Shown here piece by piece: positions 1 to 64,000 of a stretch of DNA of 64,000 nt. The translations under genes were made by a program, and so were the position numbers. How positions within the stretch are numbered: position 1 is the first letter of the stretch; the number at the start of each line of letters is the position of its first letter. The notes under the pieces are model-generated. The model saw only the letters and a list, made by a program, of their open reading frames with translations. It was not told the origin of the DNA and did no database searches. Location of the stretch: positions 1-64,000 of the IMG/VR virus record IMGVR_UViG_3300027972_000007; one strand, 5' to 3'. This DNA is from a virus.

Positions 1-6
1 AAGAAG

Positions 7-585
7 ATGAAGAAATTAACTTTAGATACTAAAGTTAAATTGGGTGATAAATTTATTGATAAATATAAAGGTTCGAAGAAAGAAGATAAACCATTAAAAA
101 AATCTATACTTAAAAAAGAAGAACAAATAGCACTACTGAAGAGAAGTGTTGAAAAGTGGAATGAATGGAGAAAAGAAAATATTAGTATAATTCCCGATCT
201 GCGGGGTGCTAATCTGCAGGGTGCTAATCTGCAGGGTGCTTATCTGCGAGATGCTTATCTGCTGTATGCTAAACTGCAGGGTGCTAATCTGCAGGGTGCT
301 AATCTGCGAGATGCTTATCTGCAGAGTGCTAATCTGCAGGGTGCTAATCTGCGGGGTGCTAATCTGCGGGGTGCTAATCTGCGGGATGCTGATCTGCGGA
401 ATGCTAATCTGCAGAATGCTAATCTGCAGCGTGCTAATCTGCGGTATGTCGATCTGCGGTATGTCGATCTGCGGTATGCCGATCTGCGGAATGCTGATCT
501 GCTGAATGCTGATCTGCAGAATGCTAATCTGCAGGATGTTAATCTGCAGAATGCTAATCTGCAGAATGCAAAAGGAATTAAATAA
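7..585 (+). CDS. Pentapeptide-repeat protein, probably 5'-truncated by the window edge
   Basis: Long tandem A[N/D/Y]L[R/Q]x repeats. Bases 1-127 are identical to 1432-1558, so the ORF likely starts upstream with the same N-terminus as 1285..1644. Confidence 0.85.
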   Translation: MKKLTLDTKVKLGDKFIDKYKGSKKEDKPLKKSILKKEEQIALLKRSVEKWNEWRKENISIIPDLRGANLQGANLQGAYLRDAYLLYAKLQGANLQGANLRDAYLQSANLQGANLRGANLRGANLRDADLRNANLQNANLQRANLRYVDLRYVDLRYADLRNADLLNADLQNANLQDVNLQNANLQNAKGIK

Positions 586-599
586 AAAGGAATCATAAC

Positions 600-1271
600 A
601 TGGATAATAGAGTCAATTTAATCTTCGAAGATATAGACTTCAAAGATTTAGAAATTATTACTGAAGTAACTCAAGAAAAGAAAAAAGTCTATAAAATTAA
701 AGGGCCATATATTCGTTCTGAAATTAAAAATAAGAATGGTAGAACGTATGGTAAAATGATAGTTGAGCGTGAAGTATCTAAATTGAATAAAGAAAAAATT
801 GAGGAAAATAGGTGTTGGGGGAATTTAGATCATCCACCATCTCCAGTTGTTTCTTTAAAAGATGCATCTCATATTATTAGAGAATTGAAAATGTATGATA
901 AAGATGCTGTCGGTTTATCTGAAATATTAGATACACCGATGGGCAGAATAGCTTCTACTTGTATAGAAGCTGGACAGGTTATGATGTCCAGTAGAGGTTT
1001 AGGTAAAGTATTATCTGATGGTAATGTTAAAGAGAATTGGAATTTGATTACGGTCGATATCGTATCCGATGGTTCAACTCCTGGAAGCTATGGAAAATTA
1101 GTAGAAGGTATTTTAGAAAATGTTGAATTTATTATTGGAGATGATAATCAAGTTGTTGAAACAGCTATAGAAAATTTACAGAAGAAAGTTGATGATAATT
1201 ATAATGATTCTTTTTTGAAGTGTTTATATTTTCAAGAATTTTTAAAGGAAGTAAGAAAGAATATTAAATAA
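600..1271 (+). CDS. gp21: Prohead protease, T4 gp21-like
   Basis: NKNGRTY, LDHP, SHII, LDTPMGRI, SSRGLG and DIVSD motifs; lies upstream of scaffold and capsid genes. Confidence 0.93.
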   Translation: MDNRVNLIFEDIDFKDLEIITEVTQEKKKVYKIKGPYIRSEIKNKNGRTYGKMIVEREVSKLNKEKIEENRCWGNLDHPPSPVVSLKDASHIIRELKMYDKDAVGLSEILDTPMGRIASTCIEAGQVMMSSRGLGKVLSDGNVKENWNLITVDIVSDGSTPGSYGKLVEGILENVEFIIGDDNQVVETAIENLQKKVDDNYNDSFLKCLYFQEFLKEVRKNIK

Positions 1272-1284
1272 AAAGGATTTAAAA

Positions 1285-1644
1285 ATGGCTAAATATAAAG
1301 AGTATTTAGAAAGCGTATTGAATGAGACAAAAGAATCAAGAGAACTAATGAAGAAGCAGAATCTTACTTATGCAGGATATGGAGTATATAAAGACAAACA
1401 GGGTAACAAGTTTGAGTATGATTCTAATCTGAAGAAGATGAAGAAATTAACTTTAGATACTAAAGTTAAATTGGGTGATAAATTTATTGATAAATATAAA
1501 GGTTCGAAGAAAGAAGATAAACCATTAAAAAAATCTATACTTAAAAAAGAAGAACAAAAGAAAAGTGTTGCAGATTGGGATGAATGGAGAAACGCAGGCG
1601 CTGGGAGGTATGGATATGCTGGAGAGAAAAGAATCCTGAAGTAA
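1285..1644 (+). CDS. Putative internal head protein with CTS-like leader; C-terminally degenerate paralogue of 7..585
   Basis: Starts MAKYKEYLESVLNE; 127-bp identity with the window start. Confidence 0.7.
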   Translation: MAKYKEYLESVLNETKESRELMKKQNLTYAGYGVYKDKQGNKFEYDSNLKKMKKLTLDTKVKLGDKFIDKYKGSKKEDKPLKKSILKKEEQKKSVADWDEWRNAGAGRYGYAGEKRILK

Positions 1645-1747
1645 TTTCAGATCTTTCTTATGCAAATCTTCGTGACTGCAAAAGGAATTAAATAACTCTT
1701 TAATTTTTATAGTAATAAATTAAATGAGAATTTTTAGCAATATCTTT

Positions 1748-1755
1748 TATAAATA
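1748..1755 (+). promoter_or_regulatory. T4-type late promoter TATAAATA (usually extended to TATAAATAATTAAAA). Further copies at 10765, 11234, 18372, 21621, 22849, 38186, 56214, 56619, 56681, 59685; variants at 23109, 47549, 56941
   Basis: Exact T4 gp55-dependent late consensus. Most copies lie shortly upstream of an SD and start codon. Confidence 0.85.
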
Positions 1756-1781
1756 ATTAAAAATAAAGAAGTGGAGGTATT

Positions 1782-2582
1782 ATGAAGATAAGTGATATAT
1801 TAACCAAGTTAGGTCTTAAACCTGAAGACCAAAAGTTGATTGAAGAGTCCATTCAGGCTCTTATTGATGAACGTGTTCTTTTGAAAGAAGAAGAGTTAAA
1901 AACTTCTTATGATACTCTGTTATCTGAGACATTAGAAAAAGAAGTCGAAGAAAAAGTTGAGGAAATTAAAACTCAATTAGTCGAAGCTTCCGAAAAATGG
2001 CAAGAGGATTATGAGAAAGAAATAACTGATCAGCTTGACGGTTTTATTGATGCGGAAATAGAAAAGAATATTTCTGATGAAGCATTAGATAAGATTGCAA
2101 TTAATGAAGTAGCTCTTCCAATTGTCGAAGGTATTAAGAAATTATATGAGGAAAATCATATTGAACTTAATGCTGACGGTTCTGCTAAAGTAAAAGAATT
2201 AAGTGAAAAAGTTGAGAAATTAACTTCTGATCTTAATGAAAGCATTAGCAAGAATATTGAATTGGAAAATATTTCTGAAAAAGCTGCCGTAAAACTTCGT
2301 ATTAATGAAGTTTGTGATGGATTAGATGACGAGTTAGTAGAACAGGTAAAACTAAATTTTTCTGAAAAGTCTTTTGCTGATGTAGATGCAAAAATTGACA
2401 ATTATATTGAAATGATTGTCGAAGAGAAGACTAATAAGGAAAATAAAGTTGGTAGCGAAGATAAGCCATTAAACGAATCTAAAAAGCTCGAATCTGATGA
2501 AAATGTATCTCCAGATAAGGCGAAAGAAATTGTGCTGACTGGCGACGCAAAAGTATTAGATAAAGCAATGAGGTATTTTTAA
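1782..2582 (+). CDS. gp22: Prohead core scaffold protein, gp22-like
   Basis: Acidic coiled-coil protein between gp21 and gp23, with many I/L-x-E cleavage-type sites. Confidence 0.85.
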   Translation: MKISDILTKLGLKPEDQKLIEESIQALIDERVLLKEEELKTSYDTLLSETLEKEVEEKVEEIKTQLVEASEKWQEDYEKEITDQLDGFIDAEIEKNISDEALDKIAINEVALPIVEGIKKLYEENHIELNADGSAKVKELSEKVEKLTSDLNESISKNIELENISEKAAVKLRINEVCDGLDDELVEQVKLNFSEKSFADVDAKIDNYIEMIVEEKTNKENKVGSEDKPLNESKKLESDENVSPDKAKEIVLTGDAKVLDKAMRYF

Positions 2583-2646
2583 TTAACTAAATTTTATAAT
2601 TTGATTTGAAAGAGGTTTATATGCAAAAAAGAAATGAAGGAGGATA

Positions 2647-3984
2647 GTGTATATGATAGCAAGACCGAGAGCCGAACTTATTAAGAAGTGGTCAGAGTTG
2701 AAAGATAAAAACGGCAATCTTTCTCCTTTTTCCGTAGCTGATATTAAAGATCACTACGTGAAAGGTAATGTAGCTCAACTACTTGAAAACACAATGACCG
2801 ATTATGGTTTGATTGAAGAAGATATAAATATGTTGCTTGAGGCTTCTCAGGCAGATACAACTTTATCGAACGTTGGCGGAAAAATTGATGGCAGTGCAGA
2901 TGCGGCGGCTTATAAATGGCAGCCGATAGTATTAGCACTTGTTCGTAGGGCTATGCCTGAATTGTTTGCTCATAAAGTTGTTGGTGTGCAGTCAATGAAT
3001 GCGCCCGTTGGTTTGGCGTATGCAATTAGGAAGATTTATACTTCCGGTAATACAGAAGAGAATGAGGCAGGATGGGAAGCGCCCGATTATTTTGGTGGAT
3101 ATACTGGTAATCAGTCTCAAACATCTGGTGTTCTTTCTCAGGAACAGAGCGGTATTTATGATACATCTGCTGCTGGTATTGCTGCAACATCCGCAGAAAC
3201 TTGGACTATTGGACCTTCAGGAACTTGGCCACAGTTGAAGATTAAGATCGATAAGAAAACTATCGAGGCTGTTTCAAGAAAATTAGCAACAAGTTATTCG
3301 CTTGAGTCCGCACAAGATTTAAAAGCGATGCTTGGTGTTGAGATTGAAAGAGAAATGGTAGATTTTATTCAGTATGAGCTTGTTGCTGAGTTAGACAGAG
3401 AGTTAGTATACAGGATTAAAAAGGCAGCGACTACTGCAAGTCTTGGTGGAGAGGTACTTTCGAGTATTGACTGTTCAGGAACTGCATTAGACGGACGTTG
3501 GTCACAAGAGAAGTTTAGCAATATAATTAATGCTATTATACAGCAATCTAATAGAATTGCTACTTTGACTCGTCAAGGTGCTGGAAACTTTGCAATTGTG
3601 TCTCCTGCGATAGCTACTGTTTTACAGGGTGCCCCAACTCAGTGGTTCAATAAGAATACATCTGATGTTGATGTGCAAAAAGCAGGTATTGCTGATATTG
3701 GTAGTATTAATGGAAATTCAATAAAGATTTATAGGGATTCTTATGCGAGAGTTTCTTATGCGTTGGTTGGATATAAAGGTCCAACTCCTAAAGAAGCTGG
3801 AGTTATATATTGTCCTTATTTACTTGGATTGACACAGAGAGCAATTGATCCGAGTGATTTCAGTCCGAGAATTGGAACCATTATGCGGTATGCGATTGTT
3901 GATAATATGCTTGGCAGCGGTCGTTACTACAGACTGTTGCATTTCTCGAATATTGGTCAGATCGTACCGGGTGCAACTATATAA
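2647..3984 (+). CDS. gp23: Major capsid protein, gp23-like
   Basis: LVRRAMPEL...GVQSMNAPVG, SRKL...YSLESAQDLKA, YCPY and FSPRIG...RYA motifs of T4-like MCPs. Confidence 0.96.
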   Translation: MYMIARPRAELIKKWSELKDKNGNLSPFSVADIKDHYVKGNVAQLLENTMTDYGLIEEDINMLLEASQADTTLSNVGGKIDGSADAAAYKWQPIVLALVRRAMPELFAHKVVGVQSMNAPVGLAYAIRKIYTSGNTEENEAGWEAPDYFGGYTGNQSQTSGVLSQEQSGIYDTSAAGIAATSAETWTIGPSGTWPQLKIKIDKKTIEAVSRKLATSYSLESAQDLKAMLGVEIEREMVDFIQYELVAELDRELVYRIKKAATTASLGGEVLSSIDCSGTALDGRWSQEKFSNIINAIIQQSNRIATLTRQGAGNFAIVSPAIATVLQGAPTQWFNKNTSDVDVQKAGIADIGSINGNSIKIYRDSYARVSYALVGYKGPTPKEAGVIYCPYLLGLTQRAIDPSDFSPRIGTIMRYAIVDNMLGSGRYYRLLHFSNIGQIVPGATI

Positions 3985-4011
3985 TTGATAATTGAAATTC
4001 TTTAAATAAAG

Positions 4012-4047
4012 AAAAAGAACTTGGAAGAAATTTTAAGTTCTTTTTTT
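4012..4047. terminator. Intrinsic terminator after the capsid gene, likely bidirectional
   Basis: AAAAAGAACTT...AAGTTCTTTTTTT inverted repeat between convergent blocks. Confidence 0.75.
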
Positions 4048-4081
4048 GTTTTTACCTTGATTTAATCACCCTTTAAAGGCA

Positions 4082-4143
4082 TTAGAATTGAGGATAATTT
4101 TTAGTATACTTTGATATTACTTTTCGTTTATTCTTAATTGTAG
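4082..4143. repeat. 62-bp imperfect palindromic intergenic element, copy 1
   Basis: TTAGAATTGAGGATAATT + 26-bp core + degenerate inverted arm; related copies at 10662, 31374 and 52654. Confidence 0.85.
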
Positions 4144-4232
4144 GCAATGTAATAGCGTTTAATTGGGTTATTTTAATAAAAAAGGACTCAAAAATGATTT
4201 CGAGTCCTTTTTCACTTCTTATTCTGCAGTTT

Positions 4233-4490
4233 TTACCTTTTCTTATTCTTCGGCTTTGCTTTTTCTTCTTTTGCAGCATCTGGGATCTGTTCTTTCTTTG
4301 CCTTCTTCTTTCTTTCTGCAGATTTTTCCAACTCTTCATTGTGCTCGCCCATCCACGAAGAAACTGCAGTACCAGCATCTTCAAATGTAGCATATCTCTT
4401 ATCCCATACTTCTCTCACGTTACCTTTCTTAATCAAAGTAACTTTAATTCCGTCCTTCTTCTTCGACAATGCAACTAATAGTGTAGACAT
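4233..4490 (-). CDS. Small basic hypothetical protein
   Basis: ORF with AGGAG SD; Lys-rich C-terminus. Confidence 0.6.
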   Translation of the reverse strand: MSTLLVALSKKKDGIKVTLIKKGNVREVWDKRYATFEDAGTAVSSWMGEHNEELEKSAERKKKAKKEQIPDAAKEEKAKPKNKKR

Positions 4491-4551
4491 ACAGAAACTC
4501 CTTTAAAAATTGTTTATGAAAAATTACAATAATGATTTATTATTGTTTTGA

Positions 4552-4740
4552 TTATTCTATTTCAACGTAATTTGAACATAAGCATAAAACAGTGTCATAA
4601 CTTTCTGAATTGAAAGCTTTTGCAGTGAATTCAGATGCTTCTTTTGTCATGCCTTCCTTTTTGAGAGTTTTTGATACTATGCCAATAATGTTAAAAACAT
4701 TACCATCTTTGCCAATCAATTTGCATTTTGGTTTATTCAT
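4552..4740 (-). CDS. Conserved phage hypothetical protein (L.G.DGN.F.I motif)
   Basis: Motif typical of small phage proteins; SD present. Confidence 0.6.
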   Translation of the reverse strand: MNKPKCKLIGKDGNVFNIIGIVSKTLKKEGMTKEASEFTAKAFNSESYDTVLCLCSNYVEIE

Positions 4741-4752
4741 CTTTCATTCCTT

Positions 4753-5304
4753 TTATTTTAATATTTCTGTGTAATCTTTTTTAGGTTTAATTTGCCATTC
4801 TACGATATCCGTATATTTTTTGTTTCCATCTTCAATAATAATTTTATCTGATGTAGACGGTAATGATTTTAATTGTTTTGTTAATAGATGAATTGCAATA
4901 ACCATAAATTCATAATCGTGAGCGGCCATTTCTATTTTATCATTTTTTTCATATAAATTTGCTATTGGATTATTGCAAAATAAATGCCAACACGAATGAT
5001 TTATTGCGTTTAATCTCCAGCAATTTTCTATTGCAAATGTTGATAATAAGAAAAAATTTTGTATTCCAATTTCATCTGTTGGAGTAAAAAAATGTACGTA
5101 TGCTTGATTTAGTGTGTGACTTTTTGGTTCTTCTTCGTCTTCATTATCATAAGGAAAACCACAGCAAGAAAATTTTGTTTTTAGACCTATTCTATTTAAT
5201 TCAATTACGAGAGGTCTTATAGGTCTGTCAATTGATTCCAATATTGTTTTATTAGTATTATTTATTTTGTTTAATCTGTCAGTATATTCTTTATTTGTTG
5301 CCAT
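4753..5304 (-). CDS. Hypothetical protein with a TYW3-like N-terminal motif
   Basis: ID..I..LV..LN..G..T..SCCG pattern. Confidence 0.45.
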   Translation of the reverse strand: MATNKEYTDRLNKINNTNKTILESIDRPIRPLVIELNRIGLKTKFSCCGFPYDNEDEEEPKSHTLNQAYVHFFTPTDEIGIQNFFLLSTFAIENCWRLNAINHSCWHLFCNNPIANLYEKNDKIEMAAHDYEFMVIAIHLLTKQLKSLPSTSDKIIIEDGNKKYTDIVEWQIKPKKDYTEILK

Positions 5305-5305
5305 G

Positions 5306-5515
5306 TTAATTTATTTCTCCAATCATTTGAATTCCTAAAGTAGTTGGAATCCAGATATTTTTGTTATTCTTTTTTATTAAATCTCTTTTTGATAAAGAGA
5401 TCGCAGATTTTAGAGAAACACATTTATTTCCTTGAAACTTTTTATAACATACTCGACAACGAATTAAATCGAGCATTGTTCCTACTGGTAGTGTTTCTAA
5501 TAAATCGAATTTCAT
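5306..5515 (-). CDS. Small hypothetical protein, possible winged helix
   Basis: Start revised to MKFDLL; ends W.PT.LG. Confidence 0.5.
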   Translation of the reverse strand: MKFDLLETLPVGTMLDLIRCRVCYKKFQGNKCVSLKSAISLSKRDLIKKNNKNIWIPTTLGIQMIGEIN

Positions 5516-5517
5516 TT

Positions 5518-5715
5518 TTATTCTTTTCTGAATGTTGTTTCCATCGGGAAACATGCAGGAATTTCCATTTCAATAAGTTGATCGCAGTATACTGTATGCC
5601 CAGGAACACACCATTCATCTGCCGGCGAATCGAAATCTTCAGTGAATGTGATAGTTTCTTCGTTTAATTCCCCATTCGACGGGCTTGTCCCGATAAATCT
5701 TAAAATCTTTCTCAT
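5518..5715 (-). CDS. Hypothetical early protein
   Basis: Start revised to MRKILRF, which follows AGGAG and an early promoter. Confidence 0.6.
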   Translation of the reverse strand: MRKILRFIGTSPSNGELNEETITFTEDFDSPADEWCVPGHTVYCDQLIEMEIPACFPMETTFRKE

Positions 5716-5734
5716 ACTGTTCTCCTGTTTATTG

Positions 5735-5784
5735 TTTATTTTCTTTCTTATTATAATATATATTATAGTAACAATAAAAGTCAA
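5735..5784 (-). promoter_or_regulatory. Early sigma70-type promoter cassette TTGACT-N17/18-TATATT. Other copies: minus strand with -35 at 6937-6942, 7587-7592, 10595-10600; plus strand at 50519, 61355, 61628. TTGTTT variants at 52706 and 56640
   Basis: Highly similar repeated sequence containing an exact or near TTATAATATATATTATAA palindrome, followed by a shared A-rich leader and SD. Confidence 0.85.
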
Positions 5785-5797
5785 GGATTATTTTAAA

Positions 5798-6121
5798 TTA
5801 TTTTTGATTTAATTTTCTACCCATTTCATAAGCAGTTTTAGCAATCTCGAAAACATTTAATTGATGAACGTAATTAAAATTTCCGTCATTATTCGATGGT
5901 CGATATTCAGTTTTTTCGTGAATCATATCAAGTATTTCTTTTGGTGCATTACATTTTAATAAAAGTGAAGTTGAAATTTTTCTTCTGCCGTCATTACCAA
6001 AGTCACAATCACCAAAATCGACATACGCTTCGCTGTTAGTTTCATATTTTTCAAATATACCATATAATTGTAAGTTTTTATGATACACGGGATCGCCAGT
6101 GTTAAATATTTTTTCGTTCAT
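5798..6121 (-). CDS. Hypothetical protein, SH3/KOW-like N-terminus
   Basis: F..GD.V.H....YG pattern. Confidence 0.55.
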   Translation of the reverse strand: MNEKIFNTGDPVYHKNLQLYGIFEKYETNSEAYVDFGDCDFGNDGRRKISTSLLLKCNAPKEILDMIHEKTEYRPSNNDGNFNYVHQLNVFEIAKTAYEMGRKLNQK

Positions 6122-6460
6122 ATTTTTCCTTTTTAATAGTTATATTTTTCCAACATCTTTTACATTCGAAATATTCGCCATCAAACCAGGGACGGTAATA
6201 AATCATATTATGCCCGAAAATTTTGCATATTATTTTTTTTATGCTATAAAATTTTGGTTGAATCTTTTTCATACCTTCAATACCTTTTCTCCGGCTTGAG
6301 GAAGAATGTTGGCATCGGCTTCAAAAAAAGTAGAAAATTCTTTTGCTTCATGACGTTCTTTTGTCCATACAAACATCAGATCCTTTTTATTCGGGTCTTT
6401 TGAAATCGAAAGAAAACCTTTCGTTTCATGAAAAACGACATATTTTTTTGATGGCATAAA

Positions 6461-6883
6461 CTACTCCTCATTCGTTTGATTGGTTATATGGTCAATGTAT
6501 TTATTTAATTTTTCATCTTCCTTTTGGGTCAATGAATTAGATGTGGGTTTGTTGTGTTTATAAATTGTTACTCTCGGCGGATAAATTCCAACTTTAACTA
6601 ATATATGTCCGATAGGAATTTCACATTTCCCATGCGCTTCAACAGCTAAATGATGATTCATTCCAGAATTTTGCCAAGAAAATTCTGTCGGTGCTGCATT
6701 ATCGTTTTCAAGTTTGAACATTTTAAAGTATTCTCTGTCTGCTTCATGCCAAGGAATGCCATCACCAATATCACAGATGCCTGAATCATTTAGTGTGTAT
6801 TTTCTGGACGATTTTTTGAGTATCGAAAATACCCATTCTTTAACTACTATAGGAATTAACGTTGAAGATATTTTTTGATTCAT
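6461..6883 (-). CDS. Hypothetical early protein
   Basis: ORF directly after an early promoter and GGAGG SD. Confidence 0.6.
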   Translation of the reverse strand: MNQKISSTLIPIVVKEWVFSILKKSSRKYTLNDSGICDIGDGIPWHEADREYFKMFKLENDNAAPTEFSWQNSGMNHHLAVEAHGKCEIPIGHILVKVGIYPPRVTIYKHNKPTSNSLTQKEDEKLNKYIDHITNQTNEE

Positions 6884-6945
6884 ACTGCCCTCCTGTTTAT
6901 TTTCTTTATTATAATATATATTAAAGTAAAATAAAAAGTCAAGGA

Positions 6946-7527
6946 TTATCTTTTAATTGTTGGTTTTTTATCTAATTCAAATTCTCTTATTATTGTAGCA
7001 ATTTCTGCCATTTTATTTTGAATTGGTCTTGTATGTAAATAAATATTTGCTTTCGTGTTTCCTTCTTTAAGATTCATTAATGTATAAAGAATTTGATATT
7101 CAAGTTCAACTACTTTATAATAATCTTTAAACCAATTTATAACTGATGCAGTATCTTTTTGGTGATTTTCAAGTAAAAAATTTCCGTAAGCTTTTTTATT
7201 TCTCATATCCATACCTGATTCCCTCATACGTTTGAAAAGCTTATCTTTATAAAGAACTTTATTAAGATTGGCAGTGTCTTTTGTAAGTGAATCTATTTTT
7301 TGATTTTCTACGTAGATTAACTTTTGTATCTCATCCTTTTTCATATTTGCTAATTCAATTTCGCCAATTCTTAAAGAATCCGACAAAATTGAATCTTGAA
7401 TTTTCTTTTCTGCTAATTCTTTTTTCTCCTTTTCAAAATTTTCAAACAACATTGCTTCTGAATCGGATAATTGGCAAAATGCCGTGATACAGATAATTAG
7501 AACTGTTAAAAGTGATTTGTAGTACAT
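6946..7527 (-). CDS. Secreted or lipoprotein-like hypothetical protein
   Basis: N-terminal hydrophobic signal; follows an early promoter. Confidence 0.55.
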   Translation of the reverse strand: MYYKSLLTVLIICITAFCQLSDSEAMLFENFEKEKKELAEKKIQDSILSDSLRIGEIELANMKKDEIQKLIYVENQKIDSLTKDTANLNKVLYKDKLFKRMRESGMDMRNKKAYGNFLLENHQKDTASVINWFKDYYKVVELEYQILYTLMNLKEGNTKANIYLHTRPIQNKMAEIATIIREFELDKKPTIKR

Positions 7528-7609
7528 TTTAGACTCCTTTGTTTAAATTTACTCTTCTATTATAATATATATTATAATGCAGGAAAAGTCAAGATAAAAA
7601 TAAGATAAT

Positions 7610-8596
7610 TTAAAATTCCTTTATTAAAAATATTTTTCTTGTTTTTAATTTTTCTATTATTAATCTATGTTTTTTCATTCTTTTGTTTATTTTTTCTAAA
7701 TCAGTATCTCTTTGAATTATTAGTTTTCCGGTTTTATCGAAATATCCATGTATATATTTTTTGATTGCTATTAATGATTTAGTTGAATAATCTTTATCTA
7801 TTACATAGTAATAACCAATGAAATCCTTTTTAATTGTATCGAGATTTATTATTGGATTTTTGTCGTTATTTATTGCGTTTTCATATATTGGTTTTGAATC
7901 TTCAATTCTTTTAATTCTTTCTTCTTCCCACTCTTTTGCTAATTTTTCATTTTCGATTTTTTCTAATCTTTCTTTTTCTGTTATATATGTATTCCATTCA
8001 TCTTCATTTTTGAAATTTGTTATAACTGGAAGCAGTTTCCATACTTCAGATTGATAAATTGCATTAATATTAATTTCGAGGCAGACAAATGTACCCATAA
8101 AACTATTTGATATAAAGCAGTTGAAATTGCCATAAAATTGACATGCATTTTTAATTGTTTCAATTTTTTCTTTATACTCTTTAACTATACTGACAGTTTT
8201 CTCTAAAGAATCAGTTAGTGTGTTTTTATATATGACATTTTTATCAAAAGAAAAATATCTTGGTTCGCTATTTCTTATTATTTTGGCAATATAATTCTTT
8301 TTTGCTCTATCTATTGCATCATATTTAATGCCAATAGATTTGTTTTTATTGTTGATAATATACTTATAACCGAGTATTCTTTCGGTTATTCTTCTTTCGG
8401 GTATTCCGTGCATAGTTATTTGGGTATGATATTTAAAAATAGGAAATTCGATTTTATCTAAATTTTCTGAAGTCATTCCTTCTTTTTCGATTGAATCAAT
8501 CAATTCTAACGGAATGATCATATCTGAAGCTCTATTGAGTTTGTTTTTGTGATCAACTTCGTATTTAATGTTGAATAATTCTTCTGTTTTGTTCAT
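7610..8596 (-). CDS. Hypothetical protein
   Basis: 328-aa ORF co-oriented with the helicase. Confidence 0.7.
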   Translation of the reverse strand: MNKTEELFNIKYEVDHKNKLNRASDMIIPLELIDSIEKEGMTSENLDKIEFPIFKYHTQITMHGIPERRITERILGYKYIINNKNKSIGIKYDAIDRAKKNYIAKIIRNSEPRYFSFDKNVIYKNTLTDSLEKTVSIVKEYKEKIETIKNACQFYGNFNCFISNSFMGTFVCLEININAIYQSEVWKLLPVITNFKNEDEWNTYITEKERLEKIENEKLAKEWEEERIKRIEDSKPIYENAINNDKNPIINLDTIKKDFIGYYYVIDKDYSTKSLIAIKKYIHGYFDKTGKLIIQRDTDLEKINKRMKKHRLIIEKLKTRKIFLIKEF

Positions 8597-8602
8597 TTAT
8601 TT

Positions 8603-10537
8603 TTACTCCAACTTTATATGAAGATTTGCAGGTATTTGATTTTTATAATATTTTTTAACTATCGAATATCCCAGAGCTGCTTGTTTTTTAGTTAATGTTT
8701 CGTTTATTGCTAAAGCATGTCCGATTCCAGCATCGATTTTATTGAATCCGTTACCGTCCAATTCTATAGCGCCGTCACATATTTGTGCTAATAATTTTAA
8801 TGATTCATGTATTTTTAATATGTCATTATTTGTTAATTTTTCAGATATATCTATTATTTTTTTCTTGCTTGTATTTGAACTTGCGCCTTCTAATTTTGGG
8901 AGGATTGGAATATTTCTTTCAATTATATCTAATGCTTTATCAATAATATTTTGTTTTTCAACTAATGTTTTTGCTATATTTGCATCTATGCTTTCTTCCA
9001 ATACTAAATGTTGTATTAATACTGCATTTTTTTGGCCAATTCTATGAACTCTATCTTCTGCTTGAGTTATATTACCAGGCACCCAATCAAGTTCAGCAAA
9101 AACTACCAATGAACTTTCAGTTAATGTAATTCCAACTCCTGCTGCTTTTATCGAACCAATGAATAATTTTATATTTTCTCTTATTTGAAATTTATCTATT
9201 GCTTCTTGTCTTTCTTCTACTGTATTTTCTCCAGTCAATTTTACTGAAATATTTTTAAAATTTTCATATAATGCATTTATAACATCGTGATGATGAGCAA
9301 AAACTACTATTTTTTGACCATTTTCTAATAGTTCAGTTAAATGTTCAATTACGAAAGGAATTTTTGCTACTGCTGTTTCATGTCTTATTTTTGCCATTTC
9401 TGTAAAAGCTACTGAAGCACTTTCTTTAAGATTTTTTATTGCTTCATTGTATTCCTCATCAGTTCCCGTTTTTGCTAATTCAACTTTTATTTTTAATGAT
9501 TGTAATTCTCTTTTATAACTTTCCCATGAAGATTTTTCTTTATCTATTATAGTAGAACAACCATTAGCAGGAATTTCAATTACTTGTCTCGTTTTTTCTG
9601 GTAATTCAGTTAAAACATCTTTTTTTAACCTTCTTACCATTACTGTCGATCTTAGTTTATCTTGTAATTCATCTAAATTATTTGATCCTGAAACATCAAT
9701 TCCATATTTTGTTTGTTGCAGATCACAATATCTATTCGCAAATCCCCACCACGAACCCCAATTAATTGGGTCAATATAATGCAAACTGGAAAATAATTCT
9801 ATTGGTTTATTTAATATAGGAGTGCCAGTTAAAAGTATTTTCTTCTTTGCTGCAATTCCTTTTATTTCCGGTTTTTTATTTTCTTTATCTTTATATCCTA
9901 TTATTTCGCGAGTTCTTTGAGCTTTGTAATTTTTAATATAATGAGATTCGTCGAGAATTAAACAATCCCAATTTATTTCTTTAATTTGAGGGAATTTTTT
10001 AAGTATGTTGTAATTGATTATAATGATATCCGATTCAGGGAAAGTTTTAATTTTTGTATCAATAACTGTAATTGAGAATTTTTTAACCAACCATTTTTCA
10101 CATTCTCTTTTCCAGTTAATTTTTAATGAATTTGGGCAAACAATTAAAATTCTTTTTATTGTTTCGTCGATATTAATCAATCCTATAGCCTGTATTGTTT
10201 TTCCTAAACCCATTTCGTCAGCGATTAAAATTCCATTTTTATCTTTTCCGTATTTTATTCCAGCTTTTTGAAATGGTAGATAATCTAAATTTTCATTATG
10301 CGGAATTTCAATGTTGGCTGAAGCTGCCTTTGATTCATCAATTTTATAAGAAATTTTATTTAATTCTATTTTTGCTGATTCGTCTGCATAAATGAAAATT
10401 TTGTTTGCTTTAATTGGGTCGTTTGTCCACCATTTTTTAGTTTCGGGATTCCATCTAAATCCTGCAGATTTTGGAATATCTTTTTCTTGAAATGTACTTT
10501 CGCAGTAAAAAATGTTATTGTTGAATTTAAGTTGCAT
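8603..10537 (-). CDS. SNF2-family (SMARCAL1/HARP-like) helicase
   Basis: LADEMGLGKT, DESH, LTGTP and QAEDRVHRIGQ motifs; N-terminal GFRW.P..K.W domain. Confidence 0.92.
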   Translation of the reverse strand: MQLKFNNNIFYCESTFQEKDIPKSAGFRWNPETKKWWTNDPIKANKIFIYADESAKIELNKISYKIDESKAASANIEIPHNENLDYLPFQKAGIKYGKDKNGILIADEMGLGKTIQAIGLINIDETIKRILIVCPNSLKINWKRECEKWLVKKFSITVIDTKIKTFPESDIIIINYNILKKFPQIKEINWDCLILDESHYIKNYKAQRTREIIGYKDKENKKPEIKGIAAKKKILLTGTPILNKPIELFSSLHYIDPINWGSWWGFANRYCDLQQTKYGIDVSGSNNLDELQDKLRSTVMVRRLKKDVLTELPEKTRQVIEIPANGCSTIIDKEKSSWESYKRELQSLKIKVELAKTGTDEEYNEAIKNLKESASVAFTEMAKIRHETAVAKIPFVIEHLTELLENGQKIVVFAHHHDVINALYENFKNISVKLTGENTVEERQEAIDKFQIRENIKLFIGSIKAAGVGITLTESSLVVFAELDWVPGNITQAEDRVHRIGQKNAVLIQHLVLEESIDANIAKTLVEKQNIIDKALDIIERNIPILPKLEGASSNTSKKKIIDISEKLTNNDILKIHESLKLLAQICDGAIELDGNGFNKIDAGIGHALAINETLTKKQAALGYSIVKKYYKNQIPANLHIKLE

Positions 10538-10661
10538 ATTTTAACTCCTGTTTAATTTTCTTTCTTATTATAATATATATTATAACGCAAAATAAGTCAA
10601 GAAGTATTTTAAATTATTTTTACTATCTTTAAAAACTACTAAAATAAGCGTTATTTTAACT

Positions 10662-10723
10662 CTAAAACACATTCAAATAAAAATAGTAATATACTATTAC
10701 TTTTTAATTATCCTCAATTCTAG
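10662..10723. repeat. 62-bp palindromic element, copy 2 (degenerate left arm)
   Basis: Ends AATTATCCTCAATTCTAG; same length as the other copies. Confidence 0.7.
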
Positions 10724-10791
10724 GCCTCAAATCTATACGTTTTCTTATACTATTTTAACAGAATTATAAATAATTAAAAGAAGGGTATATA

Positions 10792-11238
10792 ATGAAAGTG
10801 ATAAATCGCGTTGGAGTGCCTGTTTCTATCAAAGAAAATGGTATTAATCGTATTATTCCATACGATAAAAAACCGTACATAATTGACGATTCTTGTTATA
10901 ATGCATATAAAGATTTTTTCATTATAGTTACTCCGCCAATTTCTACAGAAAAAAAAGCAATATTAGAAAAAAGAGCTAAATTTGTTGCAAAAATATTACA
11001 TGGTAAAGGTGTGAGAAATGAATTGAGGTATAAACCAATTATTATGGGAAATAGAAAACATACTAAAAAAAGAATTTGGACATGGAATTTTATTTCTCCT
11101 GATGGTAAAAGATTTGAAAATGTGAACATTAAGGAATGGTGCAGAACAAATTATTGGGTACAACCACATTTATACAAGCATGTTGAAGATGGAAAATTAT
11201 ATCAAGGTTGGAAAATAGAACGTTTTGAAAAAGTATAA
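10792..11238 (+). CDS. Hypothetical protein with a NUMOD-like C-terminal DNA-binding module
   Basis: W.FISPDG....N.KEWC...GWK resembles homing-endonuclease C-terminal domains. Confidence 0.45.
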   Translation: MKVINRVGVPVSIKENGINRIIPYDKKPYIIDDSCYNAYKDFFIIVTPPISTEKKAILEKRAKFVAKILHGKGVRNELRYKPIIMGNRKHTKKRIWTWNFISPDGKRFENVNIKEWCRTNYWVQPHLYKHVEDGKLYQGWKIERFEKV

Positions 11239-11258
11239 ATAATTAAAAAGGAATAAAA

Positions 11259-11993
11259 ATGGCAACAATTACAAATTTAAGCGATATGAAAGAGTACATT
11301 TTAAGGCAACTTGGATATCCTGTTATTAACGTAGAAATGACACCGGAACAACTCGACGATATAATTCAAGAAACAATAGATGTGATGAATAGATATTTAT
11401 ATGGCGAAGCAGTATATAATGATTATGTAGTTTTTACTACTTCGGCAGGAGTTGACGAATATTCTTTATCGGGAAATAATATAGTAGATATATACGATTT
11501 TGAATTTTCAACAGGAACTAATGGTATTCATACATTATTTACTCCAGTTCATACATTATTATATCAGGACTGGGTAGTTAAGGGCAATTATCCCGGAGCA
11601 GGTAGAGGATTAAATTTGACCAGTTATCAGATTGATATGATGTATTTAGAAGATGTAATTCGCGCATTTGGTAAAACATATTGTGTTGATTGGTGGCCGC
11701 AAAGAGAAATTTTAAAACTTTCACCAACTCCAGACGAAGCACTTTCAGGAATTTTAATGGTATGGAAAAAATCAGATGCAGTAAATTTATACAATCATTT
11801 ATTTACACGCCAATATTCAGTTGCAAAAGCAAAAATTTTATGGGGTACTATTTTAGGTAAATATAGCGTAGAATTGCCAGGCGGTGGAACAACTAATGGC
11901 GGAGAAATTAAAAATGATGGAAAAGATGAATTAGAAAAAGTATTAGAAAATATAAAGAAAGAATCAGAACCAGTAGATTTTATCATCGGATAA
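11259..11993 (+). CDS. gp13: Neck/head-completion protein, gp13-like
   Basis: KEYILRQLGYPVINVE.T.EQ and WG..LGKY..V.LPGG...NG motifs. Confidence 0.92.
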   Translation: MATITNLSDMKEYILRQLGYPVINVEMTPEQLDDIIQETIDVMNRYLYGEAVYNDYVVFTTSAGVDEYSLSGNNIVDIYDFEFSTGTNGIHTLFTPVHTLLYQDWVVKGNYPGAGRGLNLTSYQIDMMYLEDVIRAFGKTYCVDWWPQREILKLSPTPDEALSGILMVWKKSDAVNLYNHLFTRQYSVAKAKILWGTILGKYSVELPGGGTTNGGEIKNDGKDELEKVLENIKKESEPVDFIIG

Positions 11994-12009
11994 GAAGGGA
12001 GAGTTTAAG

Positions 12010-12795
12010 ATGGGCGAATTTTTTAGTGGTATGGGCGCATGGTTAAGTTCTTTAAATTTGAATTGGTGGCAATCGTTAATATTTTTAGTTTTGATATCTT
12101 TCATAATTTTAGTAGTTTATTCTGATAAAATTAAATCTCTATTAAAAATTAAAGGAAAAAGAAGTTGTATAGATTGTTTAAGTATAATATTTGGTGAAGA
12201 AAAAATATATTATGCAAAACAAAATAAAATATCTAAAGACCAAGAAAAAGTTGAAGATAAAATATTAAAAAATCAAATGGATTATGCGGAACAAAAATTA
12301 GCAGAAATAGAGTCGTCGTTTATTGATTTTTATAATTCATTAATTCATAAAAAAAGAACAACAGATACTAATATAATTCCATTGCTTATTCAAAATAAAC
12401 TGTTTTATTCTTTAATTCGAGACTCTATTTATTTAAGGATACGAGACGATATTAGAAAAAGGTTCAAAAGTAATGGTTATTATGAAATAAGTGGTTTTGA
12501 ATTTACTAATTATGTGAAGAATTTTTCGCAGAGTATATATTCATTATTTAAACAAACTATGATTCAATTATACCCACCGAATGGCCACATGTTTATTTCT
12601 ATAGATGATGTCTTAAAGTTTATGGAAGATTATGCGCCAGAATTTGAAGATATTATTTTCGAATCTGTTATATATGCTAAAAAAATAAAAAATGAAGCAA
12701 TAGAAAAGATAAAGCAATTAGAAAATGAATTAGTTAATAATGAAAAAGAGTTTGAGAGTAAAATTAGAAAGTTAATTGAGGAGGTTAAAAAGTGA
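12010..12795 (+). CDS. Membrane-anchored hypothetical protein
   Basis: Single N-terminal TM segment followed by a helical domain. Confidence 0.6.
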   Translation: MGEFFSGMGAWLSSLNLNWWQSLIFLVLISFIILVVYSDKIKSLLKIKGKRSCIDCLSIIFGEEKIYYAKQNKISKDQEKVEDKILKNQMDYAEQKLAEIESSFIDFYNSLIHKKRTTDTNIIPLLIQNKLFYSLIRDSIYLRIRDDIRKRFKSNGYYEISGFEFTNYVKNFSQSIYSLFKQTMIQLYPPNGHMFISIDDVLKFMEDYAPEFEDIIFESVIYAKKIKNEAIEKIKQLENELVNNEKEFESKIRKLIEEVKK

Positions 12796-13031
12796 AAGCA
12801 AAATTAGAATTTGATTTTGATAATTGTGATAATTTTGAAGAACAGAAATTTAATGTATATATAAAAGCATTGGAATTGTATGATGTTATTTATGAATTAG
12901 ACCAACATTTAAGAAGTAGATTAAAACATGGAAATTTAACTGGCGAAGTAGATAAAGAAGTGCAAGAAATAAGAGATAAGTTGCACGAAGAATTAAGCGA
13001 AAGAAATTGTTCAACAAATATGTTACCATGA
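12792..13031 (+). CDS. Conserved small phage protein
   Basis: MKA.LEF...LDQ.LR..LKH pattern. Confidence 0.55.
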   Translation: MKAKLEFDFDNCDNFEEQKFNVYIKALELYDVIYELDQHLRSRLKHGNLTGEVDKEVQEIRDKLHEELSERNCSTNMLP

Positions 13032-13041
13032 AGGAGAAGAT

Positions 13042-13257
13042 ATGAGAAGTATTAAAGAATATTTAAATGGGGTATTGAATGAAGACGAATTTACAGATAA
13101 TTCTTTAAAAAGACTTAGTATTTTAAAAATCGAACAAAAAATAAGAGAAACAGAAAAGAATAATAAAATTCATCCTATAAAGAAAACAGTTTTAATTAGT
13201 GATTTAAAGAAAAGATTACAGAAAATGAAAGAAGAATATAATAAAAAATCAAAATAA
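13042..13257 (+). CDS. CTS-leader small protein
   Basis: Starts MRSIKEYLNGVLNE. Confidence 0.7.
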   Translation: MRSIKEYLNGVLNEDEFTDNSLKRLSILKIEQKIRETEKNNKIHPIKKTVLISDLKKRLQKMKEEYNKKSK

Positions 13258-13269
13258 AAGGAGTAAATA

Positions 13270-13488
13270 ATGGGCAAATTTAAAGAGTATTTAAGCGAAG
13301 CATCAGTATATTACACAAGTGAGAATGATGGGCATAAGCATATTTATCAAATTAGATTAGACGATTACGGCGAGACTATTAACACACTTTCTAAAGATAA
13401 TGCATATCCCGATCATGTTCATAAGATTATAAAAAATAAAATTGAAAAATGTAAAGATCATACTCACACATTAGAAGAAATAAAATAA
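13270..13488 (+). CDS. CTS-leader His-rich (HxH repeat) protein
   Basis: MGKFKEYLSE; GHKH, DHVH and DHTH. Confidence 0.7.
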   Translation: MGKFKEYLSEASVYYTSENDGHKHIYQIRLDDYGETINTLSKDNAYPDHVHKIIKNKIEKCKDHTHTLEEIK

Positions 13489-14334
13489 ATGAAAACATTT
13501 TATTACCCTCGAACTACTTATAATATTTCAGTAGCATTTTCAGATTTGTTCAATGATATAGTTATACGAAAGTATAACAAAGCGAGGACAGTTGTTGAAA
13601 ATGTTAAAGTTCCATTAGCTTTTGGTAATAGAGATAAATTTTGGGATATACGTAAAGAACAAGAAGAAAAGATAAAATATAATTTGCAATTACCGAGAAT
13701 GTCATTTTCTTTAGTTTCTTTAAGTTACGATTCTGAAAGAGCATTATCACCGACTACACAGAGAAAGTTTTGGGATGAGAATGTTAGCTTGAGTGATTTG
13801 AGTAATTTCTTTACTGATATTATTCCATCTCCATATAATTTCGAATATAATTTAGAAATTAGAGCAGAAAAAATGGAGGATTATACTCAAATTATAGAAC
13901 AAATATTACCGTATTTTAATCCCTCTCAATTTTTAAGAGTGAAAGAATTTTCATTTTTAAATCTTGAAAGAGATTTAAAGGTAATAATGAATCCAAGTAT
14001 TAATTTAGATTTATTGAATGAACAAGACGAACAAAGTAGAAGAGAGATAAAAAGTGTTTTGAGTTTTACTGTTTATGGTTATTTATATAAACCATACGAA
14101 TCAACTAATATACCAATTAAGATTATTCAATCGAGATATTGGGTTGATGAAATTTCTGCAACTAATATAACTTCTGCCAGTGCTTATGAAGTAAATCAAT
14201 TTAGAACAAGTGGATTTTTTGTTAATTCGGCAGGCGATTTATCTGGAGTACCTGGCGAAGGGCAATATGATTTTTCAGCATTTAGCGACGATAATGATAT
14301 GTATTATTTTACTTCAGCAGATGGGATGCTATAA
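13489..14334 (+). CDS. gp15: Tail sheath stabiliser/terminator, gp15-like
   Basis: FSDLFNDI, VPLAFG, LPRMSF...YD.ER, PSPYN and QIIEQILPYFNP motifs. Confidence 0.92.
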   Translation: MKTFYYPRTTYNISVAFSDLFNDIVIRKYNKARTVVENVKVPLAFGNRDKFWDIRKEQEEKIKYNLQLPRMSFSLVSLSYDSERALSPTTQRKFWDENVSLSDLSNFFTDIIPSPYNFEYNLEIRAEKMEDYTQIIEQILPYFNPSQFLRVKEFSFLNLERDLKVIMNPSINLDLLNEQDEQSRREIKSVLSFTVYGYLYKPYESTNIPIKIIQSRYWVDEISATNITSASAYEVNQFRTSGFFVNSAGDLSGVPGEGQYDFSAFSDDNDMYYFTSADGML

Positions 14335-14742
14335 ATGGGTAAATTTAAAGAATATTTATTAAATGAACAACAGAAAATTAAACATAGAAAAAATTATCAA
14401 ATTAAGTTTGATTTATCTACAATAGGTCGAAATGATTGGGATAAAGAAATTTTATCTAATAAAGACGATTTTGTTATTAAGTTATCTTATATGAGTCCAG
14501 ATGAATTTTTAGATAAAACTGATGCTTCTCGATATTTAGTTGATCAAGCAAAACTTGATAAAATAAAAAGTACTTTAGGAACGAAAGCATTACCGGCTTT
14601 AATAATAATTTGGGGCGCAGGCGGCGATAAACATAAATCAGCTTTTCATGATGGTCAGCATCGAGCTATAGCATTAAAGATGTTAGGAATTACACGTATT
14701 CCAGTATACCAAGTATGGGATAAAGAATACTTTAGAAAATAA
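14335..14742 (+). CDS. CTS-leader protein with a ParB/Srx-like motif
   Basis: MGKFKEYLLNE; MSPDEFL...HDGQHRAIA...GI..IPV. Confidence 0.7.
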   Translation: MGKFKEYLLNEQQKIKHRKNYQIKFDLSTIGRNDWDKEILSNKDDFVIKLSYMSPDEFLDKTDASRYLVDQAKLDKIKSTLGTKALPALIIIWGAGGDKHKSAFHDGQHRAIALKMLGITRIPVYQVWDKEYFRK

Positions 14743-14779
14743 AATAATTTGAAAGTGAATTTTATATAGGAGTTCATAA

Positions 14780-15301
14780 ATGAATGGCGAAAAAGAATAT
14801 TTTGACGGTATTGCTAATGTGTTTAATAGTGAATTCATAAAAGATACTTCATTATCAGCAATTGAAAATACATTACAAGTAATTACTAATGAAAAAAGAA
14901 GTATTGAAAATGTTGCAAATAAAAAATTAATCACTTTAAAAGATAAAGATTATTTAGAAGAAAAGACAAAAACATTAATTGAAATGTCATTAAAGGTTTT
15001 AACTAATTTAAAAGACGATATAAAAATTGGGTCATCAGCAAGAGATTATGAAGTATTTGCAAAATTAGGTGATACCATTGTAAATCAAATTAGAGAATTA
15101 AGAGAATTAAATAAAATGATTTCCGATATGGAAATATTTAATAATGAAGAACCAGAAGATAAAGCTAAAGTGAATGTTAATATTAAAATGACCGGTAAAG
15201 AAATGCTCGAATTATTTAAAAAGATTAAAGAAGAATCGAGTATGAATGCAGTAGATGCAGAATTTGTAATAAAAGATGATAAAGACGACAAGGATGAATA
15301 A
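14780..15301 (+). CDS. gp16: Terminase small subunit, gp16-like
   Basis: SARDYEVFAKL matches the gp16 (P/A)R.YEV motif; position before gp17. Confidence 0.8.
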   Translation: MNGEKEYFDGIANVFNSEFIKDTSLSAIENTLQVITNEKRSIENVANKKLITLKDKDYLEEKTKTLIEMSLKVLTNLKDDIKIGSSARDYEVFAKLGDTIVNQIRELRELNKMISDMEIFNNEEPEDKAKVNVNIKMTGKEMLELFKKIKEESSMNAVDAEFVIKDDKDDKDE

Positions 15302-16207
15302 ATGGGTAAATTTAAAGAGTATTTGTTGAATGAATCTATTATTCATACTGATACAAAATTTATTGACGAATTAAATTTAGTTAAAAATAAAGTATTAGAA
15401 AAAAATTTAGGAACGTATGAAATATGTGAAATATTTAATGATAAATTAAGAAAATATGGTTTAGTTTTTAGACAAGAAGGTTTCAGTGTTTCTGATAATT
15501 CGGAATACGCGAAATCATGGATTAGAGGGGCAGGAACTAATGAAAGAGGAATAGTAACAATATTCGTTGAAGATGAATTTTATAAAGTATTTGATTATGA
15601 AGGAGAGTGGAATAATTTTATTAAAGTATTAAAAAGAATAGTTTCACACGAACTCGTGCATAAAGGGCAAATAAGCAGAATAAAAGCAAAAAATAAAGAA
15701 CAAAGCGGAGAAATATTAAGAAAACTCGGCGACGATGAAAGATTAACAATAACTTCAGGCGAAGCAAGAAAATATCTTTCACGAAAAATGGAATTAATGA
15801 GTTTTGCAAAAGAGGCCATCGAAGAATTTAGAGATATAGGATATACCGACAAACAAATTTTAAATAGAATTAGAAAACCATTAGATAAAAATATATATCC
15901 TTCAAAAGAAGAATCACATATTTTTTATAGATATACAGATTATTTTGATATTAATGAAAAACCATTTAAAGATTTTTTAAAATATTGTTATCATTATTTG
16001 AATAAAAAAGAAGATATAAAAAAGAATATAAATACTGAAAATTTATTTTTTAATTATATAAAAAATAAAAGATTTAAAAACCCCGAAACAGATAATCAAG
16101 TATTGTTTTATTCTTTACCCGAAAAAGAACAAAATAAAATAAGAGAAATATTTAGAAATTTTTATAAAAATAATAGATTAAAAAAGACGAATAAATGGGA
16201 CCTATAG
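15302..16207 (+). CDS. CTS-leader zinc metallopeptidase-like protein
   Basis: MGKFKEYLLNE; SHELVH (HExxH) with downstream Y....ME..SFA. Confidence 0.65.
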   Translation: MGKFKEYLLNESIIHTDTKFIDELNLVKNKVLEKNLGTYEICEIFNDKLRKYGLVFRQEGFSVSDNSEYAKSWIRGAGTNERGIVTIFVEDEFYKVFDYEGEWNNFIKVLKRIVSHELVHKGQISRIKAKNKEQSGEILRKLGDDERLTITSGEARKYLSRKMELMSFAKEAIEEFRDIGYTDKQILNRIRKPLDKNIYPSKEESHIFYRYTDYFDINEKPFKDFLKYCYHYLNKKEDIKKNINTENLFFNYIKNKRFKNPETDNQVLFYSLPEKEQNKIREIFRNFYKNNRLKKTNKWDL

Positions 16208-16740
16208 TACATCTTTCAGTTATGAAACAAGTTAAGAAATTATTATCAACTCAAGGTATTAATATTGATGCAGGAAATTTAATTAATGTATTAGAACCTG
16301 ATTTAACGAAAGAACATGATAATTGGAAAAATAGAATTAACATTCATTTTGAAAGTATAAAGGCGAAACTAAAAGAAGGAAAAGATATAAGTAGGGATGT
16401 AAGATTAATTGCTCATTTTATTATTGATCATTTTGCATTTACTCAATCATTTAGCCAAGAATATGAAAAAAATTCAGATTCAAAAATAGATTTTTATGCA
16501 GAATTTGTAATTAATAAAGATAAGTATAAACCATATATTAAAATATATAATGATAAAAATGAAATAATGAAACAATTAGAAATATCTATTGTGAATATGA
16601 AAAATTTATATAGTAATTCTTTTAAAAAATCGTGGTTTAAATTTTTGGTGTCTGGTAATTTCAGAGAATTCGTAAGAAGATCTATTCAAGAATCTGTAGA
16701 ATTTACTGCCGCTTATGTTATATTAGCAAAAAACAATTAA
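16195..16740 (+). CDS. Possible Zn-dependent phospholipase C/P1-like protein
   Basis: N-terminal H, EPD..H and HF..D pattern. Confidence 0.35.
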   Translation: MGPIVHLSVMKQVKKLLSTQGINIDAGNLINVLEPDLTKEHDNWKNRINIHFESIKAKLKEGKDISRDVRLIAHFIIDHFAFTQSFSQEYEKNSDSKIDFYAEFVINKDKYKPYIKIYNDKNEIMKQLEISIVNMKNLYSNSFKKSWFKFLVSGNFREFVRRSIQESVEFTAAYVILAKNN

Positions 16741-16747
16741 GGTATAT

Positions 16748-18376
16748 ATGTTTCGTAATAATTCTAGTTTACGATCTGCCGGCGAACGTATTGAAATGAC
16801 TCCTGAATTAAAAGAGGAGTGGTTTAAATGCGCACAAGATCCTATTTATTTTTTAGAAAATTATTATTACATTATTACTATTGATGAAGGCAAACAATTA
16901 TTTAAACTTCGTGATTATCAAAAGAAAATAGTTAAACTTTTAGTTCAACCGCCAATTCATTTGCCACATTTGATCTGTAACATTCCACGTCAATGTGGTA
17001 AGACAGAAATTATGAATGGTTATTTAATGCATTATGCTTTATTTAATGCAGATAAAAATATTGCAGTATTAGCGCACAGAGAAAAAACTGCAAAAACAGA
17101 AATTTTAGGTAGAATAAAATTTGCTTATCAGTGTTTACCATTATGGTTACAACAAGGTGTATTACCAGAGGGATGGAATGCTAAATCATTAATTTTAGAA
17201 AATGGCAGTAAAATAACAGCATCAGCTTCTTCTATGTCAAGTATATCCGGGGAGACCGTGTCAGTTTTATATTTGGATGAATTCTCGAAGCTGCCTCATC
17301 ATTTAGCAGATGCATTTATTACAGCAACATACCCAGTTATATCGAGCGGAAAATCTTCGAAAATTATTATTACATCAACTCCGTTAGGTTTAAATCATTA
17401 CCATGATTTTTGGGATGCAGCAATAAAGCGTAAGAATAATTTTTATCCAGTTAAAGTTAAATGGCAAGAAGTTCCAGGTAGAGATAAAGCATGGAAAGAA
17501 AAAATAATACGTGATATTGGTAGATTAAAATTTTCACAAGAATTTGGCGGAAAATTTTTAGGTTCTTCTGCTACATTAATTGATTCAGAAATTTTAGAAT
17601 CATTAGAAATCAAAACAGCAGTGGAAGATAAATGGGATGGAAAATTATTAATATACGAACCGCCAGAGCCAAATACTTTATATATAATGGGAGTTGATAC
17701 TGGTAAAGGTATTGGTAAAGATAGATCAACCATTCAAGTTTTAAAAATCGCAGATAAATTTGATATTAAACAGGTAGCAGTATATAAAAATGATAAAATA
17801 GGAACGTATGATTTTGCTGAAGTTTGTATTTCAGTTTCTAAATTCTATAATGGCGCTTACATGATGATTGAATCGAATGGTGAAGGAAAAGGATTAGTAA
17901 GTACTATTTGGTATGAACATGAATATGATAAACTTTGTAATATAGATAAAAAGGGTTTAGGTATATATGCAAATAGGGGAAATAGATTAGAAGCCCATTT
18001 ATTGTTAAAAGAGTATATGGAGAAAGAATGGCTATTTGTTTGTGATAGTGAAACAATTTATGAATTATCTAAATACGTAGAAGTTAAACCTAATGTATTT
18101 CATACAGAATCGCCTAATGGGTTTGATGATTTAGTTACTGCATTATTCTGGGCTTTATATTTTTTAAAGACATCATATTTTGACGATAAAGATATTGGCA
18201 ATAAAAGAATACAAGATAAGTTTAAATTACAAGATAATGAAGAACAAGAGCCAGTAATGTTTTTCGATGAAGGGGCAAATAATAATAATATTAGTTATAA
18301 TAAGACTGATGAATTATATACGGATATATATAACGCTAACAGCAATCAATTTGATAGTGATTTTTTAGTTTTATAA
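16748..18376 (+). CDS. gp17: Terminase large subunit, gp17
   Basis: PRQCGKT Walker A, LYLDEF Walker B, TSTPLG, GVDTGKG and DDLV nuclease motifs. Confidence 0.96.
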   Translation: MFRNNSSLRSAGERIEMTPELKEEWFKCAQDPIYFLENYYYIITIDEGKQLFKLRDYQKKIVKLLVQPPIHLPHLICNIPRQCGKTEIMNGYLMHYALFNADKNIAVLAHREKTAKTEILGRIKFAYQCLPLWLQQGVLPEGWNAKSLILENGSKITASASSMSSISGETVSVLYLDEFSKLPHHLADAFITATYPVISSGKSSKIIITSTPLGLNHYHDFWDAAIKRKNNFYPVKVKWQEVPGRDKAWKEKIIRDIGRLKFSQEFGGKFLGSSATLIDSEILESLEIKTAVEDKWDGKLLIYEPPEPNTLYIMGVDTGKGIGKDRSTIQVLKIADKFDIKQVAVYKNDKIGTYDFAEVCISVSKFYNGAYMMIESNGEGKGLVSTIWYEHEYDKLCNIDKKGLGIYANRGNRLEAHLLLKEYMEKEWLFVCDSETIYELSKYVEVKPNVFHTESPNGFDDLVTALFWALYFLKTSYFDDKDIGNKRIQDKFKLQDNEEQEPVMFFDEGANNNNISYNKTDELYTDIYNANSNQFDSDFLVL

Positions 18377-18394
18377 ATATTTAAAAGGAGTGTT

Positions 18395-18652
18395 ATGGGG
18401 TTCGAGGAATTTTCAAAAGAAAGATTTTATGAGAGGGGTTGGTTGAAAGTGGATTTAATTAATGAAGGGAAAGAGAATGAAATTGGTAAAGACATTGCCA
18501 AAAAATTAAAATTAATTTTTAATGGATATTGGAAAGAAATGGATAAATTAACATTCACCGATCCAGTAAGTCAAAATACATTCACTGCTAAAGATTTTCA
18601 AGAAGCAGAAAGTAAAATTAATAAAATTAGGAATCAAATAAAGAAGGATTAA
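18395..18652 (+). CDS. Small protein with a degenerate CTS-like leader
   Basis: MGFEEFSKE, after a late promoter. Confidence 0.55.
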   Translation: MGFEEFSKERFYERGWLKVDLINEGKENEIGKDIAKKLKLIFNGYWKEMDKLTFTDPVSQNTFTAKDFQEAESKINKIRNQIKKD

Positions 18653-18654
18653 TT

Positions 18655-18924
18655 ATGGGTAGAACTTATAAAGATTATTTACGGGAAGAAAGAAATTATT
18701 CTGATATAATGAGTATAGTTAAGAAGAAGAAAGAAAAGAATAAAGATTTTTATACGACAGACGAATATAAGAAATTATACGACGAAGCAACAAAAGCATA
18801 TAAAAAAGAAGGGTTAGATGTTAAGAGAAAAAATGAGTTGAAAAATAGAAGGAAATTTAATAAACAGATTAGACAGGGAATGGAAGATACTGGAATGCCA
18901 GTTGGATTATTTTTAGGGAGATAA
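18655..18924 (+). CDS. CTS-leader basic protein
   Basis: MGRTYKDYLREE. Confidence 0.65.
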   Translation: MGRTYKDYLREERNYSDIMSIVKKKKEKNKDFYTTDEYKKLYDEATKAYKKEGLDVKRKNELKNRRKFNKQIRQGMEDTGMPVGLFLGR

Positions 18925-18926
18925 TA

Positions 18927-19982
18927 ATGAAATTTAAACAATATCTTATAGAATCAAAAGAATCAAGAGAAGCAATGAAGAGAATGAATCTTGATTATAT
19001 TGGCTGGGGTCATTATAAAGATAATAGTAATAATATATATGTCTGGAATGCGCATTTAAAGAAGATGTTAAAAAAAGAAATAGTTAAAGAAATTAAACCA
19101 GTAAATAAAACTTTTATAACTAGTATTATAAAAGAAAAATTAAAAAAATATCCTAAAATAAAAAATGTTCAATATGTAGGCAGTTTATCTAAATTTGAAA
19201 GTGGGAATGATGTAGATTTAAAATTAGACATTGAAGAGGATGAGTGGAGAGAAGCCGACGAAATTGTTTTTGATTTTATTAACGATATTAAGAAAACAGT
19301 TGGAAGTTCAAAAAGATTAGAAGATTTAAAAATTGATGTTTTTATTAATAATAGAAAATCAGTTTCTTGGAATTATTTTTTAATGTGGCTATTTTATGAA
19401 GATTTAGATTTAATACCCAACGAAAAATTAGAAGATTTCAATTTTTTTGGCGATGGCGACCCAGAATTTAGAAAAGACAAAGATTATACATTGTATAGAA
19501 TTTTAAATAGAAATAGGGACGATGCAATTAGATTGTTAAAAAGAATAAAATATAAAATTCCAAATACGATGGAAGCAAAATTAAATAAAATTGAAAATAT
19601 TATTGTAACAATGGGCGGCGGTTATACTTTTGCTTATGGATATTGGAATAAAAATATCGCAGGTTTAGATATAGAAAAAAATAGGGATAAAGGTGTTTTA
19701 AGTACTGAAGAAGAAGAACTTTTATTTAAAGTTCGATCTGGATTTGAAATATTTGCGAGAGAATCATTTATTAAACAATCTATTTCTATTAAAGGCGGTA
19801 GTAGAGTATATAGAACGGCATATATTAAAAGAGGAGAACAAGAAAAAAAGGTTGATATGTATGTAATAAAAATGTTATTAAATAAAGGATATTTAAAAAA
19901 AGCTAATGAAGAAGAAGTTTTGGAATTTGGTCGAAAAAGATTTAAATACATTTTAACATCTAAAGGCGAAGAATATAAATGA
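18927..19982 (+). CDS. CTS-leader protein with a pol-beta-type nucleotidyltransferase motif
   Basis: MKFKQYLIE; VGSLSKFESGNDVDL and IDVF. Confidence 0.65.
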   Translation: MKFKQYLIESKESREAMKRMNLDYIGWGHYKDNSNNIYVWNAHLKKMLKKEIVKEIKPVNKTFITSIIKEKLKKYPKIKNVQYVGSLSKFESGNDVDLKLDIEEDEWREADEIVFDFINDIKKTVGSSKRLEDLKIDVFINNRKSVSWNYFLMWLFYEDLDLIPNEKLEDFNFFGDGDPEFRKDKDYTLYRILNRNRDDAIRLLKRIKYKIPNTMEAKLNKIENIIVTMGGGYTFAYGYWNKNIAGLDIEKNRDKGVLSTEEEELLFKVRSGFEIFARESFIKQSISIKGGSRVYRTAYIKRGEQEKKVDMYVIKMLLNKGYLKKANEEEVLEFGRKRFKYILTSKGEEYK

Positions 19983-20476
19983 AATTTAAACAATATTTTT
20001 TAGAACAAAAACAATATAAAATTTATTGTGATCTCGACGGCGTTATAGTAAATTTTCTTAAACAAGTAAAAGATGCTGGTATTCCAGATAATTTGTATGA
20101 TAAAGATAAAGAATTATTTTTTCAAAAAGTAGAAGAAAAAGGAATAAAATTTTGGACTGATATGCAATGGTTATCAGATGGACACGAATTGTGGAATTAC
20201 ATTAAAGATAAGAATGTTACAATATTATCAGCAAAAACAAAGTCGCCATTATGTAAAAAAGGTAAAGAAATTTGGGTTAAAAGAGAATTAGGTAATGTTA
20301 ATTTAATAGTAACTTGGAAAAAGAATAAGAAAAGTTATGCAAATAAGAATTCTATTTTAATCGATGACGATAAAGGAAATATACAAGAGTGGGAAGAAAA
20401 TGAAGGTATTGGCATTTTACATACATCAGCAAAAAATACTATTAATAAGTTAAAAGAAATATTAGGAAAAGAGTAA
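19979..20476 (+). CDS. CTS-leader HAD-family 5'(3')-nucleotidase-like protein
   Basis: MKFKQYFLE; CDLDGV, ILSA, K..WV and LIDD motifs. Confidence 0.8.
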   Translation: MKFKQYFLEQKQYKIYCDLDGVIVNFLKQVKDAGIPDNLYDKDKELFFQKVEEKGIKFWTDMQWLSDGHELWNYIKDKNVTILSAKTKSPLCKKGKEIWVKRELGNVNLIVTWKKNKKSYANKNSILIDDDKGNIQEWEENEGIGILHTSAKNTINKLKEILGKE

Positions 20477-20478
20477 TT

Positions 20479-20697
20479 ATGAGCAAATTTAAAGATTATT
20501 TAAATGAAGCAGTTACTGAAGAAAGTAAAGCTAAAAATGAAAAAATAATTGCAGATAATTTGAAAGATATATATAAAGCAGATAGATATGAATTTGCTAC
20601 AAAAGATGGGAAGAAAGTTGTTTATTTTTATAAAAAAGATAAAATGATTAGGATGTATGAATTCAAGAAAAGGAATTATAGACATGGGCAAATTTAA
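20479..20697 (+). CDS. CTS-leader small protein
   Basis: MSKFKDYLNE. Confidence 0.65.
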   Translation: MSKFKDYLNEAVTEESKAKNEKIIADNLKDIYKADRYEFATKDGKKVVYFYKKDKMIRMYEFKKRNYRHGQI

Positions 20698-21145
20698 AGA
20701 GTATTTAATTGAAGGAAAAAATGTAGGAGATTTATATCATTTTACATATTATAGTTCTTTGGAAAGTATTTTAAAGAATAATAAAATGCATAGTACTTCT
20801 TATGATAAACAATATACAGGTAAAGAAGGTGTATCATTTACAAGAAATAAAAATCTTAAACTTGGTTCACCGGTTTGTTTAGTTATTGACGGGAATAAAA
20901 TAAGTAACAAATATAAAATTTTTCCAATTGGTACTAATTATATTGAAACTTATGAAGACGACGAAAACGAAGAGAGAGTTATTACTAAAGAAATAAAAGA
21001 TATTAGAAAATATATTAAAAAAATAATACTTTTTCCAAATATGATTGGTTATAAACATAGTTGGGTCGACGACGGAAAAATGATAATTGAAAAAATTAAA
21101 AATTATAATATTCCAATAGAAATAAATTATAAAAGAAAAAGATGA
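20684..21145 (+). CDS. CTS-leader ADP-ribosyltransferase-like protein
   Basis: Start revised to MGKFKEYLIE; LYHFT...IL, GVSFTR and ENEER pattern. Confidence 0.55.
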   Translation: MGKFKEYLIEGKNVGDLYHFTYYSSLESILKNNKMHSTSYDKQYTGKEGVSFTRNKNLKLGSPVCLVIDGNKISNKYKIFPIGTNYIETYEDDENEERVITKEIKDIRKYIKKIILFPNMIGYKHSWVDDGKMIIEKIKNYNIPIEINYKRKR

Positions 21146-21167
21146 GATATATTTAAAGGATAAAAAA

Positions 21168-21614
21168 ATGGGCAAATTTAAAGAATACTTATTAACAGAA
21201 ATTAAAAAATCAGTATTAATGAAGAATACTGATAAAAAAAGAATAAAATTATCTAAAGAAATGAGAGTTAGACCGCCAAAGGTTGAAACTTTAGATAATG
21301 GATTAGAAAGAATGTCTTATAAGTTTAAAATGTCACCTCCAAGCAAGTCCGTAGAAGGTAAAAGTCATTATGGATATATAGATTATGATTCAAAAACTAA
21401 AGATATTAAAAAATTATTTTGTTCATGTAAAGATTGGGCATTCAGACTTCGTTATCCTTATGCTAAAGATGATTTAGCAACGTGGGATTTGGATAAAAAA
21501 TTTAAGAAAAAAGAACCTTTTGAGCACAATCAGGAGCCGACTTACGAGACGAACCCGAATTTTACTAAGTTCCTATGCAAGCATCTTTTTGCACTCATTA
21601 AATCGTATTTATAA
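21168..21614 (+). CDS. CTS-leader SWIM zinc-finger protein
   Basis: MGKFKEYLLTE; CSC.DW...CKH. Confidence 0.75.
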   Translation: MGKFKEYLLTEIKKSVLMKNTDKKRIKLSKEMRVRPPKVETLDNGLERMSYKFKMSPPSKSVEGKSHYGYIDYDSKTKDIKKLFCSCKDWAFRLRYPYAKDDLATWDLDKKFKKKEPFEHNQEPTYETNPNFTKFLCKHLFALIKSYL

Positions 21615-21644
21615 TGAAATTATAAATAATTAAAAGGATATTAT

Positions 21645-21866
21645 ATGAAACAAGATTTTGGTCATTATTTAATTAATTTTTTAGGTAGAAAAGATATTAA
21701 AGAAACAAGTAAGAAAATTAATTTGATCAATTTTTTCAATGAAATTACAACTAATGAATTAAAAAAGGTTTATCGGCATTTATATAATGATAAGAATTTT
21801 AATTTTGAAAGAAAAGTGTTGATTGATAAGATATTAGAAAAGTCAAACGATATTAATATTAAATAA
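21645..21866 (+). CDS. Hypothetical late protein
   Basis: ORF after a TATAAATA promoter. Confidence 0.55.
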   Translation: MKQDFGHYLINFLGRKDIKETSKKINLINFFNEITTNELKKVYRHLYNDKNFNFERKVLIDKILEKSNDINIK

Positions 21867-21875
21867 GGAGATACG

Positions 21876-22055
21876 ATGAAACCAATAACTGAGTATTTAA
21901 ATGAAGCAACCAATCAAAAACAGGGGAGTCTATGCCCAGATTGTGCAGGAAAAGGTAAAAAATCTCTAACTCATACGGGATTGTATGAATGTACTCAATG
22001 TGGAATGTTATATGACCCAAATAATAAAAAACACGATCCGAGAAGAGGACGATAA
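21876..22055 (+). CDS. CTS-leader zinc-ribbon protein (59 aa, missing from the ORF track)
   Basis: MKPITEYLNEATNQKQGSLCPDC...YECTQCG; AAGGAG SD. Confidence 0.7.
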   Translation: MKPITEYLNEATNQKQGSLCPDCAGKGKKSLTHTGLYECTQCGMLYDPNNKKHDPRRGR

Positions 22056-22058
22056 ATT

Positions 22059-22262
22059 ATGAAAAGTATTAAAGAGTATTTAAATGAAGCAATAGAAGGT
22101 TCTAAAGAAGTATCCAAAAGGTATAATCAATTAAATACTATGTCTTTAGAACAGATTAAAAGGCTGTATAAGAAGAGTTATGGTAATGCAGATTTAAAAG
22201 GTAAAACTAAAAATGATATGATAAATGATTTAATGGACGACGAATTTGGAAGTGAAGAGTAA
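22059..22262 (+). CDS. CTS-leader small helical protein (SAP/Rho_N-like)
   Basis: MKSIKEYLNE; L..MSL.QIK....K.TK.DMI. Confidence 0.65.
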   Translation: MKSIKEYLNEAIEGSKEVSKRYNQLNTMSLEQIKRLYKKSYGNADLKGKTKNDMINDLMDDEFGSEE

Positions 22263-22681
22263 TGCGTTTCAAAGATTATATTAAAGAAGAATTTTGGAAA
22301 TCTAAAAAGAAATTTGATTATCTTCCAAAAACAGATGGTTATATTGAAATATTTAGAAATCCAACATCTTCCGAATTAGACGATCTTTATAAGATTGCTT
22401 ATGATAATGGTGTTCGTTTAGGTGTTGATAATAAAAATGTATTATATGCATGGGTTGAAGATGTTTTGCATGCAGAAATAGAAAAATTATTCAATTTAAA
22501 ATTTATGGTTAAATTTGAATATACGAAAGGTAGAGATATATTATATCTTTCAACTGGCGAGAAGGGCGAACACTTTAAAAAATTAAGTAAAAAAATATTA
22601 GATAGAATGAGCAACATAATGGATTTTAAGAAAATAGAAATGGTAAGTAAACCATATACAGTTTTATATGAAAGAAAGTAA
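22262..22681 (+). CDS. CTS-leader protein
   Basis: MRFKDYIKEE. Confidence 0.65.
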   Translation: MRFKDYIKEEFWKSKKKFDYLPKTDGYIEIFRNPTSSELDDLYKIAYDNGVRLGVDNKNVLYAWVEDVLHAEIEKLFNLKFMVKFEYTKGRDILYLSTGEKGEHFKKLSKKILDRMSNIMDFKKIEMVSKPYTVLYERK

Positions 22682-22874
22682 TTATGAACGATAGAGTATT
22701 TGAAAACAAAGAGTTAAAAGAATTTGATTATGAAAAAATAATGGAAAGTGACGATTATAAAAAGCACAGAGAAAAAGCGCCAAGAAATAAGAAAAGTTTC
22801 AAAAGATGGGATGAAACTGTTAAAGATGGATCGATAATTCTGTAATATTATAAATAATTAAAAAGGATGGAAAT

Positions 22875-23099
22875 ATGAAGTCAGTATTAGAGTATTTAAA
22901 TGAGAGTACAAAATATGTATCAGTAGATACAAACGCATTCGAAAATGAATATGGAAAGAAACCAAAAGGAATAGCCGGATGGGCATTTAAAATTAATGGG
23001 AAAGAATTTTCTTTTAGTGGTAGTTATTCAGAAGCAGTAAAAAAAGCTAAAGAAAGAGCATCTAATATGGGTGTATATTCAATAACACTTATGATTTAA
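22875..23099 (+). CDS. CTS-leader 74-aa protein, copy 1
   Basis: MKSVLEYLNE; identical to 56707..56931. Confidence 0.8.
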   Translation: MKSVLEYLNESTKYVSVDTNAFENEYGKKPKGIAGWAFKINGKEFSFSGSYSEAVKKAKERASNMGVYSITLMI

Positions 23100-23138
23100 T
23101 ACAGTAATGATAAATAATTTTTAAATAAGGAGAAAAAC

Positions 23139-24875
23139 ATGCCAGTAATAAAGAAACGTAGTGTACCGGGAGTTTATTTAACAGAGAGAGATATCTCTAA
23201 TATCATGCTTCCTGCCGGAACTTCAACCGGTGCAGTAGTCGTAAGATCGAAAAAAGGTCCTATAGCAAGACCAGTTTTTGTTCAATCAGATCAAGAATAT
23301 ACAGATATTTTTGGCGATCCAGTATTTACTTCTGGAACTACAGCATCTGATACAGATACTCCCGAAATGGGTTATGGTCAATATGCAGCATTAGTATTTT
23401 TAACTGAATCAGATTCGTTATATGTAGTTAGAGATTTTGATACTGGTGATAAATTTGCTGCTATAGTTTTTGATACGAGCGGAACTTATACTAATTCAGG
23501 TATTGCAGCAGCCGCAGATGCAGATAATGCCGATAAATTGAATTATATATATGCGTTAGAAAATGCTTCAATAACTGGTAATGCTTTATTAGTTGGCGCA
23601 TTAGGCCCAGGATTAGACGGTAACAATACAGCAGTAACAATTGAAACTTGTCATTCTGCTTGCGATTGGTTTAATAGTTATGATGATTATACTTCGGCTA
23701 CTGATTTAAGTGCTCATTCAATCGCCGCAGATGTTTTTAAAATTAATGTTTTCAGAAAAACAGATAGTGAAGCATGGGCGAATTTATCATACGCTAATAT
23801 TTCTGCAACTCCAGTAGAAACATGGTATGGAAGCAGAGCAAGTTTGCAAGATGCAGCTAAAAATCAGTTAAGAATTAGTGATGTAGTAAATGGAAATTCA
23901 CAATATATTTATGTGGTTCCAGGTACTGCCGATTTTGGCGCAACAGCTTTTAATAGTGCACCTTCTGCAGTTGTTCCTCTTTCTGGTGGAGATTTAGTAT
24001 ATGGAACTAATTTAACAACCACTGATGGGTTAAGTTATTTTGAAAGTAAGGAAGAAACTTCAATCAATATTTTAATGGCACCAACTTATAATATGACAGT
24101 TAAAATTGAAGCGGCAAGGATTGCAGCTTTGAGAAAAGATTGTATTGCTGTTGGTCAAAGTGGCCAGAGAACTCATACGACTGTTGCTCAAATTAAAACA
24201 GCAGAAACTTACGGCTACGGCACGCCTTCGTATGTTGCGCTGTATGCGGGCTGGGATAAATTTTATGATAAATATAATGATAAATATGTATGGTTGCCGA
24301 AATGTATTTATGGTGCAGCTATAATGGCAAGAGTTGATAGAATAGCAAATACTTGGGACGCTCCTATGGGTGTGACGAGAGGAATAATTAATTCGAGCGG
24401 GCAATACAAAACATTTAAATCGACTGAAATTGGTCAGTTGTATGATGTGAATATCAACTGTTCGAAAAATTTAAGAGGAACTGGCGATACAATGTGGGGG
24501 CAGAAAACGAGTCAAATGAAAACATCAGCTCTTGACAGGATAAATGTAAGAAGATTGTTATTATTTTTAGAAAATAGTACAGAAGCCGCACTTTTACCTT
24601 TCATTGGTGAATTAAATAATAATGAAACCAGATTAAGGGTATATAATATATTGGATAGTTTTTTTGCAGAAGTTGCAGGACAGGGAGCTTTTGATGACAG
24701 TAATGGAATTGGATATCAAATCGTCTGCGACACTAGTAATAATACCAGTTTAATTATTGATTCTAACAAATTAGCCGTTGACTGCTATGTGAAGCCGGTA
24801 CGGGTAATTGAATTTATAGAGCTCGGGTTTGTAGTCACAAGGACTGGAGTTTCGTTTTCTGAAGTTATAAGATAA
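23139..24875 (+). CDS. gp18: Tail sheath protein, gp18
   Basis: PGVY.TE.D, W.AP.G..RG, WGQKT, DRINVRRL and P....EFI motifs. Confidence 0.96.
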   Translation: MPVIKKRSVPGVYLTERDISNIMLPAGTSTGAVVVRSKKGPIARPVFVQSDQEYTDIFGDPVFTSGTTASDTDTPEMGYGQYAALVFLTESDSLYVVRDFDTGDKFAAIVFDTSGTYTNSGIAAAADADNADKLNYIYALENASITGNALLVGALGPGLDGNNTAVTIETCHSACDWFNSYDDYTSATDLSAHSIAADVFKINVFRKTDSEAWANLSYANISATPVETWYGSRASLQDAAKNQLRISDVVNGNSQYIYVVPGTADFGATAFNSAPSAVVPLSGGDLVYGTNLTTTDGLSYFESKEETSINILMAPTYNMTVKIEAARIAALRKDCIAVGQSGQRTHTTVAQIKTAETYGYGTPSYVALYAGWDKFYDKYNDKYVWLPKCIYGAAIMARVDRIANTWDAPMGVTRGIINSSGQYKTFKSTEIGQLYDVNINCSKNLRGTGDTMWGQKTSQMKTSALDRINVRRLLLFLENSTEAALLPFIGELNNNETRLRVYNILDSFFAEVAGQGAFDDSNGIGYQIVCDTSNNTSLIIDSNKLAVDCYVKPVRVIEFIELGFVVTRTGVSFSEVIR

Positions 24876-24879
24876 GAAT

Positions 24880-25332
24880 ATGAACATTACAAAAGAAACT
24901 ATAAAAGAAATTTCTAAAAATTGGAAAAATCCAATATCAGGAGGATTTGCAGATAATAAAAATCCTTCTGATTTCCCTATAGAACAACTTATAAAGGGTG
25001 TTAAAATAGAGCAGGAACATACAAAAGATTTAAAGATTGCTTTAAAGATTTCTATGGATCATTTAGTGGAATTCAAAAATTATTATGATTACTTAATAGA
25101 TATGGAAAATAAAATAAAAAAAGAATTAAAGGAGAATTACAGTATGAGAAGTATTAAAGAATATTTGAATGAGACACTAAAAAAAGAAAACAAGGACGAA
25201 CAGATAGAAGGTTATGGAGTAAAGGGATTGAATAGTACAAAATGGAGAAGAGTATTTAAAAGTGTTGAAGCTATGAATAAATGGGCCGAGAAAAACGACG
25301 CCGAAGTTCACGGAACAAGAAAAGCAGATTAA
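24880..25332 (+). CDS. Two-part protein: DUF5661-like N-terminus in frame with an internal CTS-leader ORF starting at 25144
   Basis: G..IE.EHT...I..DHL.E...YY, then AAGGAG and MRSIKEYLNE. Confidence 0.6.
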   Translation: MNITKETIKEISKNWKNPISGGFADNKNPSDFPIEQLIKGVKIEQEHTKDLKIALKISMDHLVEFKNYYDYLIDMENKIKKELKENYSMRSIKEYLNETLKKENKDEQIEGYGVKGLNSTKWRRVFKSVEAMNKWAEKNDAEVHGTRKAD

Positions 25333-25351
25333 ATAAAAAAGGAAAATAACA

Positions 25352-25684
25352 ATGAGAAGTATTAAAGAGTATTTAGAAGAAAGTTTAAATGAAAATAATA
25401 AAAATAGTTTTTTTCTTGTTAAAAATAAAAAGTCAGGAAAAGAACAAAAAATTCGAGCAGATACTGATTTTGAAGTTGTAGAAAAAATGATTAAACGACC
25501 ACCAAATAAGAATGACATTGAATTTTTTAAATCTAATTATTCATATAAAAAAATATTAGATGAATGCATTAAAGGCGATGCAATGAAACCAGGCAAAATG
25601 AAGTCTAAAGACGAAAAGAAAAATAGAGTAAAAGATATTTTTAAGAAGATAAAAGACGAAAAAGCAAAAGAAGAAAAGGAGTAA
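25352..25684 (+). CDS. CTS-leader protein
   Basis: MRSIKEYLEESLNE. Confidence 0.65.
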   Translation: MRSIKEYLEESLNENNKNSFFLVKNKKSGKEQKIRADTDFEVVEKMIKRPPNKNDIEFFKSNYSYKKILDECIKGDAMKPGKMKSKDEKKNRVKDIFKKIKDEKAKEEKE

Positions 25685-25687
25685 CTA

Positions 25688-26242
25688 ATGGGTTTTCATA
25701 TTAATGATCTTAAAAAATTAGGTGATGTTCAGCGTACATATACTTGGAAAGTTTTTATTCCAGATATATCTAAAGTTACAAATACTAAAATTGATGCTGA
25801 TAATTTTATTTTAAGAGCAAGAAGTGTATCTTTGCCTTCAAGAGGTAATGATCCGATAGAATCTTATTTTTATGGTATGAAACAGGTATTTCCTGGACGG
25901 CCAGTATTCACAAATACTATGTCTATAACTCTTGAAGAATTTGAAGATCAGAAGTTATTGAAAGCATTATATGAATGGCAAGAAAATATTTATAGTACTG
26001 ATTTAAAATCAGGTCATCCCGGCAATGCTTCATTGGGCAGTAAAACACAATATGCAGTTGACGTATTATTGCGTATGTATAAGCAATTTGAGAATGAAGA
26101 GTTAGATAAATATGTTCGTGTTAAGAATGCATGGATTAGTAATATTGATGAAGTTAATTTAGATTATACTGCACAAGATTCAGTTAAATATAATTTGACT
26201 CTTGCTTATGATTGGTGGCAGTTAGAGGATAGCGGGAAATAA
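25688..26242 (+). CDS. gp19: Tail tube protein, gp19
   Basis: SVSLPS, FPGR, and a terminal L.YDWW; follows the sheath gene. Confidence 0.88.
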   Translation: MGFHINDLKKLGDVQRTYTWKVFIPDISKVTNTKIDADNFILRARSVSLPSRGNDPIESYFYGMKQVFPGRPVFTNTMSITLEEFEDQKLLKALYEWQENIYSTDLKSGHPGNASLGSKTQYAVDVLLRMYKQFENEELDKYVRVKNAWISNIDEVNLDYTAQDSVKYNLTLAYDWWQLEDSGK

Positions 26243-26331
26243 ACATTTCTTTGATTCTTATCGTGTTTATATTCCTTCTGCAATGGAGGGAATTATATAT
26301 CTCAATTAAAAATATTGTATGAGGAATTGGT

Positions 26332-26982
26332 ATGTTAGGTGCAAATGCCTTCGAGCTTGCAGGATATTTTTCTAAAAGAATGTTTTCAAAAACTATTCTG
26401 CAAAATTTTAGATTTTTCGTTACTATATACGATAAATCGATGTTCACGACGCTCCCAGTGATTCAGCACTGGCATGTATTATCAGTAACATTACCAAATT
26501 ATGATTGGAAGAAAGAAAGTTTAATGTATGGGCCGGTTCCTAAAAGTTTTCCATATTTAGAATATGACGGGTTAGAATTAAAAATGAATTTAGAGGAAGA
26601 TGAATTTGGAACTATTAGTGATTTTATACATTCATTACAAAAAAGAGTTTTAAATACTGATGGAACCTATAATGCACCCAATAAAGTATATATTGATCGA
26701 ATAATGGTTACAGTAGAAGATAGATTTGGTATAGTTGTAAATCATTTTACTTTTCATGAGTGTTTTCTTTTACAGGCAAGTGATATAGAATTTAATTATG
26801 GAAGTAACGATTCAATTAAATATGATTTAACTTTTAATTGTGATTATTATTCAGTTTTATATCCAAAAAGGGCTTTAATTAATGCAGCCAAAACTATAGT
26901 ATCTGAGGCTGTTTCGCCAATAACTGAAAATATTAAAGATGCAGCTTATTTTAAAAAGAGTGCTAATTTTTTTAAAAAATAA
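26332..26982 (+). CDS. Tail-tube-fold protein (gp54/gp19 paralogue)
   Basis: SVTLP and F.YGSND.IKYDLTF.CDY, similar to the neighbouring gp19. Confidence 0.65.
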   Translation: MLGANAFELAGYFSKRMFSKTILQNFRFFVTIYDKSMFTTLPVIQHWHVLSVTLPNYDWKKESLMYGPVPKSFPYLEYDGLELKMNLEEDEFGTISDFIHSLQKRVLNTDGTYNAPNKVYIDRIMVTVEDRFGIVVNHFTFHECFLLQASDIEFNYGSNDSIKYDLTFNCDYYSVLYPKRALINAAKTIVSEAVSPITENIKDAAYFKKSANFFKK

Positions 26983-26998
26983 ATTGGAAGGATTGATA

Positions 26999-27775
26999 AT
27001 GGGTAAGTTTAAAAATTATTTAGAAGAATATATGAATGAAGCAATTGGTGATTTTTCACAAGCCGGTGAATTGGCTGGCGATATTGTTTCTGGAATAAAG
27101 TCTGGAGCAGAAGCAATTGGAACAACACTAAAAAATATGATACATAAGTTGAGTACTTTGCGCGAAGCCCATAAGAAATTAGTCACAAAAATTGAAGAGT
27201 TAAGAAGTAAAAAAAGTAAAATAGAAAATCAAATAGAGAAGCAAAATTATTCAAAACAGATTAAATTATTAGAATCTCAAGCAGCAAAGATGCAACAAAA
27301 TATAGATAGATTAGCAGTAGAAAAAGAAAAAGAAGTGCAAAGGGAGTTTGAAAAAAGAAAACGTGCACGTGATGTTGCTAAAAAATATAGAGAGAAGAAA
27401 AAGACAGAAAAAGGTATTAAGCCAAAAGAGAAGAAAGAAGTTGGAAAACCAATAAAAGAAAAAGAAGTAAAAGGAAAATCTGCTGTTAAACCCGAAGTAA
27501 AAAAAGAGGAAAAGCCAATGACGGAGAAACAGGCAGGGGCAGCAAGAACAACGCAGTTAAGACAAAATAGAGATTTATTAGAAAATGAGATGAAAAGCTG
27601 GCAAGAAAAAAAGAAATCGATGACTGAAAAGGCAAAAACAACAGGAAAGCCGGAATATAAAGAAATGGTTAAAAAAATAGATTTAAGAATGTGGGATATA
27701 GAAAAAAGAATTGATGTAATAGATACAAAACTGGGGTTGATTAAAATGCATATGAAAGCAGCCTCGAAAGGATAA
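26999..27775 (+). CDS. CTS-leader Lys/Glu-rich coiled-coil protein
   Basis: Start revised to MGKFKNYLEEYMNE. Confidence 0.65.
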   Translation: MGKFKNYLEEYMNEAIGDFSQAGELAGDIVSGIKSGAEAIGTTLKNMIHKLSTLREAHKKLVTKIEELRSKKSKIENQIEKQNYSKQIKLLESQAAKMQQNIDRLAVEKEKEVQREFEKRKRARDVAKKYREKKKTEKGIKPKEKKEVGKPIKEKEVKGKSAVKPEVKKEEKPMTEKQAGAARTTQLRQNRDLLENEMKSWQEKKKSMTEKAKTTGKPEYKEMVKKIDLRMWDIEKRIDVIDTKLGLIKMHMKAASKG

Positions 27776-27778
27776 TAT

Positions 27779-28543
27779 ATGAAAGTAATTGAAATTGAAG
27801 AAACAAAAAAAGAGAATAATGTTCAATTTTTTGAAATTAAAGATTTACCGTCTCGTTTTAAATTCTATCCAAAAGGAACTAAGATATTAGGACGTAGATT
27901 GACTGTTCCAGAAGTAAAAAAATTAGCAGAAATAAATAGTGAAAATTTTGATTTTGTTATTGATTCAGTATTAGAACAAACAATTAAAGGCATAGAATTA
28001 AATGAAATAAGATATTTCGATAAATTATATATAATACTTTGGTTAAGAGCTAATACATATAAAGAACCGGGATATATTATTGATTATGAGTGTGCAAAAT
28101 GTAAAAATAAAATTGAATACGAATTTGATTTGGATAAATTAGAAATTATTTATTTACCGGAAAATTTTAATGGTTTGATGACATTTGGAAATAATATAAT
28201 AGAAGTGGTTTATCAATCTATAAAATCACAAAAAGAAGTAGATGAAATAAAAAAATTAAATGAAAATGAAAAAGATGATAACAAAAAAATTGATATATCA
28301 GATTTAGAATTAGCAGCTAATTTGAAAATAAATAAAAAAGATTTTTCATTATTAGAAAAATATAATTTTATACGGAATGTTTTAAATCCAGAACAATATG
28401 TTAAATTAAAAGATTTTATTAAAAAGAACGAGTTTGGGTTTAAAGAATTTATTAATACTACATGTTCTTCGTGCGGAGGTAATATTCCTATGGGAATTAC
28501 GTTTTGTACCGAATTCTTTATTCCCAGATATCAGTTTAAGTAG
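27779..28543 (+). CDS. gp26: Baseplate hub assembly protein, gp26-like
   Basis: LPS, D..YI.L.LR and two CxxC pairs. Confidence 0.75.
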   Translation: MKVIEIEETKKENNVQFFEIKDLPSRFKFYPKGTKILGRRLTVPEVKKLAEINSENFDFVIDSVLEQTIKGIELNEIRYFDKLYIILWLRANTYKEPGYIIDYECAKCKNKIEYEFDLDKLEIIYLPENFNGLMTFGNNIIEVVYQSIKSQKEVDEIKKLNENEKDDNKKIDISDLELAANLKINKKDFSLLEKYNFIRNVLNPEQYVKLKDFIKKNEFGFKEFINTTCSSCGGNIPMGITFCTEFFIPRYQFK

Positions 28544-28706
28544 AATATATGAAATGGAATTTTTAATGAATTATTATTTAAAAATAAGTAATTTTGAAAA
28601 TATGAGTTTTTTTGAATTTATGTGGAAATATGAAAGATTATGTGCGCAGTTAAAAAAAGAAAAAGAAAATAATCTGCAAGAAATACCTTTGCAGAATTTG
28701 ATTTAG
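28434..28706 (+). CDS. gp51-like hub assembly chaperone (start uncertain)
   Basis: FENMSFFE resembles the gp51 E.M.P.E motif; position after gp26. Confidence 0.5.
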   Translation: MGLKNLLILHVLRAEVIFLWELRFVPNSLFPDISLSRIYEMEFLMNYYLKISNFENMSFFEFMWKYERLCAQLKKEKENNLQEIPLQNLI

Positions 28707-28713
28707 GAGAATT

Positions 28714-30096
28714 ATGACAGCAACAATAGATGATCTAAAAAAAGGTTTAGACGATATTAAAAAAGAAGCTAGAAAACAAAGAGAGTTTTTTAGAGATGAA
28801 AGAGGTCGTTTTACAAAGAAAAAAGACCCAATTGAAATAGTTGCCGATAAAGTAGATAAAACTAACGAAATTTTAAAAGGTATTAAAGAGATTGGTCAAC
28901 CCAAAAAAGAAACAGAAAAAAGTCTTTTAACAAAAGTTTTATCTGCATTAAAAAATCCTTATGTTTTGACTGCTATTGGCGGAGTTGCTGCTATTGTTGC
29001 TGCTTCTACATTTTTAAAAAAACCTTTAAATGATTTTAAAAATAAAATTGGTGACGCAGTTAAAAAACCATTTCAGACTTTAAAAGATACTATAAAAGAT
29101 TTTTTAACAGATAAAGAAGAAAAGGAATATACTCCTAAAAGTTATAGAAAAATAAAAGAACATAAATTAGACGAGTATGAAGATATTATTAAAGATGCAA
29201 GTAAAACATTTAAAATATCTGAAGATTTAATAAAAGCAGTAATTTGGCAAGAATCCCACGGTAAAAAGAATGCAGTTTCTCCGATGGGCGCTAAAGGTTT
29301 GATGCAATTAATGCCAGGCACTGCTAAAGATATGGGTGTAACTGATGTTTATGATCCAAAACAAAATATTTTTGGAGGAACAAAATATCTTAAACAATTA
29401 TCTGATCAATTTGGCGGGAATATAAAGGAAATTTTAGCAGGATATAATTGGGGGCCTGATAATGTTGAGAAAAAAGGTTTAATGAGTTTGCCAATGGAAA
29501 CAGCTGATTATATTATTTCTATTAGTAAAAATTTAAAAATATTGGAAGGTGTAACAGATGATATTAATAAAACAATAGATCCTAAAAATCCAAATTCATT
29601 TGTTAATAATTTAAAAAATATATGGGATAAGACTAATTATTTTACTAATAAATTAGATAAACTTATGTCTTTTGAACATGAGCAACAAGATATTCAAAAT
29701 ATGCAGGAAAAACAAGATAGAAAGATTAAAGATTTTGAAGATTATTTAAAACAAGTTATTGAAAAAAAGAAAATAGATAAAACAGAAAAAATTAGAACTG
29801 GTCAATATTCTTTCGGCGATATTTTAAAAAAATCAATAATGCCAGTAGGCGAAGAGGATACAAGTTTTTTTAATCATTTTGTAAAAAAAGTAGTAGAAAC
29901 GTCATCTTTAAGGAATAAACCAATAAATATACCTGATATAGATGAGAAAAAAAATAATGATCTTATTGAAATATTAAATGAAACAAATAAAATTCTTAAA
30001 AAATTGCCTGAAGATATGAGAAAAGAAAACGAAAAAATAAAATCGAATATGTTGAAGCCTAATTTATCAATAACTGACACGGCGTATGGGGGATAA
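28714..30096 (+). CDS. Tail-associated lytic transglycosylase (tape-measure/hub-like)
   Basis: SLT motifs QES, S..GA.GLMQLMP.TA and AGYN.GP. Confidence 0.85.
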   Translation: MTATIDDLKKGLDDIKKEARKQREFFRDERGRFTKKKDPIEIVADKVDKTNEILKGIKEIGQPKKETEKSLLTKVLSALKNPYVLTAIGGVAAIVAASTFLKKPLNDFKNKIGDAVKKPFQTLKDTIKDFLTDKEEKEYTPKSYRKIKEHKLDEYEDIIKDASKTFKISEDLIKAVIWQESHGKKNAVSPMGAKGLMQLMPGTAKDMGVTDVYDPKQNIFGGTKYLKQLSDQFGGNIKEILAGYNWGPDNVEKKGLMSLPMETADYIISISKNLKILEGVTDDINKTIDPKNPNSFVNNLKNIWDKTNYFTNKLDKLMSFEHEQQDIQNMQEKQDRKIKDFEDYLKQVIEKKKIDKTEKIRTGQYSFGDILKKSIMPVGEEDTSFFNHFVKKVVETSSLRNKPINIPDIDEKKNNDLIEILNETNKILKKLPEDMRKENEKIKSNMLKPNLSITDTAYGG

Positions 30097-30098
30097 AA

Positions 30099-31058
30099 AT
30101 GGCTAATTTTGGACAAACATTAATGAGTTCTTTGGATAAAAGTCTTTTTACTAAATCATCTTATAGTCAAGCTGTTAGAAAAGATGATGGTTTATATAGA
30201 ATAGAAATAATACCTATTTTAAATTCCTCCAGAACAGAAATTCCTATTATTGGTGTTATTCAAGAACCAATTTCTATAAGCATGGACCCCGAATGGGATG
30301 TATTAAATTTAGCCAGTATAGTTAGTAATTTTCCAAAAATTGAAAGTTTATTTAATATGGCAGTGGCTCCAATGGCAGCGGCAGGAGTTAGTTTAACTAA
30401 TGCGGGTTTGAGTACTGAAAAATTCTTTGTTAAAGGAAGTTACATTAAAATTGATGTAAATTTTAAAGTAGTTAATTGGGATGACGATGGACAACCATTA
30501 AGAGCATCGACATTATTATTAAATTTATGCACGCCACAAAAATCGAGATATTCAATAGAATATGGTGAAGTTGTTGATAATTTATTAGAAGTATTAAATA
30601 ATATGAATGCTGATGAAATAGAAGTTTTAAAAAATTTGGGTGTATTAGGTGATATTGTTGCTAATTTATCAAAATTTCTTGGGGGAGTTATAACTACATC
30701 AGAAAAAGTAGTTGGTGCTTTAAAAGGAAAGTTGCCTGCAGATCTTAGAGGATCTGTCGATGAAGGGTTAAAAAGAATTTCTGTAGGTGAATTTATGCTT
30801 ACCAATTCTCCTCCCGCAGTACAGGTAAAAATAGGTAATTATTTTGATCATCCTGAAATGATAATTGAAAATATTTCCTGTGATTTATCAAAACAAATGA
30901 CAAAAACGGGCCCTATGTTTGCTAATTTTAAAGTTTCTTTTTCTTCTAAATCTATGCCTTTAATAGCAGGTAAAGATAAATACAGTACGGGTTTAACACT
31001 TAAGAAAAAAAGAGTAGAAATTCAAGGAAAAGAATTAAATACAACAGGAGTTAGATAA
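30099..31058 (+). CDS. Baseplate/tail tube initiator-like protein
   Basis: SPP.V.V.IG motif; position in the baseplate cluster. Confidence 0.5.
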   Translation: MANFGQTLMSSLDKSLFTKSSYSQAVRKDDGLYRIEIIPILNSSRTEIPIIGVIQEPISISMDPEWDVLNLASIVSNFPKIESLFNMAVAPMAAAGVSLTNAGLSTEKFFVKGSYIKIDVNFKVVNWDDDGQPLRASTLLLNLCTPQKSRYSIEYGEVVDNLLEVLNNMNADEIEVLKNLGVLGDIVANLSKFLGGVITTSEKVVGALKGKLPADLRGSVDEGLKRISVGEFMLTNSPPAVQVKIGNYFDHPEMIIENISCDLSKQMTKTGPMFANFKVSFSSKSMPLIAGKDKYSTGLTLKKKRVEIQGKELNTTGVR

Positions 31059-31369
31059 TGAGCAAATTTAACCGAGTAAAATTTTATAATCAAAATAATA
31101 TCAATGGCAATGATGAGTGCGATTTTTTACTGTCTGATATTAGTGATTTTGAAATAAAAAGACCAACTACTTTTTATACAATAAGAGAAGAAGATATTCA
31201 GAGACCTGATTTATTGTCATATAAAATATATAATAATCAAGATTATTGGTATCTATTAATGTACGTAAATAATATTCATGATGTTTGGAACGATTTAACT
31301 GTTGGATTAATTATAAAAGTTCCTAATGTTCGTGATATAACTGAATGGTATCTAAATACAAAGAAATAA
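31058..31369 (+). CDS. gp53: Baseplate wedge protein gp53-like (LysM-like)
   Basis: RPDLLSYKIY....YW.L...NNI. Confidence 0.8.
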   Translation: MSKFNRVKFYNQNNINGNDECDFLLSDISDFEIKRPTTFYTIREEDIQRPDLLSYKIYNNQDYWYLLMYVNNIHDVWNDLTVGLIIKVPNVRDITEWYLNTKK

Positions 31370-31373
31370 TAGG

Positions 31374-31435
31374 CTAGAATTGAGGATAATTTTCAACGTA
31401 CTTTGATATTACTTTTCGTTTATCTTCAATTGTAG
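31374..31435. repeat. 62-bp palindromic element, copy 3
   Basis: Very similar to copy 1, with similarity extending about 30 bp further right. Confidence 0.85.
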
Positions 31436-31483
31436 GGTGTATTTAAACGTTTAAATAGGGTATATTTTAGCAAAGAAATAACA

Positions 31484-32683
31484 ATGAGTAGTAACAGACT
31501 GCAGAACGATATAGACACATCTTTTAATCAGCTATTTTTATGCGAAATGAAGATAGATGATATAGAAATAATACCTGAAAATATTATTACTATAACAATT
31601 AGGGAATGGGTATTAGATGTTGTTCCAAGATTATATTGTATTCTAAATGATGATGGAATGCTTTCCGAAGTTTTTAATATTAATGATAATGCTAAAATTA
31701 CATTAATGTTAGGCAAACACCCTAATGATGAAAATCCAATTAGAACTGAGTTTTTATTACAAGATTTTAAATTTAATTTAGTTGGAGACAATCAAAATTC
31801 AATAGTTTCATTTACTGGTTTATTATATTCGAAAGAATTATATTTTCCAATTAGAACAAGGTGTTTTAAGAATAAAAATTCTTTAAATGTTTTAGATTCT
31901 ATTGCAAGTGAATGTGGATTGAAATTTGAAATTCCTCTCGGATTTAAAACTAATGATAACATGAATTGGTTACAAATTAATCAACCTAATTTTTTATTTT
32001 TAAAACATATAAAAAATAGGGCATATAAAGAAAATGATGGAATTTTAATATATACTGATATTTATAAGAATTTAAAAGCAACCAGTATAAAATACGAATG
32101 TGAAAAAGCTCAAGAAAAAACAGCAATATATGATCAAGAAAATTATACTAAATTTGATTTTGATAATATTGATGATGCAAAAACTATTTGGTATAACTAT
32201 TATGACCATATCAATCTCAATGGTACAAAAAATAAAATAAATAATTATGGAATAAGATACAATTATTGGGATATAACTAATGGTAATATAGAAAAGAATA
32301 TAAATAATAATGAGAGTATATTAGCACAGAGAACGTTTAAAGAAGATAATTATTTAGTTGATAGTACATATAATGGTATTGAAAATAATGTTCACAAGTT
32401 TTATTCAAAAGCTATTTCACAGAATAAATTCTATATAGATAATTTCTTTTCGTATGTTATGACTCTTAATATTAATAGTTTGAGTAATGTAAAATTATTT
32501 GATAAAATAAATCTGATTGTACCATCAATGCCAACGTATGGAAGTATTCATGCAGTTAATGATATAATGAGTGGAAAATATTTAACCGCAGGCATAATAT
32601 ATGGAGCAGGAAAAAGTAAAGTTTTTAGAAAACAAATAGTTCTTTCAAGGGATGGAAATAATAATTCCAATTTTCAATTATGA
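31484..32683 (+). CDS. Baseplate hub protein, gp27-like
   Basis: D.M.W.Q and SGKYL motifs; precedes gp5. Confidence 0.6.
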   Translation: MSSNRLQNDIDTSFNQLFLCEMKIDDIEIIPENIITITIREWVLDVVPRLYCILNDDGMLSEVFNINDNAKITLMLGKHPNDENPIRTEFLLQDFKFNLVGDNQNSIVSFTGLLYSKELYFPIRTRCFKNKNSLNVLDSIASECGLKFEIPLGFKTNDNMNWLQINQPNFLFLKHIKNRAYKENDGILIYTDIYKNLKATSIKYECEKAQEKTAIYDQENYTKFDFDNIDDAKTIWYNYYDHINLNGTKNKINNYGIRYNYWDITNGNIEKNINNNESILAQRTFKEDNYLVDSTYNGIENNVHKFYSKAISQNKFYIDNFFSYVMTLNINSLSNVKLFDKINLIVPSMPTYGSIHAVNDIMSGKYLTAGIIYGAGKSKVFRKQIVLSRDGNNNSNFQL

Positions 32684-33414
32684 GCGAAAATATAAGGCAA
32701 GAATATAATAAAGATTTAGTGAATATTTTGCAAACTTTTTTTGATCAAAAAGCAGACGAAGTTTATGGGAATTATTATGCCGGTATCGTGAAAAATAATA
32801 ACGATCCCAAAAAGTTGGGACGTTGTCAAATTCGAGTTTATGGTATTTATGGCAAAGAAATTATAGATAATGATTTACCTTGGGCATTGCCTGATTTTAA
32901 TTTTGTGGGTAGTTTGAAGGGTTCGTTTATAGTTCCACCAAATGAATGCATAGTAAATGTGCGTTTTGATCAAGGAGATGTATATAGGCCAATATATACC
33001 TCGAAAATTATCAAAAAAAATAGTTTACCTGACGATAAAAATACTGATTATCCGAATATGATGGTTTTTTTTCAAACAGATGAGGGCGATAAATTTATTC
33101 TCAATAGAAAAACAGGGCAAACTATTTATGAACAACGAGCAGGAATAAAAATTACAATGGAAAGTAATGGTAGTTTTAAATTAGAACATCAAACAGGCCC
33201 AATATTTGAAATTGATGTTTCAGGTAATGTAAAATTATTTTCAGGAGAAAAAAATCCATTATCAACAATAACAATAGAACCAGGAGCAGCGGGGCGGATT
33301 AATATTGGCAAAAATGCTATACGGCCTTGTCCTGACGCTTTAACTTGTTATATAACTGGTGCGCCATTAGCAACAAATACATTAATACCAGGAATGAAAA
33401 TAAACATACCGTAA
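32680..33414 (+). CDS. gp5: Baseplate spike gp5/VgrG-like OB-fold protein, no lysozyme domain
   Basis: G.V..NNDP..LGR..IRV, LPWA and F..GD...P motifs. Confidence 0.85.
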   Translation: MSENIRQEYNKDLVNILQTFFDQKADEVYGNYYAGIVKNNNDPKKLGRCQIRVYGIYGKEIIDNDLPWALPDFNFVGSLKGSFIVPPNECIVNVRFDQGDVYRPIYTSKIIKKNSLPDDKNTDYPNMMVFFQTDEGDKFILNRKTGQTIYEQRAGIKITMESNGSFKLEHQTGPIFEIDVSGNVKLFSGEKNPLSTITIEPGAAGRINIGKNAIRPCPDALTCYITGAPLATNTLIPGMKINIP

Positions 33415-33423
33415 GAGAAAATT

Positions 33424-36400
33424 ATGCTAGATATAACTACAATAAAAAACGAAACTATAGGAATACTGCAAACTTCTGCTGGAGGTTTATTTGATTTTGA
33501 AAAAATGCCAGATCATATAAAATATGATCAAGAAGACGATGGCAGAGCAAAATTAAATAGTAATAATGAAATAATAATTTTAAAACAGTATGAAGAACCA
33601 GCATTAGAATTGATTTTATCGGCTATTGATAATGGAATTATTAATGCATTTAAAACGAGTGGAACATTAGACGATTTTTCTGATGTAGAATATAATAATT
33701 TAGCTAAAAATGATTTATTAATTTATGATGGAATTGATTGGATTAATACTTCAGTAAGTGGAATTAATTTATCTGGTAATAATGTATCAAGTCATAAAAT
33801 TCCTTTAAATTATGTACCTAAAAGTGATGGTATTGGTGGATGGGCAAAAACTAATATATATGAAGATGTAAATGGATTAATTAAAATAAAATATGGTACA
33901 AGTATTAATGAATTTTCTATTGATGGCACATTAGGCGGTAATAGCGATTTAGCTCTACCGACAGAAAAAGCAGTTAAAACGTATGTTGACAGTAATGCAC
34001 CACATAAATTATTATCTACTAGACATACAGATACAACAGTAGCAGATGTTAGCAGAGGTGATATAATTACGGGTCAAGGCGTATCAGCAACATGGACAAG
34101 ATATGCTATATCTGTTCCCGGTGCAAATTTAATGAATGTTTTTGGTGTTGTTAATGGGGATGTTGAACCAGGGTATAAAGCGATATTTGATAATACAAAT
34201 CCGACAACTATAGGTATAAGTGATTCTGCATCGGCAGGAACTGCTATTATTGCTGCTCACCGGGATCATCAACATGCTTCACCGGCAACGTGGCCAGCTA
34301 CAGCGCACGACCTTTTTTCGACTATTCATGGAGACACTACAGGCGCAGCGTCTCCTGTTGACGGTGATATTATTATAGGAAACGCAACGCCGAAATGGAG
34401 TAAACTGGCAAGGAGCATCCCAGGATATGCAAGCATAATTAATGTTCCTGGAATACTATATGGAGAGTTAAGGCCAAGTTATAAAACAATATTAGATTCG
34501 GTGACAATAGCAACTGACAGACACGAACCAACAGGGTTTACCGCTGCGGGAGTTGCAGCAACTACACTATCATTTGTTGACAATACTCGCATATTTACGA
34601 TTACAGGAAATCACGAAATTTATATACAAGGAATTAAGTCAACAAAATCTACTGCATCAATTACGTTGAGTGATGTCACGGGAACACATTGGATATACTA
34701 CAATTCAGCAGGAACATTATCAGAAACGACATCAGTTCCGGGTTTCGGTGATGGAAATGTATTTATTGCGACAGTATATTACAATACGACTCCGGGCTTT
34801 GATAAAGGACTTCTGGGTGGAGAACGACATGGTATTACAATGGATTGGAAAACCCATAATTTATTGCATAATACGGTGGGTGTGTTGTATGCTGTTGATA
34901 GTACAGGGGCGCTTACAGGAGCATTCACAAACACAACATTTTCAATTGGTGCTGGTGCAATTTACGATGAAGACAATAAGATTCTCATTACAGCACAAAC
35001 TACATGTGATGTGCTGTATAAAAATGGTGCGGCTGATTTTGAATGGGATTTAAACCAGACAGCATACTATAAACTAAATGCAGGTAATTTACGGTATAAT
35101 AATGGCAATGCTTTAGCAGATGTTGGTGCAAATCAGTACATGGCAATGTGGATTTTTGCAACAAATTCTATTGTAAAGCCAATAGTTGCACTGATGGGAC
35201 AACGTACTGATGTAAATATTGCCGATGCTCGCGCAAATAATAAGTACGAAAGTTTGGCATTGGGTAATTTACCATTTCAGGAGATGAAATTACTTTACAG
35301 AGTAATATTACGAAATGCAGCACCGAACTATTATATTGAAACACAGGATTTGCGTACAATAAGTAATTTACCTGCGGGAACATTTATTGCTACTGCTCAT
35401 GGTGCGTTATCAGGTCTTGAGTGGGGAGTATCCGGTCATAATAATATTGTTTTCAACGTGAATAATAATGCGAATGGGCGTGTAGGTGTCGGAGTAATTG
35501 ACCCCTTATATTTATTTCATTTACATGCGGCAGATGGTGTATCGGATAATACGTATGTGGCATATATATCCAATGATGAATCAACCGCAGATCGTAATAA
35601 TGGTTTGTGGATTAATGCGGGTAGTAGTGCAAGCGATTATAATATTCGATGTGCTGCAAAAGGAGGTGCTGCTCTTTGGAATGTAACGGGTGCAGGTGCG
35701 GTGACGTTTAATACTTACGGGCTTGGTATTATCCACAGTTCCGCAGCGGGATTACTGACATCCAGCGCAATAGTAGCGGCGGATTTAGGTTTACTCGGTA
35801 CGGCTGGAGTACATGCTAAATTTGGCGCTTTAGGAGTGGGACTGGTTGATAGCCTGTTAAGTGAAACTGCAAGTGATGTTGTTATTGGTAGTACAAAAAG
35901 ATTTGGTTTGGGCGCTGGAAAAGGCGGCATGACATTTACCGATGCAGCGACGGATACGATTACTTTTGATGATTGCAACGTCGGCATCGGGACGGTCGCG
36001 CCTACTGAAAAATTAGTAGTTGCTGGAAATGTTGTATTAGGATATGACACGGCAGGAACATATCTGGTTGGTAAAACGTTTGCAACACCAGCATCAGCAA
36101 GTAATGTTCCGTCTTCTATGTTATATGGTCTTTATAATGGTACTACAGTAACAACCTTTGCTGGAATGTCTGTGTCTTCCGTAAGAAATCCTGGCAATAC
36201 GGCAAATGATTATACTACTCAATTTTATTATCATCAGGGCGGCATTGCTGATGGGATAGCAATGACAATAGATAAGATTGGCTACATAGGAATCGGGGCG
36301 GTGACACCGTATACGAAATTTGAAGTTTTACACGCTGACGGTACCGTGGGAACAACACCACCGATTACATCGTCAATTAATCTTACCAATTTAACCCAAG

Positions 36401-37860
36401 TTGCTAATACGTGGTCTGCAATTCTTTTTCGTTCTTACGACGGTATGGGAAACGTGCCAGTTACGGCAGCTATAGGGGCCAAATATACAGCGAGGAATGT
36501 GGGGTCCGACACATCTTTAGCCACCAGTTTGTGCTTTTTGACAGGAGATAATTTAACATATCCGCTGGCTGAACGGATGCGAATTACAGATGTAGGCAAC
36601 GTCGGCATCGGGACGACACCTGCAACTGTCGATGGTGTTGTATCAAAATTAACTATTGCAGGTTCCACGAATTTGCTTACCATCACAGGCGCTGCAACTG
36701 CCGTAAAAGATTTAACATGGTTTGACAATACCAGTGGGGAGGCATGGATCTGGTCACATCGTTTACATTCGGCAGGTAATAATTTTGAGGCGTGGTATCA
36801 CAACGGAACAAACTGGAACGCCAGTCCAAATTTAGCTTTAACACCGACCGGCAACGTCGGCATCGGGACGACGGCACCGCTTGTGGACGTGGGAGGTTCT
36901 ACTGGTGATTTTGATTCAACGAGTCTCGGTTTACATATTAAAGCAACTTCTGGGTATAATGCCAGATTAATTCTTGAGGGCGGGTCTGCAATGAGTGACG
37001 GGCTTCGAAATTCAGCTAACAGTATTATTTTCTGTAATACTTCTATTGGTGGTGACAATGAAATGTTTATAATAGGTCAAGACAACGGTTATTCTGAAAC
37101 CGGCGATTTCTATATGCGACCAATTAATGCGGACGGAAGTATAAAAAGTTATAATTACTATATGTCAGCTACATCGGCAGTTTCTCGATATACAACAAAG
37201 ACAGTTGATGCCGTTGGATATTCATTGCAAATATACCATGACAGAAACGGTAATATTTTATCAAATGCAGACGTGATCGGTTGTATAGATTTTATTGGGT
37301 ATGTTGATGCAACACCAAGTCCGGTAATAGAAACAATAGGACGAATAGAATCGCGGTGGTATTCGCCCAATGGTGGTTCGGAATCAATGAGGTTTTTGAC
37401 CAATGGCACGCTGGCTATGTACATAGAAGATCATGGAGGCGGCGTGTATGTTACGAATGAATTGGTGACAGCGGCTCATTTAGTAGCCCCAACTATATAT
37501 GTAGATCACATATCAGAAAAAACAAATACTCACGGAATCGTGTTTGACCACAATTTGTCGAGTACCAATAAAAACATATCTGCCGGAAACGTTAATCTCG
37601 ACGACGATACTGCCACGAGTTTTACGCCTGGCAGATCGCATGGAATGCTTTGTATCCACTGCCAGACCTCTTGTACTAGTGCTATAATTGCATACGATGT
37701 AGATGGTTCAGTATCAATAGCAATTACAGCGCAAAGTGGTACGACGTTTGCAGTAACTACAGGCGCACTGTCTGGAACAACTGGAGGCGATGGAACTTTT
37801 AATGTAAGTGTACATACTGACGGAAAAATATATTTTGAAAATAGAACAGGTGGGACTTGA
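33424..37860 (+). CDS. Long modular tail fibre / receptor-binding protein
   Basis: PTEKAVKTYVD motif, several GNVGIGT repeats, and a GC-richer C-terminal part. Confidence 0.8.
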   Translation: MLDITTIKNETIGILQTSAGGLFDFEKMPDHIKYDQEDDGRAKLNSNNEIIILKQYEEPALELILSAIDNGIINAFKTSGTLDDFSDVEYNNLAKNDLLIYDGIDWINTSVSGINLSGNNVSSHKIPLNYVPKSDGIGGWAKTNIYEDVNGLIKIKYGTSINEFSIDGTLGGNSDLALPTEKAVKTYVDSNAPHKLLSTRHTDTTVADVSRGDIITGQGVSATWTRYAISVPGANLMNVFGVVNGDVEPGYKAIFDNTNPTTIGISDSASAGTAIIAAHRDHQHASPATWPATAHDLFSTIHGDTTGAASPVDGDIIIGNATPKWSKLARSIPGYASIINVPGILYGELRPSYKTILDSVTIATDRHEPTGFTAAGVAATTLSFVDNTRIFTITGNHEIYIQGIKSTKSTASITLSDVTGTHWIYYNSAGTLSETTSVPGFGDGNVFIATVYYNTTPGFDKGLLGGERHGITMDWKTHNLLHNTVGVLYAVDSTGALTGAFTNTTFSIGAGAIYDEDNKILITAQTTCDVLYKNGAADFEWDLNQTAYYKLNAGNLRYNNGNALADVGANQYMAMWIFATNSIVKPIVALMGQRTDVNIADARANNKYESLALGNLPFQEMKLLYRVILRNAAPNYYIETQDLRTISNLPAGTFIATAHGALSGLEWGVSGHNNIVFNVNNNANGRVGVGVIDPLYLFHLHAADGVSDNTYVAYISNDESTADRNNGLWINAGSSASDYNIRCAAKGGAALWNVTGAGAVTFNTYGLGIIHSSAAGLLTSSAIVAADLGLLGTAGVHAKFGALGVGLVDSLLSETASDVVIGSTKRFGLGAGKGGMTFTDAATDTITFDDCNVGIGTVAPTEKLVVAGNVVLGYDTAGTYLVGKTFATPASASNVPSSMLYGLYNGTTVTTFAGMSVSSVRNPGNTANDYTTQFYYHQGGIADGIAMTIDKIGYIGIGAVTPYTKFEVLHADGTVGTTPPITSSINLTNLTQVANTWSAILFRSYDGMGNVPVTAAIGAKYTARNVGSDTSLATSLCFLTGDNLTYPLAERMRITDVGNVGIGTTPATVDGVVSKLTIAGSTNLLTITGAATAVKDLTWFDNTSGEAWIWSHRLHSAGNNFEAWYHNGTNWNASPNLALTPTGNVGIGTTAPLVDVGGSTGDFDSTSLGLHIKATSGYNARLILEGGSAMSDGLRNSANSIIFCNTSIGGDNEMFIIGQDNGYSETGDFYMRPINADGSIKSYNYYMSATSAVSRYTTKTVDAVGYSLQIYHDRNGNILSNADVIGCIDFIGYVDATPSPVIETIGRIESRWYSPNGGSESMRFLTNGTLAMYIEDHGGGVYVTNELVTAAHLVAPTIYVDHISEKTNTHGIVFDHNLSSTNKNISAGNVNLDDDTATSFTPGRSHGMLCIHCQTSCTSAIIAYDVDGSVSIAITAQSGTTFAVTTGALSGTTGGDGTFNVSVHTDGKIYFENRTGGT

Positions 37861-37910
37861 CCGATGGGTTATACACTACTCGGTGAGTAGAAAACAAAAA
37901 GGAGAAAACA

Positions 37911-38162
37911 ATGGCAGATTTTGATTATGTAGAAATAGCCAAAAAGGAACACATGGTAGGAATTGATGAATCAATAACTCGTATTTATGAAGCAATAGAA
38001 AGATTACAAGTTAAATTAGATAAAGAATTAGTAGAAAAAGAAATGATTGAAAAAATAAAAAACGAAGATTATGAAGTGTTTTATAAAGATAAAATATTAA
38101 AGATTAAGGCAAGACTCGGTATAAAAACTATAGAAGAAAAACCAATAACTAAAGAAAAATAA
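37911..38162 (+). CDS. Small hypothetical protein (fibre chaperone?)
   Basis: AGGAG SD; follows the fibre gene. Confidence 0.55.
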   Translation: MADFDYVEIAKKEHMVGIDESITRIYEAIERLQVKLDKELVEKEMIEKIKNEDYEVFYKDKILKIKARLGIKTIEEKPITKEK

Positions 38163-38225
38163 CAAATTCGGCGAAAATTAAGTTTTATAAATAATTAAAA
38201 TAATAATCATTTAAAAGGAGTTGTT

Positions 38226-38708
38226 ATGAAATTAGATGTTGAAGGGTTGTTAAATCTGCATAGTGCTGTTAATATGTGTGAAGAATTAAAAAAATTAAAG
38301 TCCGCAGGAACGTGGAAATTCGGTTTTTTATTAGTTGAAATTATGAAATTGATTAAAGGAAAATCGGCCGAATATAAAGAAAAAATCGATATAATGAATG
38401 AAGATATTACTAATTTAAGATTAAAATATTGCACAAAAGATTCAGAAAATAAACCTATAATTATTAAATCTATTGACCGAAATGGTAATCAAATAGAAAT
38501 GTATACAGGATTAGTAAGAGGTCAACAACCAGAATTTGATAAATTAACAGATGAAATAAAAAATAAATCAAAAGAATTATTGAAAGAAAAAGTTGAAATA
38601 GAATTAGAAAAAATACCTAAAATAAAAGAAGATGATATTCATCTTGAAATATCAGAGTATGCTTTTATACAATTAGGATTATATGATCTCATAGAAAGAA
38701 ATAAATAA
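38226..38708 (+). CDS. Hypothetical late protein
   Basis: Follows a late promoter. Confidence 0.6.
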   Translation: MKLDVEGLLNLHSAVNMCEELKKLKSAGTWKFGFLLVEIMKLIKGKSAEYKEKIDIMNEDITNLRLKYCTKDSENKPIIIKSIDRNGNQIEMYTGLVRGQQPEFDKLTDEIKNKSKELLKEKVEIELEKIPKIKEDDIHLEISEYAFIQLGLYDLIERNK

Positions 38709-38719
38709 AGAAGAATAAA

Positions 38720-39100
38720 ATGATTCTCTCAACTAGAGATAATTGGGCTTATGATATAGCTAAAAATATCAATACTAAAGGCGAAGTATGGGATGACGTT
38801 GCAATTAAGCAAAGTATTGAAACTATATTAACCACTTCTTATGGTGAAAGAGTATTTAATCCTTTTTTTGGTTCTCCTTTATATTCTTTTATTTCAGAAA
38901 CAATAAGTCAGCAAACAGCAGAAAGATTATTAGATTCTATTATTAAAGCTATAAAGAGATGGGAAGATAGAATTACTATATTAGAAAATAGTGTAAAAAT
39001 GATAATAAGTTATGATTCACATGCAATTACATTGAAAATACCATATATAATAAAAAAATTAAATATTGTGAGCTCATACGATAAGAAGATTATTTTTTAA
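38720..39100 (+). CDS. gp25: Baseplate wedge gp25-like protein
   Basis: AIKQSI..IL.T..GER.FNP.FG and WE.RI motifs. Confidence 0.9.
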   Translation: MILSTRDNWAYDIAKNINTKGEVWDDVAIKQSIETILTTSYGERVFNPFFGSPLYSFISETISQQTAERLLDSIIKAIKRWEDRITILENSVKMIISYDSHAITLKIPYIIKKLNIVSSYDKKIIF

Positions 39101-39111
39101 AAGGATAGAAA

Positions 39112-41658
39112 ATGGGAAATTTTTTAAAATACACGAATTTAACATACGAAGAAATATTAACCGGAATTAAGAATAAAATTGAGAATGATAGTAGATTTGA
39201 AAATTTTAAAGAATCTGCTATTGCTCAATTAACGTATGAAATATTTGCTGCTGTTGGCGATTTATGTAATTATAATTTAGAAAGAAGAGCTGAAGAAAAT
39301 TATTTTGATACTTGTAAATTAAGATCGTCTGCTATTTTATTAGCAAAACAATTAGGGTATGTAGTAACAAGACCAATACCTGCAGAAGCTAAAATAAAAA
39401 TGAAAATTACTGGCGATTTAACAAGTAAAAATATTAAAACTGGCGATATTTTACAAGTTCCAATTTATACAGATTTTACTTATGATTCTAATAATTATTT
39501 GTTAAAAAATACGATTAGTTATACATTTACATCTGCCGATGTTGCATCAATAAGTGCTACTGGCGAAGATTATGAAAAAGAAATTACTATAGGCGACGAC
39601 GATGAATATTTTTATGTTTTGCAAGGAGAAAGAAAACAAAAAATAATTGAAGGCGAAACGAATGATCAGGTAGGACAGAATTTCCAGATATATAAATTAG
39701 AAGATAGTGAATTTTCTAATAAATATGGCGATCAAGATTATGATATTAATATTACTACTGTTGAAGTTGGTCAAACATCGGCTGCTGCAGTAGATTATTC
39801 TATTGATAGAAGATCGTTAATTAATTTAGAATCAATAGAAAATTTTGTTCAGGGAGATGAAAAAAAGGTTTGTGTTGTTAGAACTGCTGTTGATGAAAAT
39901 GTAGAAATTTTATTTGGTGACGCTCAATATGCAGCAATAGGAGCTAATGTAAGTGCTAATGGCCCTATTACAAATTATGATAATATTTATATTACATATT
40001 TAGCAACGAAAGGCTCTAAAGCAAATAAAACCGGAATTATTGATGAAAGTTTAAATACTGATTCAACAGTATTAGCAGGTGGAGCTGATATAACAGGCAA
40101 TATAGAATTTTTATTTTATTCAAATCTTATTGGCGGTGCTGATATTGAAGATATTGATTCCATAAAATTAAATGCACCTTCAGTTTATTATTCTTTAGAT
40201 AGAGTAGTAACAAAAAGAGATTATATAGCATATTTAAAAAGTTTAACATCGCCAATTATAATTAAAAATGCAGTGGTATGGGGTGAACAGGACGAGATGG
40301 AAGATTCAACTAATGAGCCTATTAGAAAATTATTTAATGTGGTATTATTTTCTTGTTTGGGTTCGTTATATAATTTAACTGGTACTGCTTATTCAGTTAA
40401 AACTGAAGATAATAATTTAGAAACAGCAGTATTAGATTTAGATTGTCAAGAGGATGATTTGAAAAATGAAAATTATTTTAATATTTACGTGAAACAAAAT
40501 ATTGTTGATCAATTAGAAACATATAATACTTCAGGATCATATTATATACTTTATGGTAACGATAATTTAGGAATAGATTTAGACGATTTTAAAACTAAAT
40601 ATGATACACAAAAATTAAGTATTACATATACATCGGATTTATACTTATCTGGTTATTCAGTTATAAATCAACAAACAGATGAAATAAATATATCGGCTGT
40701 TAGTACATTATCGGAAATTGCTTCTGAAATACAAACTGAATTGAGATTAGTTACTGACCAAAGAGGGTCGTCAGCAATTAATGATAATTATGGTAATTAC
40801 GCTTTTTCAGCAATTTCTTGTAATTATGATTCAGTTAATGATAGATTTATTGTTTCGGGTAGTCCGTATGATTCTTGTTATATCGCTTCTCTTTCTCCAG
40901 AATTAACAGCATCCAATTATGCATTTACTAATGCATTAGGATTTTATGCCAAATCAAGCAATAAAGCAACATTAATAATAAACGATAATTCACTTATTAG
41001 TGATAAGATAACAAGCGTTATTGATAAATTAGATTTACGTTCACAGGTGACTGTTAAAAACGTATATATATCACCAATCATACAAAATTTTAATTTAAAT
41101 GGTACAATATATGTAAATCAATTAGCAGATAAAACAGATCTTTTAACGAGTATTAAAAATGATATTTATAAATGGTTAGATAAGAATGCTGATTTTGATA
41201 CTTCTATTTATTTATCTAATATTACTGATATTATAGAAGAATTTCCTAATGTGGTTTATTCTAATATAGAATTTTCCGCATCTACAGTTTCATATACTGC
41301 ATATGATTCGACGTCAAATACAATTTTAAATAAAACATTATACGCAGACGAAACCAATTTAAAAACTGAATTTGATAATTATTATAATATCTTAAATGTC
41401 GATTTGACATTGACAGAAAGAACATTTTTTAATTATACTAAAGATTTATATGATAGTTTAACGAGCAGTAATAATAATCATACACCATTTAGGGATACTG
41501 AAGATTTTATTACACTTGTTTCAGATATTCATAAAATATTTTTATCAAGAATAAAATCTAATATGATTGATAGTAATGGTAATATTGTTAATTATAGCAT
41601 GCCAAATGAGGTGGCTAAAATTAATATTGCTTTGGTAGCAACATACAAAACAGTATAG
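39112..41658 (+). CDS. gp6: Baseplate wedge gp6-like protein
   Basis: LAKQLGY, FGD, GG.D.E.IDSIK.NAP...R.VT..DY motifs. Confidence 0.88.
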   Translation: MGNFLKYTNLTYEEILTGIKNKIENDSRFENFKESAIAQLTYEIFAAVGDLCNYNLERRAEENYFDTCKLRSSAILLAKQLGYVVTRPIPAEAKIKMKITGDLTSKNIKTGDILQVPIYTDFTYDSNNYLLKNTISYTFTSADVASISATGEDYEKEITIGDDDEYFYVLQGERKQKIIEGETNDQVGQNFQIYKLEDSEFSNKYGDQDYDINITTVEVGQTSAAAVDYSIDRRSLINLESIENFVQGDEKKVCVVRTAVDENVEILFGDAQYAAIGANVSANGPITNYDNIYITYLATKGSKANKTGIIDESLNTDSTVLAGGADITGNIEFLFYSNLIGGADIEDIDSIKLNAPSVYYSLDRVVTKRDYIAYLKSLTSPIIIKNAVVWGEQDEMEDSTNEPIRKLFNVVLFSCLGSLYNLTGTAYSVKTEDNNLETAVLDLDCQEDDLKNENYFNIYVKQNIVDQLETYNTSGSYYILYGNDNLGIDLDDFKTKYDTQKLSITYTSDLYLSGYSVINQQTDEINISAVSTLSEIASEIQTELRLVTDQRGSSAINDNYGNYAFSAISCNYDSVNDRFIVSGSPYDSCYIASLSPELTASNYAFTNALGFYAKSSNKATLIINDNSLISDKITSVIDKLDLRSQVTVKNVYISPIIQNFNLNGTIYVNQLADKTDLLTSIKNDIYKWLDKNADFDTSIYLSNITDIIEEFPNVVYSNIEFSASTVSYTAYDSTSNTILNKTLYADETNLKTEFDNYYNILNVDLTLTERTFFNYTKDLYDSLTSSNNNHTPFRDTEDFITLVSDIHKIFLSRIKSNMIDSNGNIVNYSMPNEVAKINIALVATYKTV

Positions 41659-41665
41659 GTAATTT

Positions 41666-42100
41666 ATGGCAGATTATAAATATGTCGATTTAAGCACAAG
41701 TGCATCAGGCTACGGTACAGTAGAATATCCGTATGGATATATCGATTGGTTTAATTATGTAAATAGTGGATCAAATGGTTTTGGAGTTGAAGTCGATACT
41801 GTATTTGTTTTGAGCGGCACCCGAACAACAACTGGAGCATTAGAAATAGATATTAATATGCGTTATGAAAATATGAGTATTAGCGCAGTGAATTGGCAAA
41901 CAACACCTTGGAAAATAACTACTGATAATTTGTTAAAAATAAAAACTGGAAGAAATGGATTTACTCCAAATTTATATTTCAGTGGAGGAATATTAGAAGA
42001 CGCGTACGGGTTTGAAATTGTAGCGTATGATAATCCTCAAAATAAAATATTAAATACTAATAATATGTGGATTAATGATAGAATACCTTCGCCGTCATAA
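41666..42100 (+). CDS. Virion structural protein (N-half of a repeated beta-rich module)
   Basis: YVD....G.GT..PY motif shared with downstream genes. Confidence 0.6.
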   Translation: MADYKYVDLSTSASGYGTVEYPYGYIDWFNYVNSGSNGFGVEVDTVFVLSGTRTTTGALEIDINMRYENMSISAVNWQTTPWKITTDNLLKIKTGRNGFTPNLYFSGGILEDAYGFEIVAYDNPQNKILNTNNMWINDRIPSPS

Positions 42101-42109
42101 AAGGAAATT

Positions 42110-44050
42110 ATGATTCAGATAAACGGTTTTAAAAATGTAAATATAATTAACAGCAATATTTTTAGTGTTAATGAATTTTATGCTGACGATCTTATATCAT
42201 TTTTTAATGATCAACAAGATGTTACTGTTGATATTATAAATTCTGTTATTTATGCTGAACATATACTGAAATATAATGTTTTCAGTAAATCTGTCAATGT
42301 TTCGTTGAATAATGTAACATTGAGCACGACATTAGCTATTTTAAAAACATCTCACAGTCCTTTTTTAGCTGTTGATTCTTTAGAATATGAAACAGGTACT
42401 ATACAAGAAAGTTGGATTTCGCCAGTATATTCCACGCCAACAGCGAGTGCATACAGCGATTTTAATTATCTCAAAAGTAATTTAGGTATAACTGTTTCTG
42501 GTGATACAGATTATAAAACTGATGGATTAGAATGGTTTTCTGGGCAGAGAGATGGAATCGGTTCATTCTATTTTGAAAAGCCTGATAATGTTTTATCTGC
42601 ATCAGGATCCTCAGGTACTATTCCTTTTGATATTTCATTTTCAGTTAGTGCCACTTCTGCTAACACCAATAATAATGAAATAACCTATGATTTTGGTGAT
42701 GGCAATACTTCTGCCACAACTAATTTATTAATAACACATACTTATAATTCAGTTGGTACTTTTAGTGCAACGGCAGAAATAGAAACAAAAAATGAATGGT
42801 ATAAGTTAATAACTTCAGCAACAAAAATAACATCATATAGTGGTACGTTATCAGCTTCATATAATATTCACAATTTATCAACGTCAGCAGTTATTACAAG
42901 TGCTAATACATATCAGGATTTATTTTTGTCAGGAGATATATTAGGTGGTAGTCCAAATTTGTATGATATTAATTTTATAGATGATAATTATGAAAGTCAA
43001 AATGTAATTGATAGTCTAATTTATTATCCTTATAAATTTAAAACGCCAGGAACAAAAAATATAACATTAAAATTATATGATTCACCAGATACGTTTTCTG
43101 TTTCGGCAGCATTTATTGTGTCTGAATTACCCAGCACAACATATTATGTTGATATTAGTGAAACATACGATACAAATACTTCTAATATTGGTACCAGCGC
43201 AGATCCGTTTAATTATTTAGAATTCTATGATTATATTAAAACTGATGGGAGTGCAAGCGCTACAGATATTTTCAAATTACGTGGATATAGAGAGTTAACA
43301 AAACCAACGAGTGCAACATCTCCTTGGACTGCTATAGAAACAGATTCCGATAAAAAAATAACTATTGAATCTTGGGATCTTTCTGCTTATGGCCCTTGGT
43401 TATTAATAATAAATGATTATTCAGTTTATGATAGTACTATAGTTTCTTTTAAATCATCAATTCTAAAAAATGGCATTATCTATAACAAGCCATTTAATTT
43501 AAATAATACTGATTATGGTGGTACATATTATTTATCATATGCTTATAATATGTATTTAGTTCAACAAGGATTAAATAGTACTATTAAAGTATATCCAAAT
43601 ATTTCAGTTAGTGGCGTTGACGTTGAAGGATGTACAATTTATTCCGAAAATGGATTTAGTGATTTAAATACTTTTAGTGCTTATAATTTTAAAATTACTG
43701 ATTCTGTTATTACTGGATTTACAAGTTCGGCAAGCACATCAAGTTTTTTGAGCGCAAATTGTTATCTCTATAATGATACTTTTAGAGAAACTTCGGCTTA
43801 TATCGATTCTTATTTTATATTAAGTGCTAACGAAAATTGTCAATTTGGATGGTCATTACCTACTGATTATCCTTTTCTAAAAGGCGATAGTGGTTATAAT
43901 CAAACACTATCTTGGTTATTAATGAATAAAGAAATATTAGTTCCATTTAGTGGCATTACTACGCCGCCAAATCCAGGTAAAAATTACGACATATATAAAA
44001 ATTATGAAACTGGTTTATTTGGTTATAGTAGAAAGGATTATGTGAGATGA
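42110..44050 (+). CDS. PKD-domain virion protein
   Basis: YDFGDGNTS...HTY...GTF PKD motif. Confidence 0.7.
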   Translation: MIQINGFKNVNIINSNIFSVNEFYADDLISFFNDQQDVTVDIINSVIYAEHILKYNVFSKSVNVSLNNVTLSTTLAILKTSHSPFLAVDSLEYETGTIQESWISPVYSTPTASAYSDFNYLKSNLGITVSGDTDYKTDGLEWFSGQRDGIGSFYFEKPDNVLSASGSSGTIPFDISFSVSATSANTNNNEITYDFGDGNTSATTNLLITHTYNSVGTFSATAEIETKNEWYKLITSATKITSYSGTLSASYNIHNLSTSAVITSANTYQDLFLSGDILGGSPNLYDINFIDDNYESQNVIDSLIYYPYKFKTPGTKNITLKLYDSPDTFSVSAAFIVSELPSTTYYVDISETYDTNTSNIGTSADPFNYLEFYDYIKTDGSASATDIFKLRGYRELTKPTSATSPWTAIETDSDKKITIESWDLSAYGPWLLIINDYSVYDSTIVSFKSSILKNGIIYNKPFNLNNTDYGGTYYLSYAYNMYLVQQGLNSTIKVYPNISVSGVDVEGCTIYSENGFSDLNTFSAYNFKITDSVITGFTSSASTSSFLSANCYLYNDTFRETSAYIDSYFILSANENCQFGWSLPTDYPFLKGDSGYNQTLSWLLMNKEILVPFSGITTPPNPGKNYDIYKNYETGLFGYSRKDYVR

Positions 44051-45555
44051 GAGGACAAGTAACATATATTACAAGTGCTGCCACTTTGAACGAATATCAA
44101 ACTAATATAAATATTGATATTAATAATTCACTATTATTTACAACATTTAGTGCAGATAACGGCGATTATGGTTTGAGATCATTTTCGTATGATGACAGTG
44201 GTATTGTTACTTCAGCAGACAAAGATATAATTGGAAGTGTAGCAATCGAAAACATTGAAATAGATACTATTAATAAATTACTTTTTGTAGATTATGATAC
44301 TAAAATTTATTCTTATATTTATGATACTTCAGGTAATATGACAAGCGCCGATTGTTTTGAAGGATTAAGTTCAGCTACTAATATAAATGGGTTATGTGTC
44401 GACAATACAAATTCATTACTTTTTGCGAGCAGTGATCAATTTGCAGCTTTATCATTTTCATATGATACTTCAGGTAATATGACCAGCGCTGAAGAATATG
44501 GTACAAGTGCAGGAAAAATAGATTTAGATAAAGAAATAACTAAATTATTTCTTTTGAGTGCGGGAGCTGTTGTAATGGTATATTATGATACTTCAGGCAA
44601 TAATTTTGTTTATATGGATTCATTAGTATTAGATGATAATACAAATAATATTGCTATAGATAATATTAGAGATTTAATTTTTATTACAAGGAATATCAAT
44701 GGCGGTTTGATTTCAGTATTATACAATAATGCGAACATAACAACATCTGCATTTTCAAATTCGCCGGGCGGTGCAGGGTATGGCGTAATTATAGATCAAA
44801 ATAGGCAATTAGTTATCAATTGTAATGGTGTCGGAACGGGATATATTTATAGTTATAATTGTAATGGCGAATTAAAAATGTTAGATTATATACCTGGTTC
44901 ATCTGATAATAGATATATAGTAATTGATAATGTAAAAAAATTAATATTCACTAATGATGTTTATAGTGATAATGATCCTTATGGTAGAATAAAAAGTTTT
45001 TCATATGATTGGGATAGTACATTTTATTCTGATATAAATAATTCTTATTCTGATACTGGAACTGGAACAAGTGCAAGCCCATTTAATGAATCACAATTGG
45101 AATTATTTTTGAGTGGAACTTCGGCATTTGATGGTTATGTTACAAGTGCAGATACTATTAGAATAAAAGGTGATTGTATTAAAAGTACTGGAAGTAATTT
45201 ACAATTATTTGAAAATATAAATACAAAAGTAACAATTACTTCATGGCAAGATAGAAGTCCTTGGTCTGTTTATCATATAAGTGCTACGGGAATAAGTGGT
45301 TGCACTATGATTTCTCAATATGAACCGTCTAATTTTTCGACAAATAGCGCAGATATTGATTTAATAATAGAAGATGGGATCATAAATAAACCGTATATAA
45401 ATATGGATAATAATAGTGAATATTTTATTTTTAAAAATTGCATATTTTATGATAATTTAAATTTATCAATATTAGATGGTAGCATTTTAGATTTTAATGG
45501 CTGTACAAGAACCAGCGGGGATAATAACTATTATGGGTATCAATTGTTGGGTTAA
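44047..45555 (+). CDS. Beta-propeller-repeat virion protein
   Basis: Repeated ID....LLF...SF.YD.SG..TSAD units. Confidence 0.65.
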   Translation: MRGQVTYITSAATLNEYQTNINIDINNSLLFTTFSADNGDYGLRSFSYDDSGIVTSADKDIIGSVAIENIEIDTINKLLFVDYDTKIYSYIYDTSGNMTSADCFEGLSSATNINGLCVDNTNSLLFASSDQFAALSFSYDTSGNMTSAEEYGTSAGKIDLDKEITKLFLLSAGAVVMVYYDTSGNNFVYMDSLVLDDNTNNIAIDNIRDLIFITRNINGGLISVLYNNANITTSAFSNSPGGAGYGVIIDQNRQLVINCNGVGTGYIYSYNCNGELKMLDYIPGSSDNRYIVIDNVKKLIFTNDVYSDNDPYGRIKSFSYDWDSTFYSDINNSYSDTGTGTSASPFNESQLELFLSGTSAFDGYVTSADTIRIKGDCIKSTGSNLQLFENINTKVTITSWQDRSPWSVYHISATGISGCTMISQYEPSNFSTNSADIDLIIEDGIINKPYINMDNNSEYFIFKNCIFYDNLNLSILDGSILDFNGCTRTSGDNNYYGYQLLG

Positions 45556-45567
45556 AAAGGATGATAA

Positions 45568-46617
45568 ATGTCAATAATTATTAGACATAATGACTGTGCT
45601 TTTATAGATAGCAAACCATATGATTTGGGTGCTGTTACTTCACCACTCGACGGTATAGATATATCTAGTATTGAATTTAATTATTGTGCAGTTACAGATT
45701 CACAGACAGTTTTTTCTGCTGGCGTTTCTGCTACCGATTCAATAACATATTTAAATAATGATTTTAGTTGGGATCAAGATAGTAAAGTTTTTCCTACATT
45801 TGCTAATATAGATAAAGAAAGTATTAGATTTAGTGAATATGGTTTAAGTTCCACTAGCGTAGATAGAGCTTCGAGCTGGGTTACTAATGATATTAATACT
45901 GGATTTTATCGAGATAGTAGATTAGGACCTGGAGCATGGTTTTTTAATTTAACGGGTCATATCGGGGCATTTTATTTTGGTCCTATTAGTGGAGCTCATG
46001 TTACTCCGGAACCATTAGAAATAACTTTAGAATTATTAGAACCAACTATTATAATTGGCGATGTTATAACAGTTACTCCCGAACCATTAAATATATTTTT
46101 AGAATTATTAGATCCAACAATTTATTCTTATGAAGATGTGGTTGTTGATTTTGTCGGCTCGCCACTTAAAGGTTCGAGTCCATTAGACGTAGATTTTACG
46201 GCAACAGTTAATTTGCTTTCAGAAACATTACAGAATTATAATATAACAAGTTATAAATGGTATTTTGATTATGATATTTCTGCCGCTACTTCTGCAACAA
46301 CAGATATTCCAACCACCAGCCATACATTTAGCGGATATTCAGGTAAAACATTTTCTATTAATTTAGATGTTGTTCTTACAAGCAAATCAACATCTGCTAC
46401 AATTACAAGAAGTAAATATAAATCTAATTATATAACTCTTTGTGGAATGCAACAACCAGTTAGATTTGGTACTGATAGATTGATTGATTTGAAAGGTTAT
46501 TTATCTGATTATCATCAAGAAACTGATATTTATAATTTTATAAAAATGTTTGAAGATTATTTAAATACAATGTATGAAGGAAATAAAAGTTACGAATACA
46601 GTGAAGAGGATTTATAA
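45568..46617 (+). CDS. PKD-like baseplate-associated protein
   Basis: DF.GSP..G.SPL.V.FT and Y.WYFD motifs. Confidence 0.6.
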   Translation: MSIIIRHNDCAFIDSKPYDLGAVTSPLDGIDISSIEFNYCAVTDSQTVFSAGVSATDSITYLNNDFSWDQDSKVFPTFANIDKESIRFSEYGLSSTSVDRASSWVTNDINTGFYRDSRLGPGAWFFNLTGHIGAFYFGPISGAHVTPEPLEITLELLEPTIIIGDVITVTPEPLNIFLELLDPTIYSYEDVVVDFVGSPLKGSSPLDVDFTATVNLLSETLQNYNITSYKWYFDYDISAATSATTDIPTTSHTFSGYSGKTFSINLDVVLTSKSTSATITRSKYKSNYITLCGMQQPVRFGTDRLIDLKGYLSDYHQETDIYNFIKMFEDYLNTMYEGNKSYEYSEEDL

Positions 46618-47550
46618 GTGAATACTAAAAAAATAGTTTATATTTCGCCAGATTTTGCAACGAGTGGTATATCCATATTAGAGAAAATTCATCGATTAAA
46701 TGATTTACAAGATCCTGATTTAATGGATGTGGAGCACTTGCAATATTTTGCTAATAATTTAGGGTATAATGTAAATATTAATAGGGGGGAATTAGGGAAT
46801 TTAGCAGAATATGTGACGAGTGCTACATGTCCTGATATTGAAACTGAAAAATATTTGCGTTTTGCTATTAGAAATCTACCATTCTGGTATCGTATAAAAA
46901 CAACTCATAATGCAGTTAAAATAATGCTGTATTCTTTTGGATTAATTGGCGATATTTCTCAATATTATACTGATAATTATTTGCCTGAATCTGAAGGAGG
47001 AAGATGGGTAACAGAAGATATTAATCATCTAAGTTATTCATTAAGTGGAATCCCAAGTAATTTTTATCCGACGCCACATTTTATTGTGTGGGTGAACCTT
47101 GACCTCAGCACCAATAATTTGTCGTGGCAATATGAGAAGAAAAATGAAATAGTAAATGCAATAGAATCTGTCAAACCAGCCAATACCGTTTTTAGAAAAT
47201 TGGGTGGCTATACTAAAATTCCAATTAATCTCTATTGTTCGATTGCAGTTCGTTTTCATAGTATTTATATAAAATTACCAGTAGATGACGTATACGGCGA
47301 TTCCGATCATTGGTTTGGTTCAGCATCTGAATCTATGTCAGAATCTGCTTCTGAAAGTAAGTCTGCAAGTCTTTCAGAATCTGCTTCTGGATCACTTTCA
47401 GAATCTGCAAGTGAATCGAAAAGTCCAAGCAAATCTGAATCTGCTTCTGGATCATTGTCAGAATCTGCAAGCGGTTCTGCAAGTCCAAGTTTAAGTGAAT
47501 CTGCTTCTGGAAGTTTATCGGAATCTGCAAGCCCGTCAGGGGAAGAATAA
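46618..47550 (+). CDS. Baseplate wedge (gp7/gpI-like) protein with a Ser-rich repeat tail
   Basis: DPD....L..FA..LG, Y..KTT and VKPA.T motifs; C-terminal SESASGSL repeats. Confidence 0.6.
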   Translation: MNTKKIVYISPDFATSGISILEKIHRLNDLQDPDLMDVEHLQYFANNLGYNVNINRGELGNLAEYVTSATCPDIETEKYLRFAIRNLPFWYRIKTTHNAVKIMLYSFGLIGDISQYYTDNYLPESEGGRWVTEDINHLSYSLSGIPSNFYPTPHFIVWVNLDLSTNNLSWQYEKKNEIVNAIESVKPANTVFRKLGGYTKIPINLYCSIAVRFHSIYIKLPVDDVYGDSDHWFGSASESMSESASESKSASLSESASGSLSESASESKSPSKSESASGSLSESASGSASPSLSESASGSLSESASPSGEE

Positions 47551-47588
47551 TAAATAATTAAAATGATTATATTTAAAGGAGAAAATAA

Positions 47589-49616
47589 ATGTCTTTGCTA
47601 AATTTCAATATCGTGACTGAAAGTGGGCTGAACTATATTACTAGCGCATATAACGGCGGTCCATTAATTGCAATAAAATATTTTTTGCCATGCTATGACT
47701 ATCGAATCGACCAATTTGTGCATGACGGCTCGGAAACTTCAGTTATTGCTTTATCTGCTTCTGTTTCAGCTACAGACACAACTCCATCAGGAGAAAAAAT
47801 ATGGAATATATCAACAGATAATGCATATACTTTATCTGATACTGACGATTTTGTAACAAGTGCAGGCGGAGAAACATTAGATGACAGCGGCGATCCTTGG
47901 ATATTAACTGATGCAGTAATTTCAAAAGAACAAAAAATCAATTTATATAATGGTGTACCTTTAAGTAATTATGTTTCTGGAAGTGATGTTGATGCTTCAG
48001 CCACTTCTAATGCTTGGGAAATTTATGATGGTGCTTTAGTTGTCGGAAATAATGATGTTCCTGCAGAAACTTCAGCAGGTTCAAATAGATATTTTCAAGT
48101 TGTTGATTATTATCCAGTTTCTGACGGTAGTGTTCTAAAGGGTAGTTTTAAATGTAGATTAAATAAAAAATTAGGTACTGTTAAATTTAACAAAATAGCA
48201 TTATATGTTGTCCAGGTAGATAATAATGGTGTGGAAACTTCTTCGCCTGCATTATTTGCAGAAGCTGTAATAGATTCGCCTATTACAAAAACAAATTATG
48301 GAACTTCGGGTTTTGAAGATATTGTTATTGATGTTCAGATTCAAATTGGGTCAGTTACTACAAATTTCAGTGATGTTTTTTATGCAACAAGCGCAGATTA
48401 TTGGAGTAGAACAGTAGGTGGAGTTTATTATTCTGAAAAAGTTGGTATTGGTGTTTTTGATGACGGCTATGAAGAAATGCAAAATAAATTACATATTAAA
48501 GAGTCTGATGCCACAAAGCCACAATTAAGATTGGATTATGGAATAGGAACTTCGGCATTAACTTCAGCAACATTTCATACTACGTCGGCAGGCAATTTAG
48601 AAATTACATTATCAAGTAATAAAGCGATTCAACCAAAAACAACCGATTCTATCGATTTAGGAACCAGTGCTTTGGAATATAGAAAAGTTTATGCAACATC
48701 AGCTAATTTTGATTATTTGGATGATTCCGGTGCTGGTAGTATTAAGGTAAATAAAAATGTAGTGCCACTCACGCATAATGCTTATAATTTAGGCACTTCG
48801 ACCAGTCGTTGGGAAAATGGTTATTTTAATATTTTAGAAAGTAGCGCATCATATTCTGATTATTATTGTCCGAACACTAATGCTGTATCATATGCCAGTT
48901 TAGGTTCGAGTAGCAGAATTTGGAAATATTTATTTGCTGATACTTTATCTAATCCTAATAGTACAATTAAAATTGCAGAAACAATAATTCCGGTGACTGA
49001 TGAACGTTGTGGATTGGGTGATTCAAGTCATGCATATAGTGCTGCGTATATTAAAGATTTATATTTATCGAAAAAAAATAATTTTAAAACTGGTGAGTGG
49101 TATTTTTTAGGTAATCATACTTGGTATCCGAATAATGGATCTTTCTGGAATGCTGTTCCAACAGGTTTCGATAAATCATATAGTAGTTTGTACAATGAAT
49201 CACAATGGGATTATGTTGATATTTGGAATTGGAAATTTAGTGTTATTGGAAAAACATTATTTATAAAATTTACATTTCAATTAGATAAAAGTTCAAATAG
49301 TTTGACTGGAAGAACTGCTAATATATGCAGAACTGCAATTTTAACAGGTTCTAATGAAGGAGATTTATTAAATTCTATAGTTTCTGATAAAGCTGCAGGT
49401 ATCGCTACAAGCAGTAATAATCATTGTTTTACTATTGTTAATCCACAAACATCCGATCCAGTATTAATTTTAATGGTTAAATTTTTTAATTCTGCTGAGA
49501 GTGGTTTTGATCAGAGAAATGGATTTTTATTTTCAATACAAAAATCTTCTTCTGCAGCATGGAATAGTGCAGCAAGATATTATGCCGCATGTACTTTAAC
49601 TTATGAATTATCATAA
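47589..49616 (+). CDS. Baseplate/short-fibre structural protein
   Basis: T..GL and FNKIALY...LFA motifs; repeated P.....DLG.S...W fibre units. Confidence 0.6.
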   Translation: MSLLNFNIVTESGLNYITSAYNGGPLIAIKYFLPCYDYRIDQFVHDGSETSVIALSASVSATDTTPSGEKIWNISTDNAYTLSDTDDFVTSAGGETLDDSGDPWILTDAVISKEQKINLYNGVPLSNYVSGSDVDASATSNAWEIYDGALVVGNNDVPAETSAGSNRYFQVVDYYPVSDGSVLKGSFKCRLNKKLGTVKFNKIALYVVQVDNNGVETSSPALFAEAVIDSPITKTNYGTSGFEDIVIDVQIQIGSVTTNFSDVFYATSADYWSRTVGGVYYSEKVGIGVFDDGYEEMQNKLHIKESDATKPQLRLDYGIGTSALTSATFHTTSAGNLEITLSSNKAIQPKTTDSIDLGTSALEYRKVYATSANFDYLDDSGAGSIKVNKNVVPLTHNAYNLGTSTSRWENGYFNILESSASYSDYYCPNTNAVSYASLGSSSRIWKYLFADTLSNPNSTIKIAETIIPVTDERCGLGDSSHAYSAAYIKDLYLSKKNNFKTGEWYFLGNHTWYPNNGSFWNAVPTGFDKSYSSLYNESQWDYVDIWNWKFSVIGKTLFIKFTFQLDKSSNSLTGRTANICRTAILTGSNEGDLLNSIVSDKAAGIATSSNNHCFTIVNPQTSDPVLILMVKFFNSAESGFDQRNGFLFSIQKSSSAAWNSAARYYAACTLTYELS

Positions 49617-49626
49617 AAGGATATAA

Positions 49627-50136
49627 ATGGGCACGCCTAATTTTTTTAATACTACAAAATGGAGGTTGGAATTTTCTAATATTCCAACTATTACTAATTT
49701 AAACAATATGAAATTGTATAATGATTATGTAAGAAATTGTACAATACCAGAATTTGCATTAGATAATGATTACAGTAATTATGGTACAGTTATTTATAAA
49801 AGGCCTATTACAAAAGTTAATGAAAATTTAGGTAATTTGGATATTGAATTTAAATGTTCTGAAGATTTAGAAAATTATACTAATCTGTTTCAATATATTC
49901 AGTATTTAAAATATGGCGAAGATTTACCTGAAGATGTAATAGTAGATAATGTTATAAAAAATATTAGTATTGTAATATTAGATAATCAAAATAGAGATAA
50001 GAAAATAATTTATTTTACGAATGTTTATTTGAGTTCAATTAGTAGTTTAAATTTACTATATGGTGAAGAAATAGAAGTGACGTTTACTGCTTCATTCTTC
50101 TTTCAAGAGATGAAAATTAAAGATCCACAAGCATAA
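49627..50136 (+). CDS. gp3: Tail tube terminator, gp3-like
   Basis: F...EDLENY...QY.Q, ILDNQ and F.ASF.F motifs. Confidence 0.75.
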   Translation: MGTPNFFNTTKWRLEFSNIPTITNLNNMKLYNDYVRNCTIPEFALDNDYSNYGTVIYKRPITKVNENLGNLDIEFKCSEDLENYTNLFQYIQYLKYGEDLPEDVIVDNVIKNISIVILDNQNRDKKIIYFTNVYLSSISSLNLLYGEEIEVTFTASFFFQEMKIKDPQA

Positions 50137-50147
50137 AGAGGTAACAA

Positions 50148-50510
50148 ATGAATATTGTGAAAGTTGAATTGTTGAAAGATGCTAATGTAATTATTGAAAC
50201 ATTAGAAAGAATTGGTATAGCAAATATAGGTTTAAAAACATTATGGCCAAGCTGTTATTTGTATACTGAAAATGAAGAACATTTTATAGTTCATTTTAAA
50301 GAATTGTTTTTATTAACTAAAGAAAATAGCTATAATAATGTAAGTGAAAAAGATATTGAAAGAAGAAATGCTGTAATATGGAATTTAAAAAATTGGGGGT
50401 TGATTAATGTCGATGAAAATTTAATTGAGCCCCATAGTGAAAAAGTATTTGTATTGCAGCATAAAGAAAAAAGAGAATGGAAAATAGAACATAAGATTAA
50501 GTACAGATAA
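50148..50510 (+). CDS. regA: Translational repressor RegA
   Basis: ETL.RIGIAN...L..SC....IVHFKE.F...RRN.....L..WGLI. Confidence 0.92.
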   Translation: MNIVKVELLKDANVIIETLERIGIANIGLKTLWPSCYLYTENEEHFIVHFKELFLLTKENSYNNVSEKDIERRNAVIWNLKNWGLINVDENLIEPHSEKVFVLQHKEKREWKIEHKIKYR

Positions 50511-50587
50511 AATATTCCTTGACTTTTATTGCGTTATAATATATATTATAATAAGAAAGAAAATAAACAATTAAAAGGAGAAAATAT

Positions 50588-50908
50588 ATGAATAAGAAAG
50601 TTGTAGATTATCTGAATGAGGATGTAAAGAAAACAATAAAATTATCCGATGTCAGAAAAAAGTTGGAAGAAGAAAATGTCGGCGATCAGATAACCACAAA
50701 AAACGGTAATATATTAGTAAGAAAAGGATATTTTTATTCGAGCGGGGGTAGCGAAGAAAAATTAGCTTCCAGAATTACTCCAATTTTAGATTCTATGAAT
50801 ATTAAATACACAATAGTTGATAAAGGAAATGTATGGAGATCTTTTAAAGGCGGTGCGCCCATAGCCAAACAGTCCCATTGGTATGTAGAAATAAAAATAA
50901 ATGAATAA
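50588..50908 (+). CDS. CTS-like leader protein (MNKKV subfamily)
   Basis: MNKKVVDYLNE. Confidence 0.65.
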   Translation: MNKKVVDYLNEDVKKTIKLSDVRKKLEEENVGDQITTKNGNILVRKGYFYSSGGSEEKLASRITPILDSMNIKYTIVDKGNVWRSFKGGAPIAKQSHWYVEIKINE

Positions 50909-51037
50909 TTTAAATTCATATGAAATTATTATCTAATATTTGGAAATCTTTTATTCTATTAAACAAAGTTGTAATAGGATTTATTGTAGTTTTCTTTTAC
51001 TTTGATTATTTAATAATTTTTTATAAAGGACAATAAT

Positions 51038-51301
51038 ATGTCATTAGGTAGTAACAGAGTCGGATTGCCGGGAGTATACACCAATAAAGTTAAAGAAACA
51101 TCTCATAAGATTATTATTGGAGATAAAGAATATACATTAAAAATTAAAAATAAATCTCATATGGGTAATCCAGTTGGTTTTAATTATACTATTAATGATA
51201 GTAAAAAGATTTTTTGTAATCGTTTAACAAGAGATGAAGTTATTGAAAGTGCTAAAAAAAGAATAGAAAGTGGTAATATAATAGATTATTTAAAAAAATA
51301 G
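51038..51301 (+). CDS. Hypothetical protein
   Basis: SD present; N-terminal PGVY. Confidence 0.55.
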   Translation: MSLGSNRVGLPGVYTNKVKETSHKIIIGDKEYTLKIKNKSHMGNPVGFNYTINDSKKIFCNRLTRDEVIESAKKRIESGNIIDYLKK

Positions 51302-51327
51302 ATTCTTTTCTTAAGGAGTATGGAGTT

Positions 51328-51582
51328 ATGAATAAGAAAGTTGCAGATTATTTAAATGAGGCAGCGAATAAAAAGAAAACTAAAGGAAAACTATTAACAA
51401 TAAAAACGGCAAAGACAGCAAAGGTTATTAGAAACATACAGCATCCAGAATGGGGAACAAAAAAGTTTAATTACAACGACCAACCACTTCCTAATGGTGA
51501 TGTTTGTAGTTCATTTGGAAGTGGGTCAGATTCGGCAGTTCTTTTCGAAAAAGACTATAAGTTTTGGGAAGTAGTCGCATAA
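51328..51582 (+). CDS. CTS-like leader protein (MNKKV subfamily)
   Basis: MNKKVADYLNE. Confidence 0.65.
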   Translation: MNKKVADYLNEAANKKKTKGKLLTIKTAKTAKVIRNIQHPEWGTKKFNYNDQPLPNGDVCSSFGSGSDSAVLFEKDYKFWEVVA

Positions 51583-51658
51583 AAGAAAAGTCCGATTTTT
51601 ACAAATATAATTTTCTTTTATACAACATATTTAATAATTTTTTATAAAGGACAATAAC

Positions 51659-51976
51659 ATGAATAAGAAAGTTGTAGATTATTTGAATGAAACGGTAAAT
51701 GATATACATAAAAGTAATACTAACGAAGAACAAATTTTAGAATATTTAGAGAAAAATAAAATAAAATTTAAAATTTTAAAGAATCATATTAAATTAGTTA
51801 ATTATGATTACAATAAAAAAGACAACGATTTTGTTGAAAATTTAGGCTATATGATAAAATATGATTCTAATAGTGATTATTTTAAATTATATCCAAGAGT
51901 TCAACAACATTTTAATTATCTACACTGGACTCAATATACAACAAGACGACAGCAAACACCGGAAGGTTCTAAATAA
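51659..51976 (+). CDS. CTS-like leader protein (MNKKV subfamily)
   Basis: MNKKVVDYLNE. Confidence 0.6.
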   Translation: MNKKVVDYLNETVNDIHKSNTNEEQILEYLEKNKIKFKILKNHIKLVNYDYNKKDNDFVENLGYMIKYDSNSDYFKLYPRVQQHFNYLHWTQYTTRRQQTPEGSK

Positions 51977-52038
51977 TTATAAAAATAAAAGAGTTTGGAT
52001 TGATGCTTATACTCAATTAATAAAGGTTTATCCTTCTT

Positions 52039-52644
52039 ATGAATTTGAATTTGGTTTGTTCAGATTTTTCTTGTCCTTGTTATAGTGAATGTTGTTTTCT
52101 TCCAACTTCATTATTCCCTTATTTTAATGAAATTACATTTTTATTTGTTGGCCAAGGCGGCGGTAGCGAAGAAAGAAAACAACGATTACCTTTTGTTGGT
52201 GATGCAGGAAAACGACTCCACGATCTTTTAAACTTGTGTAAAGAAACATATCACCATTTTGGTTTTGCCCTTTCTAATACTATTCGTAATAATCCGGAAA
52301 ATAATAGAGTTCCTACAAAAGAAGAATACGACCATTGTAAAATTCATCTTTATAAAGATATACAAAATTTAAGAGAATTTGGTCTTTCAGTAATAATTCC
52401 TCTTGGAAATAATTCTAAAGAATTATTATTAAATATTAAAGGTACTATGAAAAATTGTCACGGTAATATATATAAGTATAAAGATTACATTATAGTGCCA
52501 ACATATCATCCAGCAGCTATGATTAGACAAAATCCAATCTTTAATGAAAACAAATTAAGTGAATTCGAACAATGTTTTATTGATGATATGGGTAAAGTGT
52601 TTAAGTACTTAAAATTATATCCAAAAACCGATAAAATAGTATAG
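52039..52644 (+). CDS. Uracil-DNA glycosylase family 4-like protein
   Basis: N-terminal Cys cluster; FVGQGGG.EE...PFVG.AG, NR.PT..E...C and TYHPAA motifs. Confidence 0.85.
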   Translation: MNLNLVCSDFSCPCYSECCFLPTSLFPYFNEITFLFVGQGGGSEERKQRLPFVGDAGKRLHDLLNLCKETYHHFGFALSNTIRNNPENNRVPTKEEYDHCKIHLYKDIQNLREFGLSVIIPLGNNSKELLLNIKGTMKNCHGNIYKYKDYIIVPTYHPAAMIRQNPIFNENKLSEFEQCFIDDMGKVFKYLKLYPKTDKIV

Positions 52645-52653
52645 ATTTTATAC

Positions 52654-52715
52654 CTAGAATTGAGGATAATTGGAAAGTAATATCAAAGTATATTAAAAAT
52701 TATCCTTGTTTTTAG
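52654..52715. repeat. 62-bp palindromic element, copy 4 (inverted orientation)
   Basis: Core is the reverse complement of the core in copies 1 and 3. Confidence 0.85.
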
Positions 52716-52761
52716 ACTCAAAATAATATATATTTAATAGATATATTTTCAAAGGAGTTTT

Positions 52762-53019
52762 ATGTCTAATTTAAAAAAGTTGAATAAACCTGTATTGGCT
52801 GAAGGCGAAGTTACAGGCCACGCACACGTTATTGATGCAGATGTTGATGTTTATTTAGATGAAAGTAGCGGTTCACGCGAATTTCATCTCGACGAACCAG
52901 CCACAATAGTTCATGAAGAACACAACCCCATCACTATTGAAGAAATGGATGACTTCGAGGTTGGAAAAGTGCAAGAATATGACCACTTTCTCGAAGAATC
53001 GCGTAACGTTCAAGATTAA
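52762..53019 (+). CDS. Conserved phage protein (LAEGE.TGH.H / HEEH family)
   Basis: Characteristic His motifs and a terminal R.V.D. Confidence 0.65.
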   Translation: MSNLKKLNKPVLAEGEVTGHAHVIDADVDVYLDESSGSREFHLDEPATIVHEEHNPITIEEMDDFEVGKVQEYDHFLEESRNVQD

Positions 53020-53031
53020 TTTTTTGGTATT

Positions 53032-53811
53032 ATGATTAAAATACTTTCAGGCTGGAGCAATCCCGGAGGGAGTACAACAAGTTGGATTAACCTAACTAAT
53101 GAATTAAATAGAGTAGGTTATCCGACTTGTTTATATGGCCCTCATAATTATCATATTGATAAGTGTAAAAGTAATTTTTTAGCATGTTTAAAAATTAACA
53201 ATGAAGATAGAATAATAATTCATTTTTTAAAACCACAAACCATAATTTGTAAAAAATATATATTTAGTTCGCACGAACAAAATATATTTCCAATATCGAA
53301 TATAAATTATAAAATATGTGATAAAATTCATTATGTCAGTCAATGGCAAAAGGAATACCATAATATTGATCATCCATATTTTATAATTCCTAATATTGTT
53401 GAAAATTTAAAAATATCAAATAAACCAGATAAAATATTTGGTATTATTGGTAGTATTGATAGAAATAAAAATGTTCATAAAAGTATTGAAAGAGCTATTA
53501 ATGATGGGGCTAAAAAAATACTTATTTATGGTATGGTTACTGATCAAAAATATTTTATGGAAGAAATTCAACCTATTATTAAAAAATATGGTAATATTGA
53601 AATGAAAGGTTTTTGTAATGATAAGCAAAAAATGTATGATTCGATAAGTAGAGTATATCAAGATAGTGAAATGGAAAGTTGGGGATATATTCGAGCGGAA
53701 TGTATTAAAACTGGAACTGAATTTTATGGCAATAAAACAACGGAAAAAATAGATATTTGGAATACAGATAAAATAATTGAGGGATGGTTAAAAGAAATGG
53801 AGATTTTATGA
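53032..53811 (+). CDS. GT-B glycosyltransferase (GT4-like)
   Basis: GG, VS.WQ, IPN, IGSIDRNK and S..ESWG...AE motifs. Confidence 0.78.
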   Translation: MIKILSGWSNPGGSTTSWINLTNELNRVGYPTCLYGPHNYHIDKCKSNFLACLKINNEDRIIIHFLKPQTIICKKYIFSSHEQNIFPISNINYKICDKIHYVSQWQKEYHNIDHPYFIIPNIVENLKISNKPDKIFGIIGSIDRNKNVHKSIERAINDGAKKILIYGMVTDQKYFMEEIQPIIKKYGNIEMKGFCNDKQKMYDSISRVYQDSEMESWGYIRAECIKTGTEFYGNKTTEKIDIWNTDKIIEGWLKEMEIL

Positions 53812-54197
53812 ATAATAAATCATACAAATTAGGTTTTAAAAGAACAGGCCCAGCATTAGAAGATATAAAAAAAGAATTAGAAACAAAATCAAATAATACC
53901 GACGATTTTATTACGCCAGATTTGAAAGGCGTAAATCCAGATCTTTCCGAAATAAATATTAAAAATGTAGAATTTACTGACGATTCGGATGCAGTCAATT
54001 ATCCATCGCATTATAATAAAGGCGGTATCGAAGTAATAGATTTTATAATGGCATGGTTTACTGATGATTATTGTTTGGGAAATGTTTGCAAATATATTGC
54101 AAGAAGCAAACACAAAGGTAAAGAATTAGAAGATTTAAAGAAAGCACAATGGTATTTGAACAAAAAAATTAATTTTTTAACTAATGCAAACAAATAA
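53808..54197 (+). CDS. DUF3310-family protein
   Basis: VN.PSHY..GGIE.ID...GN..KY..R...KG..EDLKKA.WYL. Confidence 0.85.
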
Positions 54198-54417
54198 TAT
54201 ATTACCAATAGAAGAAATAGATCCGGAATTTGCTACTTTAATTAAACAGGTAGCGAATAAAGAGTTACCTGCAATTGTTTTTAATGATAAAGTATTTAAA
54301 ACAATTAATGGCAAAATAGTTGGTGAAATTGTTGATAATATATTAAAAATAGGTAGAAATGAATTATGCCCTTGTAATAGTGGAAGGAAATATAAAAAAT
54401 GTTGTGGTGGAAAATAA
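54184..54417 (+). CDS. SEC-C motif protein
   Basis: [20 protein letters not shown]. Confidence 0.85.
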
Positions 54418-54638
54418 AGAATATAATTAATAAAATCAGATGGCAAATAAAGATTTTGTGGTGGTTTGCAATTGATTTCATTAATGGAAGATGATTAGCA
54501 TCTGTTTTAACATGGTGGAATTTAAAACACTATTTTTATATTCTCATATAGCAGGATTTAGTATAGCAACAATATTATTTATTATATTTATTGTATTGTG
54601 GTATTTAATAACAATTTTAATAAAGAGAATTAATCATA

Positions 54639-54920
54639 ATGAATGGAATAATTAGTAAGTATAATTTAGCATTCAAAATAGAAAACAACATAGAAGTAAC
54701 TTATATAGAAGTACCTAAAGGTTCAATAATTCTAAAAGCCGATAACGAGAATAACCAATTGTATTTTTATATATTAACAACCGATTCTAAAAAAATGGAA
54801 ACATTAAAAATAGTAGCATACCGCAATAATATAAAATATGATTTTGCTGGTAGTTATATAGATTCAATAACAATTACATATAAATTTGAAGATTTAATAT
54901 ATCATTTTTTCGTGGAATAA
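54639..54920 (+). CDS. Hypothetical protein
   Basis: ORF in operon context. Confidence 0.55.
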   Translation: MNGIISKYNLAFKIENNIEVTYIEVPKGSIILKADNENNQLYFYILTTDSKKMETLKIVAYRNNIKYDFAGSYIDSITITYKFEDLIYHFFVE

Positions 54921-54922
54921 AA

Positions 54923-55438
54923 ATGGCTAATATATTTTTTACATCTGATACACATTTTGGTCATTTAAATAAAAGAGGAACAGGAATTATTGATTATTGT
55001 AAAAGGCCATTTAAAGATATAATAGAAATGGATAACGCATTAATTGAAAATTGGAATAGAAAAGTATCGATGTATGATATAGTATATCATTTAGGAGATT
55101 TTTCTTTTTATAATTTTTCAATAGCTAAATTAAATGGTTATATTCAATTCATAAAAGGTAATCATGATGCTAAAAAATGGCCTGATTTCGCAGTAGTAAA
55201 ATTTAAAGGAAAGAAAATATTATTACGGCATAAACCTTTTGAAAAATATGAAGATATTTCATATCCTCAATGTGATATTATATTTTGTGGGCATGTACAT
55301 GAAAAATGGCTGTTTAAAATATGTAAAAGTTTAAATAATGAAAGTAAATTAATGATAAATGTTGGAGTAGATATGTGGAATTTTGAACCAGTTACATTCG
55401 ATGAAATAATGAAAAATGTAAGAATAAGGAGTATGTGA
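54923..55438 (+). CDS. Calcineurin-like metallophosphoesterase
   Basis: SDTHFGH, LGD, GNHD, GHVH and NVGVD motifs. Confidence 0.9.
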   Translation: MANIFFTSDTHFGHLNKRGTGIIDYCKRPFKDIIEMDNALIENWNRKVSMYDIVYHLGDFSFYNFSIAKLNGYIQFIKGNHDAKKWPDFAVVKFKGKKILLRHKPFEKYEDISYPQCDIIFCGHVHEKWLFKICKSLNNESKLMINVGVDMWNFEPVTFDEIMKNVRIRSM

Positions 55439-55439
55439 T

Positions 55440-55973
55440 ATGAATAATGAACATGTAGAAATTCTTAAATCTGGTGTTGCAGAATGGAATGAGTGGAGAA
55501 AAGAAAATCATAGTGTAATTCCTGATCTGCAAGGTGCTAATCTGCGGGGTGCTAATCTGCAGGGTGCTGATCTGTGGAATGCTAATCTGCAGGATGCTGA
55601 TCTGCAGGGTGCTGATCTGTGGAATGCTAATCTGCAGGATGCTGATCTGCGGGGTGCTAATCTGCGGGGTGCATATCTTTCCCGTGCAGATCTTCTGAGA
55701 AGTCAGTATCAAATATCAAATTTATTACATGGAATATGTTGGGGCGAATTAACTAAAGAATTAACTCTCGAACTAATGCGTAGAGACGCAATAATTTGTG
55801 GAGTTGAAAAAATGAATAAATGGGCAAAAGGGCACAATTGTCCATTTAAAACAGGTTTTGAAAGGGATTTTTTCTTTAATCAAAATCAAAAAATTTGGAA
55901 ACCAGGTAAACCAAAACTTAATGATTTACAACTATTTAAAGCTTTATGTAATGTAAAGAAAATAAAGATTTGA
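55440..55973 (+). CDS. Pentapeptide-repeat protein
   Basis: WNEWRKEN..IPDL followed by A[N/D]L repeats. Confidence 0.85.
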   Translation: MNNEHVEILKSGVAEWNEWRKENHSVIPDLQGANLRGANLQGADLWNANLQDADLQGADLWNANLQDADLRGANLRGAYLSRADLLRSQYQISNLLHGICWGELTKELTLELMRRDAIICGVEKMNKWAKGHNCPFKTGFERDFFFNQNQKIWKPGKPKLNDLQLFKALCNVKKIKI

Positions 55974-56676
55974 AATGAATTACTTCTATACCCTATATAT
56001 ATAATTAAAACAAAGGAGTTGAAAGTGAAAGGTCTTTTCATAAAATTAATATTCATTTTTGTATTTGCTTTATCGTATGCTTCATTAACAGATTATATTA
56101 TATCCCATAAATTAATAACAGAAGCAAGAAGTCTAATAACGTTAGGATTTTTTATGGGAATAACATGGGCAATTATTTACGATATTATTTTTACCATCAC
56201 AAAACACAATCATTATAAATAATTAAAATAAATCTTGTTTTTATTAGAAAAATTTATTGAACATTGACAACCCCAAATTACCAGAATGATTAATGAAGCA
56301 GCAAAAGAATTCGTAGATAATAAATTTTGGGAAATTACTGAATTATTAAATTCTTTAAAAGAACAAGTTCAAAATAAAATAGAAGATAAATAAAAAGGAA
56401 TATGTGGTATGCCAATTAACACTAAAATAATAGAAATTTCAAAAAAGATTCTAAATTCTAATGGTAATATGCACGATAGAGTCGAAAAAGTAATTGAACC
56501 ATATAATTTAAGTGACGACGAATTATCTCAATTAGGATTTGAGTTAATAACTGATGTTATTTCAATTTTTTGCCAATTAAAAATTATGCGCGGAATAAAG
56601 ACTAGAAAATCACAGGGTTATAAATAATTAAAATAAATCTTGTTTTTATTAGAAAAATATATTATATTTAATGTTG

Positions 56677-56951
56677 ATATTATAAATAATTAAAAAGGAT
56701 GGAAATATGAAGTCAGTATTAGAGTATTTAAATGAGAGTACAAAATATGTATCAGTAGATACAAACGCATTCGAAAATGAATATGGAAAGAAACCAAAAG
56801 GAATAGCCGGATGGGCATTTAAAATTAATGGGAAAGAATTTTCTTTTAGTGGTAGTTATTCAGAAGCAGTAAAAAAAGCTAAAGAAAGAGCATCTAATAT
56901 GGGTGTATATTCAATAACACTTATGATTTAATACAGTAATGATAAATAATT
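56677..56951 (+). repeat. Exact 275-bp duplicate of 22845..23119, containing the 74-aa CTS gene (56707..56931)
   Basis: Base-by-base identity read by eye. Confidence 0.92.
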
Positions 56952-56967
56952 AAAAAGAGAAGATATT

Positions 56968-57093
56968 ATGATAAAAAGTACAAGACGAATTACAATTACC
57001 TCGAAACCATGTTTAACCATATCATGGCTCGAAGGTGTATTGTTTTATCATAATGATAAAGCAAATCAACCCAGAATGCTTTATATGAAATAA
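56968..57093 (+). CDS. Putative attenuator leader peptide (41 aa) containing all 20 amino acids
   Basis: MIKSTRRITITSKPCLTISWLEGVLFYHNDKANQPRMLYMK*; its 3' end pairs with the terminator 5' arm. Confidence 0.75.
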   Translation: MIKSTRRITITSKPCLTISWLEGVLFYHNDKANQPRMLYMK

Positions 57094-57117
57094 GTAAAAA
57101 ACTTATAAAATTTCATA

Positions 57118-57155
57118 TAAAGCCTTTAAAGAAGAGATTTTTTAAAGGCTTTTTT
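57118..57155 (+). terminator. Intrinsic terminator (attenuator) before the tRNA array
   Basis: AAAGCCTTTAAAGAA-GAGA-TTTTTTAAAGGCTTTTTT. Confidence 0.85.
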
Positions 57156-57158
57156 ATT

Positions 57159-57171
57159 AGTTCTTTGACAT
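57159..57171 (+). promoter_or_regulatory. boxA-like antitermination site; second copy at 58531-58543
   Basis: AGTTCTTTGACAT and AGTTCTTTGAAAA resemble rrn leader boxA. Confidence 0.6.
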
Positions 57172-57199
57172 TTATACAATTTCGCCAAGTACATTTTTT

Positions 57200-57276
57200 C
57201 GGGGCGTATTGTAATCTGGTAACACTCCTGACTTGGGATCAGGAAAGTGAGGGTTCAAATCCCTCTGTCCCGACCA
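57200..57276 (+). tRNA. tRNA-Pro(TGG)
   Basis: Cloverleaf; loop CTTGGGA; CCA. Confidence 0.9.
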
Positions 57277-57279
57277 TAT

Positions 57280-57363
57280 TGACGAGTAGTCTAATGGCAA
57301 GACAGCAGGCTGTTAACCTGCCGCAGAATAATCTGTTTGGAGGTTCGAATCCTCTCTCGTCAG
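57280..57363 (+). tRNA. tRNA-Asn(GTT) with a long variable arm
   Basis: GCAGG-CTGTTAA-CCTGC. Confidence 0.85.
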
Positions 57364-57374
57364 CTAAATTATAT

Positions 57375-57446
57375 TGCAGAGTACAGTATTGGTAACTGAG
57401 GAGCCTCATAAGCTTCTTTATATGGGTTCAAATCCCATCTCTGCTA
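57375..57446 (+). tRNA. tRNA-Met(CAT), possibly initiator (1:72 mismatch)
   Basis: Loop CTCATAA. Confidence 0.8.
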
Positions 57447-57452
57447 AATTTC

Positions 57453-57527
57453 GACTGAGTGGTGAAGTCCGGTTAACACGGTAGTCTGCAAAACTATTAT
57501 TCACAGGTTCAAATCCTGTCTCGGTCT
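57453..57527 (+). tRNA. tRNA-Cys(GCA)
   Basis: Loop CTGCAAA; U73. Confidence 0.88.
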
Positions 57528-57531
57528 TTTC

Positions 57532-57617
57532 GGAGGATTAGGATAATTGGTAATCCAACAGTCTTGAAAACTGTCGTCAGAAATGATTTGAGGGTTCGAG
57601 TCCCTTGTCCTCCGCCA
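57532..57617 (+). tRNA. tRNA-Ser(TGA)
   Basis: Loop CTTGAAA; long variable arm; CCA. Confidence 0.9.
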
Positions 57618-57625
57618 AATTATAT

Positions 57626-57701
57626 GTTGGAGGTAGTTCAAAGGTAGAACATTGGATTGTGGTTCCAATAGTTGCGGGTTCAAATCCCGTCTTCCAACCC
57701 A
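57626..57701 (+). tRNA. tRNA-His(GTG)
   Basis: Loop TTGTGGT; G-1:C73. Confidence 0.9.
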
Positions 57702-57707
57702 AAATAT

Positions 57708-57783
57708 AGCGCTGTCGCCAAGTGGTTAAGGCGCCACTCTGATAAGGTGGTATACAACGGTTCAACTCCGTTCAGCGCTACCA
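57708..57783 (+). tRNA. tRNA-Ile(GAT)
   Basis: Loop CTGATAA; CCA. Confidence 0.9.
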
Positions 57784-57789
57784 AATTTT

Positions 57790-57865
57790 GCTGGTGTAAC
57801 TCAATTGGTAGAGTAGTAGTTTTGTAAACTACAAGTTAAGTGTTCGAATCACTTCATCAGCTCCA
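57790..57865 (+). tRNA. tRNA-Thr(TGT)
   Basis: Loop TTTGTAA; CCA. Confidence 0.9.
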
Positions 57866-57873
57866 AATTACAT

Positions 57874-57948
57874 GGGTCATAACAGTCGGACGGGCGAGTT
57901 TCCTTTGCAAGGAAATTTTGATGGGTGGAACTCCCATATGATCCACCA
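57874..57948 (+). tRNA. tRNA-Ala(TGC) with non-canonical D arm and T loop
   Basis: Loop TTTGCAA; G3:U70; CCA. Confidence 0.75.
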
Positions 57949-57954
57949 AATTAA

Positions 57955-58030
57955 GCGGATATCGTTTAGTTGATAAGACCTCTGCCTTCCAAGCAGGTGA
58001 CTGCCGGTTTGAATCCGGCTATCCGCACCA
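57955..58030 (+). tRNA. tRNA-Gly(TCC)
   Basis: Loop CTTCCAA; CCA. Confidence 0.88.
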
Positions 58031-58074
58031 ATATATACAGGTTCAACTCCTGTTAATCATATTAATTTTAATAT

Positions 58075-58174
58075 ACGTCTGTAGCTCAACGAATAGAGCG
58101 CTTGGTCACGAACCAAGGACTTCTCAGCCACGAACTGAGGACTTGTGAGGGTTTGAATCCTTCCAGACGTACCA
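58075..58174 (+). tRNA. tRNA-Arg(ACG) with a duplicated anticodon arm
   Basis: Two tandem 5-bp stems, each with a YCACGAA loop; CCA. Confidence 0.8.
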
Positions 58175-58175
58175 C

Positions 58176-58252
58176 GCGACGGTCGATTAGTTGGTTAAGT
58201 CTCTGGATTGTCAATCCAGTGATCGTGGGTTCAAATCCCATTCGTCGCGCCA
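58176..58252 (+). tRNA. tRNA-Asp(GTC)
   Basis: Loop TTGTCAA; GCCA. Confidence 0.9.
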
Positions 58253-58258
58253 AATCAT

Positions 58259-58343
58259 GGAGACGTATGTTAATGGTAAACAACAGGTTTGCTAAACCTG
58301 CGTCTGAAAAGATTTCAGGGTTCAAATCCCTGCGTCCCCGCCA
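58259..58343 (+). tRNA. tRNA-Ser(GCT)
   Basis: Loop TTGCTAA; long variable arm. Confidence 0.88.
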
Positions 58344-58350
58344 AGTTTAT

Positions 58351-58423
58351 GCAGCAATATATCAATTGGTAGATAGCCACTTTGCCAAGGTGGAGGTTGC
58401 CGGTTCAAGCCCGGTTTGCTGCT
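58351..58423 (+). tRNA. tRNA-Gly(GCC)
   Basis: Loop TTGCCAA. Confidence 0.88.
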
Positions 58424-58438
58424 TTTATAAAAATTATC

Positions 58439-58528
58439 GGGCAGGAGGTCAGATATCGGTTGGCTGCACCAGACTGTAAATCTGGATTCTGTAATAGAAC
58501 GTGGAAGGTTCAACTCCTTCTCTGCCCA
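58439..58528 (+). tRNA. tRNA-Tyr(GTA)
   Basis: Loop CTGTAAA; long variable arm. Confidence 0.88.
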
Positions 58529-58545
58529 TAAGTTCTTTGAAAATT

Positions 58546-58620
58546 GCCCCCATAACTCAGATGGTTTAGAGTAATTCACTTTTAATGAATAAGTCGTCAG
58601 TTCGAATCTGACTGGGGGTA
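58546..58620 (+). tRNA. tRNA-Lys(TTT)
   Basis: Loop CTTTTAA. Confidence 0.9.
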
Positions 58621-58630
58621 TAAAATTATT

Positions 58631-58705
58631 GGGCAAGTGGCGAAATTGGTATCCGCGATAGTTTCAAAAACTATACAAATAAGAGTTCGAATCTCTTCTT
58701 GCCCA
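58631..58705 (+). tRNA. tRNA-Leu(CAA) with a short variable loop
   Basis: ATAGT-TTCAAAA-ACTAT; Leu-type D arm. Confidence 0.78.
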
Positions 58706-58715
58706 TAAAGTTTTT

Positions 58716-58797
58716 AGCCTGATGGTGGAATTGGCATACACGCAAGTCTTAGAAACTTGTTCTGAAAAGATTGAGAGTTCAAATCTCTCTCGGGCTA
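58716..58797 (+). tRNA. tRNA-Leu(TAG)
   Basis: Loop CTTAGAA; variable arm. Confidence 0.88.
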
Positions 58798-58808
58798 TAT
58801 AAATTATT

Positions 58809-58885
58809 GCTCCTGTAGCTCAAATGAATAGAGTAAGACGCTTCTAACGTCGAGGTTGCAGGTTTGAATCCTGCCAGGAGTACCA
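58809..58885 (+). tRNA. tRNA-Arg(TCT)
   Basis: Loop CTTCTAA; CCA. Confidence 0.9.
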
Positions 58886-58902
58886 TTATAAAAGAAGGAC
58901 GT

Positions 58903-59493
58903 ATGTTACAGACACTGGAATTAAATAAAGCATCAGTTCCTGTTGGAATTATATCTGCTAAAAGAGCATTAATAGCAGTATGTAATAAAAGAGCTATTGC
59001 TTTAGCAAATTATGATAAAGTTTATCATTCATCGGATTATATATGCATGGATTTGAATTTAGTAAAAGGAAAGAATTCATTAATATCAATTCCTATTCCA
59101 TCAGTCATACGATTTATTGATTCTGATTTCATGCCAAAAAGATATACAAATATTTTACCATTTAATCGCATGAATGTGTATATAAGAGATAGTGGAACTT
59201 GTTGTTATTGTGGTAAAAAAGTATCCATAAGTAATTTTACTTTTGATCATGTTATACCAAGGGCTGATGGAGGAAAAAGCTGTTGGGAAAATGTTGTGGT
59301 GAGTTGTGTAAAATGCAATAATCAAAAGGATAGAATTCCATTACATAAATTTTCAAAGAAACTTATAAAAAAACCATATGTACCACATTTAACGAAAGCA
59401 GCACCAGAACATTTAGTAAGTAGAATAGCAATGGAAATACCACATGAAACATGGTTAGATTATATTTACTGGAGAATAGAATTAGAAGAGTAA
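58903..59493 (+). CDS. HNH endonuclease
   Basis: Start revised to MLQTL; RD...CCYCG, TFDHVIPR..GG and WEN.V.SC..CN.K motifs. Confidence 0.9.
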   Translation: MLQTLELNKASVPVGIISAKRALIAVCNKRAIALANYDKVYHSSDYICMDLNLVKGKNSLISIPIPSVIRFIDSDFMPKRYTNILPFNRMNVYIRDSGTCCYCGKKVSISNFTFDHVIPRADGGKSCWENVVVSCVKCNNQKDRIPLHKFSKKLIKKPYVPHLTKAAPEHLVSRIAMEIPHETWLDYIYWRIELEE

Positions 59494-59508
59494 TTTCATG
59501 AAAAATAA

Positions 59509-59583
59509 GCTCCCGTAGTGCAGTGGTTAGCACGTCTGGTTTTCAACCAGAGAATCTCGGTTCAACTCCGGGCGGGAGTACCA
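59509..59583 (+). tRNA. tRNA-Glu(TTC)
   Basis: Loop TTTTCAA; CCA. Confidence 0.9.
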
Positions 59584-59713
59584 TATTTTAATGAAATCAC
59601 ATTTCTATTTGTTGGCTAGAGAAATAAGGATAATATTATAATTTTTAACAAAATAAATTAAATCGAAATAATAATTATTATTTTTATAAATAATTAAAAA
59701 AGGAAAGATATAC

Positions 59714-59899
59714 ATGCTCAATCAATTAAATCAAATTAAAAGTAAAGTTTGTTTGTGTGATAAAACATTAAAAGAATTAACTAAAGAATTAGATATGGAT
59801 TATAACAGTTTTATTAGAATTATTAACGGTTACCAGAAGATTCCCGAAGGATTTTTTCAAAAAGTAGAATTAGTTTTAAAAACATGGAAAGAAAAATAA
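59714..59899 (+). CDS. Small HTH protein
   Basis: TLKEL.KEL.MDY.SF..IING, an XRE-like pattern. Confidence 0.65.
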   Translation: MLNQLNQIKSKVCLCDKTLKELTKELDMDYNSFIRIINGYQKIPEGFFQKVELVLKTWKEK

Positions 59900-59900
59900 T

Positions 59901-61151
59901 ATGAGATTGGTTTATAAATTCAACTTTACTGATACTTCAGATTATTTGAATAATCTTTGTATTATTTCAAAGAATTTATATAATCAGGCCAATTATTTGA
60001 TTAAACAAGAATTAAATACTAATAAAAAGTGGTTACGTTATAATGATTTAGATAAAATAATGAAAGTAACTAAAAATCTTGAAAGTAATATTAATTATAG
60101 ATTACTTAAATCTCATGTTGCTCAACAATGTTTAAAGTTATTAGATAAAAATTGGTCGTCTTTTTTTATGTCAATTAAATGTTGGAAAGCAAATAAAGAT
60201 AATTATAAGGGTATGCCCAAATCACCTTATTATCTTAAAAAAGATAAGAATTTATTAATATATACTAATCAAGTTTCTAAAATAAAAGATAATAAAATTT
60301 ATCTTTCTAAAGATTTTACTATAGATATACCTAAGTATAAAGATTTTAGTAAATTTCAACAGATAAGAGTATTACCTACATATATCAAAAATCAATTTGA
60401 AGTAGAGATAATTTATAATCAAGACATAAAGAATGAAAATCTGAATTATGATAAGTATTCTTCTATTGATTTAGGATTAAATAATTTGGTGTCTTTAGTT
60501 TCCGAAAACAAACCAATATTAATTAATGGAAATATACTTAAATCATATAATCAATTATACAATAAACAAAAAGCTAAATTATATTCAGTTAAAGATAAAA
60601 TGAAGAATAAACATTACACAAGGAGACTATATGAGTTAGAAAAGAATAGAAATAATTACGTCAAAGATTATTTACACAAAGTTTCAAGATTAATGATTAA
60701 TTATTTAATTAAGAATAAGATTGGTAATTTAGTTATAGGTCACAATAAACAATGGAAAGACTCCATTAATATAGGGCATAAAAATAACCAGGCTTTTGTT
60801 ACTATTCCTCATTCACAATTAATTAATTATTTAACATATAAATCTGAACTTTGTGGTATTAAGGTGCAAGAAGTTGAAGAGAGTTATACATCTAAATGTG
60901 ATTCTTTAGCTAATGAAACTATAGAAAAACATGAAGTATATTTAGGAAAAAGAATAAAAAGAGGATTATTTCAAAGTTCGTCAAGAAAATTAATTAATGC
61001 AGATGTTAATGGAGCTTTGAATATAATGAGAAAAGTAGTTGGTAATTCTTATGCAAATAAGATAATCAATAGTGGGTTCTTGTTTAACCCAGTAAAGATA
61101 AGGAATCTGTTTTCAAACTCTTTGCAAACTTGTTTATTAAAGATAACATGA
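59901..61151 (+). mobile_element. tnpB: TnpB-family RNA-guided nuclease with rearranged RuvC-II; no TnpA
   Basis: LYNQANY, SIDLGLNNL, DYLHK.SR, VIGHN, EESYTSKC and NADVNGALNI motifs. Confidence 0.9.
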
Positions 61152-61170
61152 GTGAGACGCTCTAAATTAT

Positions 61171-61246
61171 TGGGATGTCGCCAAACGGTTAAGGCACTGG
61201 ACTTTGAATCCAGTATTTGAAGGTTCGAATCCTTCCATCCCAGCCA
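61171..61246 (+). tRNA. tRNA-Gln(TTG)
   Basis: Loop CTTTGAA; GCCA. Confidence 0.9.
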
Positions 61247-61254
61247 TTCTTTAC

Positions 61255-61330
61255 ATAAGCGTAATTCAATTGGTAGAATACTGGTCTCCAAAACCAGCAG
61301 TTAAGAGTTCGAGTCTCTTCGCTTATGCCA
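61255..61330 (+). tRNA. tRNA-Trp(CCA)
   Basis: Loop CTCCAAA; GCCA. Confidence 0.9.
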
Positions 61331-61816
61331 TATTAAAAATAATTTAAATACTTCTTGACTTATTTCTTACTTTAATATATATTATAATAGTAATAGAAAA
61401 GATAAACAATTTAATAATTTAATTCATAAAAAGGATTAATAAAATGCATATACAATATTTTATTGATAAAGAAGAATTTGCTGGTCGTACTAGAGATATA
61501 ATTCCAAGAATTGGAGATGAAATAAGATTTAAAAATGTAATATATAAAATTAAAAGTGTAGTATGGATAGAAGATGAAACGCCAGAACATGTTCATATTT
61601 TAATAGAAAAATAATTAAAAATACTTATTGACTTTTATTGTGTTATAATATATATTATAACAGGAAAAATTATTATGAAAAATCTTTACATAGTTATTAT
61701 TCCATTTTTAATGCTTTTGACAATTTGTTCAGTTATATTTATCACATTTTATTTTGATGATTATAGTGATTATCAAATCAAAATAGAAAGTAAAAGAAAT
61801 TTAGAAATAATTATGA

Positions 61817-63785
61817 GTGATACAACAAAGAATTAAAAATATGGAACATTTTGTGGTTAAACATTATAGTGAAGATGCTCATCCATCAATAAAAGGAAAT
61901 GGTTTTGATGGTCTTGTAATTGGCAATAATCGTAGCGAAGCAGAAGATTTCATTAATTGGATAAATGCTGTTATTGATAAAGCATGTAATACAAATAAAT
62001 CAAATATATGCATAGCAGAGACAAAAGTATCAGTATCACAGTGGAATTTAGATAAACCGGAATGTGCTTGCGGCGGCAAAGTTATACTGGTTCAAGAAAA
62101 ATATCGTTGTGATTGCGGACGAGTATTTTATAAAATATAGTATAAAAATAAAGGGAGTAATTGTGAGACAAATAAATGTTATTAAACGTGACAAAAAGCA
62201 TTTCCAATACTATCATAAAAAGGTATGGAATAAAATTATTGAATATATTAAAAGAGATTTTCCTGACAATAATACTCTAATATATTCTTCTGTTATTTAT
62301 GAATATAAATATGAAGCATTTAAAGAGATATTTAATATAGAAGAAGGAATTAGATCCCAATGTTTTGGATGTCATTGGTCAAAAATATCAATTGAAGATA
62401 ATGAATGTTATTGTAAAGATTGCCTATTTAAGATAAAATATAAAAAAGCTTTATTTGAATATGACTCAGAAAGACAATGTCTAAATGGTTTGTATTTTAA
62501 ACTTATTGATTCAGATAATAATTTAAATGTTAAAGAGTACATCAAAATCTGTATCAAAATCAGAGATTTTCCAATTAAATGAAACATAAAAAGGAATTTT
62601 ACAATGGAAACTACAGCAAAAAAACTATTAATTAAAGCAATAAGTATATGGCAAAAAACTCATGAAAGTCTATTAGAAGTAGAAGGAGAGAAGATTGATA
62701 GAAATAATTTCATAGCTCCGTCAACGGTATATATAAATGAAAAAATAATTATGAAACATGGTATTTATCAATGTCCATTATGTATAGAATACCATAGAGA
62801 CAATGATTGTAGCGGATGCCCAATAAAAGAACATACTGGTTATAATCATTGTGATAACACTCCATATAGAACATTAACATATTATATGATTAAAACTAAA
62901 CCCAAAACAGTAACTAAAAAACTAATTCGAATCCATCAAGAAATGATAGATTTAATGAAAAAGATATTAAAAGATACACTCTGGAAATTGTATATTTAAG
63001 ATAAAATATTAAAATGAGGTTAAATATCATGAAAATATTGTTAATAATTTTATTATTTATAGGGTGTAGTAATTATTATAAAGAAATGAACGATATTGAA
63101 CTCGCAAAACATAATGAATTTATCAGTTATACTATATTAAATGAATTTCAATCTATTGCTGTTGATACATTACATAATATATGGCTTATCGAACATCACG
63201 GTAATGGTACTATAACTGATAAAAGACTAATATATTCTCCTATAAAAGAATATGAATTATTCATTATGCCAGCAGAAAAATATGGAAAATAATAACAGAT
63301 AAAAAGGAATTTTATGTGTTTAGATATAATTAATAAAAAATATGATATCCAACAGAAATATAAAAAGTACAAAGTAAAAAAGAATACAAAGAATATGAAT
63401 TAGAAACTATTACAAATCATTATTATGCAAGAATAGTGTATGGAATATATGATAATAGACTTGGTTATTACTATATCTGTATAAAATGTAAGAGTAAAAA
63501 TAGAACAGAAAAACTTATTAATATATGAAAGATAAAAAGCAAAACAATTTTGAAACAATGTATTTAGGAAAATGGATAGCTCAATGTGCAGTATGTGATA
63601 ACAAAAGGCAACATTGTCCGGATGAACCCATTCATTATGTAGAATATCGAGATGAAAAAGTAGGTTTATGTGAAAGATGTTTTTCTAATTTTCAAAATGG
63701 AGCATTTGATTATTCCCGAGTTAGAAAGATACCAAGAGAAGAACGTTTATATATTTGTACTAAAAATGGAAGGATATTAAGATAA
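61817..63785 (+). other. Block of small early hypothetical genes, several Cys-rich, plus a lipoprotein-like ORF (63014..63292)
   Basis: CxxC motifs in ORFs at 61817, 62064, 62604 and 63525; LFIGC lipobox at 63014; downstream of early promoters. Confidence 0.55.
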
Positions 63786-64000
63786 TCATGCAATTTAAAT
63801 CAGTATCTTATAATTATGCTTTAGATACAAATCTATCTACTAATTTTAAAGGTAGCAATATTCCTCATTCAGATATAGTTAAGAATATTACAACAGAAAT
63901 GATCAATAAATTAATTGGAAAGATGAGTGATATGGATATCCCTGATATTCTATATATCTATCAATATGACTGATAAACCATATTTGCAACAAGAGCAAGA

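Follow-up and report, generated by a model that had tools for sequence, protein, structure and literature searches.

Why do so many apparently unrelated genes in the late region of a T4-like phage start with nearly the same peptide? The source is an uncultured T4-like phage of 170 kb with a GC content of about 28%, whose record is about 74% complete and without a portal gene. The window, the 64-kb stretch of DNA analysed here, is its late-gene block. In the window, 21 distinct ORFs and one exact duplicate begin M-x(1-4)-hydrophobic-x-[EDQN]-Y-[LIF] (Table 1; genes are named by their first nucleotide). The motif is present at all 22 of the leader starts listed in the initial annotation, but 22875 and 56707 are one gene inside an exact 275-bp duplication, which leaves 21 distinct leader genes. 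The start of 18395, already flagged there as weak, is indeed a poor match; relatives of its product in L013/L014 begin MSYIDFVLEE. Chance expectation was estimated from the frequency of the core motif at internal positions (59 occurrences in 43,013) applied to N-terminal offsets 2-5 of 271 ORFs: 1.5 occurrences were expected and 23 were seen. Motif-bearing ORFs make up 20 of 98 in the window and 3 of 173 in the remaining 106 kb (Fisher p = 2.3e-7); by this count the leader hardly occurs outside the late structural block.

Table 1. Features of the window. A slash marks the predicted cleavage point; e-values are for the family named.
Position	Strand	Leader	Feature	Match or context
1..585	+		Pentapeptide-repeat protein	PF00805, 5e-56; 5' end cut by contig start
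600..1271	+		gp21-type prohead protease, 223 aa	PF03420 Peptidase_S77, 5e-18
1285..1644	+	MAKYKEYLESVLNE/T	Leader gene with KESRE adaptor domain	Between gp21 and gp22
1782..2582	+		gp22-type scaffold (core) protein	PF25623 T4_CASP, 5e-11; 16 [LI]-x-E sites
2647..3984	+		gp23 major capsid protein	PF07068, 1e-76
13042..13257	+	MRSIKEYLNGVLNE/D	Leader gene, 71 aa	Upstream of gp15
13270..13488	+	MGKFKEYLSE/A	Leader gene, 72 aa	Upstream of gp15
13489..14334	+		gp15 tail sheath stabiliser	PF16724, 1e-47; synteny anchor
14335..14742	+	MGKFKEYLLNE/Q	Leader gene, 135 aa	Flush with gp15 stop
15302..16207	+	MGKFKEYLLNE/S	Leader gene, 301 aa	HELVH motif
18395..18652	+	MGFEEFSKE	Weak candidate, 85 aa	First gene past TATAAATA at 18372
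18655..18924	+	MGRTYKDYLRE/E	Leader gene, 89 aa	
18927..19982	+	MKFKQYLIE/S	Leader, KESRE adaptor (~45 aa), NTase-like cargo, 351 aa	GS...DVDL motif
19979..20476	+	MKFKQYFLE/Q	Leader with predicted 5'-3' deoxyribonucleotidase (HAD type), 165 aa	
20479..20697	+	MSKFKDYLNE/A	Leader gene, 72 aa	
20684..21145	+	MGKFKEYLIE/G	Leader with predicted ADP-ribosyltransferase-fold cargo, 153 aa	
21168..21614	+	MGKFKEYLLTE/I	Leader gene, 148 aa	Weak SWIM zinc-finger match
21876..22055	+	MKPITEYLNE/A	Leader gene, 59 aa	Zinc-ribbon-like
22059..22262	+	MKSIKEYLNE/A	Leader gene, 67 aa	
22262..22681	+	MRFKDYIKE/E	Leader gene, 139 aa	
22845..23119	+	MKSVLEYLNE/S	275-bp cassette, copy 1	Holds leader gene 22875-23099, 74 aa
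25144..25332	+	MRSIKEYLNE/T	Leader, 62 aa	In frame inside ORF 24880-25332 (DUF5661); own AAGGAG
25352..25684	+	MRSIKEYLEE/S	Leader gene, 110 aa	
26999..27775	+	MGKFKNYLEE/Y	Leader gene, 258 aa	Lys/Glu-rich
50588..50908	+	MNKKVVDYLNE/D	Leader gene, 106 aa	Behind sigma70-like promoter repeat
51328..51582	+	MNKKVADYLNE/A	Leader gene, 84 aa	
51659..51976	+	MNKKVVDYLNE/T	Leader gene, 105 aa	
56677..56951	+		275-bp cassette, copy 2	Holds gene 56707-56931

The closest known peptide is the capsid-targeting sequence (CTS) of T4, whose first 10 residues suffice, with positions 4 and 7 serving targeting and positions 8 and 10 serving processing (PMC9026906); T4 gp21 cleaves after the Glu of I/L-x-E (PMC12991175). 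T4 IPII and IPIII start MKTYQEFIAE and IPI starts MKTFKEF; our pattern, run on 41 kb of T4, finds ipII and ipIII, and a looser version finds ipI. The leaders of the window are 9-11 residues long directly after Met1 (14 in 1285 and 13042). Of the 21, 14 have their Tyr at position 7, three at position 6 and four at position 8; in all of them a hydrophobic residue precedes the Tyr by three positions, so that the exact T4 4/7 register is found in 14 and a one-residue shift in seven. Glu occupies Tyr+3 in 16 of the 21, and [LI]-x-E occurs within 8 residues past Tyr in 20. The five leaders without Glu at Tyr+3, and the F-L-E that replaces [LI]-x-E in 19979, count against a CTS reading. The commonest leader, MGKFKEYLxE (F4, Y7, L8, E10), agrees with that of IPII and IPIII at both the targeting and the processing residues. 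From these sequence features we consider it probable that these leaders are the form that the T4 CTS takes in this lineage and mark a much-expanded set of capsid-targeted internal proteins.

The initial annotation had also recognised three DNA subfamilies of leaders. These exist, and leader DNA is nearly identical inside each; recent recombinational spread therefore makes the number of independent cases look larger than it is. Such near-identity would also be expected if the leader were an expression element, an AT- and Lys-rich start boosting late translation, or a homology patch spread with cassettes, its likeness to the CTS being coincidental. Cassettes are mobile in this genome, as the 275-bp duplicate and a 127-bp repeat attest, and T4-type phages shuffle ORFans via short conserved regulatory motifs (PMC2839356). 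AT-rich, Lys-rich N-terminal codons favour translation initiation too, a caveat on the CTS reading. The leaders are, however, conserved as amino acids across codons, subfamilies and distant relatives. Conserved Leu residues are encoded by TTA (14), TTG (4), CTT (1) and CTG (1), and the acidic/amide position by GAG, GAT, GAA, CAA or AAT. This synonymous variation at conserved residues indicates that constraint acts on the peptide, and the residues concerned match those mapped functionally in T4. The junction is retained even where leaders are quite different: homologues of the 20684 cargo (A2) carry differing leaders, all ending [IL]-x-E right before the conserved GKQVGDLYHFT. At the same gp13-gp15-gp16 sites, relatives have leaders MSFKEYIRE, MSFKDFLKE, MNFKEYLVE or MAKFKQFIAE on cargos that fall, apart from one 12-member family, into many blastp clusters. 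About 9 such leader genes occur in one complete 253-kb relative genome, and MGKFKEYL[AK]E is found on two otherwise unrelated metagenome contigs.

The boundaries of the recent duplication also argue against an expression or recombination element, as they lie in promoter motifs. The two 275-bp copies are exact; what flanks them is a late-promoter-like ATAAATAATT motif rather than the leader, and the 127-bp repeat (nt 1-127 and 1432-1558, 100% identical) lies downstream of the 1285 leader. With the cassette as the lone recent event visible, the earlier suggestion that leader DNA serves as a crossover point for swapping cargo finds no support here. Comeau and colleagues reportedly proposed, in 2007, recombination at the CTS for T-even internal-protein loci. 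Taken together, we regard the coincidental reading as very unlikely. The 127-bp repeat has a further consequence. The first 40 residues of ORF 1-585 are identical to residues 52-91 of ORF 1285, repeating only the segment downstream of the KESRE adaptor; because the contig start is itself the exact repeat, the fusion to pentapeptide repeats may stem from ambiguous assembly.

We then asked what the leaders are attached to. That the cargos are unrelated, as the initial annotation held, is confirmed: with leaders removed, blastp relates just one pair, 1285 and 18927 (31% over 106 aa). Most cargos are ORFans, and none matched any Pfam or PHROG internal-protein family. By these searches the cargos are not members of the IPI, IPII or IPIII families and have the tag alone in common. 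For 20684, the AF2 model (pLDDT 76.6, pTM 0.76) is matched by Foldseek to Tpt1 (7yw4, E 9.3e-7, TM 0.56/0.69) and to several DarT entries (6e-4 to 3e-3); the cargo is predicted from the model to have an ADP-ribosyltransferase (ART) fold of the DarT/Tpt1 clade. Its sequence had no Pfam match at E <= 0.01 and gave E = 0.2 in phmmer against DarT1; its homologues share the conserved segments LYHFT, SFTRNK and E-x-EER. The 19979 cargo is, on sequence criteria, a 5'(3')-deoxyribonucleotidase of the HAD/NT5C type: it matches phrog_2643 (3.1e-23, residues 10-161), scores 22.1 bits (1.6e-4) with Pfam NT5C, slightly below the cut-off of 24.8, and has a DxDGV-type nucleophile motif, CDLDGV, at residues 17-22. 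A deoxyribonucleotidase is an odd cargo for packaging and counts against the CTS reading.

Other assignments are less definite. The fold model of the 18927 cargo is poor and the fold search gave no clear assignment. The 14335 product has a DGQHR motif, ParB/Srx-like by eye only, and a weak PDB match to SbnI (E = 0.86) that is a lead only. The 15302 product is possibly a zincin-like peptidase, judging from its motif, with weak atlas leads to LPD23 (0.86) and SprT-like (0.83) proteins, and the Lys/Glu-rich 26999 product is probably a coiled coil. The leader behaves as a separable module. Two homologues of the 18927 cargo (P0133, P0134) are without it, the nucleotidase profile match of 19979 begins at residue 10, and an adaptor of about 45 residues follows the leader in both 1285 and 18927. 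Leader plus adaptor is common to P0131, P0132, P0135 and ORF 1285, whose tails differ.

The machinery that would read a CTS is encoded alongside. In an alignment, the catalytic His85 and Ser140 of T4 (residues named in PMC12991175) correspond to His78 and Ser130/131 of the gp21-type protease. Its C-terminus was noted earlier to resemble the leader, and residues 210-217 (nt 1227-1250) do read YFQEFLKE, which is CTS-like. The gp23 gene has a candidate maturation site, LLE/AS, at nt 2833-2841 (residues 63-65 counted from GTG); the T4 counterpart is FLTE/AEIGG at residue 65, where the T4 propeptide ends. In the mechanism that we propose, most tagged genes would share transcripts with head and tail genes, driven by late promoters of the T4 type, and the 9-11-residue N-terminal peptide would dock each protein on the gp22-based scaffolding core during prohead formation. 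The gp21-type protease would then cleave after the Glu of [LI]-x-E, releasing a mature, usually basic protein that would remain with the packaged DNA, be ejected into the next host and act before phage gene expression. The proposal that the leader is a portable packaging tag stands in part. It is favoured by the CTS match in length, register and functional residues, the gp21 cut consensus, the presence of protease, scaffold and gp23 site, the non-homologous domains and the near-confinement to the late block; the docking, cleavage and retention steps are inferred, as are ejection and any role against host defence.

The same machinery would serve if the tagged proteins were prohead-core or DNA-condensing components, directed to the core and processed by gp21 in the manner of T4 gp67 and gp68, and thereafter peptides or neutralisers of DNA charge with no role in the next host. 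Most tagged proteins are small, very basic ORFans. The 1285 gene is among the head-core genes between gp21 and gp22, as T4 gp67 and gp68 adjoin gp21; the Lys/Glu-rich 26999 product is probably a coiled coil; and gp21 processes T4 core proteins too (PMC9026906). The enzyme-like cargos, with an ART fold, a nucleotidase and an NTase-like domain that has leaderless homologues, argue against such a role. Mature parts also contain fewer internal [LI]-x-E sites (1.03 versus 1.52 per 100 aa in other proteins, Poisson p = 0.024), and this makes them ill-suited to be proteins destined for degradation. For the capsid-targeting reading this depletion is a weak additional signal, and charge is another point in its favour: the median pI of the mature parts is 9.3, versus 8.0 in other small proteins (p = 3e-5), and T4 internal proteins are likewise basic (PMC9026906). 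Both the pI and the site-depletion signals are modest. On balance we judge the core-component explanation unlikely.

Placement within the late block also favours the capsid-targeting reading. Many leader genes abut or overlap the adjacent genes. The initial annotation placed some of them flush against the gp15 and gp16 stop codons: 14335 does directly follow the gp15 stop, and 15302 directly follows ORF 14780-15301, but the label gp16 for that ORF is by position only, as a family search gave no match. TATAAATA lies 23-34 nt upstream of 18395, 21645, 22875, 56707 and gp22. The repeat preceding 50588 is sigma70-like and of early type, so not all leader genes are clearly late. The leaders of 20684, 25144 and 26999 start at internal ATGs of longer ORFs, each with its own Shine-Dalgarno sequence; because the 25144 leader is in frame inside the DUF5661 ORF, that gene call is ambiguous.

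Many tagged genes stand among tail genes (sheath, tube, baseplate), which raises the question whether the leader is a propeptide or address for use outside the head, either an inhibitory pro-sequence on toxic enzymes or a tag for tail or baseplate assembly. Cargos such as the ART-like and nuclease-like ones could poison the cell that makes them. But a 10-residue helix outside the folded domain, as predicted for residues 2-10 in the 20684 model, probably would not obstruct an active site. The motif is a copy of the CTS, which is specific to the head, and T4 gp21 is active only within proheads. We regard this reading, too, as very unlikely.

Returning to the capsid-targeting reading, the presence of a CTS-matching tag on 21 mostly unrelated proteins suggests that this phage probably packages and injects far more proteins than the three of T4. 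A broader view, which we hold tentatively and at somewhat less than even confidence, is that in a whole clade of uncultured AT-rich T4-like phages the head would be a general protein-injection device. The CTS tag, sometimes with the adaptor, would be placed on 20 or more unrelated proteins (ART-fold, NTase-like, deoxyribonucleotidase, possibly a pentapeptide-repeat DNA mimic), forming a first-strike anti-defence arsenal with turnover at fixed late-operon slots. Proteins injected with phage DNA act before expression and form an important, hard-to-predict layer of counter-defence. If a short tag does mark 20 or more packaged proteins per genome, packaged cargo would become predictable from sequence alone. 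The window would then offer an immediate set of candidates for anti-defence and host takeover, among them the ART-fold enzyme, the NTase-like protein and many ORFans, and a natural tag library with which foreign proteins could be loaded into T4-type capsids. The junction rule (differing leaders, same [IL]-x-E cut point, same cargo) is searchable across metagenomes.

In T4, three internal proteins carry a CTS and Alt is packaged as well; to our knowledge IPI* is the only packaged T4 protein with a known target. Reviews note that internal proteins vary from one T-even phage to another, and that T4-like phages may be able to load diverse proteins by means of the CTS. The system described here shares with T4 a short N-terminal tag (about 10 residues) in which positions 4 and 7 are hydrophobic or aromatic and positions 8-10 read [IL]-x-E, placed on small, basic, mutually unrelated proteins in a genome with a gp21 protease and a gp22 core. 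It differs in having 21 tagged genes in 64 kb, known from sequence alone, versus three; these are scattered through late head, neck and tail operons rather than at separate ip loci. The tag has Tyr for Phe at position 7 and Leu for Ile at position 8, and, unlike T4 internal proteins, the cargo includes enzyme folds and, in two proteins, an adaptor after the tag. T4 Alt is a head-packaged ADP-ribosyltransferase whose short N-terminal propeptide is removed by gp21 and which is injected with the DNA (PMC9026906). The 20684 product resembles it in combining an ART fold with a CTS-like leader, but it is 153 aa long, with a predicted fold nearest the nucleic-acid-targeting DarT/Tpt1 clade, and is no sequence relative of Alt. 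The giant phages phiKZ, 201phi2-1 and SPN3US likewise have a gp21-related protease that cleaves behind Glu, and its substrates are numerous head-internal proteins that enter the host by ejection (PMC5694885). There the recognition site is S/A/G-x-E, and most of the propeptides exceed 100 residues and share no short tag, whereas here one short T4-type tag is reused. The 275-bp duplicate bounded by ATAAATAATT also recalls PeSL cassettes, in which conserved regulatory motifs flank small ORFans that move within the genome. A PeSL combines an early promoter with a stem-loop, and PeSLs occur in hyperplastic regions (PMC2839356); the bounding motif here is late-promoter-like, and the cassette holds a CTS-tagged gene.

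Every ORF said in the initial annotation to carry a leader like the capsid targeting sequence (CTS) of T4 internal proteins does begin with the motif, a peptide of 9–11 residues that reads roughly M-x-hydrophobic-x-[EDQN]-Y-[LIF] followed by [LI]-x-E. The distinct genes number 21, because ORFs 22875 and 56707 (ORFs are named by start coordinate) are one gene in an exact 275-bp duplication. The Tyr lies at position 7 in 14 leaders, 6 in three and 8 in four. The residue at Tyr-3 is hydrophobic in 21/21, Glu is found at Tyr+3 in 16/21, and [LI]-x-E occurs no more than 8 residues past Tyr in 20/21. Among 271 ORFs, the N-terminal core motif was observed 23 times against the 1.5 expected from its frequency at internal protein positions. 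Motif-bearing ORFs make up 20/98 in the window versus 3/173 in the remaining 106 kb (p = 2e-7). This 15-fold enrichment and the concentration in the late block rule out a chance origin. The three DNA subfamilies of leaders match their earlier description. Between them, identical leader amino acids are spelled by differing codons, and more distant relatives have leaders such as MSFKEYIRE, MSFKDFLKE, MNFKEYLVE and even MAKFKQFIAE. The constraint therefore acts on the peptide, and a leader serving as an expression or recombination element is very unlikely.

In the T4 record, IPII and IPIII start with MKTYQEFIAE and IPI with MKTFKEF; on 41 kb of T4, our leader search pattern finds ipII and ipIII, and ipI as well once loosened. 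Residues 1–10 of IPIII are enough for packaging, with targeting dependent on residues 4 and 7 and processing on 8 and 10 (PMC9026906). When MGKFKEYLxE is compared with the T4 CTS, Phe, Tyr, Leu and Glu fall exactly at positions 4, 7, 8 and 10. The T4 prohead protease, gp21, cleaves after the Glu of I/L-x-E (PMC12991175). The gp21 of this phage retains the catalytic His and Ser, and its major capsid protein, gp23, has LLE/AS at residue ~63–65, compared with LTE/AE at residue 65 in T4. The CTS-like C-terminus noted in gp21, YFQEFLKE, is present and fits the suggestion that gp21 propeptides may behave as CTS (PMC9026906). A predicted complex of gp21 with residues 1–40 of ORF 13270, run without controls, scored 0.01 and carries no weight in either direction. 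A propeptide of another kind is the least probable reading of the leader. We consider it likely that the leader is a tag of CTS type for head targeting and processing, repeated on at least 21 proteins, which would be packaged, cleaved and ejected.

Once the leaders are removed, the proteins are unrelated, as first claimed, the sole related pair being ORFs 1285 and 18927. ORF 18927 consists of the leader, a ~45-residue adaptor domain (SKESRE..MNL.Y.GYG.YKD) and an NTase-like region. Two homologues (P0133 and P0134) have this type of NTase-like region without leader and adaptor; in ORF 1285 and three further proteins (P0131, P0132 and P0135), leader and adaptor are joined to other tails. A search for longer proteins with the ORF 1285 N-module found none, which is weak evidence. 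Metagenomic homologues of ORF 20684 have differing N-terminal extensions, for example MIKLIDILREINE and MKKSQLKQLIKEEIRKALNE, all ending in [IL]-x-E at one alignment column directly before the conserved GKQVGDLYHFT. In ORF 19979, the nucleotidase profile starts at residue 10. Differing cargo folds and leaderless homologues rule out a single diverged paralogue family.

The phage also encodes two pentapeptide-repeat proteins, ORF 1-585 (PF00805, 5e-56) and 55440-55973, which could be DNA mimics. The first is cut at its 5' end, and 127 bp of it recur exactly in ORF 1285 (nt 1-127 = 1432-1558); the second has no such N-terminal part. A common assembler k-mer size is 127, and the contig, whose start is exactly this segment, probably broke at the repeat. 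The pentapeptide fusion therefore needs read-level confirmation.

The mature parts are basic, with a median pI of 9.3 and 87% above 8.5, versus 39% for other small proteins (p = 3e-5). Proteins of this charge could be core or DNA-condensing proteins without an effector role, a reading that we find unlikely; the cargo includes candidate enzymes. For ORF 20684, the model predicts an ADP-ribosyltransferase fold of the DarT/Tpt1 clade, with weaker leads in addition, and ORF 19979 is, by sequence, a deoxyribonucleotidase. For ORF 18927, the structure model is poor (pLDDT 54.9) and a VIA search gave middling matches only, to a winged helix (Z 6–7, residues 247–351) and an MNT chain (Z 5.9), so the NTase assignment is a motif-level lead. 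ORF 15302 contains HExxH, with weak PDB and Atlas leads to metallopeptidases, and a ParB/Srx-like reading of ORF 14335 is based on a DGQHR motif and a match at E = 0.86. In 21168 and 21876 the motif-level hints are to a SWIM and a zinc ribbon, respectively; all other cargos are ORFans. Mature cargo contains somewhat fewer internal [LI]-x-E sites than other small proteins do (1.03 vs 1.52 per 100 aa, p = 0.024), a weak hint that the cargo is exposed to the protease.

The linear record (170,170 bp, GC ~28%, estimated ~74% complete) comes from a T4-like myovirus that is highly divergent: gp23 is only ~34% identical to that of cyanophages. Beyond the structural genes in the table, the late block in the window holds baseplate genes and then 19 tRNAs. 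The stretch upstream of gp21 is missing from the record, and neither a T4-type portal gene (PF07230) nor a gp24 paralogue is present in the whole record; leader-gene counts are therefore lower bounds. The lytic transglycosylase-domain protein has no CTS-like leader.

Features of the phage record (G000) and of a metagenome contig with leader-type genes
Feature	Coordinates	Strand	Remarks
gp21 protease	600-1271		
gp22 scaffold	1782-2582		
gp23	2647-3984		
Neck adaptor	11259-11993		
gp15	13489-14334		
Large terminase	16748-18376		
Sheath	23139-24875		
Tube	25688-26242		
Lytic transglycosylase-domain protein, 460 aa	28714-30096		PHROG matches include 'internal virion protein with endolysin domain'
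Exact 275-bp duplicated cassette	22845-23119 and 56677-56951		Late-promoter-like motif, Shine-Dalgarno, 74-aa leader gene
~15-copy intergenic repeat	5720-5805, 10549-10621, 50508-50604, 61332-61414; outside window 67572, 67898, 73747, 86429, 94723		TTGACT, then palindrome TTATAATATATATTATAA, Shine-Dalgarno
Second intergenic repeat family, 55-130 bp	4083-4175, 31374-31485, 52653-52706; outside window 66558, 68031, 97570, 123499, 166470		84-96% identity
Extra leader-like start MSKSFLDYLKDE	G000 166613-166933	+	Asp in place of expected Glu
Extra leader-like start MNFKKWLFEN, 166-aa protein	G000 119423	-	GxA...DVDI NTase-like motif; early region
Contig Ga0315540_10038532 (L111), 2326 bp			Two or more leader-type genes side by side (MRFNSYLKE, MGKFKEYLKE); third, MNLIDKYLGEE, loose fit only

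Eleven leader genes (18655 to 22875) lie within 14 tightly packed ORFs between terminase and sheath, some abutting or overlapping their neighbours. The reported placement flush against gp15 and gp16 holds for 14335, which abuts the gp15 stop codon; 15302 abuts ORF 14780-15301, whose identity as gp16 is positional only. The reading frame of DUF5661 ORF 24880-25332 continues into an entire leader gene that has an AAGGAG and ATG of its own at 25144; this is either a fused gene or a start codon inside the ORF. TATAAATA, the late-promoter motif of T4, is found 23–34 nt 5' of gp22, 18395, 21645, 22875 and 56707. ORF 50588 is an exception, located downstream of a copy of the TTGACT-palindrome repeat that looks like an early promoter. 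In this copy, TTGACT is followed by a palindrome with non-standard spacing, and a search for TTGAC-N16-18-TATAAT gave no match. The repeat, which is similar to PeSL cassettes in T4-type phages, is probably an operator together with an early promoter. The additional leader candidate at 166613 has one copy of the second repeat family just 5' of it. In T4, Asp at CTS position 10 is reported to permit targeting yet block cleavage.

The sole clearly recent event is the 275-bp duplicate, flanked at both ends by the late-promoter-like ATAAATAATT and not by the leader. It looks like promoter-mediated cassette copying and recalls PeSL-type shuffling of T4-type phages (PMC2839356). The proposal that leader DNA is a crossover point gains no support from this duplicate, although the leader may still act as one.

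No close relative was found in the collections searched, where the best gp15 match was 45% identical (closest 43–45%), and megablast of a 4.4-kb gene against the phage collection gave no match. Exact leader DNA had no match in IMG/VR and, in metagenomes, matched two short contigs otherwise unrelated to the phage; neither search recovered a close relative. Synteny was compared at IMG/VR loci with 34–42% gp15 identity. In these relatives, 1–3 leader genes occupy the interval from the neck gene to gp15, and leader genes sometimes also follow gp15 or gp16. A single cargo family occurs in 12 loci and the rest are singletons. A complete 253-kb relative has about nine leader genes. It follows that the tag is a feature of the clade, with this phage at the high end of the sample. 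L111 places the leader tag in phages otherwise without detectable similarity to the present one.

The scale, enzyme cargos, late-operon placement and extra adaptor domain were not found in the literature since 2019 mentioning the term. The principle of the capsid targeting sequence is known from T4, and varied cargo was anticipated in reviews. The tagged set is ~7x the internal-protein set of T4, and the predicted fold of ORF 20684 recalls Alt, an ADP-ribosyltransferase packaged in the T4 head.

Follow-up and report, generated by a model that had tools for sequence, protein, structure and literature searches.

A short leader ahead of the tRNA array of this T4-like myovirus has the layout of a ribosome-mediated leader-peptide transcription attenuator, which would gate read-through into the tRNA genes; judged from one sequence without relatives, we give this reading about an even chance of being correct. 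Such an element would extend a known mechanism, in a pan-amino-acid form, to viral tRNA genes. The features concerned, all on the plus strand and numbered within the window (the whole stretch of DNA that was analysed, comprising the first 64 kb of a record of 170,170 bp), are as follows.

56941–56957, plus strand: late-promoter-like motif GATAAATAATTAAAAAG, of the T4-type TATAAATA class and extended by a conserved AATTAAAA; recurs before about 15 other genes
56957–56962, plus strand: ribosome-binding site GAGAAG, 5 nt ahead of the ATG (word enrichment, spacing in neighbouring genes)
56968–57093, plus strand: 41-codon leader ORF, residues 15–37 of which include all 20 amino acids (translation, composition counts)
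57001–57032, plus strand: intra-ORF hairpin, −8.3 kcal/mol; candidate pause site (folding)
57040–57064, plus strand: hairpin sequestering region 1, 11 bp (57040–57050 with 57054–57064) and a 3-nt loop (folding)
57046–57066, plus strand: codons 27–33 (Tyr His Asn Asp Lys Ala Asn), the stalls predicted most to favour the antiterminator (masked folding)
57056–57084, plus strand: region 1:2 helix AUAAAGCA/UGCUUUAU, −7.2 kcal/mol, pairing 57056–57063 with 57077–57084 (folding)
57078–57123, plus strand: antiterminator candidate H1 (2:3), perfect 14-bp arms 57078–57091/57110–57123 plus an inner 6-bp stem, −15.7 kcal/mol (inverted repeat, folding)
57119–57158, plus strand: intrinsic terminator (3:4), 15-bp stem 57119–57133/57138–57152, GAGA loop and U tract, −15.5 kcal/mol (terminator prediction, folding)
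57159–57171, plus strand: AGTTCTTTGACAT motif, with a second copy, AGTTCTTTGAAAA, at 58531 (genome repeat scan)
57200–61330, plus strand: array of about 22 tRNAs for 19 amino acids (Val and Phe are missing), with an HNH gene and an HTH + TnpB pair inserted among them (ARAGORN, Rfam, folding)

Genome setting and phage promoters

The record has a GC content of 27.7%, and the window encodes the tail sheath, baseplate proteins and large terminase of the phage; the terminase is at most about 36% identical to those of named phages, the nearest being cyanobacterial T4-like phages. Almost all genes between 10.8 and 66.9 kb are on the plus strand, forming a 56-kb co-directional block, of which the part at 50–57 kb is a series of small genes that each have their own promoter cassette.

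The late promoters of the phage carry a T4-type motif, TATAAATAATTAAAA, situated 23–42 nt before about 15 start codons, including those of the tail sheath and other structural genes. The leader ORF has the same arrangement of promoter motif and ribosome-binding site as these ~15 other genes, and this standard layout is one of the points in favour of an attenuator. Its late motif, at 56941, starts with G because a 275-bp duplication ends within the motif. The early promoters are elements of ~45 nt (consensus AAATAcTTCTTGACTTTTATTGnnnTATAATATATATTATAATAG) in which CTTGACT is followed by TATAATATATATTATAAT; about 17 highly conserved copies occur genome-wide, among them those at 50519, 61355 and 61628 on the plus strand and at 5784, 6942, 7592 and 10600 on the minus strand, and their conservation extends far beyond the needs of a sigma-70 promoter. 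The MotA/AsiA families of middle promoters had no match in the record, and the control searches were equally empty.

Repeated cassettes are found close to the leader. The 275-bp exact duplicate occupies 56677–56951 and 22845–23119 of the window and carries a 74-aa gene (MKSVLEYLNES...); both of its ends fall inside late-promoter motifs, and one copy lies ahead of the tail sheath gene while the other lies directly ahead of the leader ORF, a pattern suggestive of promoter-mediated shuffling of cassettes. At 56213–56258 and 56618–56663, a 46-nt repeat with 98% identity links a late-promoter motif to a degenerate early-promoter copy (CTTGTTTTTATTAGAAAAAT.TATT). Several otherwise unrelated small proteins (window positions 50588, 51328, 51659 and 56707, and also 22877) begin with a common M(N/K)K.V.(D/E)YLNE sequence reminiscent of the cleavable leaders by which T4 internal proteins are targeted to the capsid, and their genes adjoin tRNA genes, as in T4. 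Also in this region, a pentapeptide-repeat protein in which ANLQGADLW-type units follow one another (55440–55973) sits beside a calcineurin-like phosphoesterase (54923–55438).

A 41-codon frame with all 20 amino acids

Translation of 56968–57093 gives the 41 residues of the original prediction, and a residue count confirms that positions 15–37, 23 residues in all, include every one of the 20 amino acids. With the amino-acid frequencies of this phage, the probability of drawing 20 amino acids in 23 draws is 1.25 × 10−7 per window, and the composition chance for the whole leader ORF is ~2 × 10−6. Among the 101,172 stop-free windows of 23 residues in the six frames of the 170-kb genome, the leader is the only one with all 20, and none of 658,389 such windows in 795 kb of other phage loci has this property. 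So rare a composition argues for an attenuator, and the full set of residues may have been selected; the test is post hoc, made within a very large scan, in which a chance all-20 window beside a tRNA array is unlikely but not impossible. The ORF also has the 29 distinct codons ascribed to it, a diversity that puts it among the highest 2.3% when 41-codon windows of real genes are ranked.

In other respects the frame resembles an ordinary gene of this phage and is presumably translated. Its codon adaptation (18th percentile) and GC content are ordinary, AGAGAA-type words like its ribosome-binding site are enriched ~6-fold upstream of genes in this genome, and the spacing of that site from the start codon is the one seen in neighbouring genes. 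We estimate that a 41-codon frame would stay open by chance in ~3% of cases at this AT content. Residue diversity is also high in frames through structured RNA, reaching 18 different residues in 23 positions at ~58435, within tRNA genes.

The match between the leader and the array is one of amino acids. All 19 array amino acids are present in the leader within 23 codons, with Val and Phe as leader extras. A further match at the level of codons is not supported: 31 of the 41 codons match an array anticodon, against a genome baseline of 73%. Both the baseline level of this codon–anticodon match and the presence of Val and Phe in a leader whose array has no tRNAs for them tell against an attenuator.

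Overlapping helices between the leader and the tRNAs

Alternative helices form a chain through the transcript, running from the start region through the 57040 hairpin and the 1:2 helix to H1 (2:3) and the terminator (3:4). The hairpin foreseen at 57001–57032 does fold, at the free energy listed above. Further on, 57043–57054 can alternatively pair with the start-codon region (56965–56976), and the 1:2 helix competes with the antiterminator for region 2. As predicted, GCTTTATATGAAAT (57078–57091) is the perfect reverse complement of ATTTCATATAAAGC (57110–57123), and the repeat is overlapped by a GNRA-capped terminator, which we place at 57119–57152 with its 15-bp stem, GAGA loop and U tract. 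The stop codon, TAA at 57091–57093, is at the top of the 5′ arm of H1, a position that favours the attenuator reading.

H1 and the terminator share 5 nt, AAAGC (57119–57123). A genome-wide count of perfect hairpins with stems of at least 12 bp and loops of at most 30 nt yielded 12, of which these two, overlapping by the shared 5 nt, are a sixth; the chance expectation for hairpins with a 14-bp stem is estimated at ~0.2–0.3 for the whole genome. The folding z-score is −8.0 for 57040–57152 and −6.9 for 56950–57175. That two of the 12 strong hairpins in 170 kb overlap here, in a segment with a z-score of −8.0, again supports an attenuator. The body of the leader (56960–57075) has z-scores of −3.4 to −3.6, similar to one of six control coding windows. 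No further copy of the leader, H1 or the spacer occurs within the genome, and Rfam returned no family in 56900–57200 at E ≤ 1.

The competition between the two hairpins is only partial. H1 contests just five of the 15 terminator pairs, the two hairpins are equally stable and can coexist in trimmed form, and the two arrangements, a full H1 with a 10-bp terminator or a 9-bp H1 with a full terminator, lie 0.3 kcal/mol apart (−20.6 against −20.3 kcal/mol). The residual 10-bp stem together with GCUUUUUU might still terminate.

Predicted behaviour of the proposed switch

In the mechanism that we envisage, the 41-codon ORF would be carried by transcripts initiated at 50519 (early promoter) and at 56682 and 56942 (late promoters). 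A ribosome at the stop codon would cover ~57076–57105, so that the 5′ arm of H1 would be unavailable, the full 15-bp terminator would form and transcription would end at ~57155. A ribosome stalled earlier, most clearly at codons 27–33, would cover region 1 instead, allowing H1 to form; H1 would then take up the AAAGC that the terminator needs beside its U tract, termination would be weakened and polymerase would enter the tRNA genes. With no translation, region 1 would pair with region 2 and the terminator would form. As every amino acid is in the leader, the element would report general tRNA or charging supply, not that of one amino acid.

We modelled these states by ribosome-masked folding of 56955–57152, taking as readout the five bottom pairs of the terminator, next to the U tract. 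The bottom-pair probability is 0.85 without a ribosome and 0.87–0.90 with a ribosome at codons 35–42; a mask at the stop codon gives a probability of 0 for H1 and 0.9 for the terminator, in agreement with the prediction that a ribosome at the stop masks the antiterminator and lets the terminator form. For a stall at codons 27–33 the value drops to 0.33–0.61. Stalls at codons 2–20 give 0.58–0.67 when the 5′ part is held unfolded, as by queued ribosomes, and stalls at codons 21–26 leave it near the unstalled values.

Folding with and without masking thus reproduces the three states of a classical attenuator, which favours that reading, but the amplitude is modest and the sensitivity uneven. The proposal that stalling at nearly every codon as far as codon 32 would free the antiterminator is not upheld, as codons 21–26 and 34–41 are blind at equilibrium. 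Early stalls are sensed in part: codons 27–33 give partial antitermination, but codons 2–20 do so only if the 5′ part stays unfolded. The switch is weak in the model because H1 competes for no more than five of the 15 terminator pairs and so little energy separates the two arrangements; a predicted change of only 0.9 to 0.33–0.6 from nearly isoenergetic arrangements counts against an attenuator, although the 5-nt competition may nonetheless alter termination in vivo. The insensitivity of codons 21–26 and 34–41 likewise weakens the case that all 20 residues in codons 15–37 serve a purpose.

The tRNA array and its possible need for read-through

The array, which opens with tRNA-Pro at 57200, was predicted to hold 22 tRNAs, and about that number are found: 19 called by ARAGORN, two more by Rfam, and a cloverleaf at 57873–57949. 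This last has an anticodon loop with UGC (Ala), a CCA end and an atypical T loop (UGGAACU), and is called as a tRNA by neither ARAGORN nor Rfam. The tRNA at 58075–58171 (Rfam, 47 bits) has two consecutive anticodon-arm-like hairpins with an ACG-containing loop in each, and ARAGORN calls it only under an intron model. Between the array tRNAs are an HNH endonuclease gene (58903–59493) and an HTH ORF with a TnpB of the OrfB_IS605 family (59714–61151); a late-promoter motif at 59686 belongs to these inserted genes. Elsewhere in the genome, outside the window, Leu(UAA) at 75361–75448 on the minus strand and a second CAU tRNA (tRNA-Met) at 145622–145699 on the plus strand lie directly after ORFs, with no leader or terminator.

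The terminator at 57119 is the only strong plus-strand intrinsic terminator in the 10.8–66.9 kb block, and the placing of the sole such terminator of 56 kb immediately before the tRNAs is a further argument for an attenuator. Neither of the early (~17 copies) and late promoter classes of the phage occurs in 57153–57199 or in the array before 59686, which points the same way; promoter types of the host may differ, and a promoter of unrecognised class before tRNA-Pro is possible. A TTGACA at 57165 has no usable −10 at a workable distance, and its start site would fall inside tRNA-Pro. The 10-mer AGTTCTTTGA that includes this motif has three genome copies, two of them in array spacers (57159–57168 and 58531–58540), and the second of these stands 5 nt before tRNA-Lys, a position in which no promoter could function. 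Since the motif recurs where a promoter is impossible, AGTTCTTTGACAT/AGTTCTTTGA probably acts at the RNA level and not as a −35 box, which fits transcripts entering from upstream; it could be a processing or antitermination signal. Of the 13 positions of the rrn boxA consensus, 9 agree with the AGTTCTTTGA motif.

Relatives and precedents

Searches for relatives of the leader and its surroundings were largely empty. A word-indexed search of 5.8 billion proteins matched the 41-aa peptide only to itself, and HMMER matches among 1.84 billion representatives were rejected as spurious, being to multi-repeat proteins. The leader has no DNA similarity to named phages, and the array gives only generic tRNA matches to them. 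Relatives of the phosphoesterase are 43–48% identical at best and show no synteny to tRNA arrays; relatives of the sheath, 54–60% identical, are on short contigs only; a terminase pattern scan for relatives gave no match; and exact words of tRNA-Pro had none in viral and metagenome contigs. The early-promoter pattern had no match in viral contigs, and its 11 matches in metagenome contigs are unrelated and were discarded as chance. The only other contig that carries the leader ORF is identical in sequence, with no micro-diversity. An element known from a single sequence, with no peptide homologue and no relative of the phage region in the collections searched, is to that extent a weaker candidate for an attenuator.

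A scan ahead of other phage tRNA arrays, where comparable leaders had been anticipated, was successful in Caulobacter phage phiCbK (NC_019405), whose leaders are matched in composition to their tRNAs, but not in the other loci. Gene product gp335 of phiCbK is a 45-aa peptide, 70% of it Pro, Lys, Leu, Ala and Ser, followed by an annotated terminator and then by a tRNA block that reads Pro-Pro-Lys-Lys-Leu-Leu-Leu-Ala-Ser-Ser. Similarly, a 32-aa ORF containing RQFVRQIQVVRNI is followed by an annotated terminator and the block Phe-Val-Ile-Ile-Val-Gln-Gln. As in the present phage, promoter region, short ORF, intrinsic terminator and tRNA block follow one another on one strand, and the amino acids of the ORF mirror the tRNAs behind it. 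In contrast, phiCbK has several blocks, each leader being biased to the few amino acids of its own block, whereas here a single 19-amino-acid array stands behind a single all-20 leader. The two phages are unrelated and without sequence similarity, and phiCbK is likened to this phage on order and composition. As its leaders match their blocks, an array for 19 amino acids should have a near-complete leader, as is seen here, and the phiCbK leaders are in this sense a precedent that favours an attenuator. KVP40 and Aeh1, which are T4-like with large arrays, and four unrelated metagenomic loci have no convincing analogue; the leader-before-tRNA arrangement is therefore not universal among phages, and the want of a convincing analogue in KVP40 and Aeh1 is a point against an attenuator. 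Our literature search found no published account of leader-peptide attenuation on tRNA genes, or of leaders of the phiCbK type.

The closest functional parallels are the classical attenuators (trpL, hisL, pheL, thrL and the multivalent ilvGMEDA). Like these, the present element has a short ORF, presumably translated, whose stop codon lies at region 2, and successive 1:2, 2:3 and 3:4 helices of which 3:4 is an intrinsic terminator; its predicted logic also has three states, with termination when untranslated, read-through upon a stall in region 1 and termination after full translation. Unlike these, it has all 20 amino acids once or a few times where classical leaders have codon runs for one or a few, and the lack of a regulatory-codon run sets it apart from the standard class. 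It would control viral tRNA genes instead of biosynthetic enzymes, its antiterminator overlaps only five of 15 terminator pairs, and a phage late promoter drives it.

Two other regulatory classes share part of this design. T-box riboswitches also sense tRNA charging and set an antiterminator against a terminator upstream of translation-related genes, but they bind uncharged tRNA directly via a specifier codon and have no leader ORF, whereas a leader ORF is present here; a T-box was rejected, there being no Rfam match in 56900–57200 at E ≤ 1. In attenuators of the pyrBI type, termination is likewise set by the distance between ribosome and polymerase on a leader ORF of ~40 codons. In pyrBI the leader ORF extends across the terminator, and a ribosome close behind the polymerase prevents termination; the present ORF, in contrast, stops short of its terminator, and termination should be favoured when a ribosome is at the stop codon.

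Alternative explanations

The main rival to the attenuator, to which we accord a lesser but appreciable probability, supposes a small late gene, an orphan but otherwise ordinary, and behind it the terminator closing a long late unit; the array would be transcribed by polymerases that leak past this terminator or start at an unrecognised promoter, and the composition and the overlap would be coincidental, or H1 would stabilize the 3′ end of the mRNA. Such a gene would be at home in the 50–57 kb series of small genes with their own promoter cassettes, its codon usage and GC content are ordinary, and the terminator is placed where one would be expected at the end of an operon. The overlap of just 5 nt between hairpins that can coexist when trimmed, and the −35-like TTGACA after the terminator, are also what this rival would predict. 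However, it requires two independent rare events at one site, namely the composition (~2 × 10−6) and the overlap of two of the 12 strongest hairpins, and it leaves ~20 tRNA genes without a recognisable promoter, as the TTGACA lacks a workable −10, would start transcription in tRNA-Pro and recurs where a promoter is impossible.

It is less plausible, and on the whole unlikely, that the stretch between the late promoter and the terminator specifies a structured non-coding RNA of ~200 nt, or an element for processing or stability of the tRNA precursor, the open frame being incidental to a base composition more even than in the rest of the genome. In T4, genes for stable small RNAs adjoin those for tRNAs, and both the strong folding (z-scores of −6.9 for 56950–57175 and −3.4 to −3.6 for the ORF body) and the residue diversity of frames through tRNA genes (18 of 23 at ~58435) are consistent with such an RNA. 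Against it are the start codon with its standard ribosome-binding site and spacing, the ~3% estimate for a 41-codon frame open by chance, the one control coding window of six with a similar z-score and the empty Rfam search of 56900–57200 at E ≤ 1; nor are the two readings exclusive, since terminated attenuator RNAs can serve as small RNAs. We regard as very improbable a third possibility, that H1 is a palindrome acting at the DNA level, marking a boundary of recombination or of a cassette, or binding a protein, within a hyperplastic region and without a part in transcription control. Recent cassette shuffling nearby, seen in the 275-bp exact duplicate bounded by promoter motifs and the 46-nt repeated promoter cassette, speaks for it, but H1 has no other genome copy, the duplication boundaries lie in promoter motifs and not in H1, and there would be no explanation of why H1 and the terminator share precisely 5 nt or why the stop codon lies where it does.

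Implications for viral tRNA genes

Returning to the attenuator, its broadest form is that of a pan-amino-acid, general sensor of tRNA supply, through which the phage would switch on its 22-tRNA operon late, when host defence or shut-off depletes tRNAs; this extension we advance only tentatively, and rather doubt. The codons that our folding model makes most sensitive to stalling, TAT, CAT, AAT, GAT and AAA (Tyr, His, Asn, Asp and Lys), would be the codons of anticodon-nuclease targets: enzymes of the colicin E5 type cut tRNAs for Tyr, His, Asn and Asp, and those of the PrrC type cut tRNA for Lys.

To explain why large phages carry tRNA arrays and how these are timed in their expression, current ideas invoke codon compensation, a late supply of tRNAs in place of degraded host ones, and evasion of anticodon nucleases. 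If the sensor reading is true, the speed of leader translation would set read-through, giving a direct feedback from decoding capacity to tRNA synthesis within a self-contained candidate element of ~200 nt. The all-20 leader would then be the first attenuator to report overall translation supply rather than that of a single amino acid, and, together with leaders of the phiCbK type, it would represent an undescribed, convergent principle for the control of viral tRNA genes.

What the first reader, a model, noticed from the sequence alone, without database searches (positions are those of the whole stretch)
58075..58174. tRNA-Arg(ACG) carrying two anticodon-like stem-loops
Seen: a tandem 22-nt unit, CTTGG-TCACGAA-CCAAG-GACTT (58101-58122) followed by CTCAG-CCACGAA-CTGAG-GACTT (58123-58144). 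The two stems differ in sequence but both pair perfectly, and both 7-nt loops present ACG with an atypical C at position 33. Loop-to-loop removal of 22 nt would still give a stem that pairs (CTTGG/CTGAG with two G-U pairs). Inference: paired changes suggest selection on the structure. It may be a decoy or redundant loop against anticodon nucleases or for TadA, an unusual intron, or a novel extra-arm tRNA.
Basis: partly seen in the sequence, partly recalled or inferred. Interest (0 to 1): 0.75.

Follow-up and report, generated by a model that had tools for sequence, protein, structure and literature searches.

The report
Phage arginine tRNA with duplicated anticodon arm
A gene in the tRNA cluster of an uncultured T4-like phage encodes an arginine tRNA whose anticodon arm is present twice in tandem; both copies look maintained by selection, but I found it in only this one phage and nothing shows that the RNA is made or charged.

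Summary
Window 58075-58174 (+) is a tRNA-Arg(ACG) gene (Rfam tRNA 47.4 bits against a 29-bit cut-off; ARAGORN misses it). Positions 27-48, the anticodon arm plus 5 nt, occur twice in tandem (58101-58122 and 58123-58144).

- The copies differ at five sites, all transitions. Four form two compensated stem pairs and one is loop position 32.
- Both loops have C33. All 21 other tRNAs of this phage have U33.
- Deleting either copy gives an ordinary 78-nt tRNA-Arg(ACG).

New evidence:
- Folding: identical copies would cross-pair (chimeric stem P 0.22-0.41). The real, diverged stems remove this (P 0.000, both hairpins at least 0.98).
- The first stem equals that of 130 bacterial tRNA-Arg(ACG) genes. 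The second stem is in no bacterial tRNA. The first arm is therefore probably the original and the second a derived extra arm in the variable-arm position.
- The same sequence occurs in three assemblies.

No relative carries the gene, so conservation, expression and charging are untested. An intron is not supported, and decoy roles remain speculation. I found no paper describing a natural two-arm tRNA. Unchecked notes from this scan report two-arm tRNA-Ile(UAU)/GAU and CUA/UUG tRNAs on other phage DNA. Verdict: a new variant of a known kind, of moderate interest.

The parts
58075..58174 (+). Whole gene: tRNA-Arg(ACG) with two anticodon-type arms, 97 nt plus encoded CCA
   Evidence: Rfam RF00005 hit at 58075-58171, 47.4 bits against a 29-bit cut-off. 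The MFE fold is a five-arm cloverleaf at -33.2 kcal/mol, z -2.2.
58075..58081 (+). Acceptor stem, 5' strand (ACGUCUG)
   Evidence: Pairs 7/7 Watson-Crick with 58164-58170.
58084..58099 (+). D arm: GCUC-AACGAAUA-GAGC. I read the loop as G18 A19 A20, with A20 the ArgRS identity base.
   Evidence: Pair probability 1.0. The same D arm occurs in other Arg-type tRNAs, most of which have U56 in the T loop.
58101..58117 (+). Arm 1: CUUGG-UCACGAA-CCAAG. It lies in the canonical anticodon-arm place, 1 nt after the D stem.
   Evidence: Pair probability 0.98-1.0. Its stem is identical to that of 130 bacterial tRNA-Arg(ACG) genes. Rfam aligns it as the anticodon arm.
58118..58122 (+). First GACUU linker (end of repeat unit 1)
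   Evidence: Sequence. Its UU can pair with the GA that follows arm 2 (P 0.84 and 0.95).
58123..58139 (+). Arm 2: CUCAG-CCACGAA-CUGAG, the derived copy in the variable-arm position
   Evidence: Pair probability 0.99-1.0, extendable to a 7-bp stem. This stem occurs in none of the 12 tRNA genes called in 102 genome hits. Rfam treats it as an insertion in the variable region.
58140..58146 (+). GACUUGU: the second GACUU plus GU. This is the 7-nt variable loop of the inferred single-arm ancestor.
   Evidence: ARAGORN draws it as the variable loop in both single-unit deletion variants.
58147..58163 (+). T arm: GAGGG-UUUGAAU-CCUUC, with U56 instead of C56
   Evidence: U56 goes with A19 in the D loop, as in the phage's tRNA-Arg(UCU).
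58164..58174 (+). Acceptor 3' strand CAGACGU, discriminator A73, encoded CCA. One nucleotide then separates it from tRNA-Asp (58176).
57200..58885 (+). The surrounding run of tRNA genes. On the + strand there is no terminator-like site between 57152 and 59565.
   Evidence: ARAGORN and Rfam; terminator scan.

Best explanation
This is a real tRNA-Arg(ACG) gene of a T4-like, AT-rich phage in which the 22-nt segment 27-48 (anticodon arm plus five variable-loop bases) was tandemly duplicated.

Shown:
- The RNA is predicted to fold as a five-arm cloverleaf.
- Arm 1 has the stem of natural bacterial tRNA-Arg(ACG).
- Arm 2 has a stem seen in no bacterial tRNA.
- The two stems have diverged by two compensated transitions, which removes the cross-pairing that identical copies would suffer.

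Inferred:
- Arm 1 remains the decoding arm.
- Arm 2 protrudes where class II tRNAs carry their long variable arm, and is kept as a tidy, insulated hairpin so that the tRNA still folds, is charged by ArgRS (A20, C35, G36, A73) and reads CGN codons.
- C33 in both loops probably predates the duplication. It probably weakens TadA editing, leaving A34.
For: - Gene quality: Rfam scores it 47.4 bits and places arm 2 as a variable-region insertion. The acceptor (7/7), D (4/4) and T (5/5) stems are intact and CCA is encoded. It lies in a tight array with no + strand terminator-like site between 57152 and 59565.
- Single-arm forms: deleting either unit gives a 78-nt tRNA-Arg(acg) that ARAGORN accepts.
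- Repeat beyond chance: 4 of 3000 shuffles reach the observed identity.
- Compensation: two compensated pairs among five differences have P 1.4e-4 to 1.1e-3, or 1.4e-3 to 1.2e-2 given four stem changes.
- Folding: in the real sequence AC1 is 0.98, AC2 0.99 and the chimeric stem 0.000. With two identical copies the chimeric stem rises to 0.41 or 0.22 and the hairpins fall to 0.57-0.78.
- Polarity: arm 1's stem occurs in 130 bacterial tRNA-Arg(acg) genes, and arm 2's stem in none.
- Use: CGN codons are about 22% of Arg codons in the phage, and it has no other CGN-reading tRNA.
- Tolerance: tRNAs engineered with an anticodon-arm mimic in the V-arm are active in E. coli (PMC7590224).
- Not an assembler artefact: the sequence is identical in three assemblies.
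Against: - Only one phage has it. No relative carrying the gene could be found, so there is no cross-species conservation or covariation.
- There are no expression, charging or modification data.
- The 29-nt variable region is, to my knowledge, longer than in natural class II tRNAs.
- C33 is unfavourable for the U-turn (my knowledge).
- The array also holds a decayed tRNA piece and a non-decoding tRNA look-alike, so not everything in it is a working tRNA.
- Nothing tested distinguishes which arm decodes, apart from topology and stem ancestry.
Confidence: 0.55

Rival explanations
1. The second ACG arm has a job of its own as a natural 'pseudo-anticodon' arm. It might offer a second docking site for a protein that reads the tRNA-Arg anticodon stem-loop (ArgRS), or act as a bait or competitor for a host anticodon nuclease. 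Selection would then keep its loop as well as its stem.
For: - The loop is kept at 6 of 7 positions, including ACG and A37 A38, while the stem changed at 2 of 5 pairs.
- Engineered pseudo-anticodon V-arms can raise charging when a matching anticodon-binding domain is present (PMC7590224).
- Phage tRNAs are proposed to carry anticodon-loop changes that escape host tRNases, including colicin D, which targets tRNA-Arg (PMC10264068).
- Unchecked notes from this scan report phage tRNA-Ile(UAU) and amber suppressors with a second arm showing the cognate anticodon.
Against: - One loop difference among five is what chance gives (about 1.6 expected), so loop conservation is not significant.
- Both arms carry the same anticodon, so the 'identity arm versus decoding arm' logic proposed for the Ile and suppressor cases does not apply.
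- C33 should weaken TadA binding (PMC10586758).
- No nuclease or partner is identified, and the feature is not seen in other phages.
Confidence: 0.2
2. It is a dead or dying gene. A slippage duplication disabled a tRNA-Arg(ACG), and the sequence merely persists in the array, perhaps only as a processing spacer.
For: - ARAGORN rejects it, with or without intron search.
- It is unique to one phage.
- The array holds a lone T-arm remnant 22 nt upstream and a sealed-hairpin tRNA look-alike, so decay and rearrangement do occur here.
- CGN codons are a minority of Arg codons.
Against: - After five substitutions in the repeat, every helix of the gene is still perfect.
- The four stem changes are exactly the two compensated pairs that abolish cross-pairing.
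- Tertiary and identity positions are intact (A19:U56, A20, C35, G36, A73), and CCA is encoded.
Confidence: 0.2
3. The roles are reversed: arm 2 is the decoding arm, and arm 1 is an extra hairpin inserted between position 26 and the anticodon stem.
For: - Arm 2 keeps C32, as in canonical tRNA-Arg(ACG) and in the single-arm metagenomic homologue L075, which has the loop CCACGAA.
- In arm 1, U32 can pair with A38 and shrink the loop to 5 nt (P 0.92).
- Arm 2 is followed by the same 7-nt variable loop and T arm as in the inferred ancestor.
Against: - To my knowledge, natural tRNAs tolerate long insertions only in the variable region, and the Rfam model places the insertion there.
- Arm 1 has the natural tRNA-Arg stem and arm 2 does not.
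- Arm 2 extends to a 7-bp stem, which is unlike an anticodon stem.
Confidence: 0.15
4. The 22 extra nucleotides are removed from the precursor, either as an intron or by nuclease cleavage in both loops followed by RNA ligation, to give a 75-78 nt tRNA.
For: - Any in-register 22-nt deletion gives a tRNA-Arg that ARAGORN accepts, including the loop-to-loop product with two G-U pairs.
- The phage encodes a protein matching the RNA_ligase family at 103222-103692.
Against: - No ribozyme could fit in 22 nt.
- To my knowledge, no splicing endonuclease for bulge-helix-bulge introns is known in bacteria or their phages.
- ARAGORN's intron mode finds nothing.
- The precursor folds into two independent hairpins, with no sign of a structure joining the splice sites.
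- The compensatory changes would be pointless in an excised segment.
Confidence: 0.03
5. The gene is a fusion of two diverged tRNA-Arg(ACG) paralogues, positions 1-48 of one and 27-76 of the other. The compensated differences would then predate the fusion and say nothing about selection on the two-arm RNA.
For: Deletions do occur in the array, as the T-arm remnant shows. A fusion would also give in-register units.
Against: - There is no microhomology at the required junction (GACUU|C against GAGCG|C).
- No second Arg(ACG) gene or arm-like sequence exists elsewhere in the 170-kb record.
- Arm 2's stem is found in no bacterial tRNA-Arg(ACG).
- Both loops share the rare C33, and the acceptor halves match 7/7.
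Confidence: 0.05

Closest known systems
Canonical bacterial and phage tRNA-Arg(ACG/ICG), Rfam RF00005, e.g. the Burkholderiales genes found
   Same: The acceptor, D, anticodon and T arms are all present. The anticodon is ACG with A37 A38, the discriminator is A73, and the D loop is of the A20 type. Arm 1's stem CUUGG/CCAAG is identical to theirs.
   Different: It has a 22-nt tandem copy of positions 27-48. Position 33 is C instead of U, and position 32 is U in arm 1. The elbow pair is A19:U56 instead of G19:C56. The basal variable loop is 7 nt. The gene is 97 nt, against the 73-78 nt (mostly 77, some including CCA) that ARAGORN reports for the bacterial genes.
Class II tRNAs (Leu, Ser, Tyr, Sec) and V-arm tRNAs with other anticodons (nematode nev-tRNAs, PMC3333845)
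   Same: They have an extra helix between the anticodon arm and the T arm, the only place where natural tRNAs carry long insertions.
   Different: Here the extra arm is a recognisable copy of the tRNA's own anticodon arm, with a 7-nt ACG loop. The variable region is 29 nt. The identity elements are those of Arg, not Leu or Ser.
Engineered tRNAs with a pseudo-anticodon arm in the V-arm (Mukai 2020, PMC7590224)
   Same: An anticodon-arm mimic is placed in the variable-arm position of a tRNA that still works in translation. It was designed as a protein docking site.
   Different: Those are synthetic, built on allo-tRNA chassis, with a pseudo-anticodon that differs from the decoding anticodon. This one is natural, and both arms show ACG.
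Phage tRNAs with two anticodon-type arms noted earlier in this scan (tRNA-Ile UAU plus a GAU arm; amber suppressor CUA plus a UUG arm). These are unpublished AI notes.
   Same: A phage tRNA in which a second arm of about 22 nt, shaped like an anticodon arm, follows the anticodon arm. Such genes are missed by tRNA finders.
   Different: In those families the two loops differ (decoding versus cognate anticodon) and the design recurs in many phages. Here both loops are ACG and only one phage has it. I did not verify those notes: my one pattern scan for the Ile type found none.

Membership tests
tRNA (Rfam RF00005) | Covariance-model score above the gathering cut-off | tested here: met
   47.4 bits against 29, E 5e-07 for the whole window.
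tRNA (Rfam RF00005) | Four canonical helices (7-bp acceptor, 4-bp D, 5-bp anticodon, 5-bp T) with a 7-nt T loop | tested here: met
   All are present and fully paired, with one G-U in the T stem.
tRNA (Rfam RF00005) | U33 preceding the anticodon | tested here: not met
   C33 in both loops. All 21 other tRNAs of this phage have U33.
tRNA (Rfam RF00005) | Accepted by a standard tRNA finder | tested here: not met
   ARAGORN finds nothing, with or without intron search. It accepts each 22-nt deletion variant.
Bacterial tRNA-Arg identity set (A20, C35, G/U36, A/G73) | C35, G36 and A73 present | tested here: met
   Read directly from the sequence.
Bacterial tRNA-Arg identity set (A20, C35, G/U36, A/G73) | A20 in the D loop | tested here: inconclusive
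   The D loop AACGAAUA reads as G18 A19 A20 if aligned with the phage's tRNA-Arg(UCU) loop AAAUGAAUA and with U56. The Rfam alignment places the bases differently.
Bacterial tRNA-Arg identity set (A20, C35, G/U36, A/G73) | Aminoacylation with arginine | not testable with these tools
   This needs an ArgRS charging assay.
Class II (long variable arm) tRNA | Extra helix between the anticodon arm and the T arm | tested here: met
   Arm 2 forms with P of at least 0.99 and extends to 7 bp. Rfam puts it in the variable region.
Class II (long variable arm) tRNA | Leu, Ser, Tyr or Sec identity | tested here: not met
   Anticodon ACG and an Arg-type D loop.
Intron-containing tRNA gene (group I or bulge-helix-bulge) | A ribozyme core, or a bulge-helix-bulge at the splice sites | tested here: not met
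   22 nt is too short for a ribozyme. ARAGORN's intron mode gives nothing. The fold is two separate hairpins.
Two-anticodon-arm phage tRNAs (this scan's notes) | Second arm of anticodon-arm shape directly after the anticodon arm | tested here: met
Two-anticodon-arm phage tRNAs (this scan's notes) | The two loops show different anticodons (decoding versus cognate) | tested here: not met
   Both loops are ACG.
Two-anticodon-arm phage tRNAs (this scan's notes) | Recurs in many phages | tested here: not met
   There is no second case in IMG/VR by two pattern scans, none in 2 Mb of held loci, and none in the relatives examined.

The most novel reading that the evidence does not exclude
This gene would be a natural tRNA with two working anticodon-type arms, caught soon after its birth. 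On this reading, a 22-nt duplication created a second ACG arm that selection has insulated from the first and now uses as a docking or decoy site for a protein that reads the tRNA-Arg anticodon loop (ArgRS or a host tRNA-Arg nuclease). It would then be the starting state from which the phage two-arm tRNAs with unlike anticodons (Ile UAU/GAU, CUA/UUG) evolve.
Probability: 0.2. Interest if true: 0.8.

Novelty: new variant of a known kind. Interest (0 to 1): 0.5.

Why it matters
To my knowledge, tRNA shape is among the most conserved features in biology, and long insertions are accepted only as the variable arm of Leu, Ser, Tyr and Sec tRNAs. This gene shows how such an arm can arise in one step, by duplication of the anticodon arm. 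It also shows what selection does next: the two stems diverge so that they no longer cross-pair.

If the RNA is functional, it extends the known limits of what ArgRS, EF-Tu and the ribosome accept. It would also be a natural counterpart to engineered pseudo-anticodon tRNAs, and a plausible origin for the two-arm phage tRNAs that this scan keeps finding.

C33 is a separate point of interest. It may keep A34 unedited, so that one phage tRNA could read all four CGN codons. That idea is directly testable.

If the gene is only a tolerated relic, it is still a useful warning that standard tRNA finders drop such genes from phage tRNA inventories.

Tried and rejected
- **Relatives, by DNA pattern.** The D-arm 19-mer in viral contigs, metagenome contigs and genome contigs found only other Arg-type tRNAs.
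- **Other double ACG arms.** Two pattern scans found only chance matches in coding DNA. A generic two-hairpin tRNA scanner over 2 Mb of held loci recovered only this gene.
- **Relatives, by protein.**
  - A flanking metallophosphatase has no hit above 49% identity.
  - The capsid has relatives at 69% (NCBI MAG GCA_024449895.1, DNA not retrievable; not in genome contigs) and at 61%.
  - I walked about 95 kb of the 61% relative and found no tRNA at all.
  - An IMG/VR relative at 47% capsid identity has 23 tRNAs, none longer than 87 nt and no Arg(ACG).
  - The scan's own index has no look-alike stretch.
- **Verifying the scan's two-arm tRNA-Ile family.** One pattern scan found none. The pattern may simply be wrong, so this says nothing about that family.
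- **Is the long arm of tRNA-Asn an older copy of its anticodon arm?** The alignment is no better than shuffles (p 0.27). Rejected.
- **Tandem Repeats Finder.** It does not report the repeat, because five mismatches in 22 score too low.
- **Phage-encoded enzymes.** There is no TadA-like deaminase match. The Rnl1 search was uninformative because its control did not ring. An RNA_ligase-family gene exists but does not bear on the reading.
- **Host-arm mimicry.** Arm 2 matches no bacterial tRNA. All 103 genome matches to its 17-mer lie outside tRNA genes.
- **Literature.** I found no paper on a natural duplicated anticodon arm.

Full report
**Setting**

The window is the first 64 kb of a 170,170-bp IMG/VR virus record with 27.7% G+C, estimated 74% complete. 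It encodes a T4-type major capsid protein (Gp23), a large terminase and a tail sheath. The closest isolated phages share only about 33% capsid identity.

Between 57200 and 61330 lies a + strand array of tRNA genes. ARAGORN of them. Rfam adds two more: 58075-58171 (47.4 bits) and a class II tRNA-Tyr at 58439-58528. Spacers are 1-10 nt and many genes encode CCA. No + strand terminator-like site lies between 57152 and 59565.

**The observation**

The gene reads ACGUCUG UA GCUC-AACGAAUA-GAGC G [CUUGG-UCACGAA-CCAAG-GACUU][CUCAG-CCACGAA-CUGAG-GACUU] GU GAGGG-UUUGAAU-CCUUC CAGACGU A CCA. One nucleotide then separates it from tRNA-Asp.

- The best internal tandem match is period 22 at tRNA position 27, with 17/22 identical. 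Only 4 of 3000 shuffles reach this, although 2.8% of tiles of this AT-rich window do.
- The five differences are all transitions. U29-A41 becomes C-G, G30-C40 becomes A-U, and U32 becomes C.
- Both hairpins are perfect Watson-Crick.
- Both loops have C33. All 21 other tRNAs of the phage have U33.
- The same 100 nt occur unchanged in a 25-kb JGI metagenome contig and in a 7.9-kb Logan contig. This excludes an artefact of one assembler, but these are the same phage.

**What it is**

Rfam aligns arm 1 as the anticodon arm and treats arm 2 plus its linkers as a 26-nt insertion in the variable region. The minimum-energy and centroid folds are the same five-arm cloverleaf (-33.2 kcal/mol, z -2.2).

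- Pair probabilities are 0.98-1.0 for both arms.
- Arm 2 can extend to 7 bp using the flanking UU and GA.
- Removing either unit, or 22 nt loop to loop, gives a 78-nt tRNA-Arg(acg) with a 7-nt variable loop that ARAGORN accepts. The intact gene is rejected even with intron search.
- The body looks functional. All helices are intact. U56 in the T loop goes with A19 in a GAAUA D-loop motif that the phage's tRNA-Arg(UCU) and most of a set of metagenomic Arg-type tRNAs share. C35, G36 and A73 are present, and probably A20.
- CGN codons make up about 22% of the phage's Arg codons, and it has no other CGN reader.

**Evidence for selection, and a reason for it**

Under neutral change after a duplication, five differences would include two fully compensated Watson-Crick pairs with probability 1.4e-4 (any substitution) to 1.1e-3 (transitions only). 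Given four stem differences, the figure is 1.4e-3 to 1.2e-2.

Folding supplies a cause. If the two units were identical, the 5' strand of arm 1 would pair with the 3' strand of arm 2 with probability 0.41 (unit 1 twice) or 0.22 (unit 2 twice), and each hairpin would drop to 0.57-0.78. In the real sequence the chimeric stem has probability 0.000 and both hairpins are at least 0.98. The two compensated changes are therefore those that insulate the copies from each other. That makes sense only if correct folding of the whole RNA matters.

**Polarity**

The arm 1 stem, CUUGG/CCAAG, is the anticodon stem of 130 bacterial tRNA-Arg(acg) genes, mostly from Burkholderiales, and all of them have the loop CUACGAA. 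The arm 2 sequence occurs 103 times in bacterial genomes, never in a tRNA.

Arm 1 thus keeps an ancestral-type stem, and arm 2 is the derived copy. This fits arm 2 being the extra arm in the variable-arm position. It also weakens the idea that the gene is a fusion of two natural paralogues. No other copy of either arm exists in the record.

One counter-point remains. Arm 2 keeps C32, as do canonical tRNA-Arg and the single-arm homologue L075 with loop CCACGAA. In arm 1, U32 can pair with A38 (P 0.92). I give the reversed assignment about 15%.

**C33**

TadA reads U33 through two base-specific hydrogen bonds (PMC10586758). C33 would lose both, so A34 may stay unedited. Non-deaminated tRNA-Arg(ACG) has been proposed to read all four CGN codons (PMC3711424). 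This is inference only.

C33 is not unique to this gene. It occurs in 11 of 134 distinct tRNAs in the viral and metagenomic arrays I fetched.

**Relatives**

None carries the gene. DNA pattern scans of three collections, two scans for double ACG arms, and a structural scan of 2 Mb of held loci found only unrelated tRNAs or chance matches.

- The capsid has relatives at 69% identity (DNA not retrievable) and at 61%.
- About 95 kb of the 61% relative holds no tRNA.
- A 47% relative has 23 tRNAs but no Arg(ACG).

Conservation, the strongest possible test, is therefore unavailable.

**Comparison with what is known**

I found no paper on a natural tRNA with a duplicated anticodon arm. The nearest published things are:
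- class II tRNAs and nematode V-arm tRNAs (PMC3333845);
- Mukai's engineered tRNAs with a pseudo-anticodon arm in the V-arm, which are active in E. coli (PMC7590224).

Unchecked notes from this scan describe recurrent phage tRNA-Ile(UAU) genes with a second GAU arm, one of them '22 nt', and an amber suppressor with a UUG arm. The present gene has the same layout but identical anticodons and no known relatives. It could represent the starting state of such architectures. I did not verify those notes.

**Verdict**

The intron reading is not supported, and decoy roles are untested. My estimates for the main readings:
- A functional five-arm tRNA-Arg with arm 2 as an insulated passenger arm: about 0.55.
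- Arm 2 having a function of its own: about 0.2.
- A dead gene: about 0.2.

Noticed in passing
57873-57950 (+): A tRNA-shaped RNA between tRNA-Thr and tRNA-Gly. It has an 8-bp acceptor-type stem, a T arm (UGGG-UGGAACU-CCCA) and an encoded CCA, but a sealed 10-bp hairpin with a 3-nt loop where the anticodon arm should be. Neither ARAGORN nor Rfam calls it. It resembles the 'anticodon-less tRNA mimics' noted elsewhere in this scan.
   Followed up: partly
58037-58053 (+): A lone T-arm hairpin, ACAGG-UUCAACU-CCUGU, plus 7 nt, lying 22 nt upstream of the two-arm gene. It differs by one base from the T arm of the phage's tRNA-Cys. It looks like the 3' remnant of a deleted or partly duplicated tRNA.
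   Followed up: no
57280-57364 and 58630-58706; locus L276 (G002) 14378-14462, 4341-4494: tRNA-Asn(GUU) has a long variable arm (85 nt, G73), and tRNA-Leu(CAA) has only a 7-nt variable loop (77 nt). A distant relative (IMGVR_UViG_3300037245_001419, capsid 47% identical) also has an 85-nt Asn(GUU) and 75-nt Leu(UAG) and Leu(UAA). The swapped arm classes are therefore conserved in this phage lineage.
   Followed up: partly
58439-58528 (+): A class II tRNA-Tyr(GUA) found by Rfam at 33.9 bits and missed by ARAGORN.
   Followed up: no
58864-59493 and 59901-61151 (+): An HNH endonuclease gene and a TnpB (OrfB_IS605 plus Cas12f1-like TNB) gene sit inside the tRNA array.
   Followed up: no
22997-23119 and 56829-56951 (+): An exact 123-bp direct repeat, 34 kb apart. 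The second copy lies about 250 bp upstream of the tRNA array.
   Followed up: no
Loci L057, L063, L067, L072, L075, L076, L079, L135: C33 instead of U33 occurs in 11 of 134 distinct tRNAs from viral and metagenomic tRNA arrays, including Ile, Lys, Met, Pro, Gln and Arg. This is far more than I would expect for cellular elongator tRNAs.
   Followed up: no
L002 7932-8005 and L135 4878-4950: tRNAs with an Arg-type D arm but loops UUACCGA and CCACCGA, which ARAGORN calls Gly(ACC). The reading of the anticodon is unclear.
   Followed up: no
L192 10600-12540 (relative, ENA k119_1891752): In the 61% capsid relative there is a 2-kb stretch of tandem mini-genes. Each starts with MSKLIK/N and continues as (S/N)SI-type repeats, on both strands, at a place where no genes were called.
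   Followed up: no
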